Positions 1 through 64,000 of a DNA stretch of 64,000 nt are shown here, one piece after another; within the stretch, counting starts at the first letter, position 1; each line of letters begins with the position of its first letter. The notes beneath the pieces were generated by a model, which ran no database searches, had not been told where the DNA came from, and worked only from the letters and a program-made list of their open reading frames with translations. Source of the stretch: Amoebophrya sp. A120 (Eukaryota; Protista; Dinoflagellata); contig CAJINV010000011.1 of assembly GCA_905178155.1 (NCBI GenBank), forward strand, positions 2,714,485-2,778,484. The letters run 5' to 3'. Made by a program: the position numbers and the translations under genes.

Positions 1-146
1 GTAGTTGTTCACAGACATCGTTACTAATGGAAATGCTTCATCGGGATGTAGCGCTAGCGATGCTCGTGGAGCATCAAGAGATACTAATGCTTGTTTCGTG
101 TGTCGGGGGCTAAACCACACGGACGATGATTCTGATTGTAACAACA

Positions 147-2580
147 CTACGATCGAGCACCAGGCGGGTTTTTTTTCGACTTCGGCTGCATGTAACTTCT
201 CGAGGGTCGCTGCTGAAACAGAACCGCGTCGTCTTGCTCGCTTTCGGGTAGTTGTGCTGGCGCGGCCGCAGTAGACATCAGCAATTCGTCATCATGCTGC
301 ATGAACGAAAGTAACTCCGCCATGTTGGCGTTTTCCCGTTCTTCTTGCGCTCGTGCCTGTTCGAACTGTCTTTCGTTGAAATTCACAAGCACATTGACGT
401 CCGTCGGGATTTCGCCGATGTCGGGCTTTTCTCCCGGAGCACCCGCAGCTGCGGAGGACAAAGAAATGGGGCCGCGTTCCTGGTTGGTTGTGGGTCTAGT
501 TCTTGGCGAAGCTCCTGGTGATGGTGCTGCCCCTGCCCCTCCGGCAACTACAACATTATCGTAGTTGTTGATGGAGTTGAAATCGAAAATCGTGTTTGTC
601 GGGCGTTTTCGTGGCACTTTGGACAACAGCTCGTAAAATTCGTCCAGTTTTTCCGCGCTGGACCATGTGTGGTCAGTTCTCCGGAGAATGCGCACCTTCC
701 CGCTCTTCGGATTCTCTTTCGCCTCGATCAGCATGGCGGTGAAGTCAAAAATCTCCCTCGTCGGTCGCTTTCTAGGGCGAGTAGACATGGTTGCTCCGGC
801 GCCACCTTGTTCGTTGTCATGGTGCGCCGCATATGAACTGCAAAAGTATCGTACTCATATAAATGCATTTCTCAGCATGAGAAATAAAATTTGTAAATGC
901 TGACTTGCCTTTAATGCAAGACCTGCATTTATACGAGTACGATACTTTTGCACAGCATACCACACTAGCGTCGTGTGTCGTCGTCGTCTTCGACCCTGTC
1001 GGCGTCCGCGTAATGTGCAACGTTTCGGAAAAAACACTTCTCGGGCTGCTCTCACCTACACCTGTGCCGAAGGTAGAGGATCCGAAATTTTCACTCATCA
1101 GCTCCCCTTCTGGGGCAACTCCTGGCCGCTTTCGACTTTGCTTGTGCTGTCCCGCGGATGAAGATATAATCGCCAAATTCGGGCCCAGACCCTCCCGCTC
1201 AATCCGCTGTAAGATTGACAGCCTCTCCTGCTCCCGCATTTTGCGGAAATCGAGCAGCTTCGCTTTTCTCGGTTTACTCTGCTGCGCCAGTAACAGCCTG
1301 TGCGTCTCGGCGGCTCTCTTCCGGTTCTCCAAAATCGTCGCATCCGGATCGTCGCGAACGTAATTCGGCCATTCGCTTGCTGTCGGAGGGAACTTCAGCG
1401 GGTATTGGTATTTCGTCCTACTCAAACTCGTGTCCCAGAGACCGGGGACGATGGAAACCACTCCGTCACTGCTGTCGATGTCTTCAACGAGGGAAGAAAA
1501 TGTGTAGAAATCTGGACCTAGAGAAACCGCTTTCTGCAAAACTTTCGAAATCAGAGTTTGCAACTGCTCTTTGACAGTACTGTTCTTGCCAGCAGTTCCT
1601 TTGCTGGTATTTCCCTTCACCACGCCCCTGCTTGAGATGTTCTTAGCGGTGGCGCCGATTTCTAGTTCACTGGGTACGTCGGTGTCTGGGTGTTCCGTAC
1701 GCGGGGTGTTCGTCCGTGGCGTGTTCGTCCGTGGGGTATCCACGTAGGCTCGCGGCGTGTGATGCGGCAGCTCGGTGTTCTCACTGGAGGATGAATCGAG
1801 ATTGGTTGTCACGTCAAGGACACGGTGGTCCTGCTCAAGAATATCTGCGCTGTGCTCGCCCTCTGTTTGCGGTTCTCCACCGCCTCTTGGGGTCCAGTGC
1901 GGCGTGTCGGTTTCGTGGGGCTCCTCCGCATCCGCGCGCGGTGTCCAGTGCGGCGTTCCAGCTTGAGTAATTGTGTCCTCAGCTCCAGTTGCTGATGAAG
2001 GAGAAGCAGCTTGTTGTTCTGCAGCTTGGTCCTGGTGGTCATGCTGTTGGGCTTGATCCAGTCGCGAATTATTATGTGCAGCATTTCTGCTGTGACGTGC
2101 CAATCCGCCACCGACGAGCACACGGGGAGGTGATTCCGGTTTGGCAGCTGGTGGTGCAGGTGAAAAAACAGCACCGCCCTTCCCCTTGTTCTTCTCTTTA
2201 TTCTGCGCTACCGCAGACAAGTTGAGCGAAGTCTTTCCCAGCAGATCATCTTCTAGCGCCGGCAAAGCTTCCGATCCTCGAGGCAAAGCCACAACAGACG
2301 GACGCGAAACCCGAAAAGGCGCTCGAGTTGTATGTGTATCTGGATTAGCAGTGTTCCCCGCTACTTCTGATTCCAAGCCCTTCCACGCTTTGACGCATTG
2401 GATCACGTTATTCGTTTTGGCTTTCGAGGACTTTAGAAGCTCCTGCCGGAAATACAGCTCCTCGTCCCGATAAACCCTTACCCCAGGAGTTCCAATGATC
2501 GGAACCGACGCTGCAATGTGGTCGCGCGGATCGGGCAGGAAACTTTGGTCCTTCAGGACAAGATGCTTAGTGCGGCCCAT
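147..2580 (-). CDS. Hypothetical low-complexity protein (~766 aa), two exons joined across the element at 832-959
   Basis: ORFs 817..2580 and 147..788 join in frame (...THDAS-AAHHDNEQ...) when 133 bp (element + one 5-bp repeat) is removed. Contains many TP[R] motifs and a duplicated RKRPTxxIFDF. Confidence 0.7.
832..959. mobile_element. Introner/MITE-like non-canonical intron, family A
   Basis: TIRs tatgaactgcaaaagtatcgtactcatataaatgca ... tgcatttatacgagtacgatacttttgcacagcata. Flanks ccgca (827-831) / ccaca (960-964). Confidence 0.85.
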
Positions 2581-3334
2581 TTTGATGGAGATGCGGCTTC
2601 GTGTTCGTGGTGTACTAAAAACTTGAATGAGGCGGGATCGGGAAAGTTAGTCTTCATAACATACAGAAAGGATACAGAAAGGGGGCGGATTACGGATGCA
2701 TCATATGAATGAATATGGGTGGCGGTGGTGGTGGTCTGTAAAATGCAACAGGGTGACTAGCTTCAGCTTTATCTTCTAGACGAAACGAAATGGATGCGCA
2801 AAAACAGCTTCAACAACGTGAGAATAGATGCAATTGACATCGGACGAATACCGAATTTTGAGCAGAATCTTGATTGCACTCACAACCGAAATGGGCAGGA
2901 GCCTGTGCTGCGGCAAAGCCACATAGCTGCAACCGAGGACACTACTGTTTTGAGTCACAGACCGAGAGGAGACAAAACGACGAGCAATAAGAAGCACCTT
3001 TTCAACCACGAGAACGAAGCCGATTTTTAGTTTTGGAATACCGAAAATTAGCAACACAGGACGACCAGGGGGGTGCATGCTCAGCAACGAAGTGCGAATG
3101 CAACACAAAGTGTTTTCCCTTTCGCCGTTCCGTTTACAAGGGGCGGCGTAGAGCGCCCGTGCCTGTCCATCGTAGTGTAAAAGTTAAAGCTGATGTATAC
3201 TTAGTTTTTGCAATAAAAAGCCCTTCACTTGCGTGATATGCGTTGATGTTGAAGTGAGTGAACTCACCCTCTGATGTAGTGCAGAGCAGTGCTTTTACTT
3301 TTGGTAAATTGTCCCACAGCATAGCAACTCTTGT

Positions 3335-5764
3335 TCATTGCTTGTGCAACTTCGCCAGCAGAGCGTCCAACCTTTCCTCGTCGACAAATTCCATGCCTCG
3401 TTCCAACGCGTCTAACAACGACTCCACTTCGCTCTGCACTTCCTGCGGCAATTGCAAGGGCGGCAACCCGGTGGCGTTGTGTCGCTCGTTGAACGTTGGT
3501 GGCGGCGGCCCGGCGGGGGTGCTGTACCCACTGAGAAGACTCGCCTGGTTCGGGTCGAGCAAGGAAGACTGGGGTGTGGACAGCAAGCTGGACGTGTCGA
3601 ACTTCCCAGTGGGTGTGGATAGTTGCGCGGCGCCGGCTACGGGAGACGCTGCACCCGACCTGTTGCCAGCCCCGTTTGGCTGGCCATCTTCTTGCTCCAA
3701 ATGCAGGAAGCTTGCAAGCCTCCGTCGGATCTCATCGGCGTGAACGGCGGCCTGCGCGGGTGTTGGAGGCCGTAGTGCTTCCCTGCCTGCGGTTGGGTCG
3801 CGGAACGCCCAGCCGTCCGGTTTGTAGTTCGAGGTTTCTGGGTCCGTGTCAATCTTAGGCGGCCCGCCAACCGTACCGTACGTGGTTGAAGTAGCGCTCG
3901 AGGAAGCTTTAGTCGCCGTTGATGTCATCTCCGGTAACATTCCTGTTCTACCGCTTGTTGGCGCTCCCGTGCGCTGTTTCATCCCGTTGCGTCGGTTGAA
4001 AATGACTGGTAAAGTTGTTTTCTCGCCGGAGAGTGGGTTCTGCCATGTGACACGGTCGGCCGGAGGACATATCGTGTCCTCACTAGACTCCTGCTGCTTG
4101 TTTCTGCTCCTGGTTGTTGTGCCACCAGACGCCGTTGGACCACGCGCAGACTGGTTACCTGGAGCTCCTCTAGCGCTGGTCCCGCCTCCGCCAGCAGAAG
4201 TTGCCCCCGCTCTATTTTTTGCCCCGCCTGCGCCACTGGAAGATTTTCCCGGAACAGCTGGCTTTCCGGTTACTACGCCAGCACCGTAGAAGTCCATCGC
4301 TTCTAGCTTCTTTGCGACCTCCGCGCCGCCCGGAATGTAGCTCAAGGGCACGTACCGGAGGACAAACGCTGTTGTGCGGAGAGATTTGTCCATCACACTG
4401 CTTCCGGTGGGAACCACCACAACGTCGTACAAAATCTGCCCGAGCTTCTTGCTCAATCCGAGGAAGAGCTCCTGGCCGCTCGTTTTTTTCTCCTCCACGT
4501 CCGCAATCCACTTCTTCGCCGTGGTTTCGTCTGCGTACTTGTGGCGCGCGCGAAAGAAGCCGAAGGTGAACGTGTGCAGCTTTTTTCGCCAGAAAATCAT
4601 GGGCCAGATGAAAATATTCGTTGCTGCGAAAATGTACTTCCAATTCTTCGTCCGGAGGAAGAAGTCGTTCTCCATAAAGCCGTAGTGGAGAACCAAAAAG
4701 CTGATCGCAGCGACCGCGCAGTCACCAACGGCTTTGATCTTTATTTTCGAGGATTTTTCATGTTTATTTTGATTTTCAAGAACGAAGATTTGGATCGCCT
4801 TTTACTTTCATACCTTTGAGAAATCAGTTCAGAAAAACCAAACGCAGTCTCAACAGGAACAGACGATCGATATATACCACTTTACATTATCAATACTCTC
4901 TAGAGGTAAGTACCTTCCTTCCATCTTCCGGCAGCTCCAACACACATGGTCTCCTTAAATACCACCGTCCGGTGAAAACGAGCGCAACCAAAATCGCGGA
5001 CACCGGCAGCCAAAAGGGGAAATCTCGCCATTTCTGTTGGATGTTCAGCATCCACACGGTCCAGGTGCTCCAGGGGATGACGGCGTAGGCGAGGAAGGGA
5101 AAAATCGCCGGTAGCGGCGGATTTGCGTACTGCGGCGGCAAATCGGCGAGATAGTAGAAGAGCCTGGAAGAGAAGTACAAGGCGGCGTTGATAATCGCCT
5201 GGTAGACGGAAACCACGACCATGATCTTGTAAAGAACAGGATGGATCATGGGGAGGACGTCCAACTGTCCGTAGGTGAAGTAGTAGACGAAATGATGGCC
5301 GGCCACGAGACTTGGGAATAGGATGTCGTAGGCGTAGCAGAGGTAGGGTCGGATCTGGTTTGTATTATGGACATAGGGGAATCTTCGTCAATTGCTTTTT
5401 CGATTCCGAGGGCAAGGGTGTGGGCTGATAAGTCGAAATGCATGTCAGAATCATGATCGAAAGGGTGCCAGGCATGTACACCCGCACATCTAAACCATAC
5501 CAGCAGCGGCTGCTTCTCCGAAAGCTTTCGTTCCCTCAGCCTGTAAATCTCCACCGCGCAGAACGTCAAGAGTGTGGTGACTGCCGCGATGTGGGTTGCC
5601 TCTACCGCGAGCACGACAAGGAAGTGCAGAATCTTCGGAATCATGGGCAGAATGTTGTGCATCGCGGAAAGTGGGAAGATGTTCTTCAGTTTTCGCAACT
5701 TCTTGTTTTTCTTGGAATTCCGGAAATCCGGCGGCAGCGGATCCCGCCCGAGGGGGACCGGCAT
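3335..5764 (-). CDS. Polytopic membrane protein with low-complexity C-terminus (~702 aa, 3 exons)
   Basis: GT-AG introns at 5355-5500 and 4739-4913 join ORFs 5246..5764, 4890..5306 and 3335..4696 in frame. Several hydrophobic segments. Confidence 0.7.
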
Positions 5765-6399
5765 GGCGGTGGGTGTTGGGGTTGGCTCTTAAGACACTGG
5801 TCGGCTTCGTCCTTGAGCTCGATCTTGAAGCAATCAAACGTAAAATTTCATCCCTTGGAAAGCTAGCTATCGGAACGTTTGTTGTTGCAACAGGCACGAC
5901 GCTGGCGCCCCCGAAAGAGCTGTGCTAGGTCGTTTGGTTGCTTGCGCACTTAACTCAACTTAGATTCTCACTCTCTTACATTTGATTCCTGCATTCTCCT
6001 CCCCCTCCTTTGGGTGTCAACAACCAAGAGCATTCTCATCCAAAAAACGGTGTATCTATGTGTAATTGAATACGAATTAAGCACTACACCACTCCTACTC
6101 CCAGTTCCCGTTCTGCACTACCGTCTCTCTCCCCGCTATCATATGGTGAAGGTGAGCTCGCTCTCGCACTCGCTGAGCTCGGTTGTATTGGTTTGCACAG
6201 AGAAAAACCAGCAGCTGCTTCATGACTAGAAAACACTTGCTAGAGCACTGGTCCCCCTTGGTTGGGTGCAATCGCGTCTACAAAGAAAGCAACGCTCGGT
6301 GGCGGACTGCCGATCCGCGTCATCTCCTTTGTTTTCAGTTCTTTCACATTTCCAACCCTCTTGGCAGCTTCGACGCCTTTCATCCGGGCTGCAACTCCA

Positions 6400-7190
6400 T
6401 GAGAGGCCGATCGCGGGGGCCAAGCCGCTGGCCATCAAAATGATAGTGAGGGGCCGCGCCTGCGAAGGGTGCGGCGGGCCTGCATACAAATTGCTAGCCC
6501 GCCGGCGGCAGAGAAACACTCACAGCGTGCGAGCAGCGGCGGCCGGCCGCCCGGCTGGCTTCCTCGCTCACAGACACATGGCGCACGGCCGCAGGGCGCG
6601 ATCGGGGCGGCAAGCGCACCGGGGCGGCCCGGGCTGCGCGCGCGCGGCCCGCGCAAATGCAGCCAGAGCAATGCGGGGCGGCCTGGGCAGGGACAAAAAG
6701 AAGCGCGCCCCAGGGGAGGGCGGGCACCGGGCGGCGGCGCGCTGCGCGCGGCTCTTGGTTCCTTCTTGTTCGTCCATACGCTGCGCCCGTCTTGGGCGGG
6801 GCGCCGTTTGCTGGAGATTGCCCGTTTCGATTCGCTGCGACGCCCGCCCCCCTGCTCGCGCCCCGGCAGTTCCCAGCCGGTCTCGTCCCGCTGGCCCAGA
6901 CTGACTCACGCATCGGCCCGGCGCCATATTAAGCAACACGCCCGCGGCCCCAAAGCGCCATTCTTTCACAATCGGAGCCAGTAAGCCGCTTCTGTAGCAT
7001 GCAACGCACACCCTCCGGCGCCGAAATTCGGCGGCGAAGCGAGTGTGCGGATTCAGATCCCCGGCCGCGCGACGCGAAAGCACGTGCGCGGAATGGAAAC
7101 AATCCCATCCGCGCATGGCTCCACCAGGCGGTACGAACCACAAAGAAGACGAAGCGGAGGCTCCCGCTTGTAACGGTCGCAAACACCGGA
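6400..7190. other. GC-rich island of unknown function
   Basis: Abrupt GC/CpG enrichment. ORFs in all six frames are Ala/Arg/Pro/Gly-rich with no recognisable product. Boundaries approximate. Confidence 0.55.
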
Positions 7191-7659
7191 CGCAGAGCTT
7201 GATCTTGAATCAATCTTCACCCATCAGAGTCATACTAAGCAAATACACAAAGTAGTAAGTAGTCAGCATGGTGTCCGACCCAGACACTGCCAGGTCCTAT
7301 AGCAAAATGAAGTTCCTCACTCTCATTTCTATCTTTCTCTTGTTTGTCATAAGTGCTTCTGTTTGAGGCATCAACATCTCTCGGCTTTCTCTACTTCTCC
7401 CTTCTCACATTGACCTTCCTGCTCAGTCTCATATCTTGTGCTCGGTAGAAGTGAGTAGCTCGCCACACAGAATGGATCACCGCTGGCTTCTTGTTCCATT
7501 CCCACACACACGTCGCGGCTCCAACGTGTCCAACAGATCGACGGGCCAAAGATCGCTACAATGGCAGTCAACCAGTTACCAGCTGCAACCAACGAGTAAG
7601 AGGGCGGGCTCCATGCTGAGGAGAACAATACAAACTAGCCAGCCCAACGCTCCCTCGCC

Positions 7660-8400
7660 CCAGAGATAGGCGGCAGCCGTTCCACCTTGTCTGGGTTTGG
7701 CGCCATCCACAGTCATAGCGCTACTGGTGGCCAAGGCACATCGCGCGGGCTGCGCCAGGCCACAGGCGTTGTCGCGTCGCAGGCGCGTAGATGCATCGAC
7801 CATCCAAAGCGGCCCAGAAGGCCCGTCCTCATGCACAACGCGACCCGCCCCACAATAGGGGGCCGCTAACGCGGGGCGGGCCAGAAGGCTGCAGGCCCGC
7901 CACGTCACCCACACAAAGGGCCGGGGGGCACAATCGGCCGCGCGGCAAGACGGCCCCCGATCTGCATGAAGAGGAGAAGTGCCCGGCCGGGCTTGCGCCC
8001 CCCAGACACTGACAAGCACGGACGCGCCGAATTCGTGGAGCAGAGCAACTGGCGACCAATGCGCACCAACGGCCGGGGCCGGAGACGCCGGCTCTGGAGA
8101 GGCTGAGGCAGGCCCCGCCGGCTCTGGAGAGGCTGAGGCGCACCCCGCCACCCCCCGCAAAACGATGACCGGGCACCGCTACCAGCGCAAGGAGTTCGCG
8201 CATCCTCTGCAAAAACGGCCGCGCCCCCGTGTCTTCTTGCGGGCCCAGGAATGGCGAAGCTTCGCAAAGGGCCCTGTACGTCCCCCGGTGTCGGCAGCAG
8301 TCGTGGCGCCGGCGTCTCGCCGAGCGTCAGGGCCACCAGAAGAACGCCGCGCCTTTCGTTCACGCGTGGGCACAGTAGTACCGACGGCGGAGCAGACTCC
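7660..8400. other. GC-rich island of unknown function
   Basis: GC-rich block containing a 30-bp-period duplication. Boundaries approximate. Confidence 0.5.
8086..8139. repeat. Tandem duplication, 30-bp period
   Basis: cgccggctctggagaggctgaggc at 8086-8109 and 8116-8139. Confidence 0.9.
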
Positions 8401-9524
8401 ATATTGCGCAAACAAATGGGATCTAGAGGAAACGCCATCTAACAAACATCTACACGCTAACGCAGGTTCACGACCACATCATCGCCATACAGTATCATCA
8501 CAACCAACTACAGGGTGTACATATGAACTACTCTTGTCCGTTGTGATGGTTTAAGATTTATACGGCAATCTCGTCCTTGTATTCAACTCTAACGAGGAGT
8601 CAGAGTCCCCATTGGTATGCCTCTCTTTCTGGTAAATTTTTTTTTCCTGTATCATCGCTCGTGACTCTAACTCTTTCCACCCTCATAGCTTGCTCATTAT
8701 CTTCTGCGTCAGTGTCATGATGTACGCTTGCAGCACCACTACAAGATGAACCACATCTCGTTTCATCACACAATGAAAGACTAAACCATTTTAGACGCGC
8801 TGGTCCAACGAATCAGACTCGCCGTTGACCGTGATTTTTTTCAATTTTTCACAATAACAACACAATTTTTTTGCAGTACATTTTTCCACGTCACTGAGAA
8901 ACCACAGCAGTTCGAGTCCCTTTCTTCATAATGTACAAGTGAAAAGGAAGAGGCATGACATTTAGGAAAGAGTGACGTGACTATTCTCAACTTTCGTAAC
9001 TGTAACAGGGTTCATTTGCGATATCGATAAAATTCATTTGCATTTAAAGGTTTAATTGAAACGTCGCCTATTTGCTGTAAAATCGTCGATAAAAGTTGTA
9101 AAAGTCAATTTCAGACACAGACGAGAACAAGTAGTGTTCTTCGTCTGCCCACTTAAAAGATGTGATTCACGTGCAAGATCTTCACGCGGCCCACTTCAAG
9201 AGTATCAGTATTTTGCTGTAGTTGTTTCGAAACTATCAGCAGCCCGACTAAGTTCTAGATTCGTTCTATCGGTCTTTTATCTGCCCGTTCTTGTGCACCA
9301 AAATGACACTCGGTGCTGTGCTATTCAATTTTTCTTTCTAGTCCTCCGGTACAACTAGCGCTGTTTCAAGTAAAACCGCAGTGGTCGTCCCACAGTGATA
9401 CCTAATTGATCAGAGTTTGTCGCTCCAGCGCTATCTAAAAAGACTTCTCGTTTTGATTTCTACTTTTTTCAACATTTTCGAAACCAATGTTGTACCCCAC
9501 CCCCTTGTACTGTTTTCTCTCCGC

Positions 9525-11366
9525 TTAATCGTAGTCCTTGGGGCGGCGGATCTTGACCCGGTGCTTGAACAGCTTGTCAAACGCCACGTGCTTGTCCGCG
9601 AACACCCGGGGCGCCATGGAGGGCATGGGGTACAGAAACTGGTGCTCGTACACGTGGGCCTCCTCGCCCGCCTTCAAGTGCGACTTTTCCAGCGAGCTGG
9701 TCGTCGTGATGTCGATCTTCTTGTCGGGTTTGTTGTGCTTCGTGACCGGGTTCGCCAAGTCCACCGAGATCTCGCTGCGCGTGTCGTGCGCGAACCGGAA
9801 GTTGCGCTTGTAGTCGGTTTTCTCCTTGGCCATCTCCGGAATGCCGCCGTTCTTCTCGATGAGCTGGTCCAGGGAGTAGGTCGTGCCCAGGGTGCGCACC
9901 CCGTTCTGCGGGGGGCGGTAGCGCCCGATGTTCTTCATGATCTTGTTCGAGTAGAAGAAGTACTTGTCAAACAGCGGCGGGTTATGGATCTGTCAGGAAC
10001 GAAATCGACAAAGTTGAAATGATTTGTCATGCAAAAAATGGATGCTAGTTGTAACCCAGTCTCCAAGTGGCGCATGACAATTTGGCTAGAACCGAAATCC
10101 AGTTTGTCATGCTGTTTGGGTAAAGATGACGCCTTTTGTCATGCTGACGCCACTTTAGCAGCTCAGTTTCTACCCCTCAACAGGCTTACAATCTGCCTCA
10201 CTTGCCTACTCTGCAAGACAGGGGCTTTCGCTTTGTGGGCTGCATTTTATGCATGACAAATCAATTCAACTTTGCCGATTTCAATCCTGACACTCCCATA
10301 CGGATTCTGTTCCGTGTACACGATCGGGTTGCTCACGTAACTCCCGTCGTCCGAGATGGAGATGGTCGTCTTTACGTCCTCTTTTTTGCTGTTTCCACCT
10401 TCCGCAGCGGATTTGCTGCGCTTTTTCTTCTTTTTAGACGAGGACTTCTTCTTCAGCCCGAGCGTATCCCCGAACAGGGCGGCATTTTGTTCTGCTCCTA
10501 CCTTCCGGTCCGCCTTCGACGCGGAAGACCCGATGCTGGTGCCCGAGACGTAGCTGCTCGCCACCTCGGAGGACAAGTAGGAGCTGGCGGAGCTGATCAC
10601 ACTGCTGACGTCAGACGCGGCGTCATCGACGTCGCGCTTCTTCGACTTGGACTTCTTCTTTTTCGTTGTCACTCCGTCCTTCTCCCAGGGCCCAAAGGGA
10701 CCCTCGTTTTTCGGGTCGAAGGCGTGGTCGCGCTGGATGGAGGTGACCGGCAACTCCGCGTTCGCGCCGCTGCACCCGCCGCCCACCGCGCCGGGCTCGT
10801 CGAGGAAGCGGGACTCCGATCGGGTCAGGTTCGTCACCGCGTTGCCCTCCGCGTGGTCGACGGCCTCCTTCTTCTTGATGTACTTGGCGTGGCTGTCCCG
10901 CGGCAGCCCGCTGTCAGACTGCGTGCCGTCCCGGTCGTCCGCGACCTTGTGGTGCTTCTGGTACAATTCGGGAAGTTTGGTCGCCACAAAGGCGGCCAAG
11001 TCGTCCATCTCGTTGCCCGGTTGCGGTTGCACCTCGCCAGAACGGATCTTCTGCGCGCGCTCCTCCAAATATGACAGTGCGCAACTCCCCCTCCCCTCGT
11101 TTGTAATGCAAAATCCCGAAAAATCTAGTCGCTGCGCTGCCTTGTAGCACACTTTGCATGACAAGTTCGGGAAGCCCAAAGAGTTGTACTACATTCGGCG
11201 CATGAACTTGTCATGCTCAGGCTCCATCAGTGGTCGTATTGCTGTTCATACCAAACAAATGAGGGGGGGGGGGAGTTGTGCACTCTCATACCAAATATGC
11301 CCATTCCTTCCGCTGTCGGGCGCTGAACTTGGCCTCGCCGCCGGCGTCCACGGCGGACGAGGGCAT
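9525..11366 (-). CDS. Hypothetical Lys/Ser-rich protein (~430 aa), three exons split by two introner elements
   Basis: ATG at 11366. Removing 226 bp gives ...KEWAYLEERAQK... and removing 323 bp gives ...YTEQNPPLFDKY..., joining ORFs 11286..11489, 10247..11179 and 9525..9938. Confidence 0.75.
9983..10300. mobile_element. Introner/MITE-like non-canonical intron, family C
   Basis: ~55-bp imperfect TIRs tatggatctgtcaggaacgaaatcgacaaagttgaaatgatttgtcatgc / gcatgacaaatcaattcaactttgccgatttcaatcctgacactcccata. Flanks cgggt / cggat. Confidence 0.85.
11070..11290. mobile_element. Introner/MITE-like non-canonical intron, family D
   Basis: TIRs tatgacagtgcgcaactccccc... / ...gggggagttgtgcactctcata. Perfect 5-bp direct repeat ccaaa (11065-11069, 11291-11295). 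Confidence 0.88.
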
Positions 11367-12169
11367 GGTTGGGGAGTTTTGGAAAGTTGCTCTTCGATCT
11401 TCACGAGGTGAGAGCGAGGAGAGGGGTGAGAAAAGGTCAGGGGGAAAAAAAAATTCGTTGGGACTATAATTCGTTTTCGGATTAGACAATGTGTTTTGCA
11501 GTGCAGAAGAGCTATCTTCTATCCAATCTTAGTCTTTCTCGTTTTCCGAATGATAAAATCTACGTCTAGGCGTAATTTTTCAAGTGGTCCTCTACTGATG
11601 GATGCTATGGCAACAATGTTGATTGTGATTCGTATCCTCTTCGAGCAATCAATTACGAACGTGAACGAACCCTCCCAATTGCTCAGCCCACGAATACTTT
11701 TGGCCTTTTGTTTCATCACTCAAACTCAAGGCTGGTACCAGGTACGATTTTATTTGCGAGGCAGAGTTAGAAACTGTTCCTGCGGTTGGCGATATGTTGA
11801 TTGCAATGTCGTTCTTCAGGTTCACTAATATATTTCCGAGCAAGTAGCGACCACTCTCTAGCAGTCACGTCGCGAACTCGTCTTGTTCATGGCGTGGGTT
11901 TAAATGACGTGAATGTTGTCTGTGAACCAAGAACAGTATTGGACTTTTTCGAGCCTTGTAGGCGAATTGAAAATACATGCTACATTCATACCACTCATCA
12001 ACATGACTGGATACCTTGCGCAGAGCGCTCCCCTCCAACTTAAATAAGAACGACGACGATGATGGGCCCACACGGATAGAACGATAGTGATAGAACAGAA
12101 ACTACGGCACCACAGACACTCAACAGGACTGAGGGAGGACAACTCGCACCCTGTAGCTGCGAAAACTTT

Positions 12170-13325
12170 ACTAGCGCGATCGCCCCTACGACGAGGGAAA
12201 ACAAAAATGGGGCCCCACCCCCAACTTCTGACTGACACAACAAGCCAGCAGACGTACGCCGCGACCCCTCCGCGCGATTGATTAATCGGCGCGGGGGAAG
12301 CCTGCTTGCCTGGCTGGCAATTTCGGCCCCGCCCGCAACAAGGCAGGCCGCGCGGGCGCAAATCTTGCATCCCACCAACCTACTGCCTGGCGCGAAGCTC
12401 CGGCTGCGTTCCATCCGAGGCCGAGGCCACGCAGCCAAGAAAGCAGCAAGGGGGCCCGCCAGGCGCGGAAGCGGCGGGCACACATCGCCACGGCAGAAGG
12501 CTCGCGCCGGAGCACATCGCAGGGAAACAGGCCGGCCGCAAAGACGAGGCTGCTCGGGCGGCGAGGCCGCCCCCGGGTCGGTGGGTCCGTTGGGCGCGCG
12601 CGCAGGTCCGGTCGTTGGGGTTTCCTGGGCATAGAGGCTGGCTGCAGGGCCCACAGGACCTTGTTGCGGCGGTGCTCGAAATCTCGGCAAGGCTTGGCTC
12701 GCCGGCGCGCTCGGCTTGGTTCGCGAGCGTCCCGCGCCGCCCCCGCGCGAGGGAGCTGCGGCGCGCCGCCTGAAGTGCCTGGGGGGCGGGGGTGCGCCAC
12801 CAGACAGCCGACCAAATAAACGGCCGCGAGGCAAATGCGCGCGATGCTCGCGCACCGCCCCGGCCACCAGGACAACCGGGGGCCGCCCGCAAAGCTAGCA
12901 CGCGGCCGGCGCCTTCCCCCCCGGGCCGGAAGCAAGGCCGCTGCGCCCCGGCGGCATAACTTAGGGGTCGCCACAAGGCGCGCCGCCTCAGGGCTGTCGA
13001 TAGCCGCGCAGGACCTTCCCCAGACCGCAGGGCCCTCCGTGTTGACGCAATACAAGGCCAAGCGCGGCGTCCTTGGCCTTCGTGCGCCCCGTCCCCATTC
13101 TGATGGTCCGGCAGGCCGCGCATTTGGCCGAGGCCCATTCTCTCGAAAGCTGCCCCAGCCCGCCGGGGGCTGCGCGCCCCCCGCGCGCGGCCGTCTTGTG
13201 CCCCCCCTGTCGCCGTTGCCAATCGGCGCCAATGCCTGGGCGCCACAATCATCGCCAGGCTACGCAGCCGACCCGGGCCCGCGCCGGCCCTGCACCCGGA
13301 GCATGATCACAATGCCCCGGCGTAT
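12170..13325. other. GC-rich island of unknown function
   Basis: Strongly GC-rich ~1.1-kb block with no credible protein. Boundaries approximate. Confidence 0.55.
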
Positions 13326-14272
13326 CTACTAACGAAGGCGCTGAGAACTCGCAAGCTGATCTCTCTTTGTTGAGAGCGTGAAGACGTTGCCGAACACGAT
13401 GCTGCCGTGCGGTTATCTTGTTATCGCGTGTCAACGCGGCAAAGAACAGCAGATTCGATACCGAACAAGCAAGCTAGGCCTTCGCGATGAGAAATTCGGT
13501 GCGTTTTTTCTTGTTGAGTCGATAACTACTATCTCTATCTCTACGCCATCCTCGACCCCATCATTCAACAGGTAGTCTTTTTTTTGGCTGCTCGTGAAGA
13601 TGCTCGAGCTAGGTAGGGACCAGTGAGCCATATTCATTTTCATGAGAGAGCAGCACCAGACTAAGCAAAGACAAAGTAGTAGTGTGGCTCAATCATCTTA
13701 ATCTCATTCCGTTCCGATGTGCGATCAAAGTTGTTGTGTCGGGGTTGCACTGCCAGCGCCGTACGGTCGTGGTCGACGATGTCAAATTTATTGTTGTGCG
13801 CACTGCCCTTTTCTCTGCCAGTTCGACCACAACGCCGGAGATGAGATCACAGAAACAGAAATTGCGCGACGCATTCCATTTTTTCCCGGCCGCAGCGCGA
13901 ACCCAATAGCGATCATGCACATGATGCTCACGCAGCTGCAGTGCACGCCAGCGTAGGCACTCCGCTTGTCGCCAGCATGATCTTGAAGAAGAGGACTACA
14001 GCTCGCTTATGGTGTCACTGGTGATCTATTTGTTGTGGTTCTGCAGGAGCGGATCGAGATCAGGTTGCTGAACACTCGGTGACGAAACGTTCTTAGATGA
14101 AGCTGTTGAAGCCCCTTCTGCTCGTAGAGGCGCTTCCTGGCTACTCCTGGGATGTTGAACCGAGGACTGGGTACTGACACAGTGTGTTTATTTGGCGAGA
14201 TGGAAGAAAAGTAGAAGAGCAGTCGTGCAGGTGCAGCCACGCCCTTGTATGAGTGAATTTCTATTTCATTCA

Positions 14273-15047
14273 TCACCTCGATTCCCGGATCACTTGGACT
14301 AACTCCTTCAGGGAATCTTCGGTAACCAGGCCAACATCGCCCGCGTAGTCCTCAAACATATTCTCTACGTCGGTGTCGCGGAAGCCCATGGGCGTGCACA
14401 GCTCCCGGACACGGTCCAGGTCGAGCCTGTGGTAAGATGTAAAACACATATGTTTTAACACGGTGATGATGCGCAGATCTTGTGTGCAGGGGCGCATGCG
14501 TCTGCAAATCTTGAGGATGTAATTGTAAAGAAACCGTGAAATGACTGAAATCACAAGATGACAATCAGCATCGTAGTAGTAAGTACTTTCCTCCCCTAGC
14601 CAGCTTGTCAAACATTTCCCTAACGTCGACGCCGGATTCGATTTGAGCTGTGTTCTGCTCCTGCACTACGTTCTCGAAATCGGCAAAAGCGATCTTCATC
14701 TCTTTGCCCTCTGTATTGGTTTGGTTTTGATCACATAACTTTCATCCGCAACTTTCAATCATGTGCAGTTAAAACACGTAAATGGAGTGGATGTCGTGTG
14801 CACAAGACAATGGCAACATGCACAAGACAATGGCAAAAAGGATTCGCCGCTTAGATTTTTGATAAATACCGTGATCCTTTTTTATGCACGCTTCCCTTAC
14901 TGGCTTCAGGTACAGCTTCGGGTTCAGACACAGGGAGTTCAACGCAAGTTCCAAAGTGTCCTCCGCCGGTACACCACATTCAAAGCCCTTGACGTAAAGA
15001 TCATACGCGTCCTTGATCTGGACTGAGGTTAGGGAACGAGCCGCCAT
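14273..15047 (-). CDS. Divergent calmodulin/centrin-like EF-hand protein (151 aa, 3 exons)
   Basis: Exons 14870-15047, 14587-14710 and 14273-14426 with GT-AG introns total 456 nt. Helices QIKDAYDLY, IAFADFENVV, VREMFDKL and VENMFEDY follow the 4-EF-hand layout. Confidence 0.7.
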
Positions 15048-15790
15048 GATTTTTTGGTTAGGTGTCAGACAAGCTCGTGCGACTCAGAAGCTTTCTTTAT
15101 GAAGGGTCTGCAGGAAGAACTGCTACTATGGCGGTGGAGACTCATCTGTTCTTTTGTTCTGAGAAGACCTGGCTAGGCTAGAAGAATCTGCTCTCCCGTC
15201 CTCTCGACGCAAGCGATGTGCAGACTTTTTCTCTCTTTCACTGAATCAAAAATACAGCTCGAAATAGTTCTAAGAAGCCTCGCACCTGCAAAAGGCGGGT
15301 AGGGACAGTACCGCTTGGTTTTGCGTTTGTCGATTTTGTTTGTCATATCTTCCGCAGCCAACTTTTGCAGCTACTCGTCCTATGCTCAGCTGGTTCATGA
15401 CGAGCAACGAGGACGACGATAAACAGAACGAGGATGAAGCATGCAGACAACATGTTGTGTACAACCATTCGCGCAAGGTAGGAGCGCCGCCGAGACTTTA
15501 CCTCGGTGGTCTTTCAGCTCTCTAGTTGCAGGAGCTTGAGATGAGAGAGCTACTAGTTGTTTGTTCGGACTGTTGATGACTTTCTACAAAAAGACTGGGA
15601 CAGTATGAAACTAACGTCTGGAAATGCGGTACAGATAACGGAAATCGAAATTCAAATTCTACATGTTTTTGTCTTTCTTGTCTGAGCAACAGAGGGGCAA
15701 GTTGCTGTGCCTTTGCTCGCATGTCCAAACTTCTTGGAATTTGGACCTCCTCCACATCACCTTGCGGTTCCAGCTGCGAAGCAGTTTTTC

Positions 15791-16595
15791 TTACGCGGCC
15801 TGCTTGCAAACACTGTAGAGGTCACCGCCACCCAGGTCCTTGAGCATCTTCGTCAAGCCGACGAAAGTGTTGAAATACGCGATTTTCTTGTTGCTGTCGT
15901 AGTAGCAGGCAGGGAGAAAGGAGTCTCCACTAATGGAGTTCACGGTGGCCATCTGAAAGATTTTTTCATCCTCTTACGATTTCGTGTCAACAATTTAGGG
16001 AACAAGGGGACGGCAACAACACATAATTGCATGTGTACGCACACAAGAAATATGCCAGCATCGATTGATCACGATTATCTTACAACGCAGTCTTAATTCT
16101 ACCTTTCGCTCCATCCCCAGTCGCATCACGGCTTCGTTGCACTCTTCGATCGATGGTAAAACGTTCTGGGCTGGGCAATCTTTGGTCTGATCATTCTCCG
16201 CGTAGAACGTCATCAACGGAAATTCGACGGCACCTGTTAAATTCAGTTATTTGATTGCGACAATTTTTCTCCATGTCAATATGTAACATCAAGTGCTTTT
16301 CGGTCCTTTCCTGGCCGTAGAGCAACGCACGCTTCAAGTAGAACCTTATAATTGACAAGGACTTACTTGAAGTCTGCATCTTCTTCCCATTTTTCGTCTT
16401 CCACGTGGTGTACTTCCCAGCTCTTTTCGCGCGCTGCGCCCTGCTGCGCTGCTTCGTCACCCGAAGCTTATTCTTGGTCTGGAGCAAAGCCGCTCGGCCG
16501 TGGTGGGTGTCTGGGTGCCGGTACGCGATTGCGCTGACGCCGGAGAGCTGTGAAACAAGGCTCCCGGAAAGGAACATGAGCAGGGGCTGCAACAT
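15791..16595 (-). CDS. Small putative secreted Cys-containing protein (3 exons)
   Basis: N-terminal hydrophobic leader. GT-AG introns at 16234-16366 and ~15953-16102. C-terminus reads CPAQNVLPSIEECNEA...PACYYDSNKKIAYFN...VCK. Confidence 0.6.
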
Positions 16596-16859
16596 CTTCG
16601 TCTTTGCAATGGTCGCGTCAGCTTTTTATCACAGTGACGCTCAGAGCGGCTTTTGTACGCTCTGATGAACCTTGCGAAAACGCCGTCAATGGGTCACTCT
16701 ACCTCTACTCGCACTAATTGCTTGTTGATACAAAGTAATAACGAGCAGGAAGAGACGATGCGGTAGAACTACATTCGTCTGCACTCTGACTCTCCTTCTA
16801 CTGACATCGCAGTCTGGCGACCAAACAGACATAATATAACTCTCGTCACTAATTCACGA

Positions 16860-17940
16860 CCAACCTTGTCGTGGGCGGGGCCAACGTCTCCTGTCCTCGC
16901 CGCTCATTGTTACTGGCACTGGCTCGCAGGTGGTCATCTTATGCATTCGCCTTCCACTGGAACAACCTCCACAGCTAACACGGCCACTACAAGCGCAGAG
17001 GAGCGCCACGCCCTTAAGTTGGGACATGGCCGTCCGTGTCTCTCTTGCTGTCATGCTACAACCATTTGCACACCACTTGTTCTTCGTCACGTCTTTGCAC
17101 CACATCAGCCACGCCGGCTGCATCAAATGGGCGATACCAATGACGGCAATACGGGCACCCGAATGGGGCCCGCAGGCTCGGTTCGTTGGGCTGCGGCATA
17201 ACCAACGCCAGGCATTCGCACACCCATGAAAAGAAACACGGGGGCCCACCTGCGTGGGGACCATTTGTTCATACCGCACGCGGGCGAGCACCCTCCCACG
17301 CACTGTGGGAAAGACTCATGGAACACGGCAGGGGCGGCGCACTCGTCTACCAGAAGATGGGGGCCCGCCGCGCACGGCCACACTCACAACTAATGGGCCC
17401 GGCCGGCCAAGAAATCAGAGGCCCAGCAATTGCGCACCGCCAGGCCCGCCGGCAGGCTTCCGACATGATTCGCGGGGGCTCGGCCCGCCGGCGCGCGGCG
17501 CCCGGCCGCGGTGGGGGAAGAAAAGGGGCAAAGCCCGAGACAACGAGCGCGCGCGCGCCCGCTCCTTGCCTCTGTGGGCCGTCGGGCCAACCAAACACCG
17601 GGCCGGGCGCCACTCTTTTGGCTTGCTGGCTGCGCTACCTCGATGGCTTGCCTCATCGTCTTCTGGCGGGCGCCCCGCGACGGCCGCGGCACTTCGGCGG
17701 CGACGGCGTCGGTCCAGAACATGCTCGCATTGCCAGCGGGTTCGCCGGTGTCTTCGACGGGGCCATGTGTCCGACGGCTCGGCCGGCCGCCCGCCTGCCT
17801 TTGAACTTATCGCCAGCGTGTGCGCGGGGGAAAGCGCCAAGACAGGTTTTAGCTTTTCTTGCCCAAATGAATCAGCGTCCATGCCGTTGCATACATACCC
17901 AATGAGACGCGATCGCACACGACATGTCTCGCTCAGGAGG
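16860..17940. other. GC-rich island of unknown function
   Basis: GC-rich block ending in a sequence that is repeated at ~19.0 kb. Boundaries approximate. Confidence 0.5.
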
Positions 17941-17947
17941 TGGCTCT

Positions 17948-17999
17948 TGTCTCTACTTTCCTCTCAATTTTGACTGGGCGTTTGTTCTTCGCTCGTTTA
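17948..17999. repeat. Direct repeat copy 1 (partner 19003-19053)
   Basis: Exact 19-mer ctctcaattttgactgggc within ~50 bp of similarity. Confidence 0.8.
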
Positions 18000-18159
18000 T
18001 CAGGTTCAGGATAGGATCTTGGTCATGATTATAATTTGCTCACTCTGTTGTACACGACAACACGACCATCGAAACAAGCAAGAGCGACACCAACGGGTCG
18101 CGTTGCTTGCTTGCAACGCAGTGTAAATGTAGCTTATGCCATATGGCAACAATGTAAGC

Positions 18160-18930
18160 GCTACTCGGCCCCGATTCAAGACAAGATACTATGCCCGGCG
18201 GCGGGCGTTGCCGCCAGAGGGGGCGGCGGGCCCGGCGGTCGCCCGGTCAAACCGACGGAACCGGGCCCGGCGGCTGCGCCGGGGGTATTTGGGGCAACAC
18301 CACGCGAACGGAAGCAGGAGGGCCGGCCGGCGCATGGGCGATATATCATGTTGCCAAGCATGCGGCGCGCGCGCCCACTAAAAACAATGCCGGGGAGGGG
18401 GGGCAGGCGCTGCGCGCTCACATGGCCGGGGCGAACCCACGCTAGAACCCCGACCACGAAATCGCTGCCCACACATTTGGCGCCGCGGGGTGGGCGCGTG
18501 GACTGCTGCAAGTGGCTGCGGGAGGATGGAGGCGCCGGCAACTCCCGCCGCGGGAAAGGCGCCAAGGGAAGCCGCGCCGCGCGGGCGTGCCCGCAGGAAT
18601 TCACAAAGAGGCCCACAGAGGGGCCCAACCGAAGAAGAAATACGCCCCGCCGCTTTCTGTATTTCGCGGCCCGCCTTTCTCCGAGCCGGGCCAGGCGGCC
18701 AACCGAATGGCCATAAAACGGCAGGGGCCTGCAGGGACGCCACGCCCCTGTCCACCGCGTTCCGACAACTCGGACCAGCCACCCCGCGCGAGTTTCATAC
18801 ACTCGCACTGACAGCGCCGCCGGGCAGACGTGCCTCAAAGCGGGCGCCACAATTGCCACTGGAGGAAAACTCCACAGCTGGTCTCGTCCTGTGCCGGGTC
18901 AACGTCCGCCTCTCCTATGGATCGGGCACA
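18160..18930. other. GC-rich island of unknown function
   Basis: GC-rich block followed by the second copy of the direct repeat. Boundaries approximate. Confidence 0.5.
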
Positions 18931-19002
18931 AATCAATGCTGTTCATTGTCGTAGACATATCGGGGCATACTAGGTCACTGTCAGCAATACTCATGCGGCC
19001 GC

Positions 19003-19053
19003 TGTCCCTCCTTTGCTCTCAATTTTGACTGGGCATTCTTGTTCGCTCGCTTA
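19003..19053. repeat. Direct repeat copy 2 (partner 17948-17999)
   Basis: tgtccctcctttgctctcaattttgactgggcattcttgttcgctcgctta. Confidence 0.8.
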
Positions 19054-19803
19054 AATGTATGTAAACGCAACTCTTTCTCTTCCTATTTGATTTATTGCGC
19101 CCGTCCGAAAACACAGTTCCTCCCGGCTTCGTTCGTGACACACCAAACACAGACACACACGACGAGGCGGAGCCACGACAGAGGGCGTCCATCATTGTGG
19201 AACGGCCATGCTGGGGCGCAATGCTCTCATTTTTGTATCTCATGCGAAGAAGCCCATGCGCTTGCATCCACCCAGCTACTTCCACAAAAGCTACTAATGT
19301 TGTTGTAGTCGTACTCGTTGTACTGGCAGCAAAAAAAGTTCACACATTGACTCGGGTTCTTGCAAGCTCCCTAAGCGTGCTATCACAGCTCATCAAATCA
19401 ATCGGAGAAACCAAATTCACATTTAAATAGCGTGTTATAGATACACACATTTCGCATCTTTTAACGTTGAACTGGTTGGTCTTTCTCTGAAAGCGGGACC
19501 CTAAGCTGGACTGGCCCTGGGGCGAATAAAAGCTCAACAGAATGATCAGCGCTATCAATCTAAAGTTCTAGGAATAAGCATAAGCGAAGATGGAGACGGA
19601 CTCTTGTTTAGAATAGTTTCAAATACATCTGACTTGATGTTCTAATACTCGGATGAGGACTTGTTGTGCTGTCTGTCAGAAATTCAAATTCTGCAAAACA
19701 AAATGTAAAAAAAAGAAAAGTCGCGATGATGCACCTATCCTGATGTTTTGCGTGTGGAATTCGAAGTATTACATGCTATCGCAAAAACCACAGTTTATTG
19801 TTA

Positions 19804-22800
19804 TCACACTTCAAACTCGTCGAAAAGCGCATTCATGTCACCATTGTTGTCTAAAATGCTCACATCGTCTTGATAAAATTCTTCAAAGAAAAAATCATCC
19901 ACTTCGTCCAGGTCCACCTCGACCTCAGGCTGCTTTGCTTCGGCTTCCTCCTTCTTCCTCCTCTTTGCGGCTGACGTCGCGTTCTGATTTATTTTCCGCT
20001 TGTTCGTTTTTTTCGTCGCGGCCCCTTGTTGCAGCACTTTCAGGTCGTTGTTTTGGATTTCATCGTCAGAGATGGGCGGAAGGAGGGTTTCAACAGAAGT
20101 TTCACGGCGTTTATTCTCTTCAGCTGGTGGTTTCTTCCTTGTTGGCCCTTGCTGGTTTTTTTTCTTCCGTAAAAACTCTTGCTCCGCATCACTGTCATGT
20201 AACACGCCCGGAATGTCGGGATCAAGATCGAGATCAAAGTCAGGGATTTTGTTGGACGTGTTCTTTCTGTCGCGCTTCTTATTCGCTGCGCCACCGCCAC
20301 CTCGGCCGTTACTTCTATTCCCGTTCCCGTTTCCGCCGCCCCCACCGGCTTTGGACGTTGTTCGCGTTTCAAAAGGGTCTTGTTTGTCGTCTTTAGACAA
20401 GAATTCGGCTTGCAAAATCCCGTCGTTGTTTTGTTCCTGTTCTAAAAACTCGACCGAGCGGTGATTCTTATTATATCCACCAAACTCTTCAAATCCACCA
20501 TCAACATCTCCTCCAGCAAGCAGCATCGACGCGTTGCTCATATCCGGCACCTGCCATCCGTCGCTGGCCAGGATACTTCGTCCATCTCTATGCAGTGCAA
20601 AAGTATCGTACTCGTATGAATGCAAATGCATTACAAATTTTTTCAGCATACGAAATAAAATTTGTCATGCTGATTTAGATTTACCCTAAGAGCAAGATTT
20701 GTAATGCATGTTTGCGATTACTACGAATACGATACTTTTGCACAGGATAATCTCCGTTGTTGAAAATTCCCCCGTCGCTCTCCAGAAAATCAAATCCAAA
20801 TTCCGAATTCAATTGCAGCTGCTTCTGCTCCCGCTCCGTTCTTTTCTCGATGTTTGCTGTCCGCTTCTGCTGCTGGTACCGGGAAGTGGAGGCAAATGCG
20901 TCAACTTTCTTCAGCCAGTCTTTCGCCTCAGCTTTGGTCACGCTGCGGTTAGTGGCAATGAGGACACTGGACACGTCATGGCTGGAGAGAAGAGTAGAAG
21001 CCGGATCTGGTTGTACTACAAACTGGTTCTGCTTGTTGTCTTGCTGCAGCGTCGTACTATTATCATTCCTGTCAACTACTACACCAAGCTTCTTTCTCGC
21101 CGCAGCCACTTCTGCCCGTTTCTTCTTCTCCAGCGCCGTCTTCGCTGCCAGTTTCTCCTCAAAGCGCAGCAGCTTCTTATCCCACTTCCGCAGCCTTTTC
21201 TGGTCTCTCTGCTTTTTTCTCTTCTCCTTTTGCTGCAGTCGCTCCAGCTTGGCCTGCAGTTCCTCTTCCGTTTTTTCCTTTTTCCGCATCTTCGCCGGAG
21301 GGGGTTTCGGGTTGTCATCAGCTAGCAAATCGTCCTCCTCGTCTTCCACAACGCTGCTGCTGTCAGATTTCATTTTAGACGCAACCGACTTCTCCGAGTC
21401 GCTGCTCACGCTGATCACGGAGTTGCTCGCGTCGTCGTCCTCGGTGAGGGAAATGGAGAGGTCTAGATCCAGTTCGCGGCCGAGGCCGTCGGTTGTGGTG
21501 ACAAGCTTTGTCGCTACTGTTGAGGAAGATGAAGAGGATGATGATGCGGATGTTGACTTCTGCTTGTCCAGCACTGCTTGTACCAGTTTCTGCCGCTCGT
21601 CGGCTGCATTGTCACCACCATCTTCCATACTAGTCAGCATTTTCTCCACGTCGAGCTTCACCCCATTCCCCGTTAGCTTCTCCCCCAGTTGCAATTTCAA
21701 AGAGTCGTGCACGACCAGCGTCTTCGACTGCAGCAGCACCTCATCGAATTTGCAAAAATCTTCCGCCTGCCGCGGGTTCGTCGTCAGCATCTCGTTGATT
21801 TCCCGCAAGGTGGGCAGATTGGAAGTCGGGAGCAGGAGGTCTTGTTGCGCTGCTCCCGCGGCGGAAGATGCTGACGAAGATGCACTAGACGGCGCGGGCG
21901 ATGGCGAAGCTGCTACTGCATCTGCATGACTTGGTGAAGCTGCCGCGAAAGGAGAGGGGGAGGACCCTGGGGAGGCGAAGACCGCGCTCGCATCTGTTCC
22001 GCCAAAGATCCAACTTGCCTTGTTGTTCACCGACGGAGAGTTGAGCATCGCGAGATGGGTGTTGGGTCGATTTTTGCTCTCATCTACACCGGCTTCACTC
22101 TCAACAGCAAAAAGGCCGGGTCCGAAGTTGCTAGACGGCGCAATAGATCCTAGAATCGCCTCGCCCATGTGCCGTGCCCGCAAGTAATCGTCCTGCATCA
22201 CGTGGGAGCGGTCGAGCAGCATCGAGCTTTCCACCCGTTGGTCCGCATCGCTGTACAGAATGCTCGGGTTCTTGTTTCGGCGTTCTTTGGTTCCGCGAAA
22301 AGCCGACGAAGAAGTTCTTGCAGCTCCTGCATCTTTATTTTGATCAACATCTTCTTTTTTCTCATCTTCGTAACCCGCCATATTGAAACGCACAGGGCTG
22401 AAGACCTGCTTGCTTCCAGTTTCTCTTTCTTCATCCTGTTTGCCGTCAAGAGGCTTTTGCTTTTCAACGTCATCTCGCAGCAGCTTGTCGCTTTTCGCTT
22501 TCGTGGATTTATCTTTACTTCCTTTGCCTGAAAGATCCTGCTTTCTCTGTCCGTTATTACTTCCGGTCGACGTCGTGCTGCTCATGTGCTGGGCGAAGTT
22601 CATTTTTCCGGTGTGCATTTCCCGCACATGGTTTTCCGACCAATCGTTGTGCAGGTGGAACTTCAAGACCAAGACTTCCTTCTGCTGCCCAATGCGGTGC
22701 ACCCGGTCCATCGCTTGGACATCATTCACCGGATTCCAGTCCGCGTCGAACATGATAACCTGAGGATTTCAAAGAATTCAGGGAGTGACCTTCATGTGAT

Positions 22801-25800
22801 TTTCAGTTTGGAAAAGCAGCCGAAGCCAAAACCTGCACAGATCACACATTCAAACAATAGTCCACTTGCAATTGATTCATCCTCACACCAGTTCCAAGTA
22901 AATTGTAATTATACCGTGTCCGCCGCCTGTAAATTGACTCCCACCCCCGCCGCCCGGGTCGTGCACAGCATCACCTGGGGACTCCTCCCTTCGTTCAGTT
23001 TCCGCATCTTTATGTACTCCTCCACGACGGCTTTGCTTTTCGGATTCGCAAACCCGGCCGCCAACACGTTCCCCAGATCGCCGACGGGAATCGTGTCAAG
23101 CTTTTCCATCGTCGGTATCCGGGTTTTTTGCAAGAGCTGGTGCTGTTTGTGCTTCGGAAAGACCGCCTGCGGCTTGTAGAAATCGTAGTTCTCGAATACA
23201 TTTGCCGTTTTTCTCAACGGCACGGCGGGCCAGTTGGCTAAAGCGTGTTTGACATTGTCTTCATCCGGGAACGAGCTGACGTCGATGTGGTTCACATCTT
23301 CCGGCATGTTTCGCATCAGGAGCGCAAGCTGCGGATCTTTGAGCAAAACCTTCTCCAGTGCCTCCCGGTTTTGCTTCTTCTGCTGTTTCTGGATGGTTTT
23401 CAGTGCGGTTTGGTGTGGGTGATCCGGATTATACACCATGCTGTCATCAAGGTCCACTCGGGATTGGTCGAGGAAAGAGGAAGCGTCAAGCAAAACGGAG
23501 TCGTCGTGTTGTTGCTCCATGGCTTTTTCAACCAGTAATTCCCGTTGCTCCGAAGCAGCTTGTGTTGCGGAAGGTTGCAATATAAGTTGGTGACCCGCCG
23601 CAGTCCCGTCTTGCTTGTTGTGCCGTTTCTCAGCCTTCCGGTATGTCTTCGCGAACTTTGCGAGTTTTTGTCGGATTCTCCGTTCCCGCTCGAACACGCA
23701 GCAGTTTTGCGAGTTGCCGGGGGCGCCTGCCTGGTCATTTAGAAGGTCAAGATCGTCGTCATCAATGGTTTTGCCCGCCGCCGATGTGGTTGCGCGCTTC
23801 ATCTTCGCATTTCTTCCTCTCGCTGCAACAGAAACTGCACGAGCCGCACTCCTGCCACCGACTCCGCTGAACCGGTCGATTTCCTTCTGGTACTCTTTTC
23901 GTGCGCTCATGGCGTCGATGCTGCAGAAATCGACTTCTTTCGCGGTCAGATACCGGGCGATCAGGTCCAGCATCTGTTTCAGTTGCGTGAAAATCACGAT
24001 CTTTTTCCTCGCCAGTAGCAGTTTCGGCAAGACCCGGTCGAGCAGCTCCAATTTGGGGCTGGTGCGGATTAAGTCGTCGATGGTCATGCTGTATCGGACA
24101 AATTCCTTGCTCCAATTGAGCGCCGGGTGCTGCGCAGACCTCCGCATCATCGCGATAGTGGTTTGCACCGCCGTTTCCTGCTTGTTTTCCAGGTCATTTT
24201 TATCGCCGTTCTTGTCATCCATCCTCGCTTGCATCTCTCTTCGCATCTTGTCGTCGATCTGCTTCTGCAGTGCGTTCCTCGGGACTTCTAGACACACCTC
24301 CCGTTTCGCGGGGAGATTGTGGAGGATATTTTGCTTTTCCCGGCGGAGCATGACGGGTTTTAGAAGCATCTTCACGAGATTCATCTGCAGCTTCGCATCT
24401 TCCTGCTGCTTGCTGCCGCTGTTCGGGGGCTCCATATTATCAAGAGCCAGGTCGAGATCGTCGCCGTTATCAGCATTTTTTCTCTTATTTCTCTTGTTCA
24501 TTCCCTTGTTAATTCTCTTCGACAATTTTTCGATTTGCTTCAAAACCGGATCTAAACAAGCCTGCTTCTTTTTCTTCTTCTTGTTCGTCGCTTCCACCAG
24601 CGTTGCGGTCGCGCCATCGCCGTACAGAATCGCGTTCTGATCTTCCTCAAAATCGTCTTCCTCTTCCTGCCTCGAAAAAACCCGCTTTCCGAAGAGAAGG
24701 GACACCAAGCCCCGCCAGAATTTCTTCAAGTCGTCCTGCACTGGCGTCCCGGTTACCAGAACACTCATGTTGCACCGGAGGTTCATCAAATGTTGAAAAT
24801 TTGCCGCTTTCGGATTTCGGAACCGGTGCGCCTCGTCGATAATGCAGACGTTGAATTTATCCTGTGTAAAAACGTACCCACCCCAGAGTTGTAATGCAAA
24901 TCTGCATGCTGAAAATGTTTCTCATGCGGAGCCCCATGAGAAGCATTTTCTAGTCGTGTTTTGCAATTTGTCATGCTCCAATCAGCATGATATGCTAGAT
25001 CTGTGATGCTGCTGAGCTAGCTCAAACAGCACTACACTACGAATCCAAATTTGTCATGCAAAACAGCCAAAGCTTGTGGATTTGTCTAGCCGATTCCCCA
25101 TCTTGACTATGGTGTGGGTACGTTTTTACTCAGGGTAAAATTTCTGTTTGCTGAAAAACTGCTCCTCCTTCGCGAGAATCTCCACCGTGGTGAGCCACAC
25201 CCGGTAGTGCCGCATCTGCAGCAGCCCTTTCAACGTCGCGCGCTGGTCGTAGTCGCCGACGAAGGGGAAAAAAAGACCGGATTCCATCTCCGGCTTCAAA
25301 TCGTCATTATCGAAAAAAGCGTAGTCGTCGTGGTTGTATCGTGTTTTCCTCTTGTTTTTCATGTCGTCGTCTCTGTCAACGTCCTTGGTTGATGTTGTTC
25401 CACCGTTATAATTGTTCTCGTCGAAATCATGGTCAAACAGCCTGCGCATCTCCCGGATCCAGAGCGGGAGAACTGGGGCCGGACAGATAACCAAGTGTGA
25501 CATGCAGCTGCTTGCACAACCTCCATAGCCGTCGCCTGCACCAGAGTAGGAAATGTCACTCGACAGTTGTGCATGCCTGGCGTTCATGTTCCTGCCAAAC
25601 ACATCCGTGTCTAAATGTTGCAGGTGATTTACTTCTTCATCCTCCACCTCGTCGAAGATACGTCTTCCCCGTCTTTGGAGCAGCAGATTTTCATTGTCGT
25701 GGTTATCACCCCCGCTCCCGTTGAGGGAGTTCATCAAACCATTATCCACCCAGTCCAAAAACGCGAGGCAACTGATCGTTTTCCCGAGGCCCATCTCGTC

Positions 25801-28800
25801 GCAGAGCAAGGCGGACTGCTCCTGCACGTAGCAGTTCGCCAGCCACTGCAGCGCATCCACCTGGTGCGGCATCAGCTTGACGCGTTGGTGCACTTTCGGT
25901 GTCCAATTTTTGATGCGGGATTCCGGAGAAATGCTGGTGAATTCCTGATGGTTCTCGAAAAGTTCGAGTTCCTGATCCCCAAGAGATGCTTGTAGCGGCA
26001 AGCCCATCTGCAAACCGAGTGCGTTGAAATGGCTGCGGAGCTCGTTTGCGTCCGAGTTTTTCTGCTGGTGTTGTCGGATAGAACGCGCAGCGACATTTTC
26101 TTCTTTCAGGAGCATTTCACGATTGTCATCTTCGCCGAGAAATCCTTGCAATAAATCGGGAGTGTCATCTTCATCTGGCGGAAAAATGCGGCCAAGCGCT
26201 CTCGTAGTTGCGTCGCCAGCTGCAGTTGAGCAACTGTTTCCGAACTGCATCATGGTATCGGCGGTCAGAACGACGCGGCCAGCTCGAAGCCCACTGTTGT
26301 ATTTCTCTAACATTGTGATTTTTCTCAGCCGCGCCTCATCCACATCCATTTCGTCCTCTCCGAGCACAGACCCATCCAGATTCATCTCGCTTCCCAGCAC
26401 ACTGCAGACACTGCTCGTTGAAGCTGCCGCTCCGGACGTAGACCACAAAGCGGCGTTTTTGGCGCTCCTTTGCACGGCATCCTGGTTCGAAGATTTCTCG
26501 TCGAGAACCTTCACCCTGTAGAGAATCCGCTTGTTGTCCCACACGCACTTGCAGTCCACGGGAACCTTGCCGCGCTTGTTTGAGTGATTTTCATTTTCAT
26601 CATTTTCAACCTGATCTTCCGTGGCCCCCACCTCGTCGGTAGAAGAAGTACCTGCATTTTTACTTCCATTTGATGCATTCTCATCCTTCCTTTCAATTCC
26701 AAACCACCGCTGGGGGGTTTCATCCTGAGCACGCCCAAGGTCTGGCGGTCCCTGAAAGTGTTCTTCATCGTCGTCGTCGCGGATTTCTTGATCGGTGTGT
26801 TGAACTGTCATGACTGCTGCGTTCCCCTTCTCGCTTGAAAAATTATTGCTCGTCCCTTCCTCGAATTCTCGATTCAGTTTTTCCATCTGCATCACATGGT
26901 ACACCGCCTGTTGGTAGAGCTGCAGGTACCGCGCACACCCCAACGCCAGTTTGTGCAGAGTGTGTCTTCTGTAGGTTTTTCTCTGCTGAAGTTCGAAGTA
27001 TCTTCTCGGGATTGTCGGGACAACATCGTTGGAGTAGATGCTGCTCCAGATGTTCCATTTTTGTCCGTGGATTTTCTCTTTTTTGTGCCATTCGAACAGC
27101 TCACCACCGGCAGCGCGGAGCTGGAATTCTCGACCGGAAACATCATTGCTGCAGCCATTGTCGTATACAACCGGAGGTTCATTTTCTCGCGCTACTTCGT
27201 TTTGCTGGAACAACGCGGAGGCAGTGACACCGGCCGCGCCTTGCAGCAGTCCGACCTGCACAATATCGCCGAAACCAGAACCATCGATAACCACCGAAGC
27301 GTCAGCTGCATTCCTATCCTCAGCATCTCCTTGGTTGTCGTCGGCAATAAGAAGGGGCCGGTTGTCGTCTTCTGTTTTTGGTTTATTTGCCGCAAATAAA
27401 TCGTCGCCAGAAGCGGCTAGTACGAGCGGCAGGTCCAGGTCGACGACGTCTTCAGAAGCGGCATTTTTAGATCCTCCAGCAATACTAGGAGCTCCTGCAG
27501 CGGAAAAGCTGCTAGAAGCCACCCCTCCACTCGCGTTCTCCACCGGCGCTGCATCACCGGTGTTTGTTTGCCGTTTCCTCGCAGCTGCTGCGTCCTCGTC
27601 GGCTTTCCTTTTGAAAGCCTCCAATCTTTTCGTCGTTTCTTTTGCCGGCTCCAACACGGACAATCCCTTCTTTGCGTCAAAACTACCGTTGAAGTTGTAG
27701 CCCGAATAACGCGCGGCCCGGTCACGGATGTGCGCAGGAAGGCTGTGCGTCGGTTTCCTTGCGTGTTGCTTGCGCAGGTCTTCCACGGAAACGAGGAGGA
27801 CACCGCTTTCGTCGAAAGTTTCTTCTTTTGCGACCACCTGCTCGTTGGCGCTTTGGTGAAGTCGTCGTTGTGGTCCAATGGTGGGTTTAATATCCTCACC
27901 TTCGTTCGAGTTCGCTCGCTGTTCGTCTTCGTACTTGAAATGTGCGCGGTCCAGCATGGCCTGAATCTGGTTCTGTCTTCTTTTCGCCGCCTTCTTGCCT
28001 TCGTCACTTGGCGAGTCGCTATCGGAGAGAAGGACGATGGGTGGCTTTGTTTGTTCTGTTGCCTTTTTATCCTGCTCAGCTTTCTTCTTCTCCGGCTGAC
28101 TTGTTCCTGTGTTCGTACCTCCTCCTGGGTTGTTTCTAGACAGCAAGAGCCGCCTGCTTTTCGGTGCAGGAGCGGCGCCAGTTTTCTTCCCTGCTGGAAG
28201 AGGAAGAGCTGCAGTGCCTACTTCCTTCGCTGAAGACGACGACGACAGGTCGATGACTTCATTCTTGTTTTCGACACCTCCTACAGGAGCTCCACCTTCT
28301 ACTACCGCCGGCGTTGTACCAGGAGCGGCAACCGCAACTCCGGAAGATACAGTTGCTTCTTCAACACCAACGCCAGGCCTCCCAGCTGCTTTATTGATGT
28401 CCTCCGCAAACACCCGGCCGTGTCCGGCCTGAAACTTCATCATCTTACTGGCATCCTCGTAAACGCCTAGCCTCTTTTGGTTCGCGTTTTTGATCTTGCT
28501 GTCCTCATCATCAGAAACCACTCTGATCATCTGAAATTTTTCCAGTGGGTACTTCCCCCAAACCTGCTCAATGTGGTTCATCCGGACGCGCCAACCCTGC
28601 TTTTCCTCTACCAGGTTCTGCTCGTACCTCCCCGCGCCGATCAATTCCGGGTCGAAATCCACGTGGATTTTCTTCGTCGGATCCGTGTAGCGGTCTTCGT
28701 GGTTCTTGTTCAAATGGAGCAGTCGCTTCTCCAACTTTTGCATCTTTTTGTACTGCTTGGAAAACGTTTTGTCTTTGTACTGCTGCACGTCCTCGGCTGT

Positions 28801-31800
28801 TGGCGGTTTTTGACGGTCTTCCAGATCGTCGATCAGTTCGCGGTCCTCGTCGTTCAGCTTCCGCTTCCACTCCTCATCACTATCGTAGTAGGATTGGTGA
28901 TATGCATTGCAAAAGGATCGCACTGGCATGATGAATAGCATGACAAATTTCTTCAAGAACACAACTGGTGCAATTTGTCATGCTAGATCACCTAGAAGGT
29001 TAGATTTGTCACGGGCGAGGACTGCAATTACTATGAGTACGATAGTTTTGCAGAGCATAGGTAATCGTCAAAAACCGCATCGGGGTCATCGGAGTCGTAC
29101 AGGACAAGCTCGTTTTTAGCCTCGTCGTCTTGCATCAGAAACGAATCCTCCGGGCCATCCAGCAGCACCCCCATTTCTGCGCGTTTCTCGTCGCGCTCCT
29201 GACACTTTGCGTCAAACGCCCTGTCTAAAGCGTCAAGAGAGCTGTACTTTTCGACTTTTGTGGTGGTCTGTTGAAGATCTTCCGCGGCGGTACTGCCGAT
29301 TTGACCGTCACTAATACGAGCAGCCTGTAGTTGTTTTTCATCGAAGCCATCATCTTCAAACAAGTTCCTCGCTCCGCGGTGGGTGTTATTGACCACACTT
29401 GCCATGCTGACGTTCAGATCGAAATCTCCGTACGGGCTGGGCAAAATGCTGTCGTGTCGGTCTTCTTCGCCTCCCAAAGCGGATTTGTTGTTTCGCTCGG
29501 GGGTTTTTAGCACGATGGCGGTCTCCTTTTGATCTTGCTCCTCCTCGTATGGGACGAGCATGTCGACATTGCTCATGTCGTGGCTCGAAGGTTCTGGCTG
29601 TGCGCCATGGTCTCCTCGAATGCTGACGTCAAGAACATTATTCTTGTCGCCGTTCTTATCGGCATTCTCAAACAGCACCAGATCCTGACGCGCCGAGTCG
29701 TTCAAGTTGGACTCAAAATCGAACAAGCTTCGATTGAGGTTCTGGTTACTATTTCCGCCACCACTACCAGAGCTCCCCCCGTCTTGCTCGAACAAAACGA
29801 GATCCCCCGCGTTCTGGGGTTCTTGCGCAAGAAAACTCTCCATCGGGTCGTCTCCCACGGCGAAGCTTTGGTCTAGAAGGTTCAGCTGCTCGTTTGGAGA
29901 CAAATCCTCAGGGTCTGCGTCTGACATCTTCATGCTGCCTTCGTCATTGTAATAGTCCCGACTAAAGTCTGAGTCTTCCGAGGATTCTGCATCAACGCTG
30001 GTGTTGTCGTCGTCGTCTTCGGAAGATAGGAACTGTTGACCGCTGCGTTCGTCTTTCCCAGATGAATGGTCGTCATCAGCGACGAGAAGCCCTTGTTCGT
30101 CAACATTGTTCCGCTGCTGGTTATTTTCCCGCATGATCCGCCTACTGGCGAAGCGCAATGCACCACCTGGAACGCGGAGCAGCTCAGATTCGCTGTTCGC
30201 ATCTAGAAGACCCTGCTTCATGTTGTCCATCTGCCCAGTCGGATCTTTATTCTTGCGAGAGAGGAGCCTGTTCCTGCTTGGGGCCGGGTTTTTTCGGTGC
30301 CGCGGAGAGTTGTTTTGCTGATTTTTGTCCCTGCTCCTCGCAAGAGTTTTTGATTTCTGTTCCTTTGGTTTCCTCTCCCGATGTAGTTGATGTTCCTTCC
30401 CCGGCCGTTCCCTTTTTTCCTTCACTTCTTTCACCTTTTTTTCCTTCACTTCCTTCGGGGGGGGCTTCGGCGCGATCCGCACTAAGTGTTTCTCGAACTT
30501 CTCTCTGTCCACCCACTGCAGCGGCTTCTGCAACAGCCTCGCCGGGATTCCCAGGGTTAACAGAATGTCGTCTGCGTCGACACTGAGATCGAGCAATGCG
30601 CCGCGGAGAAACCGGCCCTCCTTGAAGTCGAATTTGTCATCGTCGTTGAACGGCACGAGAATAGCATTTTTGAAAAGTTTCATTTTCAGATACGGGTAAA
30701 GCTCGCGCCAGTATTCGAAAGCCGAGGGTGCCACAAGAACAGCCGGATGCTCGTCCTCCTCAGCTTCCTTTTCCTCTTCGGTGAGAAGGCGCTGGAATGT
30801 GATTTTCGGGGGGGCTGGCTTCGCTTTTTGATTTTGTTCATCTGGCGGAACTGCGTGCGGCGGTGGTTGCTGCTCGCCGCCTTGCGTCGTGCCGGCTTCT
30901 AGCATCATTGGGTCTTTCTTCTTCGCCGCATCTGTTGTAACGGTAGCGTCTTTACTGGCAGCGGCGGCACCTCCCTCGCTACTCTGTTTATTTTCTGGAG
31001 GAACTTCTGCCGGCGGTGGAGTTTCTATCCTGTGCAAAAGTATCGCACTCGTATAAATGCATTACAAATTTCCTCAGCATGAGAAGTGAAATTTGTAATG
31101 CGGATTTGCCTTAAGAACAAGATTAAGATTTGTAATGCACGACTGCAATACGAGTACGATACTTTTGCACAGGATAGTTTCAACCTTCACCCGAATCCCC
31201 AACACGTCCTTATGCGTCAACTTTACCCTGGCTGCTTGCGCAAATTTCGCTCGGGAAACCGAGGAGATCAGCGGTTTGCGGCGGCCCCCACCGGCGGTAA
31301 ATCTCGACACCGTGGATCCAGCGTCCGATAACTCCGATGCAGAGCCGGCGTTAGACGTCAGCACCGTCGGCTTGCTCCGCTGCAAGAAGTTGTTGCGCGG
31401 TGGTCCTACCGCCGTTGTTCCGGGTGTGGGTCCTCGGGGAAACCCGAGCGGGCCGGTTTTGATGTTTTGCTGCGCTGGTCGTGCGGCCCCCGTTGCGGAT
31501 GAAGGCGTCGCTGCCACAGCGGGTGTGGGAGTAGAAGCTGCTGTGCCTGGCTTCTTGAAACCTGGCCTTGCTCCAATAATACCGCTACGCGCAGCTGGAG
31601 TCGTGAGACCTTTATTACTTCCAGCAGGGGCCGCTGTTCCTCCCGGTGTTGCTGGTCTGCTTGGGAAAGAACCAGGCTTCGTCTTGCTTGTTTCCGCAAT
31701 CGCTCGCGTTAAGGGACCGCTCTTGTTGACGAGGTTGTTGTTTGAAGGCGTCGACGTAACTTTCTTCGCCCCGCCCCCGACTAAAACTCTTCTACCCGGC

Positions 31801-33875
31801 AACAGCCGTCGGCTACTCGCCACAGAGCCAACATCGCTTTTGCTGCAGTCGCTTCCCAACTCTACCTCCTGTTGCGCGGCGGCCTTGCCGGTATTTGTTC
31901 CTGCACCAGCGATAGGAGAAGATGAAGAGGCCATTAGACCCGTAGCAGTTTCATGATCGTGTTGACCTGCGGCAGTAGCAACTACAGCAGCTTGCTCCGG
32001 CATGCTCCTGCCTTGCTTTGACGAAGAAGTGCCTCCAACTTTCTTCGCCGTCTCTACTTCCACAGGGGAAGCCGCACCAGATTTGTGTACTGCGTCGGGA
32101 ATAAGTAGCGACGGAATTATCTGTTTGGGAGCCACCGGCAAAGCGTTCAATGCATCCGAGGTTAAACCGCTTTTGGGCTTTTTACTCAGCAGCCGTCGCC
32201 GCGGTCCACCACCGAACATCGAGGATATCACGCTCTTCGCCGGGGACGAGTCGTTCGCCTCTTTCTGTCTTTCCGACGGCTGCAGAACCATCTTTGGAGG
32301 TGCGGCTGAAGCAGGCTGGGGCTGCGTGGTACCTGGGAGCGTGGTGGTGGTTGTTGTAGTCTTCGAGACCGGAGGTGCGGATTTATGTTCTTCTCTTCTT
32401 GGTAGAACTTCTGCGACGCTGGTCTCATCCCTGTTGTTCGCTTTCGATATTTCGGCAGCAATGCCAGCGTCCTCTGGTTCCGCCCTACCAACTTCCGCCA
32501 ACTCCGACTTCTGTTGTTGTTCCTGCGCTACCGGTGCGGCCGTTGGTAACAACGTCGCGGGCTCCTGCGGCTTAGCAGCCACGACGGGTAATGCATTTAA
32601 CGCGTCGAGCGTCAAGTTGCTCTTTGGTTTTTTGCTTAGCAACCTCCGTCTCGGTGGTCCACCACCAGCACTGAACATGGAGGAAGCCACGCTACGTGCT
32701 GGGGAAGCATCGTTCGCTTGCTTTTGTTCTCGCTCCGACGGCTGAAGCATCTTCTTATTTGCCTCGTTGGCCGGGGCTGGTTGGAGTGCCGGCTGCGTTC
32801 TTGGCGGAACAGATACTGGAGCAATATTTGCCTTGAGAAGCACATCAGGCAACTGCGCTTGTTCCGGATCCGTTTCTGGCTGCAACATTGGCGCCAGAGG
32901 TTTCTGTTCCATCACCGGCAGAGAGTTCAAGGCATCTACCGTCAAGTTGCTCTTGGCTTTCTTGGGCAGCAGCCGACGTCGCGGTCCGTTGAACATGGAG
33001 GAAACGTGAGAAGACGCACCACCTACGCTCTTTGCCGGAGAGGAGTGGTTGCAGCCGGGAGGAGGTGCTTCAACTGGAACTCGAACTGCGGTGGAAGGCT
33101 GATTTGAGACCACAACAACTGGTGCAGCAACAGGAGCGGACTCGAGTAGTGCCGGGGGAGCGGTTGCTGGAGCTGTCTCTGCCTTTCGATCCTCCAGTAG
33201 ACCACCTGGCTTTATTTCGTCTTGCGCATCCTGCACTGTACCGCCGGACACTGCCCCGGGGTTTCCGACTTCCTGCCCATCAAACGGAAACGGCTTCGCG
33301 ACAACTGGAAGGGCGCTTAGCGCGTCCAAGGTCAAGTTGCTTTTCGGTTTTTTTGAAAGAAGCCGCCTTCTCGCTCCAGCGGCAGGTCCGCCCATCATGG
33401 ACGAAACATGGGAGGACGAAGCCCCGCCGATGCTCTTCGCAGGGGAAACCTCCCGTTTGGCTGCGGCAGGAGCAGTTCCACTAGTTGGCGCATCTTGCTG
33501 GAGGACGGTGGTCCTGTTCACATCGACAGCGGTAGTAGATGGGGGGACACGACCTTCTACAGTATTGCCGACGGGGAGTTCCACCTGCCGCTCCTTCGGT
33601 GCGAGAACTTTCGATGCTTCTCCCGCGGTTGTCTTTCCTGTAACCGGATTTTGATGTGCAGAAACAGCTGGAACCTTCGATGCTCCGACCGGTCGCGGGA
33701 GAAGGCGGCCATTGCCAGCGGGTCTCGGAGCGAGGCTGCTGATACGGCTTTGAACAGAAACTTCGCTTTCGGAACGCGCTCCATCACTGGTCGTGGTTCC
33801 GCGCTTGGGTGGTAGGGTGCGCTTCAGGAGTGTGCGCTTCGGCGCGGGTTGAGGTTGTTGGCTGGATTGGGACAT
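19804..33875 (-). CDS. Giant SNF2/SWI2-family chromatin-remodelling ATPase (~4,381 aa, 6 exons)
   Basis: Motifs [56 protein letters not shown] and [11 protein letters not shown]. Six ORFs join in frame after removing 156, 164, 285, 155 (GT-AG, 22760-22914) and 166 bp, leaving 13146 nt. The link of the far N-terminal exons rests on frame restoration only. Confidence 0.85.
20589..20749. mobile_element. Introner/MITE-like non-canonical intron, family A
   Basis: TIRs tatgcagtgcaaaagtatcgtactcgta / tacgaatacgatacttttgcacaggata. Perfect direct repeat atctc. Removal gives ...NNGD-GRSIL... Confidence 0.88.
24858..25137. mobile_element. Introner/MITE-like non-canonical intron, family B
   Basis: TIRs tatcctgtgtaaaaacgtacccac / gtgggtacgtttttactcagggta. 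Flanks gaatt / aaatt. Removal restores [12 protein letters not shown]. Confidence 0.9.
28901..29059. mobile_element. Introner/MITE-like non-canonical intron, family A (diverged)
   Basis: TIRs tatgcattgcaaaaggatcgcact / agtacgatagttttgcagagcata. Flanks ggtga / ggtaa. Removing 164 bp joins ORFs 29031..31037 and 25126..28962. Confidence 0.82.
31026..31176. mobile_element. Introner/MITE-like non-canonical intron, family A (best-preserved copy)
   Basis: 29-bp TIR with one mismatch, tatcctgtgcaaaagtatcg(c/t)actcgtat. Perfect direct repeat gtttc. Confidence 0.9.
32130..33450 (-). repeat. Four dispersed copies of a coding repeat SPA[K/R]S...RRRLLxKKxKS[N/G]LTxDALxxLPV
   Basis: Copies near 33300-33450, 32910-33040, 32580-32710 and 32130-32250 in ORF 31074..33875. 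Confidence 0.85.
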
Positions 33876-34633
33876 CTTGAAAGTGAAACGCTAGTGTTGT
33901 TGATTGTTCGACGAGTTGAGGTATATGTATCACAACTTGAACTTCTTGCAGGGGAAGTCTTTCATCGTCGTCCTGCAAAATAAATCACTTTATTTTTCCA
34001 AACGAAAGTCGCGACTTCATGGTGGGTCGAAATCGGTTGAAAATGATTATGATCACGACATCAAACGCATCAACGACGTGCGCGCAATCCTGTGCTGTTT
34101 TTTGGATTTGAAACAAGGGATGAATCACCTTGTCGTGTCTCGCTCGTTCTCTCATCGGGCATTTTGCGCTTCTCACGAAGACGATTTGAAATATGAAATG
34201 AGCTACCATGTGGTGGCAAGCTTAAGTACTCTCTATCTCTCGGAAAAACAAACACAAAGCGACATGAAGCGATCAAGACGAAAAAGCGACATTCAAAAAC
34301 ACCGAGTTGGTCTTGGTACCAACTGAGAGAGACAAATGGGAGCCAGAATTAGGTTCAAGGTCGATGTATTTGGAGGGATTCATCTTGGAACTTGAAAAAA
34401 AAATTCTGTACAACCACTTTGATGGTCCGCGTTTTCTGCTAATAATTGCTCAGATGATTCTGATTCTTCATGCACGCAGAACTCACGACATGCTTTTTGT
34501 TTTTAGTTTTCATCATTCGAGCATAGTGATAGTTCTCAATTCAGGTTGGAAATGGAATTTGAATTTCGTCGGTGAAGAATGAGAACAGAGTGCTGGATGT
34601 GGAATGTTGTGACGAAGCCAATTTTTCAATATG

Positions 34634-35662
34634 CTACTTCAGCAGCCGGACGATTTTTTCTACGGAATCGTGGGCAACACACAACTCCTCTCCCCTAAGC
34701 ACATCATCCGGGGCAGCGCACAAACCGCAGTTCTGCAACCACCACATTTGTTTCTGCATGGTCGCATTCGGGCCGAAAATACTCGCCAGGTAATCGTGGA
34801 GCCGCGACCCTTCATACTGCTTGTCCCAAAATGGCACCTCCCGCGCCACGGACACACCCATTTTCCGGAAAACCTCCTCCATATTGTGCGCTCTCTCTTC
34901 GACGACCATTTGCGACTCATGCGGGCTCTCGCGGACACAGTTGCACAGTACCGCGGGCGGCAGGCGCAGGTGCGATTTGAAATCTGCGGGGTTCACGGAG
35001 GAGTTGATGCTGTTCTTGGCCAGAATCAGTGCCGACGCAGGCGGACTTCCAAGTCGGTGTAACACAACCCGGTCCCAATCGATCTTCGAGAACGCGTTGC
35101 CGTCGATCAACGCCTTGCTGTAGTAACTGAGCGGTCTTCCGTTGTTCTCGATTTTCTTCTGAAACAGTTCCGGGAGCTGGTTATCCAGGATCGCGTCGAC
35201 GAACTCCTCTTTCTGCAGCTGGTTGTGCAAATAGAGCGTTCTCCATGCACTCAAAACGACTTCGCCGAGCCACATTCCGTTGGTCTCTCCGAGCGCATCA
35301 CTGACTGCCATCTGCGTCGATTCACCAGGGCCCGCGCACGCCCGTATTCCGTAAATTCGCTCCTCATGTTCGGGAGGAAACACGTCCTCCCTCATGTAGA
35401 CCAGTAACATGTCCATGATGTATTCAGCGCCCTCCCGCCGCTTCTCGAGTGAGAGATCGGACCGAGGACCAGTCGTCGTCTGGTTGACTTTACGTTCAGC
35501 ACCGATCGTTGGAGCACCCACCGGAGGTGGGGCTGTTGCTTCTTCTTGTGATGGACCGGATTGGCTCGCTTTCCTTGATTTTGCGGCAGGAGATTTTGCA
35601 CCACGACCAGCTCCGAGCAGGAAGCCCTTCTTCATTTTCGAACTATGTTTATCTTTGTACAA
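34634..35662 (-). CDS. Hypothetical protein (342 aa)
   Basis: Single ATG-initiated ORF with a globular-looking C-terminal region. No family recognised. Confidence 0.65.
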   Translation of the reverse strand: MYKDKHSSKMKKGFLLGAGRGAKSPAAKSRKASQSGPSQEEATAPPPVGAPTIGAERKVNQTTTGPRSDLSLEKRREGAEYIMDMLLVYMREDVFPPEHEERIYGIRACAGPGESTQMAVSDALGETNGMWLGEVVLSAWRTLYLHNQLQKEEFVDAILDNQLPELFQKKIENNGRPLSYYSKALIDGNAFSKIDWDRVVLHRLGSPPASALILAKNSINSSVNPADFKSHLRLPPAVLCNCVRESPHESQMVVEERAHNMEEVFRKMGVSVAREVPFWDKQYEGSRLHDYLASIFGPNATMQKQMWWLQNCGLCAAPDDVLRGEELCVAHDSVEKIVRLLK

Positions 35663-36622
35663 ACTACGCTGGAAATTATGCTAGGACAATACCTCTTACT
35701 CTTACCTTTCGTCACCATAAAAATACAAACACCACACTGGTCGTTGTTCATCAAGTGAAAGATTACGATATCAAGAACCGGGAAGAATCAATTGCAATTG
35801 GAATTGGATTTATTCATGCGTAGCAAGTTTTGTCACTAAGTATTTTCATCGTCATTGAACACATCAACCCAACAGGACACGAATTTCATCTGTGCGCCTG
35901 TCGTCGCAGATTTTCGTCGACACTTGACCTCAGAGAGGAAGTCGTGTCTCTCTCGCACTTTTGAAAAATCGGAATGAAATACTTCCATCATGGTTTCTCA
36001 CACTACACAGTCGCTGCCTTTGGCTTTGGCTTTACCACGAGTATGCTATGTCTCTTTGACTTTGTGGTGTTGAAATTCTGGCGGCTCATACCGCTCTTTT
36101 TCTGTTTGGAATCTCCTCGATCAGACTGCACATATGAAGTGAAAGGTGTAGATGAACATGTCAGTTTCACTTTCGGACAGCGAATGAAGATCGGTTGACC
36201 GGAATTTTCCCTTCTCAACATCTTCAATGTCGCCGGAATAGTAATATGTAGGTCTAAGTCGACGTCGTGACGCATGGGCATGTGTGCGATTTTTTCCGCT
36301 CACCATGGAGGCATAACTCGCAGTAGTACTTCTACGCTGATCCTGATTCTATTTCATCCGTTTATAATAATAATTCGGAGGTGCCGACTGCAAAAATTGG
36401 ATGGCATTGTTCGTGTCCACATTCATAAGAAAAAGAATCCCTATCGTCCTTTCGCATTCGCTGTGTAAGATACTTACTTGTGACTCGTGTTTCGCAATCG
36501 GCATCATACTTGATCGCCGTGGTCATAAATCTACTTTTCAACAAAAACACACCGACCTCATGGCATCAATCTTGGTCCTGTTCTTCATCGCCATCTTAGC
36601 ATCTCGCTCAGCATCCGGCGCT

Positions 36623-37693
36623 TCAGTTGTTCGAGTTTTCTCCCAGGATTCGGAGCAGGTCTAAAAACAGGTTCAGAATATCCATGTAGATGTTCAGTGC
36701 CGCAAACACGTAGTCGTCGATGCTGAACTGCACCTTGTGCTTGCCGCCCATGATCAGCTGGGTATCGTAGATGATGTAGAAGCTGAACAGGACCGCGCCG
36801 ATTCCCGCTTGGAATTTGTCCACTTCCGGGCCGGGGAAAAACATCAACACCAGTGACATGACGCACAATCCGGCGAGGAAGGCGAAGAGGTAGGTTCCCA
36901 TCCCGGTGAAGTCCGTATCGGTGCACATGGCGTAGCAGGAGAGGAGGCCGAAAATAGTGCAGGTGAGGAGAAAGACGAGGATCACGGACTGCGTGTTATA
37001 CGCGGAGACGACGAAACCAACTAAAACGGACTCGAGGATGGTGAACACCATGAGGCAGAGGTAGTTGGATGGGTACCTGGGTTTGTTTTTTGGATTTCTT
37101 GTTTTTGCGGGTCGAAGGCGAGTTTAGTTCTGGTCGGTGTTGAACAAAATTAATTACATAAAAAAGGCCGACAGATTATCATGATGAGCAGGAGCAGTAG
37201 AGCATCGGCATCTCCCACTTCGTTAAGGTGAAGCAGTGTATCTACTATACCTCCGAAACAGCTCCGGGTTGCAACTACCCGCACAGACGATCGCTAGCGA
37301 CCCGACCATGGAGATCAAACCGAGCCAGGCGTTATTCACCACCCATTCGTTGCTGATCATGTGGGTCGCGAAAGGGGCTGCGATTAGTGTGGTGCAGAGA
37401 AGTTGCATGGTGAGTAATCCGTACACCTTCCGGATGAAGCCCCGCCGCACCACCTTCTCCGCCATCAAGTCTTCCCCGAAACGGTCATAACTGTTGGAGC
37501 CGAAAGAACCTCCCGGCTGTTGGTTTCCGACGACCTCAAACATTCTGTCTTGTTGGTCTTCAGCAGAAGTGTGTAGTTCGTGATTAGAATCCTGCTGGTC
37601 TTGTACAACTCTAGGAGTAGTTGATGAAGATGATGTCGATCTAATTACAGTAGCCGAACTGTCGTCTACTGTGTTGTAATTCGTGGTGTTCAT
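36623..37693 (-). CDS. Bax inhibitor-1/TMBIM (Lifeguard-like) membrane protein (~298 aa)
   Basis: Motifs VRRGFIRKVYGLL, YPSNY, YIIYDTQLIMGG and DDYVFAALNIYMDILNLFL. GT-AG intron at 37077-37250. Confidence 0.93.
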
Positions 37694-38798
37694 ACAGGTT
37701 CAGAAAAAGCCAAACACGTCAGCTCCCGAAAGGAAGTGAGCGGGCAACAAGAAACTTCGAGTAAGGATGGTAATAGGGGATGTTACTTTGTTTGAGATTG
37801 AGTACTTGCTGAACAGATACTGTTTGTTACAAAACCTTCACATCGTGACGAAATTCATTTCAATTAAGTACGTACCTCGGGGTAGTAGTTTCGTTGGTTC
37901 AGGTGGAGGACACTGAAGATTTTGCGAAAGCGAGAGAAAGAGATATTACATACAGCTAGGTCGCCCAGTCAACTCGGCGAAAAAAAACCTTAGTGCTTCC
38001 TGTCAAATCAAAGTCGAAAGTCAGGACTCCGACTCCAAAAATCATGTCACCAATGTATAGAAGTTTTGCTGTCTTGAACGCTGATGCGTATGTTGTTCTC
38101 CTTTGCAAAATGCTCAGCTCCTTTCAGAACGAAAAAAGTATCCTCACGACCGAGAGAGTTTCGCTTTCAATTTGTTCCAGAAGATGCAACAGAAAGGCAA
38201 GAACTCATAGTATCGCCTTGCGATCATATGGATATGCTGTTCCGGTGCACGAAAAATTATGTACTTGGAGAACAGATACAGATCAACAGGCTACACCGCA
38301 CGTACGAAGACCGATCTTTGGAGTTAGCATTTTACTGGTGTGCCCGATGAACGTTGTTGTAGCAGAGCCAGTTGGTGTCGTGTGAGGTCACGGCCTGCAA
38401 GTAAGATTGTAGTTCGTTGTGCTGTGTATCGTCCTCAGTCCAGGACGACACACAGACTTCTTGATTCATCTACTCCACTCCTAGTAACCTGTTGACAACT
38501 TCAAGAAACGGTTTCTGTGTCAGCACACGGGCACATCAAAGCGAATGTTGCTCGTCGTGCGCCGATTTTAATTTTTGTTCGACATCGCCGTCGCCAATGA
38601 GCTTTCGAAAATGGCAATACTTCTTGCAACATCGAGGAGAAGACCCGGAATGATTACTCTCAGCTGTACACAATGGGCAAATCTCGTGAAAAAACTTCTT
38701 TATTTTTGGACACAGGGACGATCGATCACGATCATCAGCATCGATCTTGTTCCGGACTTTTCAACTTGTTTGGTTTACAGAATCCAAAAAACCAAAAT

Positions 38799-39791
38799 CT
38801 AGGAAAACATTCCGGCCTTGTCCGGATTCCTGTCTGCTTTTCGAAAGTCGTCCGTTGTGAAAACCCTCTGCCCCTTCAACGGGTCGTCCCGGCACATGGG
38901 GCAGGATTTGTTGTGTTCCAGGCTTTCCATAATACACGCATCGTGGAATAAATGCCCGCAGAGTGGCATTTTCTTCGCCTTCCGCCCGAGTTTCTCCATG
39001 CAGATCACGCAGGTGAGATCCTCGTCGAAATTGTCCACGATGCGCAGCTCGTGCCGGTCCAAGTGGTGCACTTTCCGCGGGTCCGGTTGCTCTTCGACGA
39101 GAAAGCCGAGCGACCGCACGAAGTCCTCAAAGCTGTTCATGTTTTGCATGGGGTTTCCAAATGGGGTGAATTGCTGACTCATTCTGCTCTGCTGCGCTTG
39201 CCTCTGCTGTTGGATCTTCTCGCGGGCGACCTTCTCCCTGGCTTCTTCGTCCACTTCCTGCATGGCCTGCTCCACAAACCCCCGGACACGGTCGAGATTC
39301 CTCTTCATCAACAACGTCTGATCGGTACAATTGTCCCGCCGTTGCTCCTGTTGCACATCCTCAGACGCTGCCTGTGATGGTGCTGCTGCGCCCGCTATTG
39401 ACGTCGTCAGCTGCTCGAGAAGAAACTGCAGCGAGAGGAAAAATTCCAAACCAGACTGCCAAAAGATCGGATTCGTAAACCTGGTTGTCAACACGACGTT
39501 GCACCTCTCCGCAGCACTCGTGAGCCTGGTGATTATTTCATCGTTGATGTCCATCTCGCCTCCAGGCGATGATGTTGTAGTTGAAGATACGGTGTTGACG
39601 AGGACACCTCCGTCGACTTTGTCGCACAAGGAGCTCAGACTGGCGCACGCGGCCCTGAATTTCTTCTTGAACGACATTTGGGAGACCAAATCGGCGATTT
39701 CTGCCGGAGAGACAGGAGACGTCGATGGCGTGCTGGGCATGATCTTCTCCGGCGGTGCGGCTGCGACAGCCACGTCAGCTTCGTGCAACAT
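38799..39791 (-). CDS. RING-H2 finger protein (putative E3 ubiquitin ligase)
   Basis: C-terminal CVICME...PLCGHLFHDACI...CPMCR. First in-frame ATG at 39791. Confidence 0.88.
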   Translation of the reverse strand: MLHEADVAVAAAPPEKIMPSTPSTSPVSPAEIADLVSQMSFKKKFRAACASLSSLCDKVDGGVLVNTVSSTTTSSPGGEMDINDEIITRLTSAAERCNVVLTTRFTNPIFWQSGLEFFLSLQFLLEQLTTSIAGAAAPSQAASEDVQQEQRRDNCTDQTLLMKRNLDRVRGFVEQAMQEVDEEAREKVAREKIQQQRQAQQSRMSQQFTPFGNPMQNMNSFEDFVRSLGFLVEEQPDPRKVHHLDRHELRIVDNFDEDLTCVICMEKLGRKAKKMPLCGHLFHDACIMESLEHNKSCPMCRDDPLKGQRVFTTDDFRKADRNPDKAGMFS

Positions 39792-40686
39792 TCCTTCTTG
39801 CAATCAGATTTAGATGATCGAACAATCAAACGTAAGCGAACGAAACAGTAGAAAGTAAGGAAATTCTGGCACAGTTTAACTTGTTGCGTTAAAAAGCATA
39901 GTGAGTCCGGAAGCCGAATCGGGAATCGTACATCGAAAAAAAAAAACTTGGTGTTAGCCTGATGGCGGGGAGGTCCTGGTGCGAAAGTTTGAGTTTCATT
40001 AATTCGTGGCTAGATCAACCTTGACACGGACTGGGTAGCCTTGTCTCGGAAGAAAAAAACGCTTCGACCTGGTAGACTTGAGCAGGGGGAGGAGGAGGTT
40101 TATTCAAAATACGATTTTGCTGACGACTTTTATTTTCTCTGCTGGTGATTCACTCTTAGTCTTATTTTTTGCACTTGCCGTTTATTAATTTACCACGATT
40201 TGCTGAGTAGAGACGAAATTCAACCCTCGTCGGCAAGAAAATTTTAGTTGCGATTCCTTTTTGCACCACCCTCACTTGGAAAAACTCGCGCGCCTGAGGA
40301 ACCCGAAGCCGAACATGAGAAGAGTATGTAAATCAGTTTCGCGGTGCGAAAAATTTCTAAAATAGCACAGATACAACTATGAACAGGAGAACGAGGAGAT
40401 CCGGCTCCGGTTCGTGCGTGTCCCAAACACGAAAAACCAAAAATAACAAATGTTGACCACCGACAAAAATCCCTGCTCAGAGAAACGCGTCCACAAAAGC
40501 GGATTGAGGATACGAAACAGGAACACCATGAAACTTCAAAGAAAATGGAATAGAAATAGCACCACTGATGGACGAGGATGCTTGTAGGTCCCACAGATAA
40601 AAGTTGACATGTCGACAGGTGGGGAAAAAATCATCTCCAGGGGTTAAATTGTATACGAGTGTAAGAGAAACGGCAACTAAGTAAGT

Positions 40687-43600
40687 TTAGGGTTCCGCCT
40701 CTCTCTGTTTCGCTTTCTCAATCATGTCAGCTGCCAACCGGAGCTCAGCAGCGTCCTGCTCGCCCTCCTGAAGGGCGCGCGTGAATTTGCGGGTTTGCAG
40801 CTTAGGTTGAGCAGGTGTAGTTTTTGCTGCAGCTGCTACCTTGGCTATTACAGAAGCACTAGGCCCACCAACGCGAAGAAGTGGCTCGCCGTGAGGTGAA
40901 AGTTGTTGCACTTCTTCTGATCTCGCAGCTCCATGTTGCCCACTACTCGTCTCAACAGATGATTGGTTTTTGTTCTTTGAAAGAACAGGAGCTCCTGCCG
41001 CATTGGCAACATGATCCTGCTTTGTTCTATGAGCTAGCGCATTCACTGTGGTAACGGCTCCGGTTGCTCGGGCGAGGGCAGGAGAGATTTTTCTCCGACT
41101 AGCATTTTCCTTCGGTGCATCACCGAAGGTCTCTTGGCCTGGATCGCGGCTCTGGGTGCTGTGCTCATGCGAGACAATGGCCGTGTTCGCTTTCTTGTTC
41201 GCACCACGTCCTTTCCGCGGAGTCAAGCCTGGCGCGAGCGGGGTCGCTTCGGCGGGGTCTCGTTCGACAGGAACGTGAAGCGCGGGCGGTGTCTTACTAG
41301 AAGACGGGCTACTACTTCTCTGTCCGCGGCCAGTTGTTGTACTACTACTTGTCAACATCACGTTTTGAAACATACGTGGCTTTGGTCCGGACCCTGTTGA
41401 CGCGGCAGTCAGTCGCGACCCGGTGGATATGTCCGACGGCAAACGTCTCTGGTCGAATGTCGTCGCGGTCACTGTACCTCTTGATCCAGTCGTAGCAGCC
41501 GTCGCACGAGGGTCTTCATAACCGAGGTTCGCGGTAGTTGCAGTGGAAACGTTGGTCGGCCCCCTGGCCATGACAGCAGCTCTACTAATAGCGGTAGGAC
41601 CAGCGCTTCGTGTAGTCGCTGCAGCTGCAGCTGGAGCTGTTTCTGTTCCAGTTGTATAGCTAGCTATTACACCACTGTAGTTTATCATTTCCGATGGATT
41701 TCCAGACCGGTTAACACGGTTAATCGCGTTTATTTCGCGATACCGGCTACCCCCAGCTGCCTTGGCACTGCTTGGTTGTCGTCCCGTCTGTTGCCCGACC
41801 TGCAGCTGGTACGACGTGTCGGCTGCAGTAGAAGTTGGTGAAATTATAGCACCAGCAACTTGCTCCTCCCCGGGCAACATACCGGAAGGAGCGCGCTGAA
41901 CAACAACGTTTACAGGCTGCTGCGCGATTCTCCAGCCTTTAGCAAGAGCAACTTTCTCTACTTGCTGCGAGCGTTGTTGATCATCTACCTGCTGGTCAAT
42001 ATTTCGTGGAGAAGTAGCTGTTCCTGTGGTACGTCGCTCCTGTGCCACTCCGCCGCCGGGGACGAGTTGATTTATTTCACCCGGCAGAAATCCCGTGGGC
42101 GCCCGCTGTACGTGCATCTCCTCCTGCTGCTCATCCGTTGTAATCTGGACCTCCATGTTCTTGCCCTCTACCATTTCGTGGCCGGGGCCTGCCGGCTTGC
42201 TGGTGTTATTCGGAGACTCGGTCCTCCTTTTGTTTCGATAGTCCAACAGTGCCGTTGCTGCTAAACTACCGCCTCCGTTGCTAGGTGTGCTAGCTGTGAT
42301 TGACGTAGTACTTCCTGCTCCGGCGGTACTCCTACTAGGTGCTACAGAAACAACTGGGATTTTTATCGGAGCCGAAGTTGCAGGCCCCCCATGTTGCAGC
42401 TCGTTGGAGCTCCTATTGTAGGACTCTTGAAGATTGTTCGTCGGCCGCGGAACGAAAAGGTGTTCCCCTGAGCGCAAGGACGACTCTAAGTCGGTTTCTT
42501 CCCATTTTTCCTCTCCATCTCCCCCGCGGCCCTCTTTTGTGTCCATCATAGCTGCATGATCCACGTAGTTCTCCAACTTGCGCTGCTTCCTCTCGTCGTT
42601 CCGCCGCCGCTTCGCGTCCAAGCGCTGACTCCTCTGTGCCTGGAGCGCGCTCAAGTCGCTCGGACGATCGAGATCGTTGCCGTGCTGCTTGCTCTGCGAA
42701 TTTACTTGAACTTCTTGGCCGTTCAGGAAGCCCTGTATGTGCTGCACATTTTTAGCAGGCAAGCGGCCACTCGAAGCAACCCCACCACTTCGAACGTCCC
42801 CACCAGTGTACGCGAAGCTGAGAACACCAGGAGAGTGCTGCCCCTGTTCCCCCGACGTCGCGTGGAGGCCGCTGTCGTTGTGCTCATGTAATATCAAAGG
42901 GAAAAACCCCCCCTGCCCATATCGAAAACGAAATTTGTGATGCTGTATTTGAGTACACAAGTCGACTTGTAATGCTAGAAGGCCAAGAGACGCAGCTGTG
43001 GCCTCGCTTGCAGGCAATTTGTCATGCTGTTTCCCACTTCCAGCTGCCCCCTGTCATGCTGAAGATGCAAGGCTTTCCCACGCCAACCAGCACTACAGTC
43101 CGCATCTTTTCCCTTCTAGCATGACAAAGCTGATTTCTTTGTGACCACAAATCTGCATCACAAATTTCTAGTTTGAGTATGGGGAGGGGGGATTTTTCCT
43201 TACGATATCATGATCGTGATCAACAAGCGTCGAGCTGTCGTTACTTTTTTTGAACGACGTTTCTTCTTGATCGCTGTGTCGGTTATTTCTATCCTCTTCG
43301 TCCATTTCGCTTTCGTAAAACATGTCATCGTCGCCTATTCCGTCCTCGTCCCCAATCGCCACAGCACTCACCTTCATCACACCGGACTGCTCTTCGCTTA
43401 AGTGCTGCGACAAGATCGCGCCGACCGCCACGAGAACGACAACCGCTAACACGACGAGGCCGATTGCCCATTTGACCGCGGCGCTGTCCTCGATTTTTGA
43501 TTTTGTCGTTGTTCCGGCGGTAGTGGTAGACGCGTCCGAAGATGATGATTCCTGATGTTCATCTTGACGAGTCGTTGTCTTGACACGACCTAGCGCAAGT

Positions 43601-44394
43601 TTATTGTTCTGCTCCGCCTCAATTTTGTCCTTTTCGTGCCCTGTGTCGACTTGCACCTGCAGTGAGGAAAAGCCTAAACTAGTAGCGGGGGAAAGAACTT
43701 GTGCAGGTGGGGACGCCGCCGCGTCTTTTGCTAGTAAAGCTGGTGGTCCTGGTAGAGTGATGTCGTCGACTAGATCTTTTTCGTTCCCCCAGTGGTATTC
43801 TACTTCTCTTTCGGAGGAAGACAATGAAGACCCCTGTAACTGTTCAATATCACCTACTACTCGGCTACTTTCCGCTTTCACGCCGTGGTTCTCCTGGGGA
43901 GCTCTGGAAAGACCTTCATCTGCACTATCTGAGTCTGATTTAGAAGAAGATTGTAGCGATAATCTTCCTTCGTCCAGGTTGTTCACGTCCTGACCTTCCA
44001 GCCAAACAGAGGCGTACGAGTCCTCATTCTCGTTCTCTTTCTCCCCCGGATCTTCGACTTCGTGCACGGCCTGCTTCCTCGTCGGAGTTCTTTCTGTAGT
44101 GGGTGCGATGATTTTGTATTTGTACTTCAGTTTTCTCGAAGATGATCTACTGCGTGTCGGCGATGATCCGCCATTATTCGCCGCCGGCCGCGTTTTCATC
44201 AAAAATCCGAAGGAGCCCATCATTTCCACACGGCTGCAGGAGGACCATATCAGCGAGACTTGGAGTAGGCTCTGCAGAAACAAAGTGGACAGCGGCCGGG
44301 GAGTAAAGCGGTGAGGATGTCCACCACGACACGGGGGCAGCACCCCTGCTCGACGGAAGAGCGACGGCGAGGAATTGTCGAAGGTGTTCAACAT
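40687..44394 (-). CDS. Low-complexity single-pass membrane protein (~1,127 aa), split by one introner
   Basis: ORFs 43168..44409 and 40687..43017 join as ...DHDHEHNDSG.... TM helix WAIGLVVLAVVVLVAVGAIL. Start uncertain. Confidence 0.65.
42889..43207. mobile_element. Introner/MITE-like non-canonical intron, family E
   Basis: TIRs tatcaaagggaaaaacccccc...aaatttgtgatgc / gcatcacaaattt...ggggggatttttccttacgata. Direct repeat tcatg (42884-42888, 43208-43212), with 3 extra nt before the left TAT. Confidence 0.8.
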
Positions 44395-45366
44395 CTTCGG
44401 GTCGCTCACTGAAGATGCCCTTCTTCCACCTCAACAACAGGATCGAAAAATTTCCAACAACTTTTGCCTTAGTTTCGTCTTAACCCATATCCAGCCGCGC
44501 CGTAGCTCATGATCCCTGGAATTTTTGAGGCTGCCGCAGTCGGCGGCGCCTCTGCATAGTTAATTTTTCGCATAGCCTGATGTCACGAAGGCCTAGCTGC
44601 TTGGGAAGTAGCAACCACAAATACAGAAAATAGATGGGTAGTACGCGGGATGATAGATTTTACGGTGCGAAAACTAGACCAATTGGTAGACGTAGATAAT
44701 TCAGGTTGGTAGTGTACTGGTAGATACCTGGTGGTTTGCTGGGTGAGGTCGCATTTTTTGCAAGAATTGAAATTCAGTGGAGAATGAATGCGCACGGACT
44801 GAGATAGGCGGTGGAGAAACACTGGAAAACAGTACGTAGTACGGACGACCATGGAAGACGACGAGAACGAGTGACGGAACCGAGGAAGATGCGAATCAAT
44901 ACACTGCAAGAATATAATTTGAGACGACAAAAAATGCCAGGACGAATACGTAGGCGGACTGGAAGAAAATAAGAACAAAACGAAGAGGACGAAACCCCTT
45001 CCATGAACGAACCGACACCAGCGCACGACATCAACACATGATCTAGTCTCCACCTCACGGAAGAGTTGAGAGAAGATGTTGCATGAACATAATTTTCACG
45101 ACAACTAAGAGGTTGCCCTTTCCTGCTTCCCTGTCGCCTCCTCAAGAGATATGAAGTGGTCAAGATCAAGGTGAAGTTGAAGTTGTTTGAATGGTATGCG
45201 TATAATGGGTAGTTAGAAGTACAACTCAAAGTTAAATCATAATCATCTTCAAGAAGGACATGAGGATAAATTTAGTTTCTAAACGCACAACCTAGGGTGA
45301 GAATTATCGAGTAGTATCTGTACGAATTTTCGAAATGCCACAGAGAATTCTAGCTCGGTGGTCTAC

Positions 45367-47679
45367 TCAGTCCGCTTCCTCCGAGATGTCCTGCTCCGAG
45401 TCCTCCGGTGTCCGTACCTGCGGCGGAACTTGTTCATCTACTCCAGGGTGCTCTTGGTCTTGCTGCGCCTTTTTCATACTCGCCGCGGCTCCTCTCTTTC
45501 GCACCACCCGCCTCACCCTTGGTGATCTGGCCCGTACTGACGAATTGCTGCTCGTCGCAGCTGCAGCTGCACTACGAGAAGAGGAGACGCTGGTGTCGCT
45601 AGGTGGAGCAGCTGCTGCTCCTCCTGAGGGTGACGAGGTCGTGAACGCTTTGCTTCTGCTTTTCCACGAGCTGGGTTTCGGTCTAGCAGTACTGTCTGCG
45701 GCGTTCTTCAGTCGTTGAGCAATGTGGGTTTGACTCAGAAAAAGCATCGCCTCGTCGTCCTCTTTTACTTTACTATCCAGGACTTGATTCGGCACATTGG
45801 TGGACGACGTCGAGGATATTACTGCTGCGCCGCCAGCGAAAGACATGGCTGGTGCCGCTGTGGTTCCAAAACTACTTGACCCATACTTCATCTGCGAAGC
45901 TGAGTCGGGTGTAGCTGCTCCTGCGACGGAAGTTGTAGATGATGGTCCAACAGGCGGCTGCTGCGCCCTTGATGCTCCAAAATCCGCCGAGATAACTACG
46001 CCCCCAGCCGCATTCAGCGATTGTTCTGACGCTTCAGAGTTTTCAGCATTCGGATCGACGTCCTCGGGGGATTTATTTTCAGTGCCGGTCGTTGCGCGGT
46101 CATTTTCCGAAATGTCGTTCAACAGGTTGCTTTTGCTTACCTCTACCAGCTTTGATCTATTTCCCTTCTTCTTTCGCTTCACTTTCCGTGGACCACCACC
46201 AGCTGTTTTCAAAACATCCGGCTCTTGTTGCCCTACGATGCCATTTTTGTCAACATAATTTCCATCTTGATCCACTTCCGTCTCCTCGTCTTCGTCTTCT
46301 TTTGTGAGCCTCTCATCGCTATCCCCGTCGTCGTCCTTTAGAAATACGACGTCCTCTGCTGGTACCTGATGATCTCCTGCCGCGGTCAAACCGGTCGTAG
46401 CCTCCTCGTCCGCATCCACAAATGTGTTGATGAAAAAGGTGTGCGATCTGTTGTTTGACCCCGCTTTCAGACTCATAAATTTAGTACCTGCGTTCTTGTT
46501 GTTCTCTGGCGCGTCAGTTGTACTATCGTCATCCTCATCTTCGTTGCACAGCCCGACAGCGACCGCGGTAAAGACAACCAGCACACTCACGGTGATGATC
46601 AGCAGCAGCTGCATCGGATGCATGTCTTGGCAGCACGAGGACGAGCTGCGCAATGTGTCGGTCGTCGTGTTAGTTGCACGAGGACCCGCTTCAGATGCAC
46701 TGGAAGTTGTTGTGCTAGAGGACAGCGGCGCATTTTGGTTTTCATCACCTCCAGGACTACTAGTATCCGGCTGTGGTGGCGCAGCTGCTCCGACTCCGGC
46801 TCCACCGCTGGTCGTCACGGCCTGCTCCTCCACCGGCGATGTCTCCTCCACCGGCGATGACATGAACTGCAGCTGGACCGGGCGGCTGGCCCGCATCAAA
46901 TCGTCTTTTTTCTTTTCATCACCACTCCTGTCGCCGGAAGAACCTGCTGTAGAAGTAGATGCAGCGTCGTTGTCGTCACGCTGCTCTTCCTCTTCTTCTG
47001 TACTTGCATGTGGTCTTTCTTCAACACCTTCTCTACTTACTCTTGTGTGTGCCGATTGAACTTTATTTGCCTCGACTGCAGGAGAACCTTCTGTGGTAGA
47101 GGTTGGACTAGCAGTCGTGGTTCCACCTCCACAACCGGGATCTTCTTTCTTCGAGCTCTTTAGCTTATGCTTAGCGAAGATGGTCCCGAGTGCTACTAGA
47201 GCGGACGAACTACGATTCCTCCCGATTATGCGCTTGTTTTTCTCGGCTTCTTCGTTCGCGGCTTGACGTGCCACCTCCAATTGCTGCACTTGTGCTGTAG
47301 ATGAAGTGTTTTTGCTCTTCATTCGACTTCTTCGCTTGATGATATACCTTTTCATCTTCGTACCGCCCTTGCTGTTCATCTCCTGCGCCTTGTCCTTGCG
47401 CCCTATACGTAAGGCGGTCGCGGTGGTTGTACTAGATGAGCGCCATTTTGATTCTATGCTGTTGCAACGCCAACGCGTCTGCTGAACAGAATATTCATCG
47501 TTATTTGATGCAGAATAGGTCGTGCGAATTTCGTCGCAGCGACTGGCAGCTCCTTCATGGACGTTCGTCGGAGATTTGTCCCACGTGTGGAACAAAAAGT
47601 CCTGCTCTAACGTCGACCACAGCTGCAGGCGGACACAAAACAATGCCGAGAATGACAACATGCTCGTGCTCATCTTCAT
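45367..47679 (-). CDS. Low-complexity putative type I membrane protein (770 aa)
   Basis: Long ATG ORF with a hydrophobic N-terminus and one TM helix LLLIITVSVLVVFTAVAVGL. Confidence 0.7.
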   Translation of the reverse strand: MKMSTSMLSFSALFCVRLQLWSTLEQDFLFHTWDKSPTNVHEGAASRCDEIRTTYSASNNDEYSVQQTRWRCNSIESKWRSSSTTTATALRIGRKDKAQEMNSKGGTKMKRYIIKRRSRMKSKNTSSTAQVQQLEVARQAANEEAEKNKRIIGRNRSSSALVALGTIFAKHKLKSSKKEDPGCGGGTTTASPTSTTEGSPAVEANKVQSAHTRVSREGVEERPHASTEEEEEQRDDNDAASTSTAGSSGDRSGDEKKKDDLMRASRPVQLQFMSSPVEETSPVEEQAVTTSGGAGVGAAAPPQPDTSSPGGDENQNAPLSSSTTTSSASEAGPRATNTTTDTLRSSSSCCQDMHPMQLLLIITVSVLVVFTAVAVGLCNEDEDDDSTTDAPENNKNAGTKFMSLKAGSNNRSHTFFINTFVDADEEATTGLTAAGDHQVPAEDVVFLKDDDGDSDERLTKEDEDEETEVDQDGNYVDKNGIVGQQEPDVLKTAGGGPRKVKRKKKGNRSKLVEVSKSNLLNDISENDRATTGTENKSPEDVDPNAENSEASEQSLNAAGGVVISADFGASRAQQPPVGPSSTTSVAGAATPDSASQMKYGSSSFGTTAAPAMSFAGGAAVISSTSSTNVPNQVLDSKVKEDDEAMLFLSQTHIAQRLKNAADSTARPKPSSWKSRSKAFTTSSPSGGAAAAPPSDTSVSSSRSAAAAATSSNSSVRARSPRVRRVVRKRGAAASMKKAQQDQEHPGVDEQVPPQVRTPEDSEQDISEEAD

Positions 47680-48361
47680 CTCGTACTTTATGGTGGTGCG
47701 CCGTCGTGTGTAATAAATTCTATTGGGCTACATGATAGGCGGGCTAGCAACCTACTTAATACGGATCTACTTGGGGTGGGGCGACGGGATGGGTTGGGGT
47801 AGTAGGCTGTGATAATGAAGAGTAAAGCTCTACTTTATGTCGTTGACGATTTGCGTATGCGTCGCTGACACACGATGAAGCGAAAGCTACCGCTTCTTCG
47901 TTCTTGTTCATTCTAGTTCCACTTTCGTGAGTCGCGTACTACGAGAATGTACCAACAAGAAGAGAACGATGCTGGTAGGAGTGGGTACGAGTCGGTGGTA
48001 AAACGAAACACGAAGAACCCACCAAGCAAAGCAGGACGAATACGAAACACGGAAAACACAAAGTAACGACAGCAAGAAGGACGAAGACGACGACACCGAA
48101 TGAAGACGAAACTTTATTCATGCAACCAGAACAAAATCTAAATCAAACTGAGAACAAAAACATACCAAAAGTACTATGCTTCCTTAATAGGGTGCAAAAA
48201 TATCAGAGAAGGGACGGAAATTCGACAGGAGGACATGATCAAAATCGAAGATGAGTTTGATACTGTCAAATCCTATGCGACCTATCACGACTTCTAGCGC
48301 ACAGAAATCATTTTCGAACGGCAACAAGAAAAGCGTGATATATCAAAATTGCCGCCATTGC

Positions 48362-50308
48362 TCACGACTCCTCGGGGACGGGTGGCCGCGACATTGCGCT
48401 TCGCAGCGCCGCTTTTGCTTTCGCGGCAGCCGCTGCCCTTTCTCGTGCCGCAATCCACCGGGGCGAATCCCGGCCGACAGACGACGATGATGATGAGCTT
48501 GACGAACCAGAAGTCTGGGGAAGGTTACTAAGTTGCGGTATAGCCGGTCGTGTCGGAGATGTAGTTGCACCACCAGAAAGTATAGTACCCGCCCCCAAAG
48601 ATGCAATGGACGATCCATCTTGAAAAACAGACGTCGACGCACCTCCGGTACCTGAAAATCCAGCGGCACTTTTCTGTGAATGTAAAAGCCCACTGCTCGC
48701 GTAAGACTCGCCGAACCGGGCCGACTGCACGGACCCGAGGTAGCTGGTGGTGGTGCCGGAGGAAACATCATTAGAATATGGTCGTGCTCCACTAGTTATT
48801 TCATTCGCACGAGGAACCCCGCTTGATGAAAGAACATCCTGGGAAGACGACGAAAGCAAATTCCCACCTTGCAGATGATGATCCTCTCGCGGTCCTCTTG
48901 CCACGGCGAGCCCCAAAGGTGGCTGCGGGGGTGGCTCCGGTTCCGGCTGGAGGAGCAGGTGCTGGAGATTTTTCTTGCCGTTCATGTTTTTACTTCCGAG
49001 GTAATCTTCCTCTCCTTCCGCTTGTTGCCCCATCAGGTACATCTGTTCCTTCATCCCCTCCCACGCCAAGTACAAACCGAGGGACGCAACGAGTACGAGC
49101 GTACAAGCGGACACAACAATCGCCCACAGCGGACACTCATTTTCATTATGACTTTGTTCTTGACCGGGTGCAACACCCATGCCGTCGCCGTAGTAAGCCT
49201 GAGCAGGAGTGGAGTTCCTGTTCTCTGCGCCGTCCGTTGTACCGGAGCTCTGGCTTGGCGTGGATTCTCGTCCACGCTGGACATCCGCTATAGTACTACC
49301 CGCCTGCGTCCCGCCCGGGCCCGTCCCAGACGATGCTGCGCTACTAGAAGTACTTGATGCACCAGGAAGTAGCTTTGGTTGCAGAAGTTCGAATTCGATC
49401 ACATTCCTACTTCCACCCATAGTACTCGTGGACGTACTGGTCGTCATTTGCTCGTCGCAGAGGTAAGTAGCGCCGTCCCCCCAGCAGCAGCAGGTCTTCG
49501 CTTTGTTGAAGGCGACAAAACCGTCGTCGAAGCACTGTTTTGCCGTCAGTGCGGACTTGTTGCACACCTCCCGGAGGCCGCACTCTACCAGCTTTCGCCC
49601 CCCGTTGGGTAACTTTTTGTCATTGTTGGTGTTTCCGTCAAGAGTCCGATCTACAACGCGATCCACACAACGCATTTTTATCGGCACGACCATTGGTGGA
49701 CCTCCGCTTAATCTTGAGGAGTCATCTTCTGTGGGAGGCTGGTGGACTCTCGTCTCCCTATTTTCGCCGATTCTGGAGTTTCTATACGATGAGGTACGAC
49801 TTGATTCCTCCACACGCCTGTGCCGTTCATCTTCACGTCTCAATGTGGCCCTTTGAAGCAGGATGCTCGCCTCTTTGTGCTCCTCCTCCTCCTCCTCCAT
49901 ATGTTCGTTCGCTCTTTTATTGCTGGAGCTGGAGGCACCACGTGCAAGCAAAAGATAGGATGGAAAATCGGCGACACTTGCTGGACTGTCAAAGTTGCGT
50001 CGTGCTGCTCTACCGGCGGATAGCAGCGAAGACTTAGACGTTCTGCTCTTCTTAGTGCTGCTGCTGCCCTGGGCGTCCCCTGTTTTAGCAGGAGAGCTGC
50101 TCCTGCTACTATGACCCGCTTTCTTAGCAATATCTGGCGCTACTGAAGTCGGAGTCGCTGCAAGGATATTGCGGCCTCGTCTACGTACAATCCGGTGCGA
50201 CAAGGCAACCTTTGCATTCATCTCGCATGTCAACGTCACGGGAAGAAGAAAGAGCCATGCTGGTCTCGTCCGATTAAAGAAAAAATGGAGAAGTATGAGT
50301 ATCGTCAT
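48362..50308 (-). CDS. Putative type I membrane protein with Cys cluster (648 aa)
   Basis: Hydrophobic N-terminus, Cys-rich segment (ECGLREVC...QC...TCCCWG...LC) and TM LWAIVVSACTLVLVASLGLYLAW. Confidence 0.7.
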   Translation of the reverse strand: MTILILLHFFFNRTRPAWLFLLPVTLTCEMNAKVALSHRIVRRRGRNILAATPTSVAPDIAKKAGHSSRSSSPAKTGDAQGSSSTKKSRTSKSSLLSAGRAARRNFDSPASVADFPSYLLLARGASSSSNKRANEHMEEEEEEHKEASILLQRATLRREDERHRRVEESSRTSSYRNSRIGENRETRVHQPPTEDDSSRLSGGPPMVVPIKMRCVDRVVDRTLDGNTNNDKKLPNGGRKLVECGLREVCNKSALTAKQCFDDGFVAFNKAKTCCCWGDGATYLCDEQMTTSTSTSTMGGSRNVIEFELLQPKLLPGASSTSSSAASSGTGPGGTQAGSTIADVQRGRESTPSQSSGTTDGAENRNSTPAQAYYGDGMGVAPGQEQSHNENECPLWAIVVSACTLVLVASLGLYLAWEGMKEQMYLMGQQAEGEEDYLGSKNMNGKKNLQHLLLQPEPEPPPQPPLGLAVARGPREDHHLQGGNLLSSSSQDVLSSSGVPRANEITSGARPYSNDVSSGTTTSYLGSVQSARFGESYASSGLLHSQKSAAGFSGTGGASTSVFQDGSSIASLGAGTILSGGATTSPTRPAIPQLSNLPQTSGSSSSSSSSSVGRDSPRWIAARERAAAAAKAKAALRSAMSRPPVPEES

Positions 50309-50822
50309 GATCGATGATGGCCGATGGGCATAGAAACGGTAAGGGTAACGGAGGTTTCTACTACATTAATCCGCTGCTCGTTGCGTATGCGTTGTGATAA
50401 ACATGGAAAGTAAAAAAAGAGAAACTATCAACGCTCACGAGAAGGCCGTCGGTAGTCAAATCGACACTGTTCTTGAAGAGACAGGCCATGGGCGGTTCGT
50501 ACGTGCTGCAGAGGAGCTCGTGCTAGAGCATACGACGCTGAAAAGTACAACACACGAGTCCGCACGATATTTTTATTGCACGACAGAAACTGGACAGCGG
50601 TACGATCACGAAGCTGGTAGTAGTAGTAGAACAAAGAATCATGCACGAAGTAGACCACCAATCAGAAGCAGAACCACAAGAGGAAACGAAGCCGCGCAGA
50701 GGCGACCGAAGAAACAACGAAGATTGTGCCGACGACAAAATCACGCTTTTTCATCTTTGCGGTGGGGAAACAAACGCTACTTTCAACTTGAACAGCATGC
50801 GTATGTGATTCTTTTCGGTGGT

Positions 50823-50852
50823 GGTGGAGTGCGTTCCCCGATTGAACATTTT
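50823..50852. repeat. 30-bp direct repeat, left of the ankyrin gene
   Basis: ggtggagtgcgttccccgattgaacatttt, 29/30 identical to 53789-53818. Confidence 0.85.
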
Positions 50853-51033
50853 AACTCAGCAAGTGCGAAGAAGGTGAAGGAGAGTCGATACGGACTGGGT
50901 AACACAGTAGCATAAATGTAGTCTATCCACGAGAGAAAGATTGATGTCAGTCTCTCACACAATCAACTGGGCTCAACTGGAATGAGGTAAGGACCAAGCA
51001 TCGATGTACTGTGCTGACTCAAATTTCAATTAT

Positions 51034-53022
51034 TTAGTGTGCAGCTACAGCCACGGAATCTGCGGTAGAATAACGAGGGCTAAGACTAACAGGATCCACC
51101 ACCTCCACCATATAGTCCGTACAAACCTGTGTAAAAACTTCAGCCACGTCTCCTAGGTCCTGTATCAAGCCGCACAGCTGGGTGTTGTCACGTTCTTCTT
51201 CAGCATCAGCGCGAAGTTTCGCGAGATCGTCACCGAATTCTTTGGTCAACGCTTGGAACAGCAGCCCGCGCAGCTTGTTAGTGCAGTAAATCGCGTGATC
51301 CCCACCTATGATGCGATCGTAAACCTCCTGAAGCTTCGCTGGGTCACAGAATTCCAAGAGGCGCGCCTGAGCCTCCGCGAAAAGAGCGTGATACTCCGCC
51401 GTGTTGATGGTTTTCTGAAGCATTTTTTTCCACCCCGCAATGTCCGTCAGCATAGCCTGCAGAGAAGCGACGCTAGGAGCAGCTTCATCCACCTCTACAC
51501 GACCTTCTAGCACCTGGAGTACCATGGATACCGAGCCCGGTCCACATGCTTGATTATTCCATCCATATTCAGATTGCGTCTGCAGCAACGCACTCGCAAT
51601 GGGAGAAAGAACATCGGCACACAGATTGAAGTCCGGTCGCCCCGAGAGAGCAGCCCGAAGAGCCCGATAAACCAGTGCCAGGGCTTGAGGACCAGAGGTA
51701 ACCAAGGGACTAGGCGATGGAGTCGCATCAAGATCCATTTTAAACCGGTTGAAGGCTTGAATAACCGCACGCCGTACCTGGGCCAGACCTCGTCCGCTGC
51801 AAGCACTTTTATTAGCCTCCTGCGCCTGCTGCCAGACCGAGTCGGGGATGTTCTTGCTCTGCAATTCCGTTTCCAGCTCCAGCAGTGTCTGAGACCACTC
51901 CTCGAGCGCGACCCCTATGCTAAACTCTTCCAGAAGTTTGTACGCGGCCTGCACGTTGCGGCACAACGCTTTGTTAGTGGGAGAGGTGTGTACGTTCTGG
52001 CGGTCCCTGGAAAATTCCTGGAGCGCACGAGCCCCCCGAATAACGAGGTTCTCACATCTTGCTCCTTCCCCCATCAGCTCGATCACCGAGTCAATACAGT
52101 CACGAAATGTGCTGATCACACGAACCGTCTCGTTTGCCAAGTGGATCTCTGCGTTGATGTCCAGACACTCAGCGTCTATGCACTCCCGTACGTCCGGGAG
52201 GCTTGCATGTCGCACGAAACAGGGCAAGAGCAGCGAGGCGTCAACGCCGCCTCCTCTCAGCTTCTGCGCGGATCCCAGGCTCAATCTTTCCGCTCTGACG
52301 CCATTCTCCAGCAGCAGCTTCGCCATCTCGAGATGGTTGTTTTGCGCCGCCAACTCAAGCGCCTCACTGCCATTTGATCTGTCCGCCCTCGCTCCCTGGT
52401 CCAACAGCAGCTTCGCCATCTCGAGATCGTTGTTCTGCGCCGCCAACTTAAGCGCCACATCAGCCCTCGCTCCCCAGTCCAACAGCAGCTTCGCCATCCC
52501 GAGATGGTTGTTCTGCGCAGCCAACATTAGCGCCCAACTGTTATTTTTGTCAGCCCTCACTCCCCGGTCCAACAGCAGCTTCGCCATCTCGAGATGGTTG
52601 TTCTGCGCCGCCAACTCAAGCGCATCACTATCATTTTTGTCAGCCCTCGCTCCCCGGTCCAACAGCAGCTTCGCCATCTCGAGATGGTTGTTCTGCGCCG
52701 CCACATTAAGCGCCCAACTGTTATTGTTGTCAGCCCTCGCTCCCCGGTCCAACAGCAGCTTCGCCATCTCGAGATTGTCGCTTTGCACCGCTCGCTCAAG
52801 CGCCTTATTGAAATAAATTATTTTGTTGGCCCTCTTCGCTCCCCGGTCCAGCAACAGCTTCGCGATCTCGAGATGGTTGTTCTGCGTCGCCTGCTCAAGT
52901 GCAAAGCAGTAATTCTTATCACTGATTTTGGCGCTCGGGCTCGCTCCCCGGTCCAACAGCAGCTTGGCCTCCTGGAGGTCGCCCATCCTTACGGCGTCGA
53001 CTAGCGCGCACGCGTCGGCCAT
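51034..53022 (-). CDS. Ankyrin-repeat protein (~662 aa) with a C-terminal helical domain
   Basis: Eight ALxxAxxxxxLxxAKLLLxxG[A/V] repeats, core period 90 bp. No intron in the CDS. First ATG at 53022. Confidence 0.9.
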   Translation of the reverse strand: MADACALVDAVRMGDLQEAKLLLDRGASPSAKISDKNYCFALEQATQNNHLEIAKLLLDRGAKRANKIIYFNKALERAVQSDNLEMAKLLLDRGARADNNNSWALNVAAQNNHLEMAKLLLDRGARADKNDSDALELAAQNNHLEMAKLLLDRGVRADKNNSWALMLAAQNNHLGMAKLLLDWGARADVALKLAAQNNDLEMAKLLLDQGARADRSNGSEALELAAQNNHLEMAKLLLENGVRAERLSLGSAQKLRGGGVDASLLLPCFVRHASLPDVRECIDAECLDINAEIHLANETVRVISTFRDCIDSVIELMGEGARCENLVIRGARALQEFSRDRQNVHTSPTNKALCRNVQAAYKLLEEFSIGVALEEWSQTLLELETELQSKNIPDSVWQQAQEANKSACSGRGLAQVRRAVIQAFNRFKMDLDATPSPSPLVTSGPQALALVYRALRAALSGRPDFNLCADVLSPIASALLQTQSEYGWNNQACGPGSVSMVLQVLEGRVEVDEAAPSVASLQAMLTDIAGWKKMLQKTINTAEYHALFAEAQARLLEFCDPAKLQEVYDRIIGGDHAIYCTNKLRGLLFQALTKEFGDDLAKLRADAEEERDNTQLCGLIQDLGDVAEVFTQVCTDYMVEVVDPVSLSPRYSTADSVAVAAH

Positions 53023-53283
53023 GGTGCTGACAATTTCCAGCTTTTTTTTATATTGCCTCAGCCTGTACTTGTACCAGACCTGTTTATAGGCCGAGACCCC
53101 AGCGAACAGGCCTTCAGAAGTGTATGTGTGGATAAGCCCTACCCCTAGCCTATCTAGACTGTGAAGAACAACTGGTCGACACAATACCTACACTAAACAG
53201 TTCCTGACGCTTTTGCTACCCACTTCACTTGACCTGTAAGTATTGTCTGTTTATTGGAAGCAGAGTGTGTTTTGGGGAAACTG

Positions 53284-53349
53284 GTAGAAACAGGTCATTT
53301 GCATTTCGATCGTGGCAGTAGAAACAGGTCATTTGCATTTCGATCGTGG
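53284..53349. repeat. Tandem duplication, 34-bp period
   Basis: gtagaaacaggtcatttgcatttcgatcgtgg at 53284-53315 and 53318-53349. Confidence 0.92.
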
Positions 53350-53788
53350 AGTCGGGTGAACAGAGACCTAGTGGTTTTGACGAGATTTTGAGTAGAGGAT
53401 CGATTGGTTGATGCAGGAGCCTGAACCTCGGTAAGGTTTCCTAGCAGTCAGAGAATGAGATCGCCTGGTACACACTAGCGTAATATGTAGCCAAAGAATA
53501 GAAACCAAAATTCAGGCGTCAACAGAACAACTACTCGTTGTCACGATAAGGTTCTTGAATCTACGGAAATAACAGAGCTACACGGCACGGCCACGACATA
53601 GTCTCGCGAAAGACGACAAGCACGGACCTGATTGAAGCAGTGCAAACGCGTAGCATCGGAAGCGAAGATCTTCGAGATCGAGATGCTATTCCTATTATAG
53701 CAACTCCCGAGAAGATGCGAAATCTACATCATGCTTTTGTTTAGGTTGAGAACAAAAAAATACCGAGAGAAAAAATTTCATTCTCTTC

Positions 53789-53818
53789 GGTGGAGTGGGT
53801 TCCCCGATTGAACATTTT
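53789..53818. repeat. 30-bp direct repeat, right of the ankyrin gene
   Basis: ggtggagtgggttccccgattgaacatttt. Confidence 0.85.
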
Positions 53819-54151
53819 GTGCGTCCTTTGCTTCCTGGTCCTGGTCCTGGTGAAAAGCATATGAAAGATTTATAAATTGTGAAGGCACAGATTGATGTTG
53901 AAATGCTTCAGTGTCGTAGTCGTTTTGTTGCGTCGGAACTAAAAAAGCGATTGAAGATTTATCTGCACTGCTCCATGATGCCCCCGCTTGATGATGCTGT
54001 CACGAAACGCTTTGCGGTCAGACTCTGTCTAAACCGCCCAGCATGCTGCGCCAACATGTCCACCGAGTGTGTCTGGGTGGTGAGACGATTGGCTCAAAAT
54101 TTCTAGGCTTTAACGTTTAGACGTATTCGACATCCGCATCTGTTGATCTTC

Positions 54152-57100
54152 TTACTCCGGTTCACAGAGGTTGTTGAACTCGAACAGGTGCTCCTTGTAC
54201 AAAAACGTTTCTCCCGCCTGCACCGCCACGGCGCACGCGGACAGCAGAATAATCACGGCCATTGACAAAATGATCGGCGCCTGCCTCTCCGCAAACAGCT
54301 GCGCGATCATGCCTTGCCCGACCGCCGCGAACAGAAAACCCAGAAAAAACGCGAACAAGGCGTAGTCCAGTGCGTAGTAGCCGAAGAGGGTGAAGGACAC
54401 GCAGGCCGTACTGGCGGTGAAAAATATCATCGTCGCGGCCGTGGCGCTGGCCACGTTGGGTTCCACGCCCAACGCGAGCATCAGCGGGCCCTTCACGATC
54501 CCGCCACCAATGCCGAACATGCCCGCCATCAGGCCCGAGGCCGTGCACACCGCCGGGTAGAGAACCGTATTCCGCTCGTCCCACTTGATACTGCCATGCG
54601 AAGATGAAGTAGACGAGGAAGACGAGGAGGAGCTTAGCTGGGGCGTTTGCAGTGGGTTGTTAACAGTTGCGCGCGATGAAGAGGATGATATTGATAAATT
54701 CGGTCGGTTGAACAGAGCTCCTCCAGGCTCGTCCACTGTGGTGGAACTACCGGTCGTCGCGCAGGAGGCGGAAAGCGGGTCCGGGGCGTGGGTCGTTGCG
54801 GTACTGTGTGGCTGCTTTCGATCTCGAGAGGACTGGATATTAGTTGTATCAAGAGCGTCATTTGCATTTGAAAGCACAGAGGACGAGGTGGTCTGGTTTG
54901 CAAGGGGATGAAATCCATCTACTCGCGTGCTGTCTGTGCTGTACACACTTCGTGGTGAGGAGGCAGAGTCTAGCACATTTGGATTTGCAGCACCTCTCGC
55001 AGTGGACGAAGATAATGTTACACGACCGGAGCTACTACCAAGGTCCGTCGTTCCGGTTGCAGTCAGACTCGGCAGAGGTCCAGTTCCGGTGGAGTTTCCT
55101 CTCCCTGAAGTTGTACCAATCTCGTCCTTGTCCTTCCTCAGAATGGCCGGCGTGGTAAAGTACAAACTGGACCGCACGTGGCGCTGAAAAACCTCCGCCA
55201 GAATCTGCCGCCGGTACAGGAACATCGCGAGCAGAACCACGGGAATGTTGGCCAGGATTACCATCCAGTACCCGGGAGTGCCGCAATTTGCGATAGGATT
55301 GAAATCGTGCCCGTCGCCACGAAGAATCTGCAGGACGAGGCAGGCGATGTAGAGGGGGAGAAAAGAGACGAATTTCTGCAGTTTTTGTTTTTTGTTTTGT
55401 TTTGCTGTATCGTTCCGCTCGATTGCTCCACAATATCTAGAACGACGAGGAAGGACGTCGCACGCAAAAAGTAACAAAAACACAGAGAAAGAAGCCATTT
55501 TTTCAGCATTAGCAGGCAACACATGATGCTGAACATCCACATACCACCCAAGGGCAAGAAGCTGCGTCTACTGCGTGGAAGTTGTTACTTACTGGAAAAT
55601 ACCTTGCACTCAGGCGACCAGCAGGTGGTTGTGTCGTCCTGCTGTGATGTCGGGTTCGGATTCCTCCCCTGTGGTTCTGGTATTGTTCCCTGTGTGGCAA
55701 GCCCTCGAGAGGAGGGGAGGGCGGTTGGTGAAGGGGGCAGGGTGGCCGCGGCGTTTTCCACCATCGGGGCAGCTGAAAAAGTTGGGAATTCTGGAGTGGA
55801 TGTGGATTTGTTGTTTCGTATAGTGCAAGGTTATTTTCAAAGAAAAAGATGTTCTAATCGAAACGTACGAACATAGCAGAATGATATTTGTTGTTGTTCG
55901 AGAAACAAATACCAAAACCTACACCTAGGGTGCAACATATCAACATCACGATTCCACTTCAGATATACCTCTCGCCCCAAACGTGATGCGCTCCCGCTCC
56001 TTCTGCCATCTTTTCTGTCCCTTCTCCAGGGTGTTCTGCCCCATGAGCAACAGCAGCACAAAGAGCAAACACTGCAGCACGAACACCGGCACGAGTTTGT
56101 TGATCAACGTCCCGATCACTGCGCCTAAAATCGTACTGGGCTCCATCATTAAAATGATGTTCCAGTCGATCAGTGCGTCACCCTTGTCCGTCTTCTTGGA
56201 AAAGTTGAACATCAGGTTCGCAATGCTGCCGCCGAAAATTGTCACGTTGGACAGGGCGCTGGCATTCGCGGTGGGAAACTGGAGCACCATCATGTAAAGC
56301 GGTACAAACAACGCACCCCCGCCTATGCCGCCGCAGGCCGCGATAACGGAGACGAGACTGACGAGAAGGAACGAAATCCAGTCGCCTGCAGTGGTTTGAT
56401 GATGTTGGGGTTAATTTATTGTGTCGTGCTGTCGTCCTCGTCGCGAATCAGCATAGCATTCTTTTGATCCTTTCTGTCTAAACACGACCCCGAGGGGGCG
56501 AAGTTGGCAGTTAAGTACTACTTAGGAAAATAAAGAATACGTGCATTCATTGGCCAGAGCGGTTTCGGGCTCCAGGCCTCCTCCTCTTCCTGCACGAAGC
56601 TGGCGGCTATTCGCGAAAAAGTGCCATCTCCCTCGTCGACGACGTCTTCAGCAAGCACATCGATCAGTCCAAAATCGCCAATCAGCTGCTCTACCGGGTC
56701 TTCTTCAGGAAGAGTTCCACCACCAGTCCTCGCTTTTGCTTGTTTTGCTAACTTCTTGTTCCGGCGCTTGACGGTGGTTTTTTCGATCTGTGCTTGGATC
56801 GATTCCACCGACGTGCTGCTTTGCTTGTTTCGATTCAGATTCTCACTCGTCTCGCTGGATTTCTGCGGTGGGCTACTTGCAGCAGTTGCAGCTCCGGCCC
56901 CCGCGTTGAGAGCTGTCTCTGACTGCTCAACACCACGATCCTCGGCCTTCCCTTCTTCATCACTATTTGCTGCCGTTTCACCTTCTACTCGTCTTGTGGC
57001 CTTACTGCCGCGTAACAAAGCGGTCGACCCATTTGCTCGAGACGACCCGCCTTCCATGTCGACGACCGCCCCGTCCCCGAGGCCCAGCCAAAGCAAGCAG

Positions 57101-57174
57101 TAGAGAATCGTTGCCATTCTGCCGCCGCACCGCGTGGAGGGCAGGAATGGGGAGAGGAGCACTATCGTGGTCAT
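54152..57174 (-). CDS. Sulfite exporter TauE/SafE family membrane protein (about 4 exons)
   Basis: Motifs GGIGGGALFVP, IDWNIILMMEPSTILGAVIG and AGMFGIGGGIVKGPLML...VASATAATMIFFT. Three GT-AG introns can be placed in frame. Confidence 0.88.
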
Positions 57175-58816
57175 GCTTGTTGTGGTGCTGGGTCCTCTTC
57201 TATCTTTTTCGGCAAACTGTGCGTGCTGCGCGAATCATCTTCATTGAAGGTACGCTGTAGAAGTTGACAACCAATTTCGTGAACAAACGTTGATGTGAAA
57301 ACAACAAGAACTTTTGCTACTGATACTGAGATACTAGTGGAGTATACCTACGTCTGCTTCAACTTGCTTTAAGTTTGATTTCTAAATTAGATGGGTAGCT
57401 CTGGTCTGAATCCATGTGGCATTTCGCTATTCATCTGCACCACGCACTACCATCTTACAGAAATGAAAATCGAAAATAAACGGTACTTACGACTGTTTGC
57501 TACCGTCTGTATCCAGTTGTTTTTCGTGTCCGTGAAAAAATAATGGCAACAAAACCTTACAACTACAAGTATCTACTTGTTGACGAGCACAGAGTGAGCA
57601 AAAGTAAGTCATGGCCCTATGTAAGTAGATTACTTACTTTTCCGTTTTTCTTTTTTCTCTTTGTGTTCTGTCCAGCCATGTTGCTTCAGCTTCAGGATTT
57701 CATCATCTAGTGCCATTTTTTTTCTCACTTACTGCACTCTAGTACTAATCATTGATACTCCCTGCTCCTTGCGTTTCTGTATCTATTCGAAAACGAATTC
57801 GAATCGACAAAAGTCCCACACAACAACTGTTTGCAGCACACAAACTCGGCGCCCAGTTTTTTACCTTTATTTCTCACATCACTGGACGAGAAGCGACAAA
57901 CGCGGTCGAAGATGCCGAGAAACACTGGGCTGTGACTGGTGTCGAGTGGAAGGAACGAAATACTAACCAACGCCAGCTAGTACAGCCAACCTTCTAAGTG
58001 CGTCGTGGAGAACAAGACTTAATACACAGGTGAACAACGCAGCGTTTTGAAATAAAAAAACCTGTCGTGAGGTCAGCTACTATGAGCAGCTTTGCTGGAT
58101 AGTATAATCAGTATAGTCGGTGACTCCGTGCGCGCAGGAGGGTACATTATTTTCACTTTCTTTTATCCCGATTCAATTTCGTTTGATTTTCTTGGTCCTT
58201 AGCTTACTTCTTTTGACTGGTCCTTTACCTTTCCCATAATTCCGTCCTTCATTACGACTCCTTCGGAGAATAACAAGGCGTCAGCGAATCGTGTCGGCGT
58301 CCAACAAAAGTCCACCAGAGGCAACTACATCTCAACACCACTACAAACCCGAGTGTACCGCGAAATGGTGTGTCCAGCGAACTGGCAATAGCCCGAATGA
58401 CTCGTCCAATGCCACGGAGGTCGTCGTGGTTCTGGTTGCAGTTGTTCTCATTACGAAGTTGACGTGGAGCTGCTCGCACTTGCGTCCGCAAACTTCTTCG
58501 CAAACTCCTGCTCCTTGACTTGCTGTGCCGTCGAAGTCGCCTTTGATACGAAGACATTCGCGATTCACGCACCAGCCTAAGTTATGTTGAGTGCATAGTA
58601 GACACGGTGGAGGGATATAGAAGAGATAATTCCGGAATAAATTATTTATTCATCGTAAAAAAGTGGAACGTCGTTCACATATAATTGTAGTACCAGTTGA
58701 CGAACTTATTTTCATCAAGAAACATCGGTAATTTTCGTCTAAACCAAGACACGGAAATAAAGTCGAAAAGCGCGCGAAGATCAAGAAGATGCGACGAGAC
58801 TACACCTCTACAACTT

Positions 58817-61766
58817 CTAAGCCTCTCTCACCTGGATGCCCACCAACTGCGTGGCTTGATTTGCCACGGTCTTGTATTGTGCCTGGGCGTCCGCGAACGA
58901 GAGGTGTCCTTCGAACAGCTTGTGGATCAGCGGCGCGCAGTCCGCCAGCGGCACCCGAATCTGGCCGCAGGAATCCCTTTCCCGGATGGTGGCCGCATTG
59001 AGCTCAAACGTGTCCAAGTCGATGGTCACCGCGAAGGGAATGCCCAGCTCGTCGTTGCGCGCGTACCGCTTGCCGATCGACGCGCCGGTGTCGTCCACGG
59101 AACCGGCACAATTCAGGCGGGTAAAGTCCTTCTTCAAGTTCTTCACTATCGTTGGGAACTTCTCGTGGCGCTTCACCTTGTTGTCCACCGGGAGGATGGT
59201 GTACTTGTAGGGCGCCATCGCTGCTGGGAGTTTCAGGTACGCGCGCTTCTGCGCATCGCCGGCAGCCTGCGAAAACGAAATTATAAGTGTATTTGGAATT
59301 ATTTTTCGCGCATAGTAAATTGGAATTCGAAACAACGCCTAATGAGGCGTGTCGCTCTCGTCCTCGTGTGAGATGCAGATTCATATGAACAATCGATATC
59401 GATCCTTTCTTCGACGATCTACTAAAGCGTAGAAATCTTGTTGAAGATAGAAAGTACCTCCATTGGTCTCTCCACATACGTGTGCTCAAAGACGGTGTAG
59501 AGAAGTCGGTCGACCCCGAAGGAGGGCTCGATTACGCTCGGGGTGTAGGTAATTGTCGTTTCCTTCACAGTTTTTGTCGTCGTCTTCAGCTTGTCCGCTG
59601 GAATCTCGTGCGTCTCGTCGTTCAATGTCACTTGGACCGGGTCACCAGCGTCGGCCTGGTATGAAAAGCAAAAGGTTTAAAATTTTATCTATCGCAGCAC
59701 CCACATTGCGACGTGACGCATCCTCATCTCATCCGTTTCTGCATGCTGGTCTACTTCTGGCGCCAGTACTAGGGCAGCACCACCAGCGCTGCATCAATAC
59801 TGTCAGAAATATCATTAAAGAAGCAAACTTGTCTATACTTTGGTAGTGATGAAGTAAGTATCTACTTTACCTTGGCCTGCAGTGCCCGCAAATCTGCGTA
59901 GTCCATCTTTTCCAGGCATTCCTTGACAGGCTTCCCTGCTTTTTTCAAGTGTTGCATGATCAGTTTCGCACTCTCCTTCGTCAGTTCCGTTTTTTCCACG
60001 TCGACGGGCTCCGGCAACGTTTCCCGGATTTTTAGGTCCTGCTTCGTGGCGTTGGCGTGCGCGTTCAGGTCGAAGCAGGCGCGGTTCGCGATGCCGACGA
60101 TTTCCAGCCAGCCGGAGGAGACGTAGGACTCCGCATCCCAGCAATCGGAGGCGTAGTGGGCCATCTCGGTGGACAGGTGCTGGCGGAACCGCAGGTGCTC
60201 CGGGTTGCAGCCGATCTTCACGAGGAAGAGGAAGGTGCGGGCGAGGAAGTAGCCCATGGTTTGGTTCTTGTCCCGGATAATACCGTTCTCCAGGGCTTCT
60301 TGGAGGGTCACGGTTTTCGGGTCTTCGCCGGCGAGCTGGGTCTTCTCGTCGAACCTGGGGTGAGGTGATGCGAGTGAGATGAGTTTACTAATGCGATGAT
60401 TTACATATTTTTGTGTATCGCTATGCCTAGACCTGATGCTGATAATTGTTCACGGCGAACAATACAAAAAGTGTTAAGAAGATCCTGGGGCAGGCGATCA
60501 AGTACAGAGCTGCACGAAACGCCATCTGTCCCTGTCGTCAACACAAAATAGTAGAAAATAGCAATCTCAGTAGATAAATTGAAATTATGCAGTACAATGT
60601 GAGTCTCAAATCCTTGACGTCGTCCCATTTCGGGTGGTCGTAGTCTTTTGGTTTGATAAACCACTCAATTTCCGCCTGCTGGAACTCCCGCATCCGTGTC
60701 AAACCGCCACGCGGCGCAATTTCGTTCCGGAACACCCGCCCGATCTGGGCGATCCCGAAGGGGATTCGCTCCCCGTTCTGCTCCTTGCAGAACTTGTAGT
60801 TGAGGAAGATACCCTGGGCGGTCTCGGGTCGGAGGTAGCCGGTCTCGCCGCCCACCGGGCCGATGGGGGTGGGGAACATCAGGTTGAAGGCGACGGGTTC
60901 GGTCAACGGGTTCCCAGTGTCGGGGGAAACTACCTTGTACTTGGCGAAGACCTGGTATGGTTGTAGATAATGATAGTAGTTTGTACGAGATGTTGGTGCA
61001 ACTACAAACGTTGACATGGATGTACGTACAACCTTTTTGGTTTTCGAAGAGTATAATATCATCAAAGACCAGCATCCGCATCGGCAATACGGTGCAAAAA
61101 AGCATGAGAAGGTCCTCGTGCAGCAACGACCACAATAGTAAGTACCTCCATCAGTTCCTCTTTGGAGTACCCGTCTGCGCTGTTGTGGACGATTTTGTAC
61201 TCTTTTATCAATCCCTCGTCCTTGCATTCGGCGATTTTCTTTTCCATGACATCCTCCAAAAGTTTGTCTGCTCGCCAAAACAGCTCCGGCTTCAAAGAAT
61301 CCTTGACAACGAAGTCGGAAAATTTGTCGACGTGTCCAGAGGCTTTCAAGACACGTTCCTGTTATTTTTTTACGAGTCGGCGAATATCGCGGTCGGTGGA
61401 GCTTTCATTTAGTAAGCAGACGCGCCAGAAACGTCCGTTTCGAACGAAATAGTTCGACGAAAATACAAATACTTATAAACGAATAGTAGCTTTGCAAATT
61501 GAAATCAAGCTTTCTGGTCAGGTCAACGTCAAAAATCATACCTGCATGATGCAGGTGTCCTCGACTTCCATCATATCTTCCTCGACCACGAAGTGCTGTC
61601 TCCACAGCTGGCACATGTTGTTCTTCATGGCGCAGCCAGGGGGGCCGTAGGCGAAAAAACCCGCGGCGCCGCCATAGATGTCGGACGCCTGGCGGTAAAA
61701 AAACCTGCGCTTGGTCAGCCCCTCCACGTCGGCGCGGACCAGGGCGTAGCGGTTAGCGGATGCCAT
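58817..61766 (-). CDS. GARS: Glycyl-tRNA synthetase, eukaryotic (alpha2) type, 6 exons
   Basis: Motifs [55 protein letters not shown] and [15 protein letters not shown]. Five GT-AG introns in phase. Confidence 0.96.
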
Positions 61767-63756
61767 TTTCGGTGCTGGTGGTCTCTGGGGCAGATAAGAG
61801 GTGCTGGGGGCACTAGTAGAGGAAAATAGTAAATGCGGAGTAGTGGAAAAGAAGTGTTGGCTCGTTAAAAAACGACCGCGAAATAAAAAGCACGTCGTGG
61901 TTGATAATAAGTAGAAGTGCGTGGGTAGAAATTGTTCGAAAAGAGCAATTATGTGTTGCTCGGGTTTTGACGGAATAAAACGGTTTCAGATACTAGATGG
62001 CCTTGAAGTGCTGTCGCCGCTGTTTTCGTTTTCGGTCATCAAATAATCGAAGCATTGCATGTAAGTATAGCAAACTAGAAAACAAGCGATCCGACAGATC
62101 TTCTTTGCGCAGCATAGGTCTTCTCCTTCAGATCCATTCTTGTCGATGAACAAGATCTAGCTGCAGCTCATGCTATCGTGATCTCTTTCGCAAGGACGAT
62201 TTGACTTTGTGATCTCTTCTTGTGTCTGTGCCTTCAAGTAGGACGTGTCAAGACCCGAAGGACGCGGGGGCCCTTCTACGTAGACTGTTATTTTACTTTT
62301 ACGAGGATCTACTACTTCACGTTCACACGCTTTCTCTTTCAGTTTCAGCTTCGGTTGCTTTACTAAATTGCGCCGCGAACAAGGCAACCTTTCTCTTTTT
62401 TTCTCATCCAAGAGTTTCACAACTTATTGTAACTTTCTTTTCTGCAAGGTTAAATGACAAAGTATTCGCTTCGAAAGTTGAGTTTCTTTCTTTTCTCGTA
62501 CCGCTTTGCGCGGCGGAAAAATAATTTTTATCTGCGGAAAATAAAACCAACATATTTGTTTCTGCACACCAGTTTCTATTTTTTGTTGCCCACAAGTGCA
62601 AGCATCCCTGTCCCTCTTTGTGAGTAAGACAATAGCATCATTCTTCTCCAGGGCGCCGTGGTTGCAATCAAAATTAATATTGTCTTTTAGGTGATCGTAG
62701 TTCCCTCGGAACTAACTCTGTGTCGAAGATCGTCGAAGATAAGATCGAGACTCAGCTCGTGGAACAGATTCCCCGCGGCGATTTGTATTCTGTCTTCACA
62801 GAATGGACATTCGTTTTATTTTGTTGGACTTGTTCAACTTACAGTTAACAACATTTAGTGGCTTGAGCCACGAATACACACATCACACACACGCGAGGTT
62901 TGGGAGAAGCAAGGGCTCATTGTTCGTGTTTTGTGAAAGATGAAAGCGAAACAATCAAAACGAAAGTCAAGTTTGTCATGTGAGCGCTCACAAAGATGAA
63001 GATTGTAAAACGTAAACAAAGGCTCCGAGTTTGTGCATTTGCAATCACCAAACAAACATTTGTCCGAGTTTCCCAACTCATTTTGCTCGTGCTCTCAGAA
63101 TCTCTCACTTACTTTCAATTCTCTCCGACACAGAGATAAACCTCTAGAGAGGATATTCACAGTGCCGGGGGGGGAGAAAAGAAAGAAAGTGATGCGAGAG
63201 ATTCTGCTCCGCCGCGGTTGGTTGTGCGCATGATCCGTACTCGCGGTTTTCGGCTCAACTAACACCAGCTGTGGAACTCGCTGTACAAATAGATCCGTAA
63301 GTCCCCCGCTCCGGAGACGAATCCGTATCCACCAAAAAGAAACCGTCAATCGCAACTGAACGTAGATGGAACTGGTTTTGCGCTAGAGGTGACCTCCGCC
63401 TAACTCCCTTCGCGAAGCATACTAGACGAAGTCGTTCTTTCTAACACCAGGTTCCCCAGACAAAATCAAAAGACTGCACAGAAGTTTGTTCTTTCAAAGC
63501 ACTCAACTTGCCCGCTTGAGAAAGAGCAGAAGCAAGAGGAAACAAAAAGAGTTCGCAAAACAGAAACGTGTCGTGACGGCATGATCAGCTTCCTGGTCCC
63601 CAAAATCATGTAGAAACTGTTGCTGATAGGACAGGAATAACTTGGTTGCTGATGTTCATCGTCCATGCTTGTCGTAGTGCTGAAACAGGTCGCGGAGTTC
63701 GTTTGTCGTTCTTGTTGAAGAAGAAAAAGTCGACCTGGTTCTGGACAAGGATACAT

Positions 63757-64000
63757 TTACTGTTGGTGGATAGAATCTGCGCCGATTTCATCGCGTCCGC
63801 AGAAGCAGAATGTCGTACTGGTGGAGTTCACACTAAAAAAATAATTTTTGTCGAAAAACCCATCCGGTAGAAGAAAGTTGCTCAGCAGGTTGTGCAAAGA
63901 ACGCCGGGTAGGTGACCATAGGCCCGCTTTCTTCTCCAGATCTGATTCTTCTAGATTTTTGTTTCGGTTTGACGCAGTGGCTTCTCCCACGTGTGCTTCC
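63757..64000 (-). CDS. Possible exon of a gene truncated by the window edge
   Basis: Open frame runs to the window end, with a possible GTAAAT donor near 63760. No family recognised. Confidence 0.25.
   Translation of the reverse strand, partial: EAHVGEATASNRNKNLEESDLEKKAGLWSPTRRSLHNLLSNFLLPDGFFDKNYFFSVNSTSTTFCFCGRDEIGADSIHQQ

What the first reader, a model, noticed from the sequence alone, without database searches (positions are those of the whole stretch)
827..43212. Eight transposon-like non-canonical introns that each restore the reading frame exactly
Seen: elements at 832, 9983, 11070, 20589, 24858, 28901, 31026 and 42889 have TIRs ending TA(T) and 5-bp flanking direct repeats. Removing element + one repeat (133, 323, 226, 166, 285, 164, 156, 324 bp) fuses the neighbouring ORFs in every case, and five of those lengths are not multiples of 3. 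No slide within the direct repeat gives GT/GC...AG ends. Known (from memory): inverted/direct-repeat introners were reported in Amoebophrya, with the excision mechanism unresolved. Inference: a structure- or motif-guided excision system removes MITE-like insertions without a scar, at RNA level or possibly at DNA level like ciliate IESs.
Basis: partly seen in the sequence, partly recalled or inferred. Interest (0 to 1): 0.88.

Follow-up and report, generated by a model that had tools for sequence, protein, structure and literature searches.

The report
Hairpin jumping introns with fixed cuts
Eight small transposon-like hairpin inserts in genes of the marine parasite Amoebophrya are missing from its spliced transcripts without using the normal GT-AG intron ends; this intron type is already described in this organism, but the junctions suggest it is likely cut at a fixed distance from the hairpin ends, by a machinery that remains untested.

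Summary
The eight elements are real. They are introner elements of Amoebophrya sp. A120, a type already described in this strain (Farhat 2021, PMC7789003). Contigs from runs that also skip GT-AG introns lack seven of them exactly, and an annotated A120 protein confirms the eighth. One correction: the last element starts at 42892, has no adjacent direct repeat, and 321 bases are removed, not 324. In all eight, the element plus 5 flanking bases is removed. Only one placement fits every junction: 1 base before the TAT end and 4 after the ATA end (chance fit 0.15). That puts TAY at intron positions +2 to +4, matching the window's canonical donors (GTA in 11 of 11) without the G. In a related genome the +5 frame rule held for 123 of 127 frame-called elements. 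They occur in both orientations and show no G or AG preference. A DNA-like run shows no excised form at 7 of 7 junctions. The scan earlier noted a similar element in another dinoflagellate (e1-7630315). The elements are known; the fixed-offset rule is a new, testable lead.

The parts
832..959 (-). Introner 1 (128 bp, short family). Removed stretch 133 nt; 828-960 under the -1/+4 rule.
   Evidence: P0097 matches the joined frame exactly only for offsets -2..0. An X3 piece begins at 960 with no other letters.
9983..10300 (-). Introner 2 (318 bp). Removed 323 nt; 9979-10301 under the rule.
   Evidence: Joint 9977>10301 in X3 and X6, depth 0 in X1
11070..11290 (-). Introner 3 (221 bp). Removed 226 nt.
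   Evidence: Joint 11064>11291 in X3 and X6, depth 0 in X1
20589..20749 (-). Introner 4 (161 bp, short family). Removed 166 nt.
   Evidence: Joint 20583>20750 in X3 and X6, depth 0 in X1
24858..25137 (-). Introner 5 (280 bp). Splits the SNF2 domain. Removed 285 nt. Its mismatch at repeat position 5 excludes a cut exactly at the element edge. A relative has an empty site here.
   Evidence: Joint 24853>25139 in X3, X4, X6; Pfam profile positions 1-123 and 129-289 on either side; P0001
28901..29059 (-). Introner 6 (159 bp, short family). Removed 164 nt.
   Evidence: Joint 28895>29060 in X3 and X4
31026..31176 (-). Introner 7 (151 bp, short family). Removed 156 nt.
   Evidence: Joint 31019>31176 in X3 and X4
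42892..43207 (-). Introner 8 (316 bp, not 319). No adjacent direct repeat.
   Evidence: Joint 42885>43207 in X3 and X4; repeat register; end-profile score
150..2646 (-). Host gene of introner 1: 766-aa unnamed A120 protein, no Pfam match
8858..11420 (-). Host transcript region of introners 2 and 3. Open frame of about 450 codons after removal; no Pfam match in the two segments scanned.
19230..33967 (-). SNF2-family helicase gene holding four introners and one GT-AG intron (22760-22914). Predicted spliced length 13,812 nt; open frame 4386 codons.
   Evidence: The X3 contig is 13,812 nt long
40592..44430 (-). Host gene of introner 8. Open frame 1140 codons after removal; no Pfam match.

Best explanation
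These are miniature DNA-transposon insertions of Amoebophrya A120 that are absent from spliced transcripts together with 5 flanking bases, likely cut from the pre-mRNA at a fixed distance from their ends (1 base before the UAU, 4 bases after the AUA), most likely by a remodelled spliceosome that would no longer check the first G or the final AG. Step 1, insertion: a transposase with a 5-base stagger puts the element at almost any exonic site in either orientation. The 5-bp duplication, an empty site in a relative and both orientations are shown; the enzyme is inferred. Step 2, folding: the two arms pair into a long stem that brings the ends together (predicted fold). The outer 7 pairs are loose: three A-U pairs, then four positions that often mismatch. 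Step 3, cutting: the exposed N-UAU would serve as a donor lacking only its G, and the acceptor would be set by distance from the AUA rather than by sequence (inferred). Because 1 + 4 equals the 5 duplicated bases, the original exon is restored whatever the target sequence, and still in frame after the repeat has decayed.
For: Removal: 7 of 7 junctions listed in the two lays are skipped in X3/X4/X6, which also skip 7 GT-AG introns. X1 has depth 0 for each joined form, and its contigs run from unique flank into the elements. Length rule: element + 5 in 8 of 8. Placement: offset -1/+4 is the only one fitting all 7 direct joints, and 832 agrees. Donor match: canonical donors are GTA in 11 of 11 and GTAT in 7 of 11; the elements read N-TAT in 7 of 8 and N-TAC in 1 at this offset. 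Relative's DNA (81 loci): exact 5-bp duplication in 179 of 293 elements, against 2 for 4 bp and 0 for 6 bp. Frame restored by +5 (mod 3) in 123 of 127 frame-called elements, including 11 of 11 whose repeat has 2 or more mismatches. Main family in both orientations, 18:29 (3 window copies included); second family 5:5. G at +1 in 39 of 123 (control 46); AG at the end in 10 of 123 (control 12). Two stop-codon cases exclude offset 0 and offsets -3 or lower. Arms match only 38-59% at positions 4-7, against 79-97% at 8-20 (320 elements). Hairpin z-scores -7.3 and -8.0. Farhat reports nearly all spliceosomal proteins but no U1 in A120; a canonical-intron strain has U1 (PMC7789003; PMC12005148).
Against: Only 5 window junctions are informative, and the offset is pinned by one element on each side (24858, 42892). 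Five freely sliding cuts would fit a single offset 15% of the time. Editing of one base at 24858 would allow offset 0. The runs with joined forms come from one study and are only guessed to be RNA. No branch-point consensus was found. No lariat, circle or enzyme was observed. The TAT match to the donor could be coincidence, because IS3EU/GingerRoot transposons end in TA anyway. Frames in the relative come from a codon model trained on 19 window ORFs, not from RNA. Only 127 of 348 scored elements (of 368 found) passed, 4 of them broke the rule, and one mismatch case had stops at every offset. Two smaller families were one-sided (6:1 and 4:0), and the four short-family window copies had their best BLAST hits in the same orientation.
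Confidence: 0.5

Rival explanations
1. Same RNA-level, end-measured removal, but by a spliceosome-independent nuclease and ligase that recognise the hairpin base, as suspected for euglenid nonconventional introns.
For: No G or AG preference and both orientations work. U1 was not found in A120. Euglenid introns also have a stem at a fixed offset from the cuts (+4..+6 with -8..-6; PMC4770533) and leave as circles without lariats, according to the review PMC11282704.
Against: The -1 offset puts TAY exactly on the strain's own donor positions +2..+4. The outermost pairs are weak, which suits sequence reading more than a stem-cutting nuclease (inference). Fritillaria shows that a spliceosome can adapt to non-canonical transposon introns (review).
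Confidence: 0.28
2. RNA-level removal guided by the direct repeat or with variable cut sites inside it; the single offset is a small-sample coincidence.
For: Chance compatibility is 0.15. Farhat calls the splice sites variable relative to the hairpin (Fig. 3 legend). Gozashti's table lists mixed gt/at/other ends for A120 families (20 of 58 rows plus 2 seen), though these come from annotation that cannot place cuts inside a repeat.
Against: At 42892 the joint ignores the displaced repeat and has only 2 ambiguous bases. 11 of 11 decayed-repeat elements keep the +5 frame.
Confidence: 0.13
3. Programmed DNA elimination, as for ciliate IESs, in the expressing life stage.
For: TA ends, transposon origin and independence from orientation. 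The life stages of the DNA and RNA runs could not be compared.
Against: No joined form in X1 at 7 of 7 junctions, and its contigs are unbranched at the flanks (possibly the window's own source, and contigs drop rare variants). Both TA ends are removed. Re-annealing of staggered DNA ends cannot work at 42892, where flank positions 1-4 all differ (inference).
Confidence: 0.05
4. Reverse-transcriptase template switching across a strong hairpin between short repeats: a cDNA artefact ('falsitron', PMC8240250, abstract read).
For: Strong hairpins and short repeats are present, and no direct RNA data were available.
Against: Retaining any one element breaks the 4386-codon frame, and one splits a SNF2 domain. 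One unbranched 13.8-kb contig lacks four elements. A polymerase stalling at the hairpin would be expected to carry the downstream repeat letters (inference), but 4 of 5 informative joints carry upstream letters. 42892 has no usable repeat. The frame rule in a second genome indicates selection.
Confidence: 0.04

Closest known systems
Amoebophrya A120 introner elements (Farhat et al. 2021, PMC7789003; read: abstract, passages, sections 12, 16, 20, supplement legends by search)
   Same: Same organism, TAT-starting inverted repeats, short direct repeats, non-canonical ends, removal in transcripts, many families.
   Different: The passages read leave the border unknown or variable. Here one offset (-1/+4) fits all junctions, the repeat is dispensable, and orientation is free.
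Euglenid nonconventional introns (PMC4770533 passages; review PMC11282704 section 6)
   Same: MITE-like origin, a stem joining the ends, cuts at a fixed asymmetric offset from the stem, unknown machinery.
   Different: Euglenids pair CAG/CTG at +4..+6/-8..-6 and prefer a purine at the 5' end. Here UAU/AUA pair at +2..+4/-7..-5 with no base preference.
Fritillaria non-canonical introns (review PMC11282704, section 6)
   Same: Transposon-derived, with inverted repeats and target duplications, and not GT-AG.
   Different: Fritillaria has preferred ends (AG-AC, AG-AT) and spliceosomal removal is reported. Here the terminal bases are unconstrained.
IS3EU/GingerRoot DNA transposons (PMC10045372, passages)
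   Same: TA..TA termini; integrase-like transposase, which echoes the integrase-like TIR introner family 38 of A120 (PMC12130899, passages).
   Different: Their duplications are usually 6 bp; here 5 bp. No transposase was found or tested.
Canonical introners of Micromonas and Aureococcus (as summarised in PMC7789003 section 16)
   Same: Non-autonomous elements that become introns on insertion.
   Different: The Aureococcus elements use canonical splice motifs; these do not.

Membership tests
Amoebophrya A120 introner element | Terminal inverted repeat of 8-20 nt or more | tested here: met
   8 of 8
Amoebophrya A120 introner element | Starts with TAT, 7 variable bases, then AAA | tested here: met
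   TAT on at least one arm in 8 of 8; the full motif in 6 of 8, not in 9983 and 11070 (sequences)
Amoebophrya A120 introner element | 3-5 nt direct repeat at the borders | tested here: met
   7 of 8 adjacent with at most 1 mismatch; displaced by 3 nt at 42892
Amoebophrya A120 introner element | Removed from transcripts at non-GT-AG sites | tested here: met
Amoebophrya A120 introner element | Repeated, in families | tested here: met
   Four related copies in the window. All eight have relatives at 74-92% identity in the 81 loci.
Euglenid nonconventional intron | CAG/CTG pairing at +4..+6/-8..-6 and a purine at the intron start | tested here: not met
   Pairing is UAU/AUA; the first base is a purine in 4 of 8
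Euglenid nonconventional intron | Excised as a full-length circle without a lariat | not testable with these tools
   No raw reads of this strain could be laid
IS3EU/GingerRoot transposon | TA..TA termini | tested here: met
   (TA was also a detection requirement in the loci)
IS3EU/GingerRoot transposon | 6-bp target duplication | tested here: not met
   5 bp exact in 179 of 293, 6 bp in 0 of 293
IS3EU/GingerRoot transposon | Autonomous partner with a DDE transposase | not tested
Ciliate IES | Removed from somatic DNA | tested here: inconclusive
   No joined form in X1 at 7 of 7 junctions, but one DNA-like run only and no stage comparison
Ciliate IES | One TA left at the junction (recalled for Paramecium) | tested here: not met
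   Both TA ends and 5 flanking bases are removed
Canonical (GT-AG) introner | GT/GC..AG ends carried or co-opted from the target | tested here: not met
   0 of 8 in the window; possible in only 7 of 85 perfect-repeat elements of the relative

The most novel reading that the evidence does not exclude
Amoebophrya has a splicing system that measures rather than reads. It cuts 1 base before and 4 bases after a UAU/AUA-ended hairpin, exactly cancelling the 5-base stagger of the resident transposase. Any insertion, in either orientation, at any exonic position, is then born as a perfect intron. The transposon end doubles as a G-less donor, which would explain the loss of U1 and the explosion of introners.
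Probability: 0.4. Interest if true: 0.85.

Novelty: already known. Interest (0 to 1): 0.5.

Why it matters
The elements themselves are published for this strain, and at least one junction is already in the public annotation. How they are removed is an open question. A fixed -1/+4 offset, independence from orientation and repeat, and a donor-like N-UAU start would fix the true borders of tens of thousands of A120 introns. They would also tell experimenters where to look for lariats or circles, and would show a splicing machine tuned to one transposase's stagger. I did not find this rule in the passages read or in the listings of five searches aimed at it. Roy et al. 2023 (Curr Biol), Henriet et al. 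2019 and all figures were not seen and may bear on this.

Tried and rejected
No whole genome was held. No RNA holder was listed on record in the run search; X3, X4 and X6 are guesses. Bins without cover in the RNA-like runs were not used as evidence. The end motif had 0 matches in viral contigs. Rfam gave 0 matches in the window. The protein-representative search was busy twice and never ran. The internal motif TGTVATG/CATBACA was considered as a branch point and rejected: it occurs equally in both orientations (143 vs 143) and at no fixed distance from the end. Displaced repeats in the relative: 2 of 28 elements, both displaced by 3 nt; about 0.8 are expected by chance by my arithmetic, so I do not count this. 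The codon-likelihood ranking of offsets peaked at -1, but by only about 1-2 log units over its neighbours: weak. An apparent minimum spacing of 40 nt between elements was an artefact of my own flank filter. An early frame test gave 5 of 10 for decayed repeats, in a set that included mis-called elements; the improved end calling gave 11 of 11. PMC6221363 held no passage on circles; PMC13326754 does not mention Amoebophrya. Place look-up of earlier findings was empty.
Full report
Observation. All eight elements are in the window. A scan for TA..TA ends with a flanking 5-mer repeat gave 11 hits, of which 7 had at most 5 mismatches in 20 terminal bases. These were seven of the eight, against 0 to 1 such hits in five shuffles. 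The repeats are perfect in three cases and carry one mismatch in four. The last element is in register from 42892, not 42889 (20 of 25 vs 12 of 25 matches), and then has no adjacent repeat. All host frames are on the minus strand. No slide yields GT/GC..AG on that strand.

Organism. A protein named Amoebophrya sp. A120 maps to four window exons without a difference, and another is 100% identical to the host gene of the first element. Farhat et al. 2021 (PMC7789003; abstract, passages, sections 12, 16 and 20, supplement legends; no figures) describe introner elements in this strain. They have inverted repeats starting with TAT, 3-5 nt direct repeats and non-canonical ends, U1 was not detected, the borders are given as variable or unknown, and the mechanism is open. 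The elements are therefore a known kind in the organism where they were described.

Removal from transcripts. Runs X3, X4 and X6 are only guessed to be RNA and come from one study, but their contigs skip seven GT-AG introns, so they behave as spliced RNA. They also skip 323, 226 and 166 nt and 285, 164, 156 and 321 nt at seven elements. Fifty further joint rows were not shown. For the first element, the annotated 766-aa protein matches the joined frame exactly. One X3 contig of 13,812 nt equals the predicted length of 19230-33967 minus four elements and one 155-nt GT-AG intron. That gives a 4386-codon SNF2-family frame, which breaks if any one element is kept. DNA-like run X1 has depth 0 for the joined form at 7 of 7 junctions, and its contigs run from unique flank into the elements. 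X1 may be the window's source, and contigs drop rare variants.

Where the cuts fall. In all eight cases the element plus 5 bases is removed. Mismatched repeats narrow the placement. The 24858 element excludes a cut at the element edge, 42892 excludes offsets below -1, and 832, 9983 and 28901 agree. The only common solution is 1 base before the TAT and 4 after the ATA. This is suggestive, not proven: five freely sliding cuts would be compatible with one offset 15% of the time. At this offset the introns begin N-TAY (first base G, G, G, T, T, C, C, A) and end in eight different dinucleotides. The window's canonical donors are GTA in 11 of 11 and GTAT in 7 of 11 (7 from joints, 1 from contig length, 3 from an annotated protein).

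A second genome. The end motif matched 81 metagenome loci (370 kb; the 80 listed share one assembly prefix), with no similarity to the window outside the elements. Of 293 elements, 179 have an exact 5-bp duplication and 237 have at most one mismatch; exact 4-bp duplications number 2 and 6-bp ones 0. A codon model trained on 19 window ORFs called frames on both flanks. It gave the +5 (mod 3) rule in 46 of 48 under strict settings and in 123 of 127 confident cases out of 348 scored, including 11 of 11 with decayed repeats. The main family lies in both orientations (18:29, no inconsistent edges) and a second family 5:5; two small ones are 6:1 and 4:0. There is no excess of G at +1 (39 of 123, control 46) or of AG at the end (10 of 123, control 12). 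Among 38 mismatch cases, one would have a stop at offset 0, one at offsets -3 or lower, and one at every offset. The arms match at positions 1-3 and 8-20 but only 38-59% at 4-7. Separately, P0001, an unspliced reading frame of a relative at 89% identity, runs straight through the 24858 site and starts inside a 28901-like element: one empty site and one shared insertion.

Mechanism. Shown: the 5-bp duplication, an empty site, removal of element + 5, both orientations, and no terminal base preference. Predicted: a strong hairpin (z -7.3 and -8.0) with a loose outer end. Inferred: a fixed -1/+4 cut, and a U1-less spliceosome that reads UAU as donor positions +2..+4 and sets the acceptor by distance. 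The symmetry of the ends supplies UAU and AUA in either orientation. A euglenid-like separate machine is the main rival; euglenid introns also have a fixed stem offset but different letters (PMC4770533 passages; PMC11282704 section 6). Variable or repeat-guided cutting, DNA elimination and a reverse-transcription artefact (PMC8240250, abstract) fit worse, for the reasons listed under rivals. The TA..TA ends recall IS3EU/GingerRoot transposons, but those usually make 6-bp duplications (PMC10045372 passages), so this is a lead for the mobiliser and not a membership. Gozashti et al. (PMC12130899; passages and 22 of 58 A120 table rows; 2 of 14 supplementary files not searched) class most of the families seen as TIR DNA elements of unknown superfamily with mixed annotated ends.

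Verdict. The elements are real and already known as a kind. The added value is a concrete and cheap-to-test cut rule. I did not find it in the texts read or in the listings; Roy 2023, Henriet 2019 and all figures were not seen.

Noticed in passing
window 62713-63138: A ninth inverted-repeat stretch (41-nt arms, 71% complementary) with TAA/TAT ends, no flanking repeat and no frame above about 100 codons around it; possibly a decayed or non-coding copy. It lies outside both lays.
   Followed up: partly
inside the elements, e.g. window 10025, 24890, 42936: A motif TGTVATG/CATBACA is shared by families with different ends: 26 of 46 window hits lie in the elements (2.7% of the window), in both orientations. 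It is more likely a transposase-binding site than a branch point.
   Followed up: partly
window 28897-29060 and 42888-43208: At the -1/+4 offset one intron reads CT..AC (GT..AG on the wrong strand) and another AT..AC. Aligners could misfile such elements as canonical or minor-class introns.
   Followed up: partly
window 832-43207: All 8 elements lie in coding frames, while long frames cover about 55% of the window by a rough count; a possible preference for exons.
   Followed up: no
run X1, table 5c: Contigs show element ends only 17-39 bases apart elsewhere in the genome, implying very short exons between neighbouring introners.
   Followed up: no
L049:3577-3840 and L053:3596-3745: The direct repeat is displaced by 3 bases from the element end, as at window 42892; near the chance level.
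   Followed up: partly
window, canonical introns: GT-AG introns here are 133-175 nt, all begin GTA and mostly have A-rich rather than pyrimidine-rich 3' ends.
   Followed up: no
window 38802-39803, 51037-53187, 54155-57174: Neighbouring genes encode a RING-finger protein, an ankyrin-repeat protein and a TauE/SafE transporter. The long frames in the window are mostly on the minus strand.
   Followed up: no
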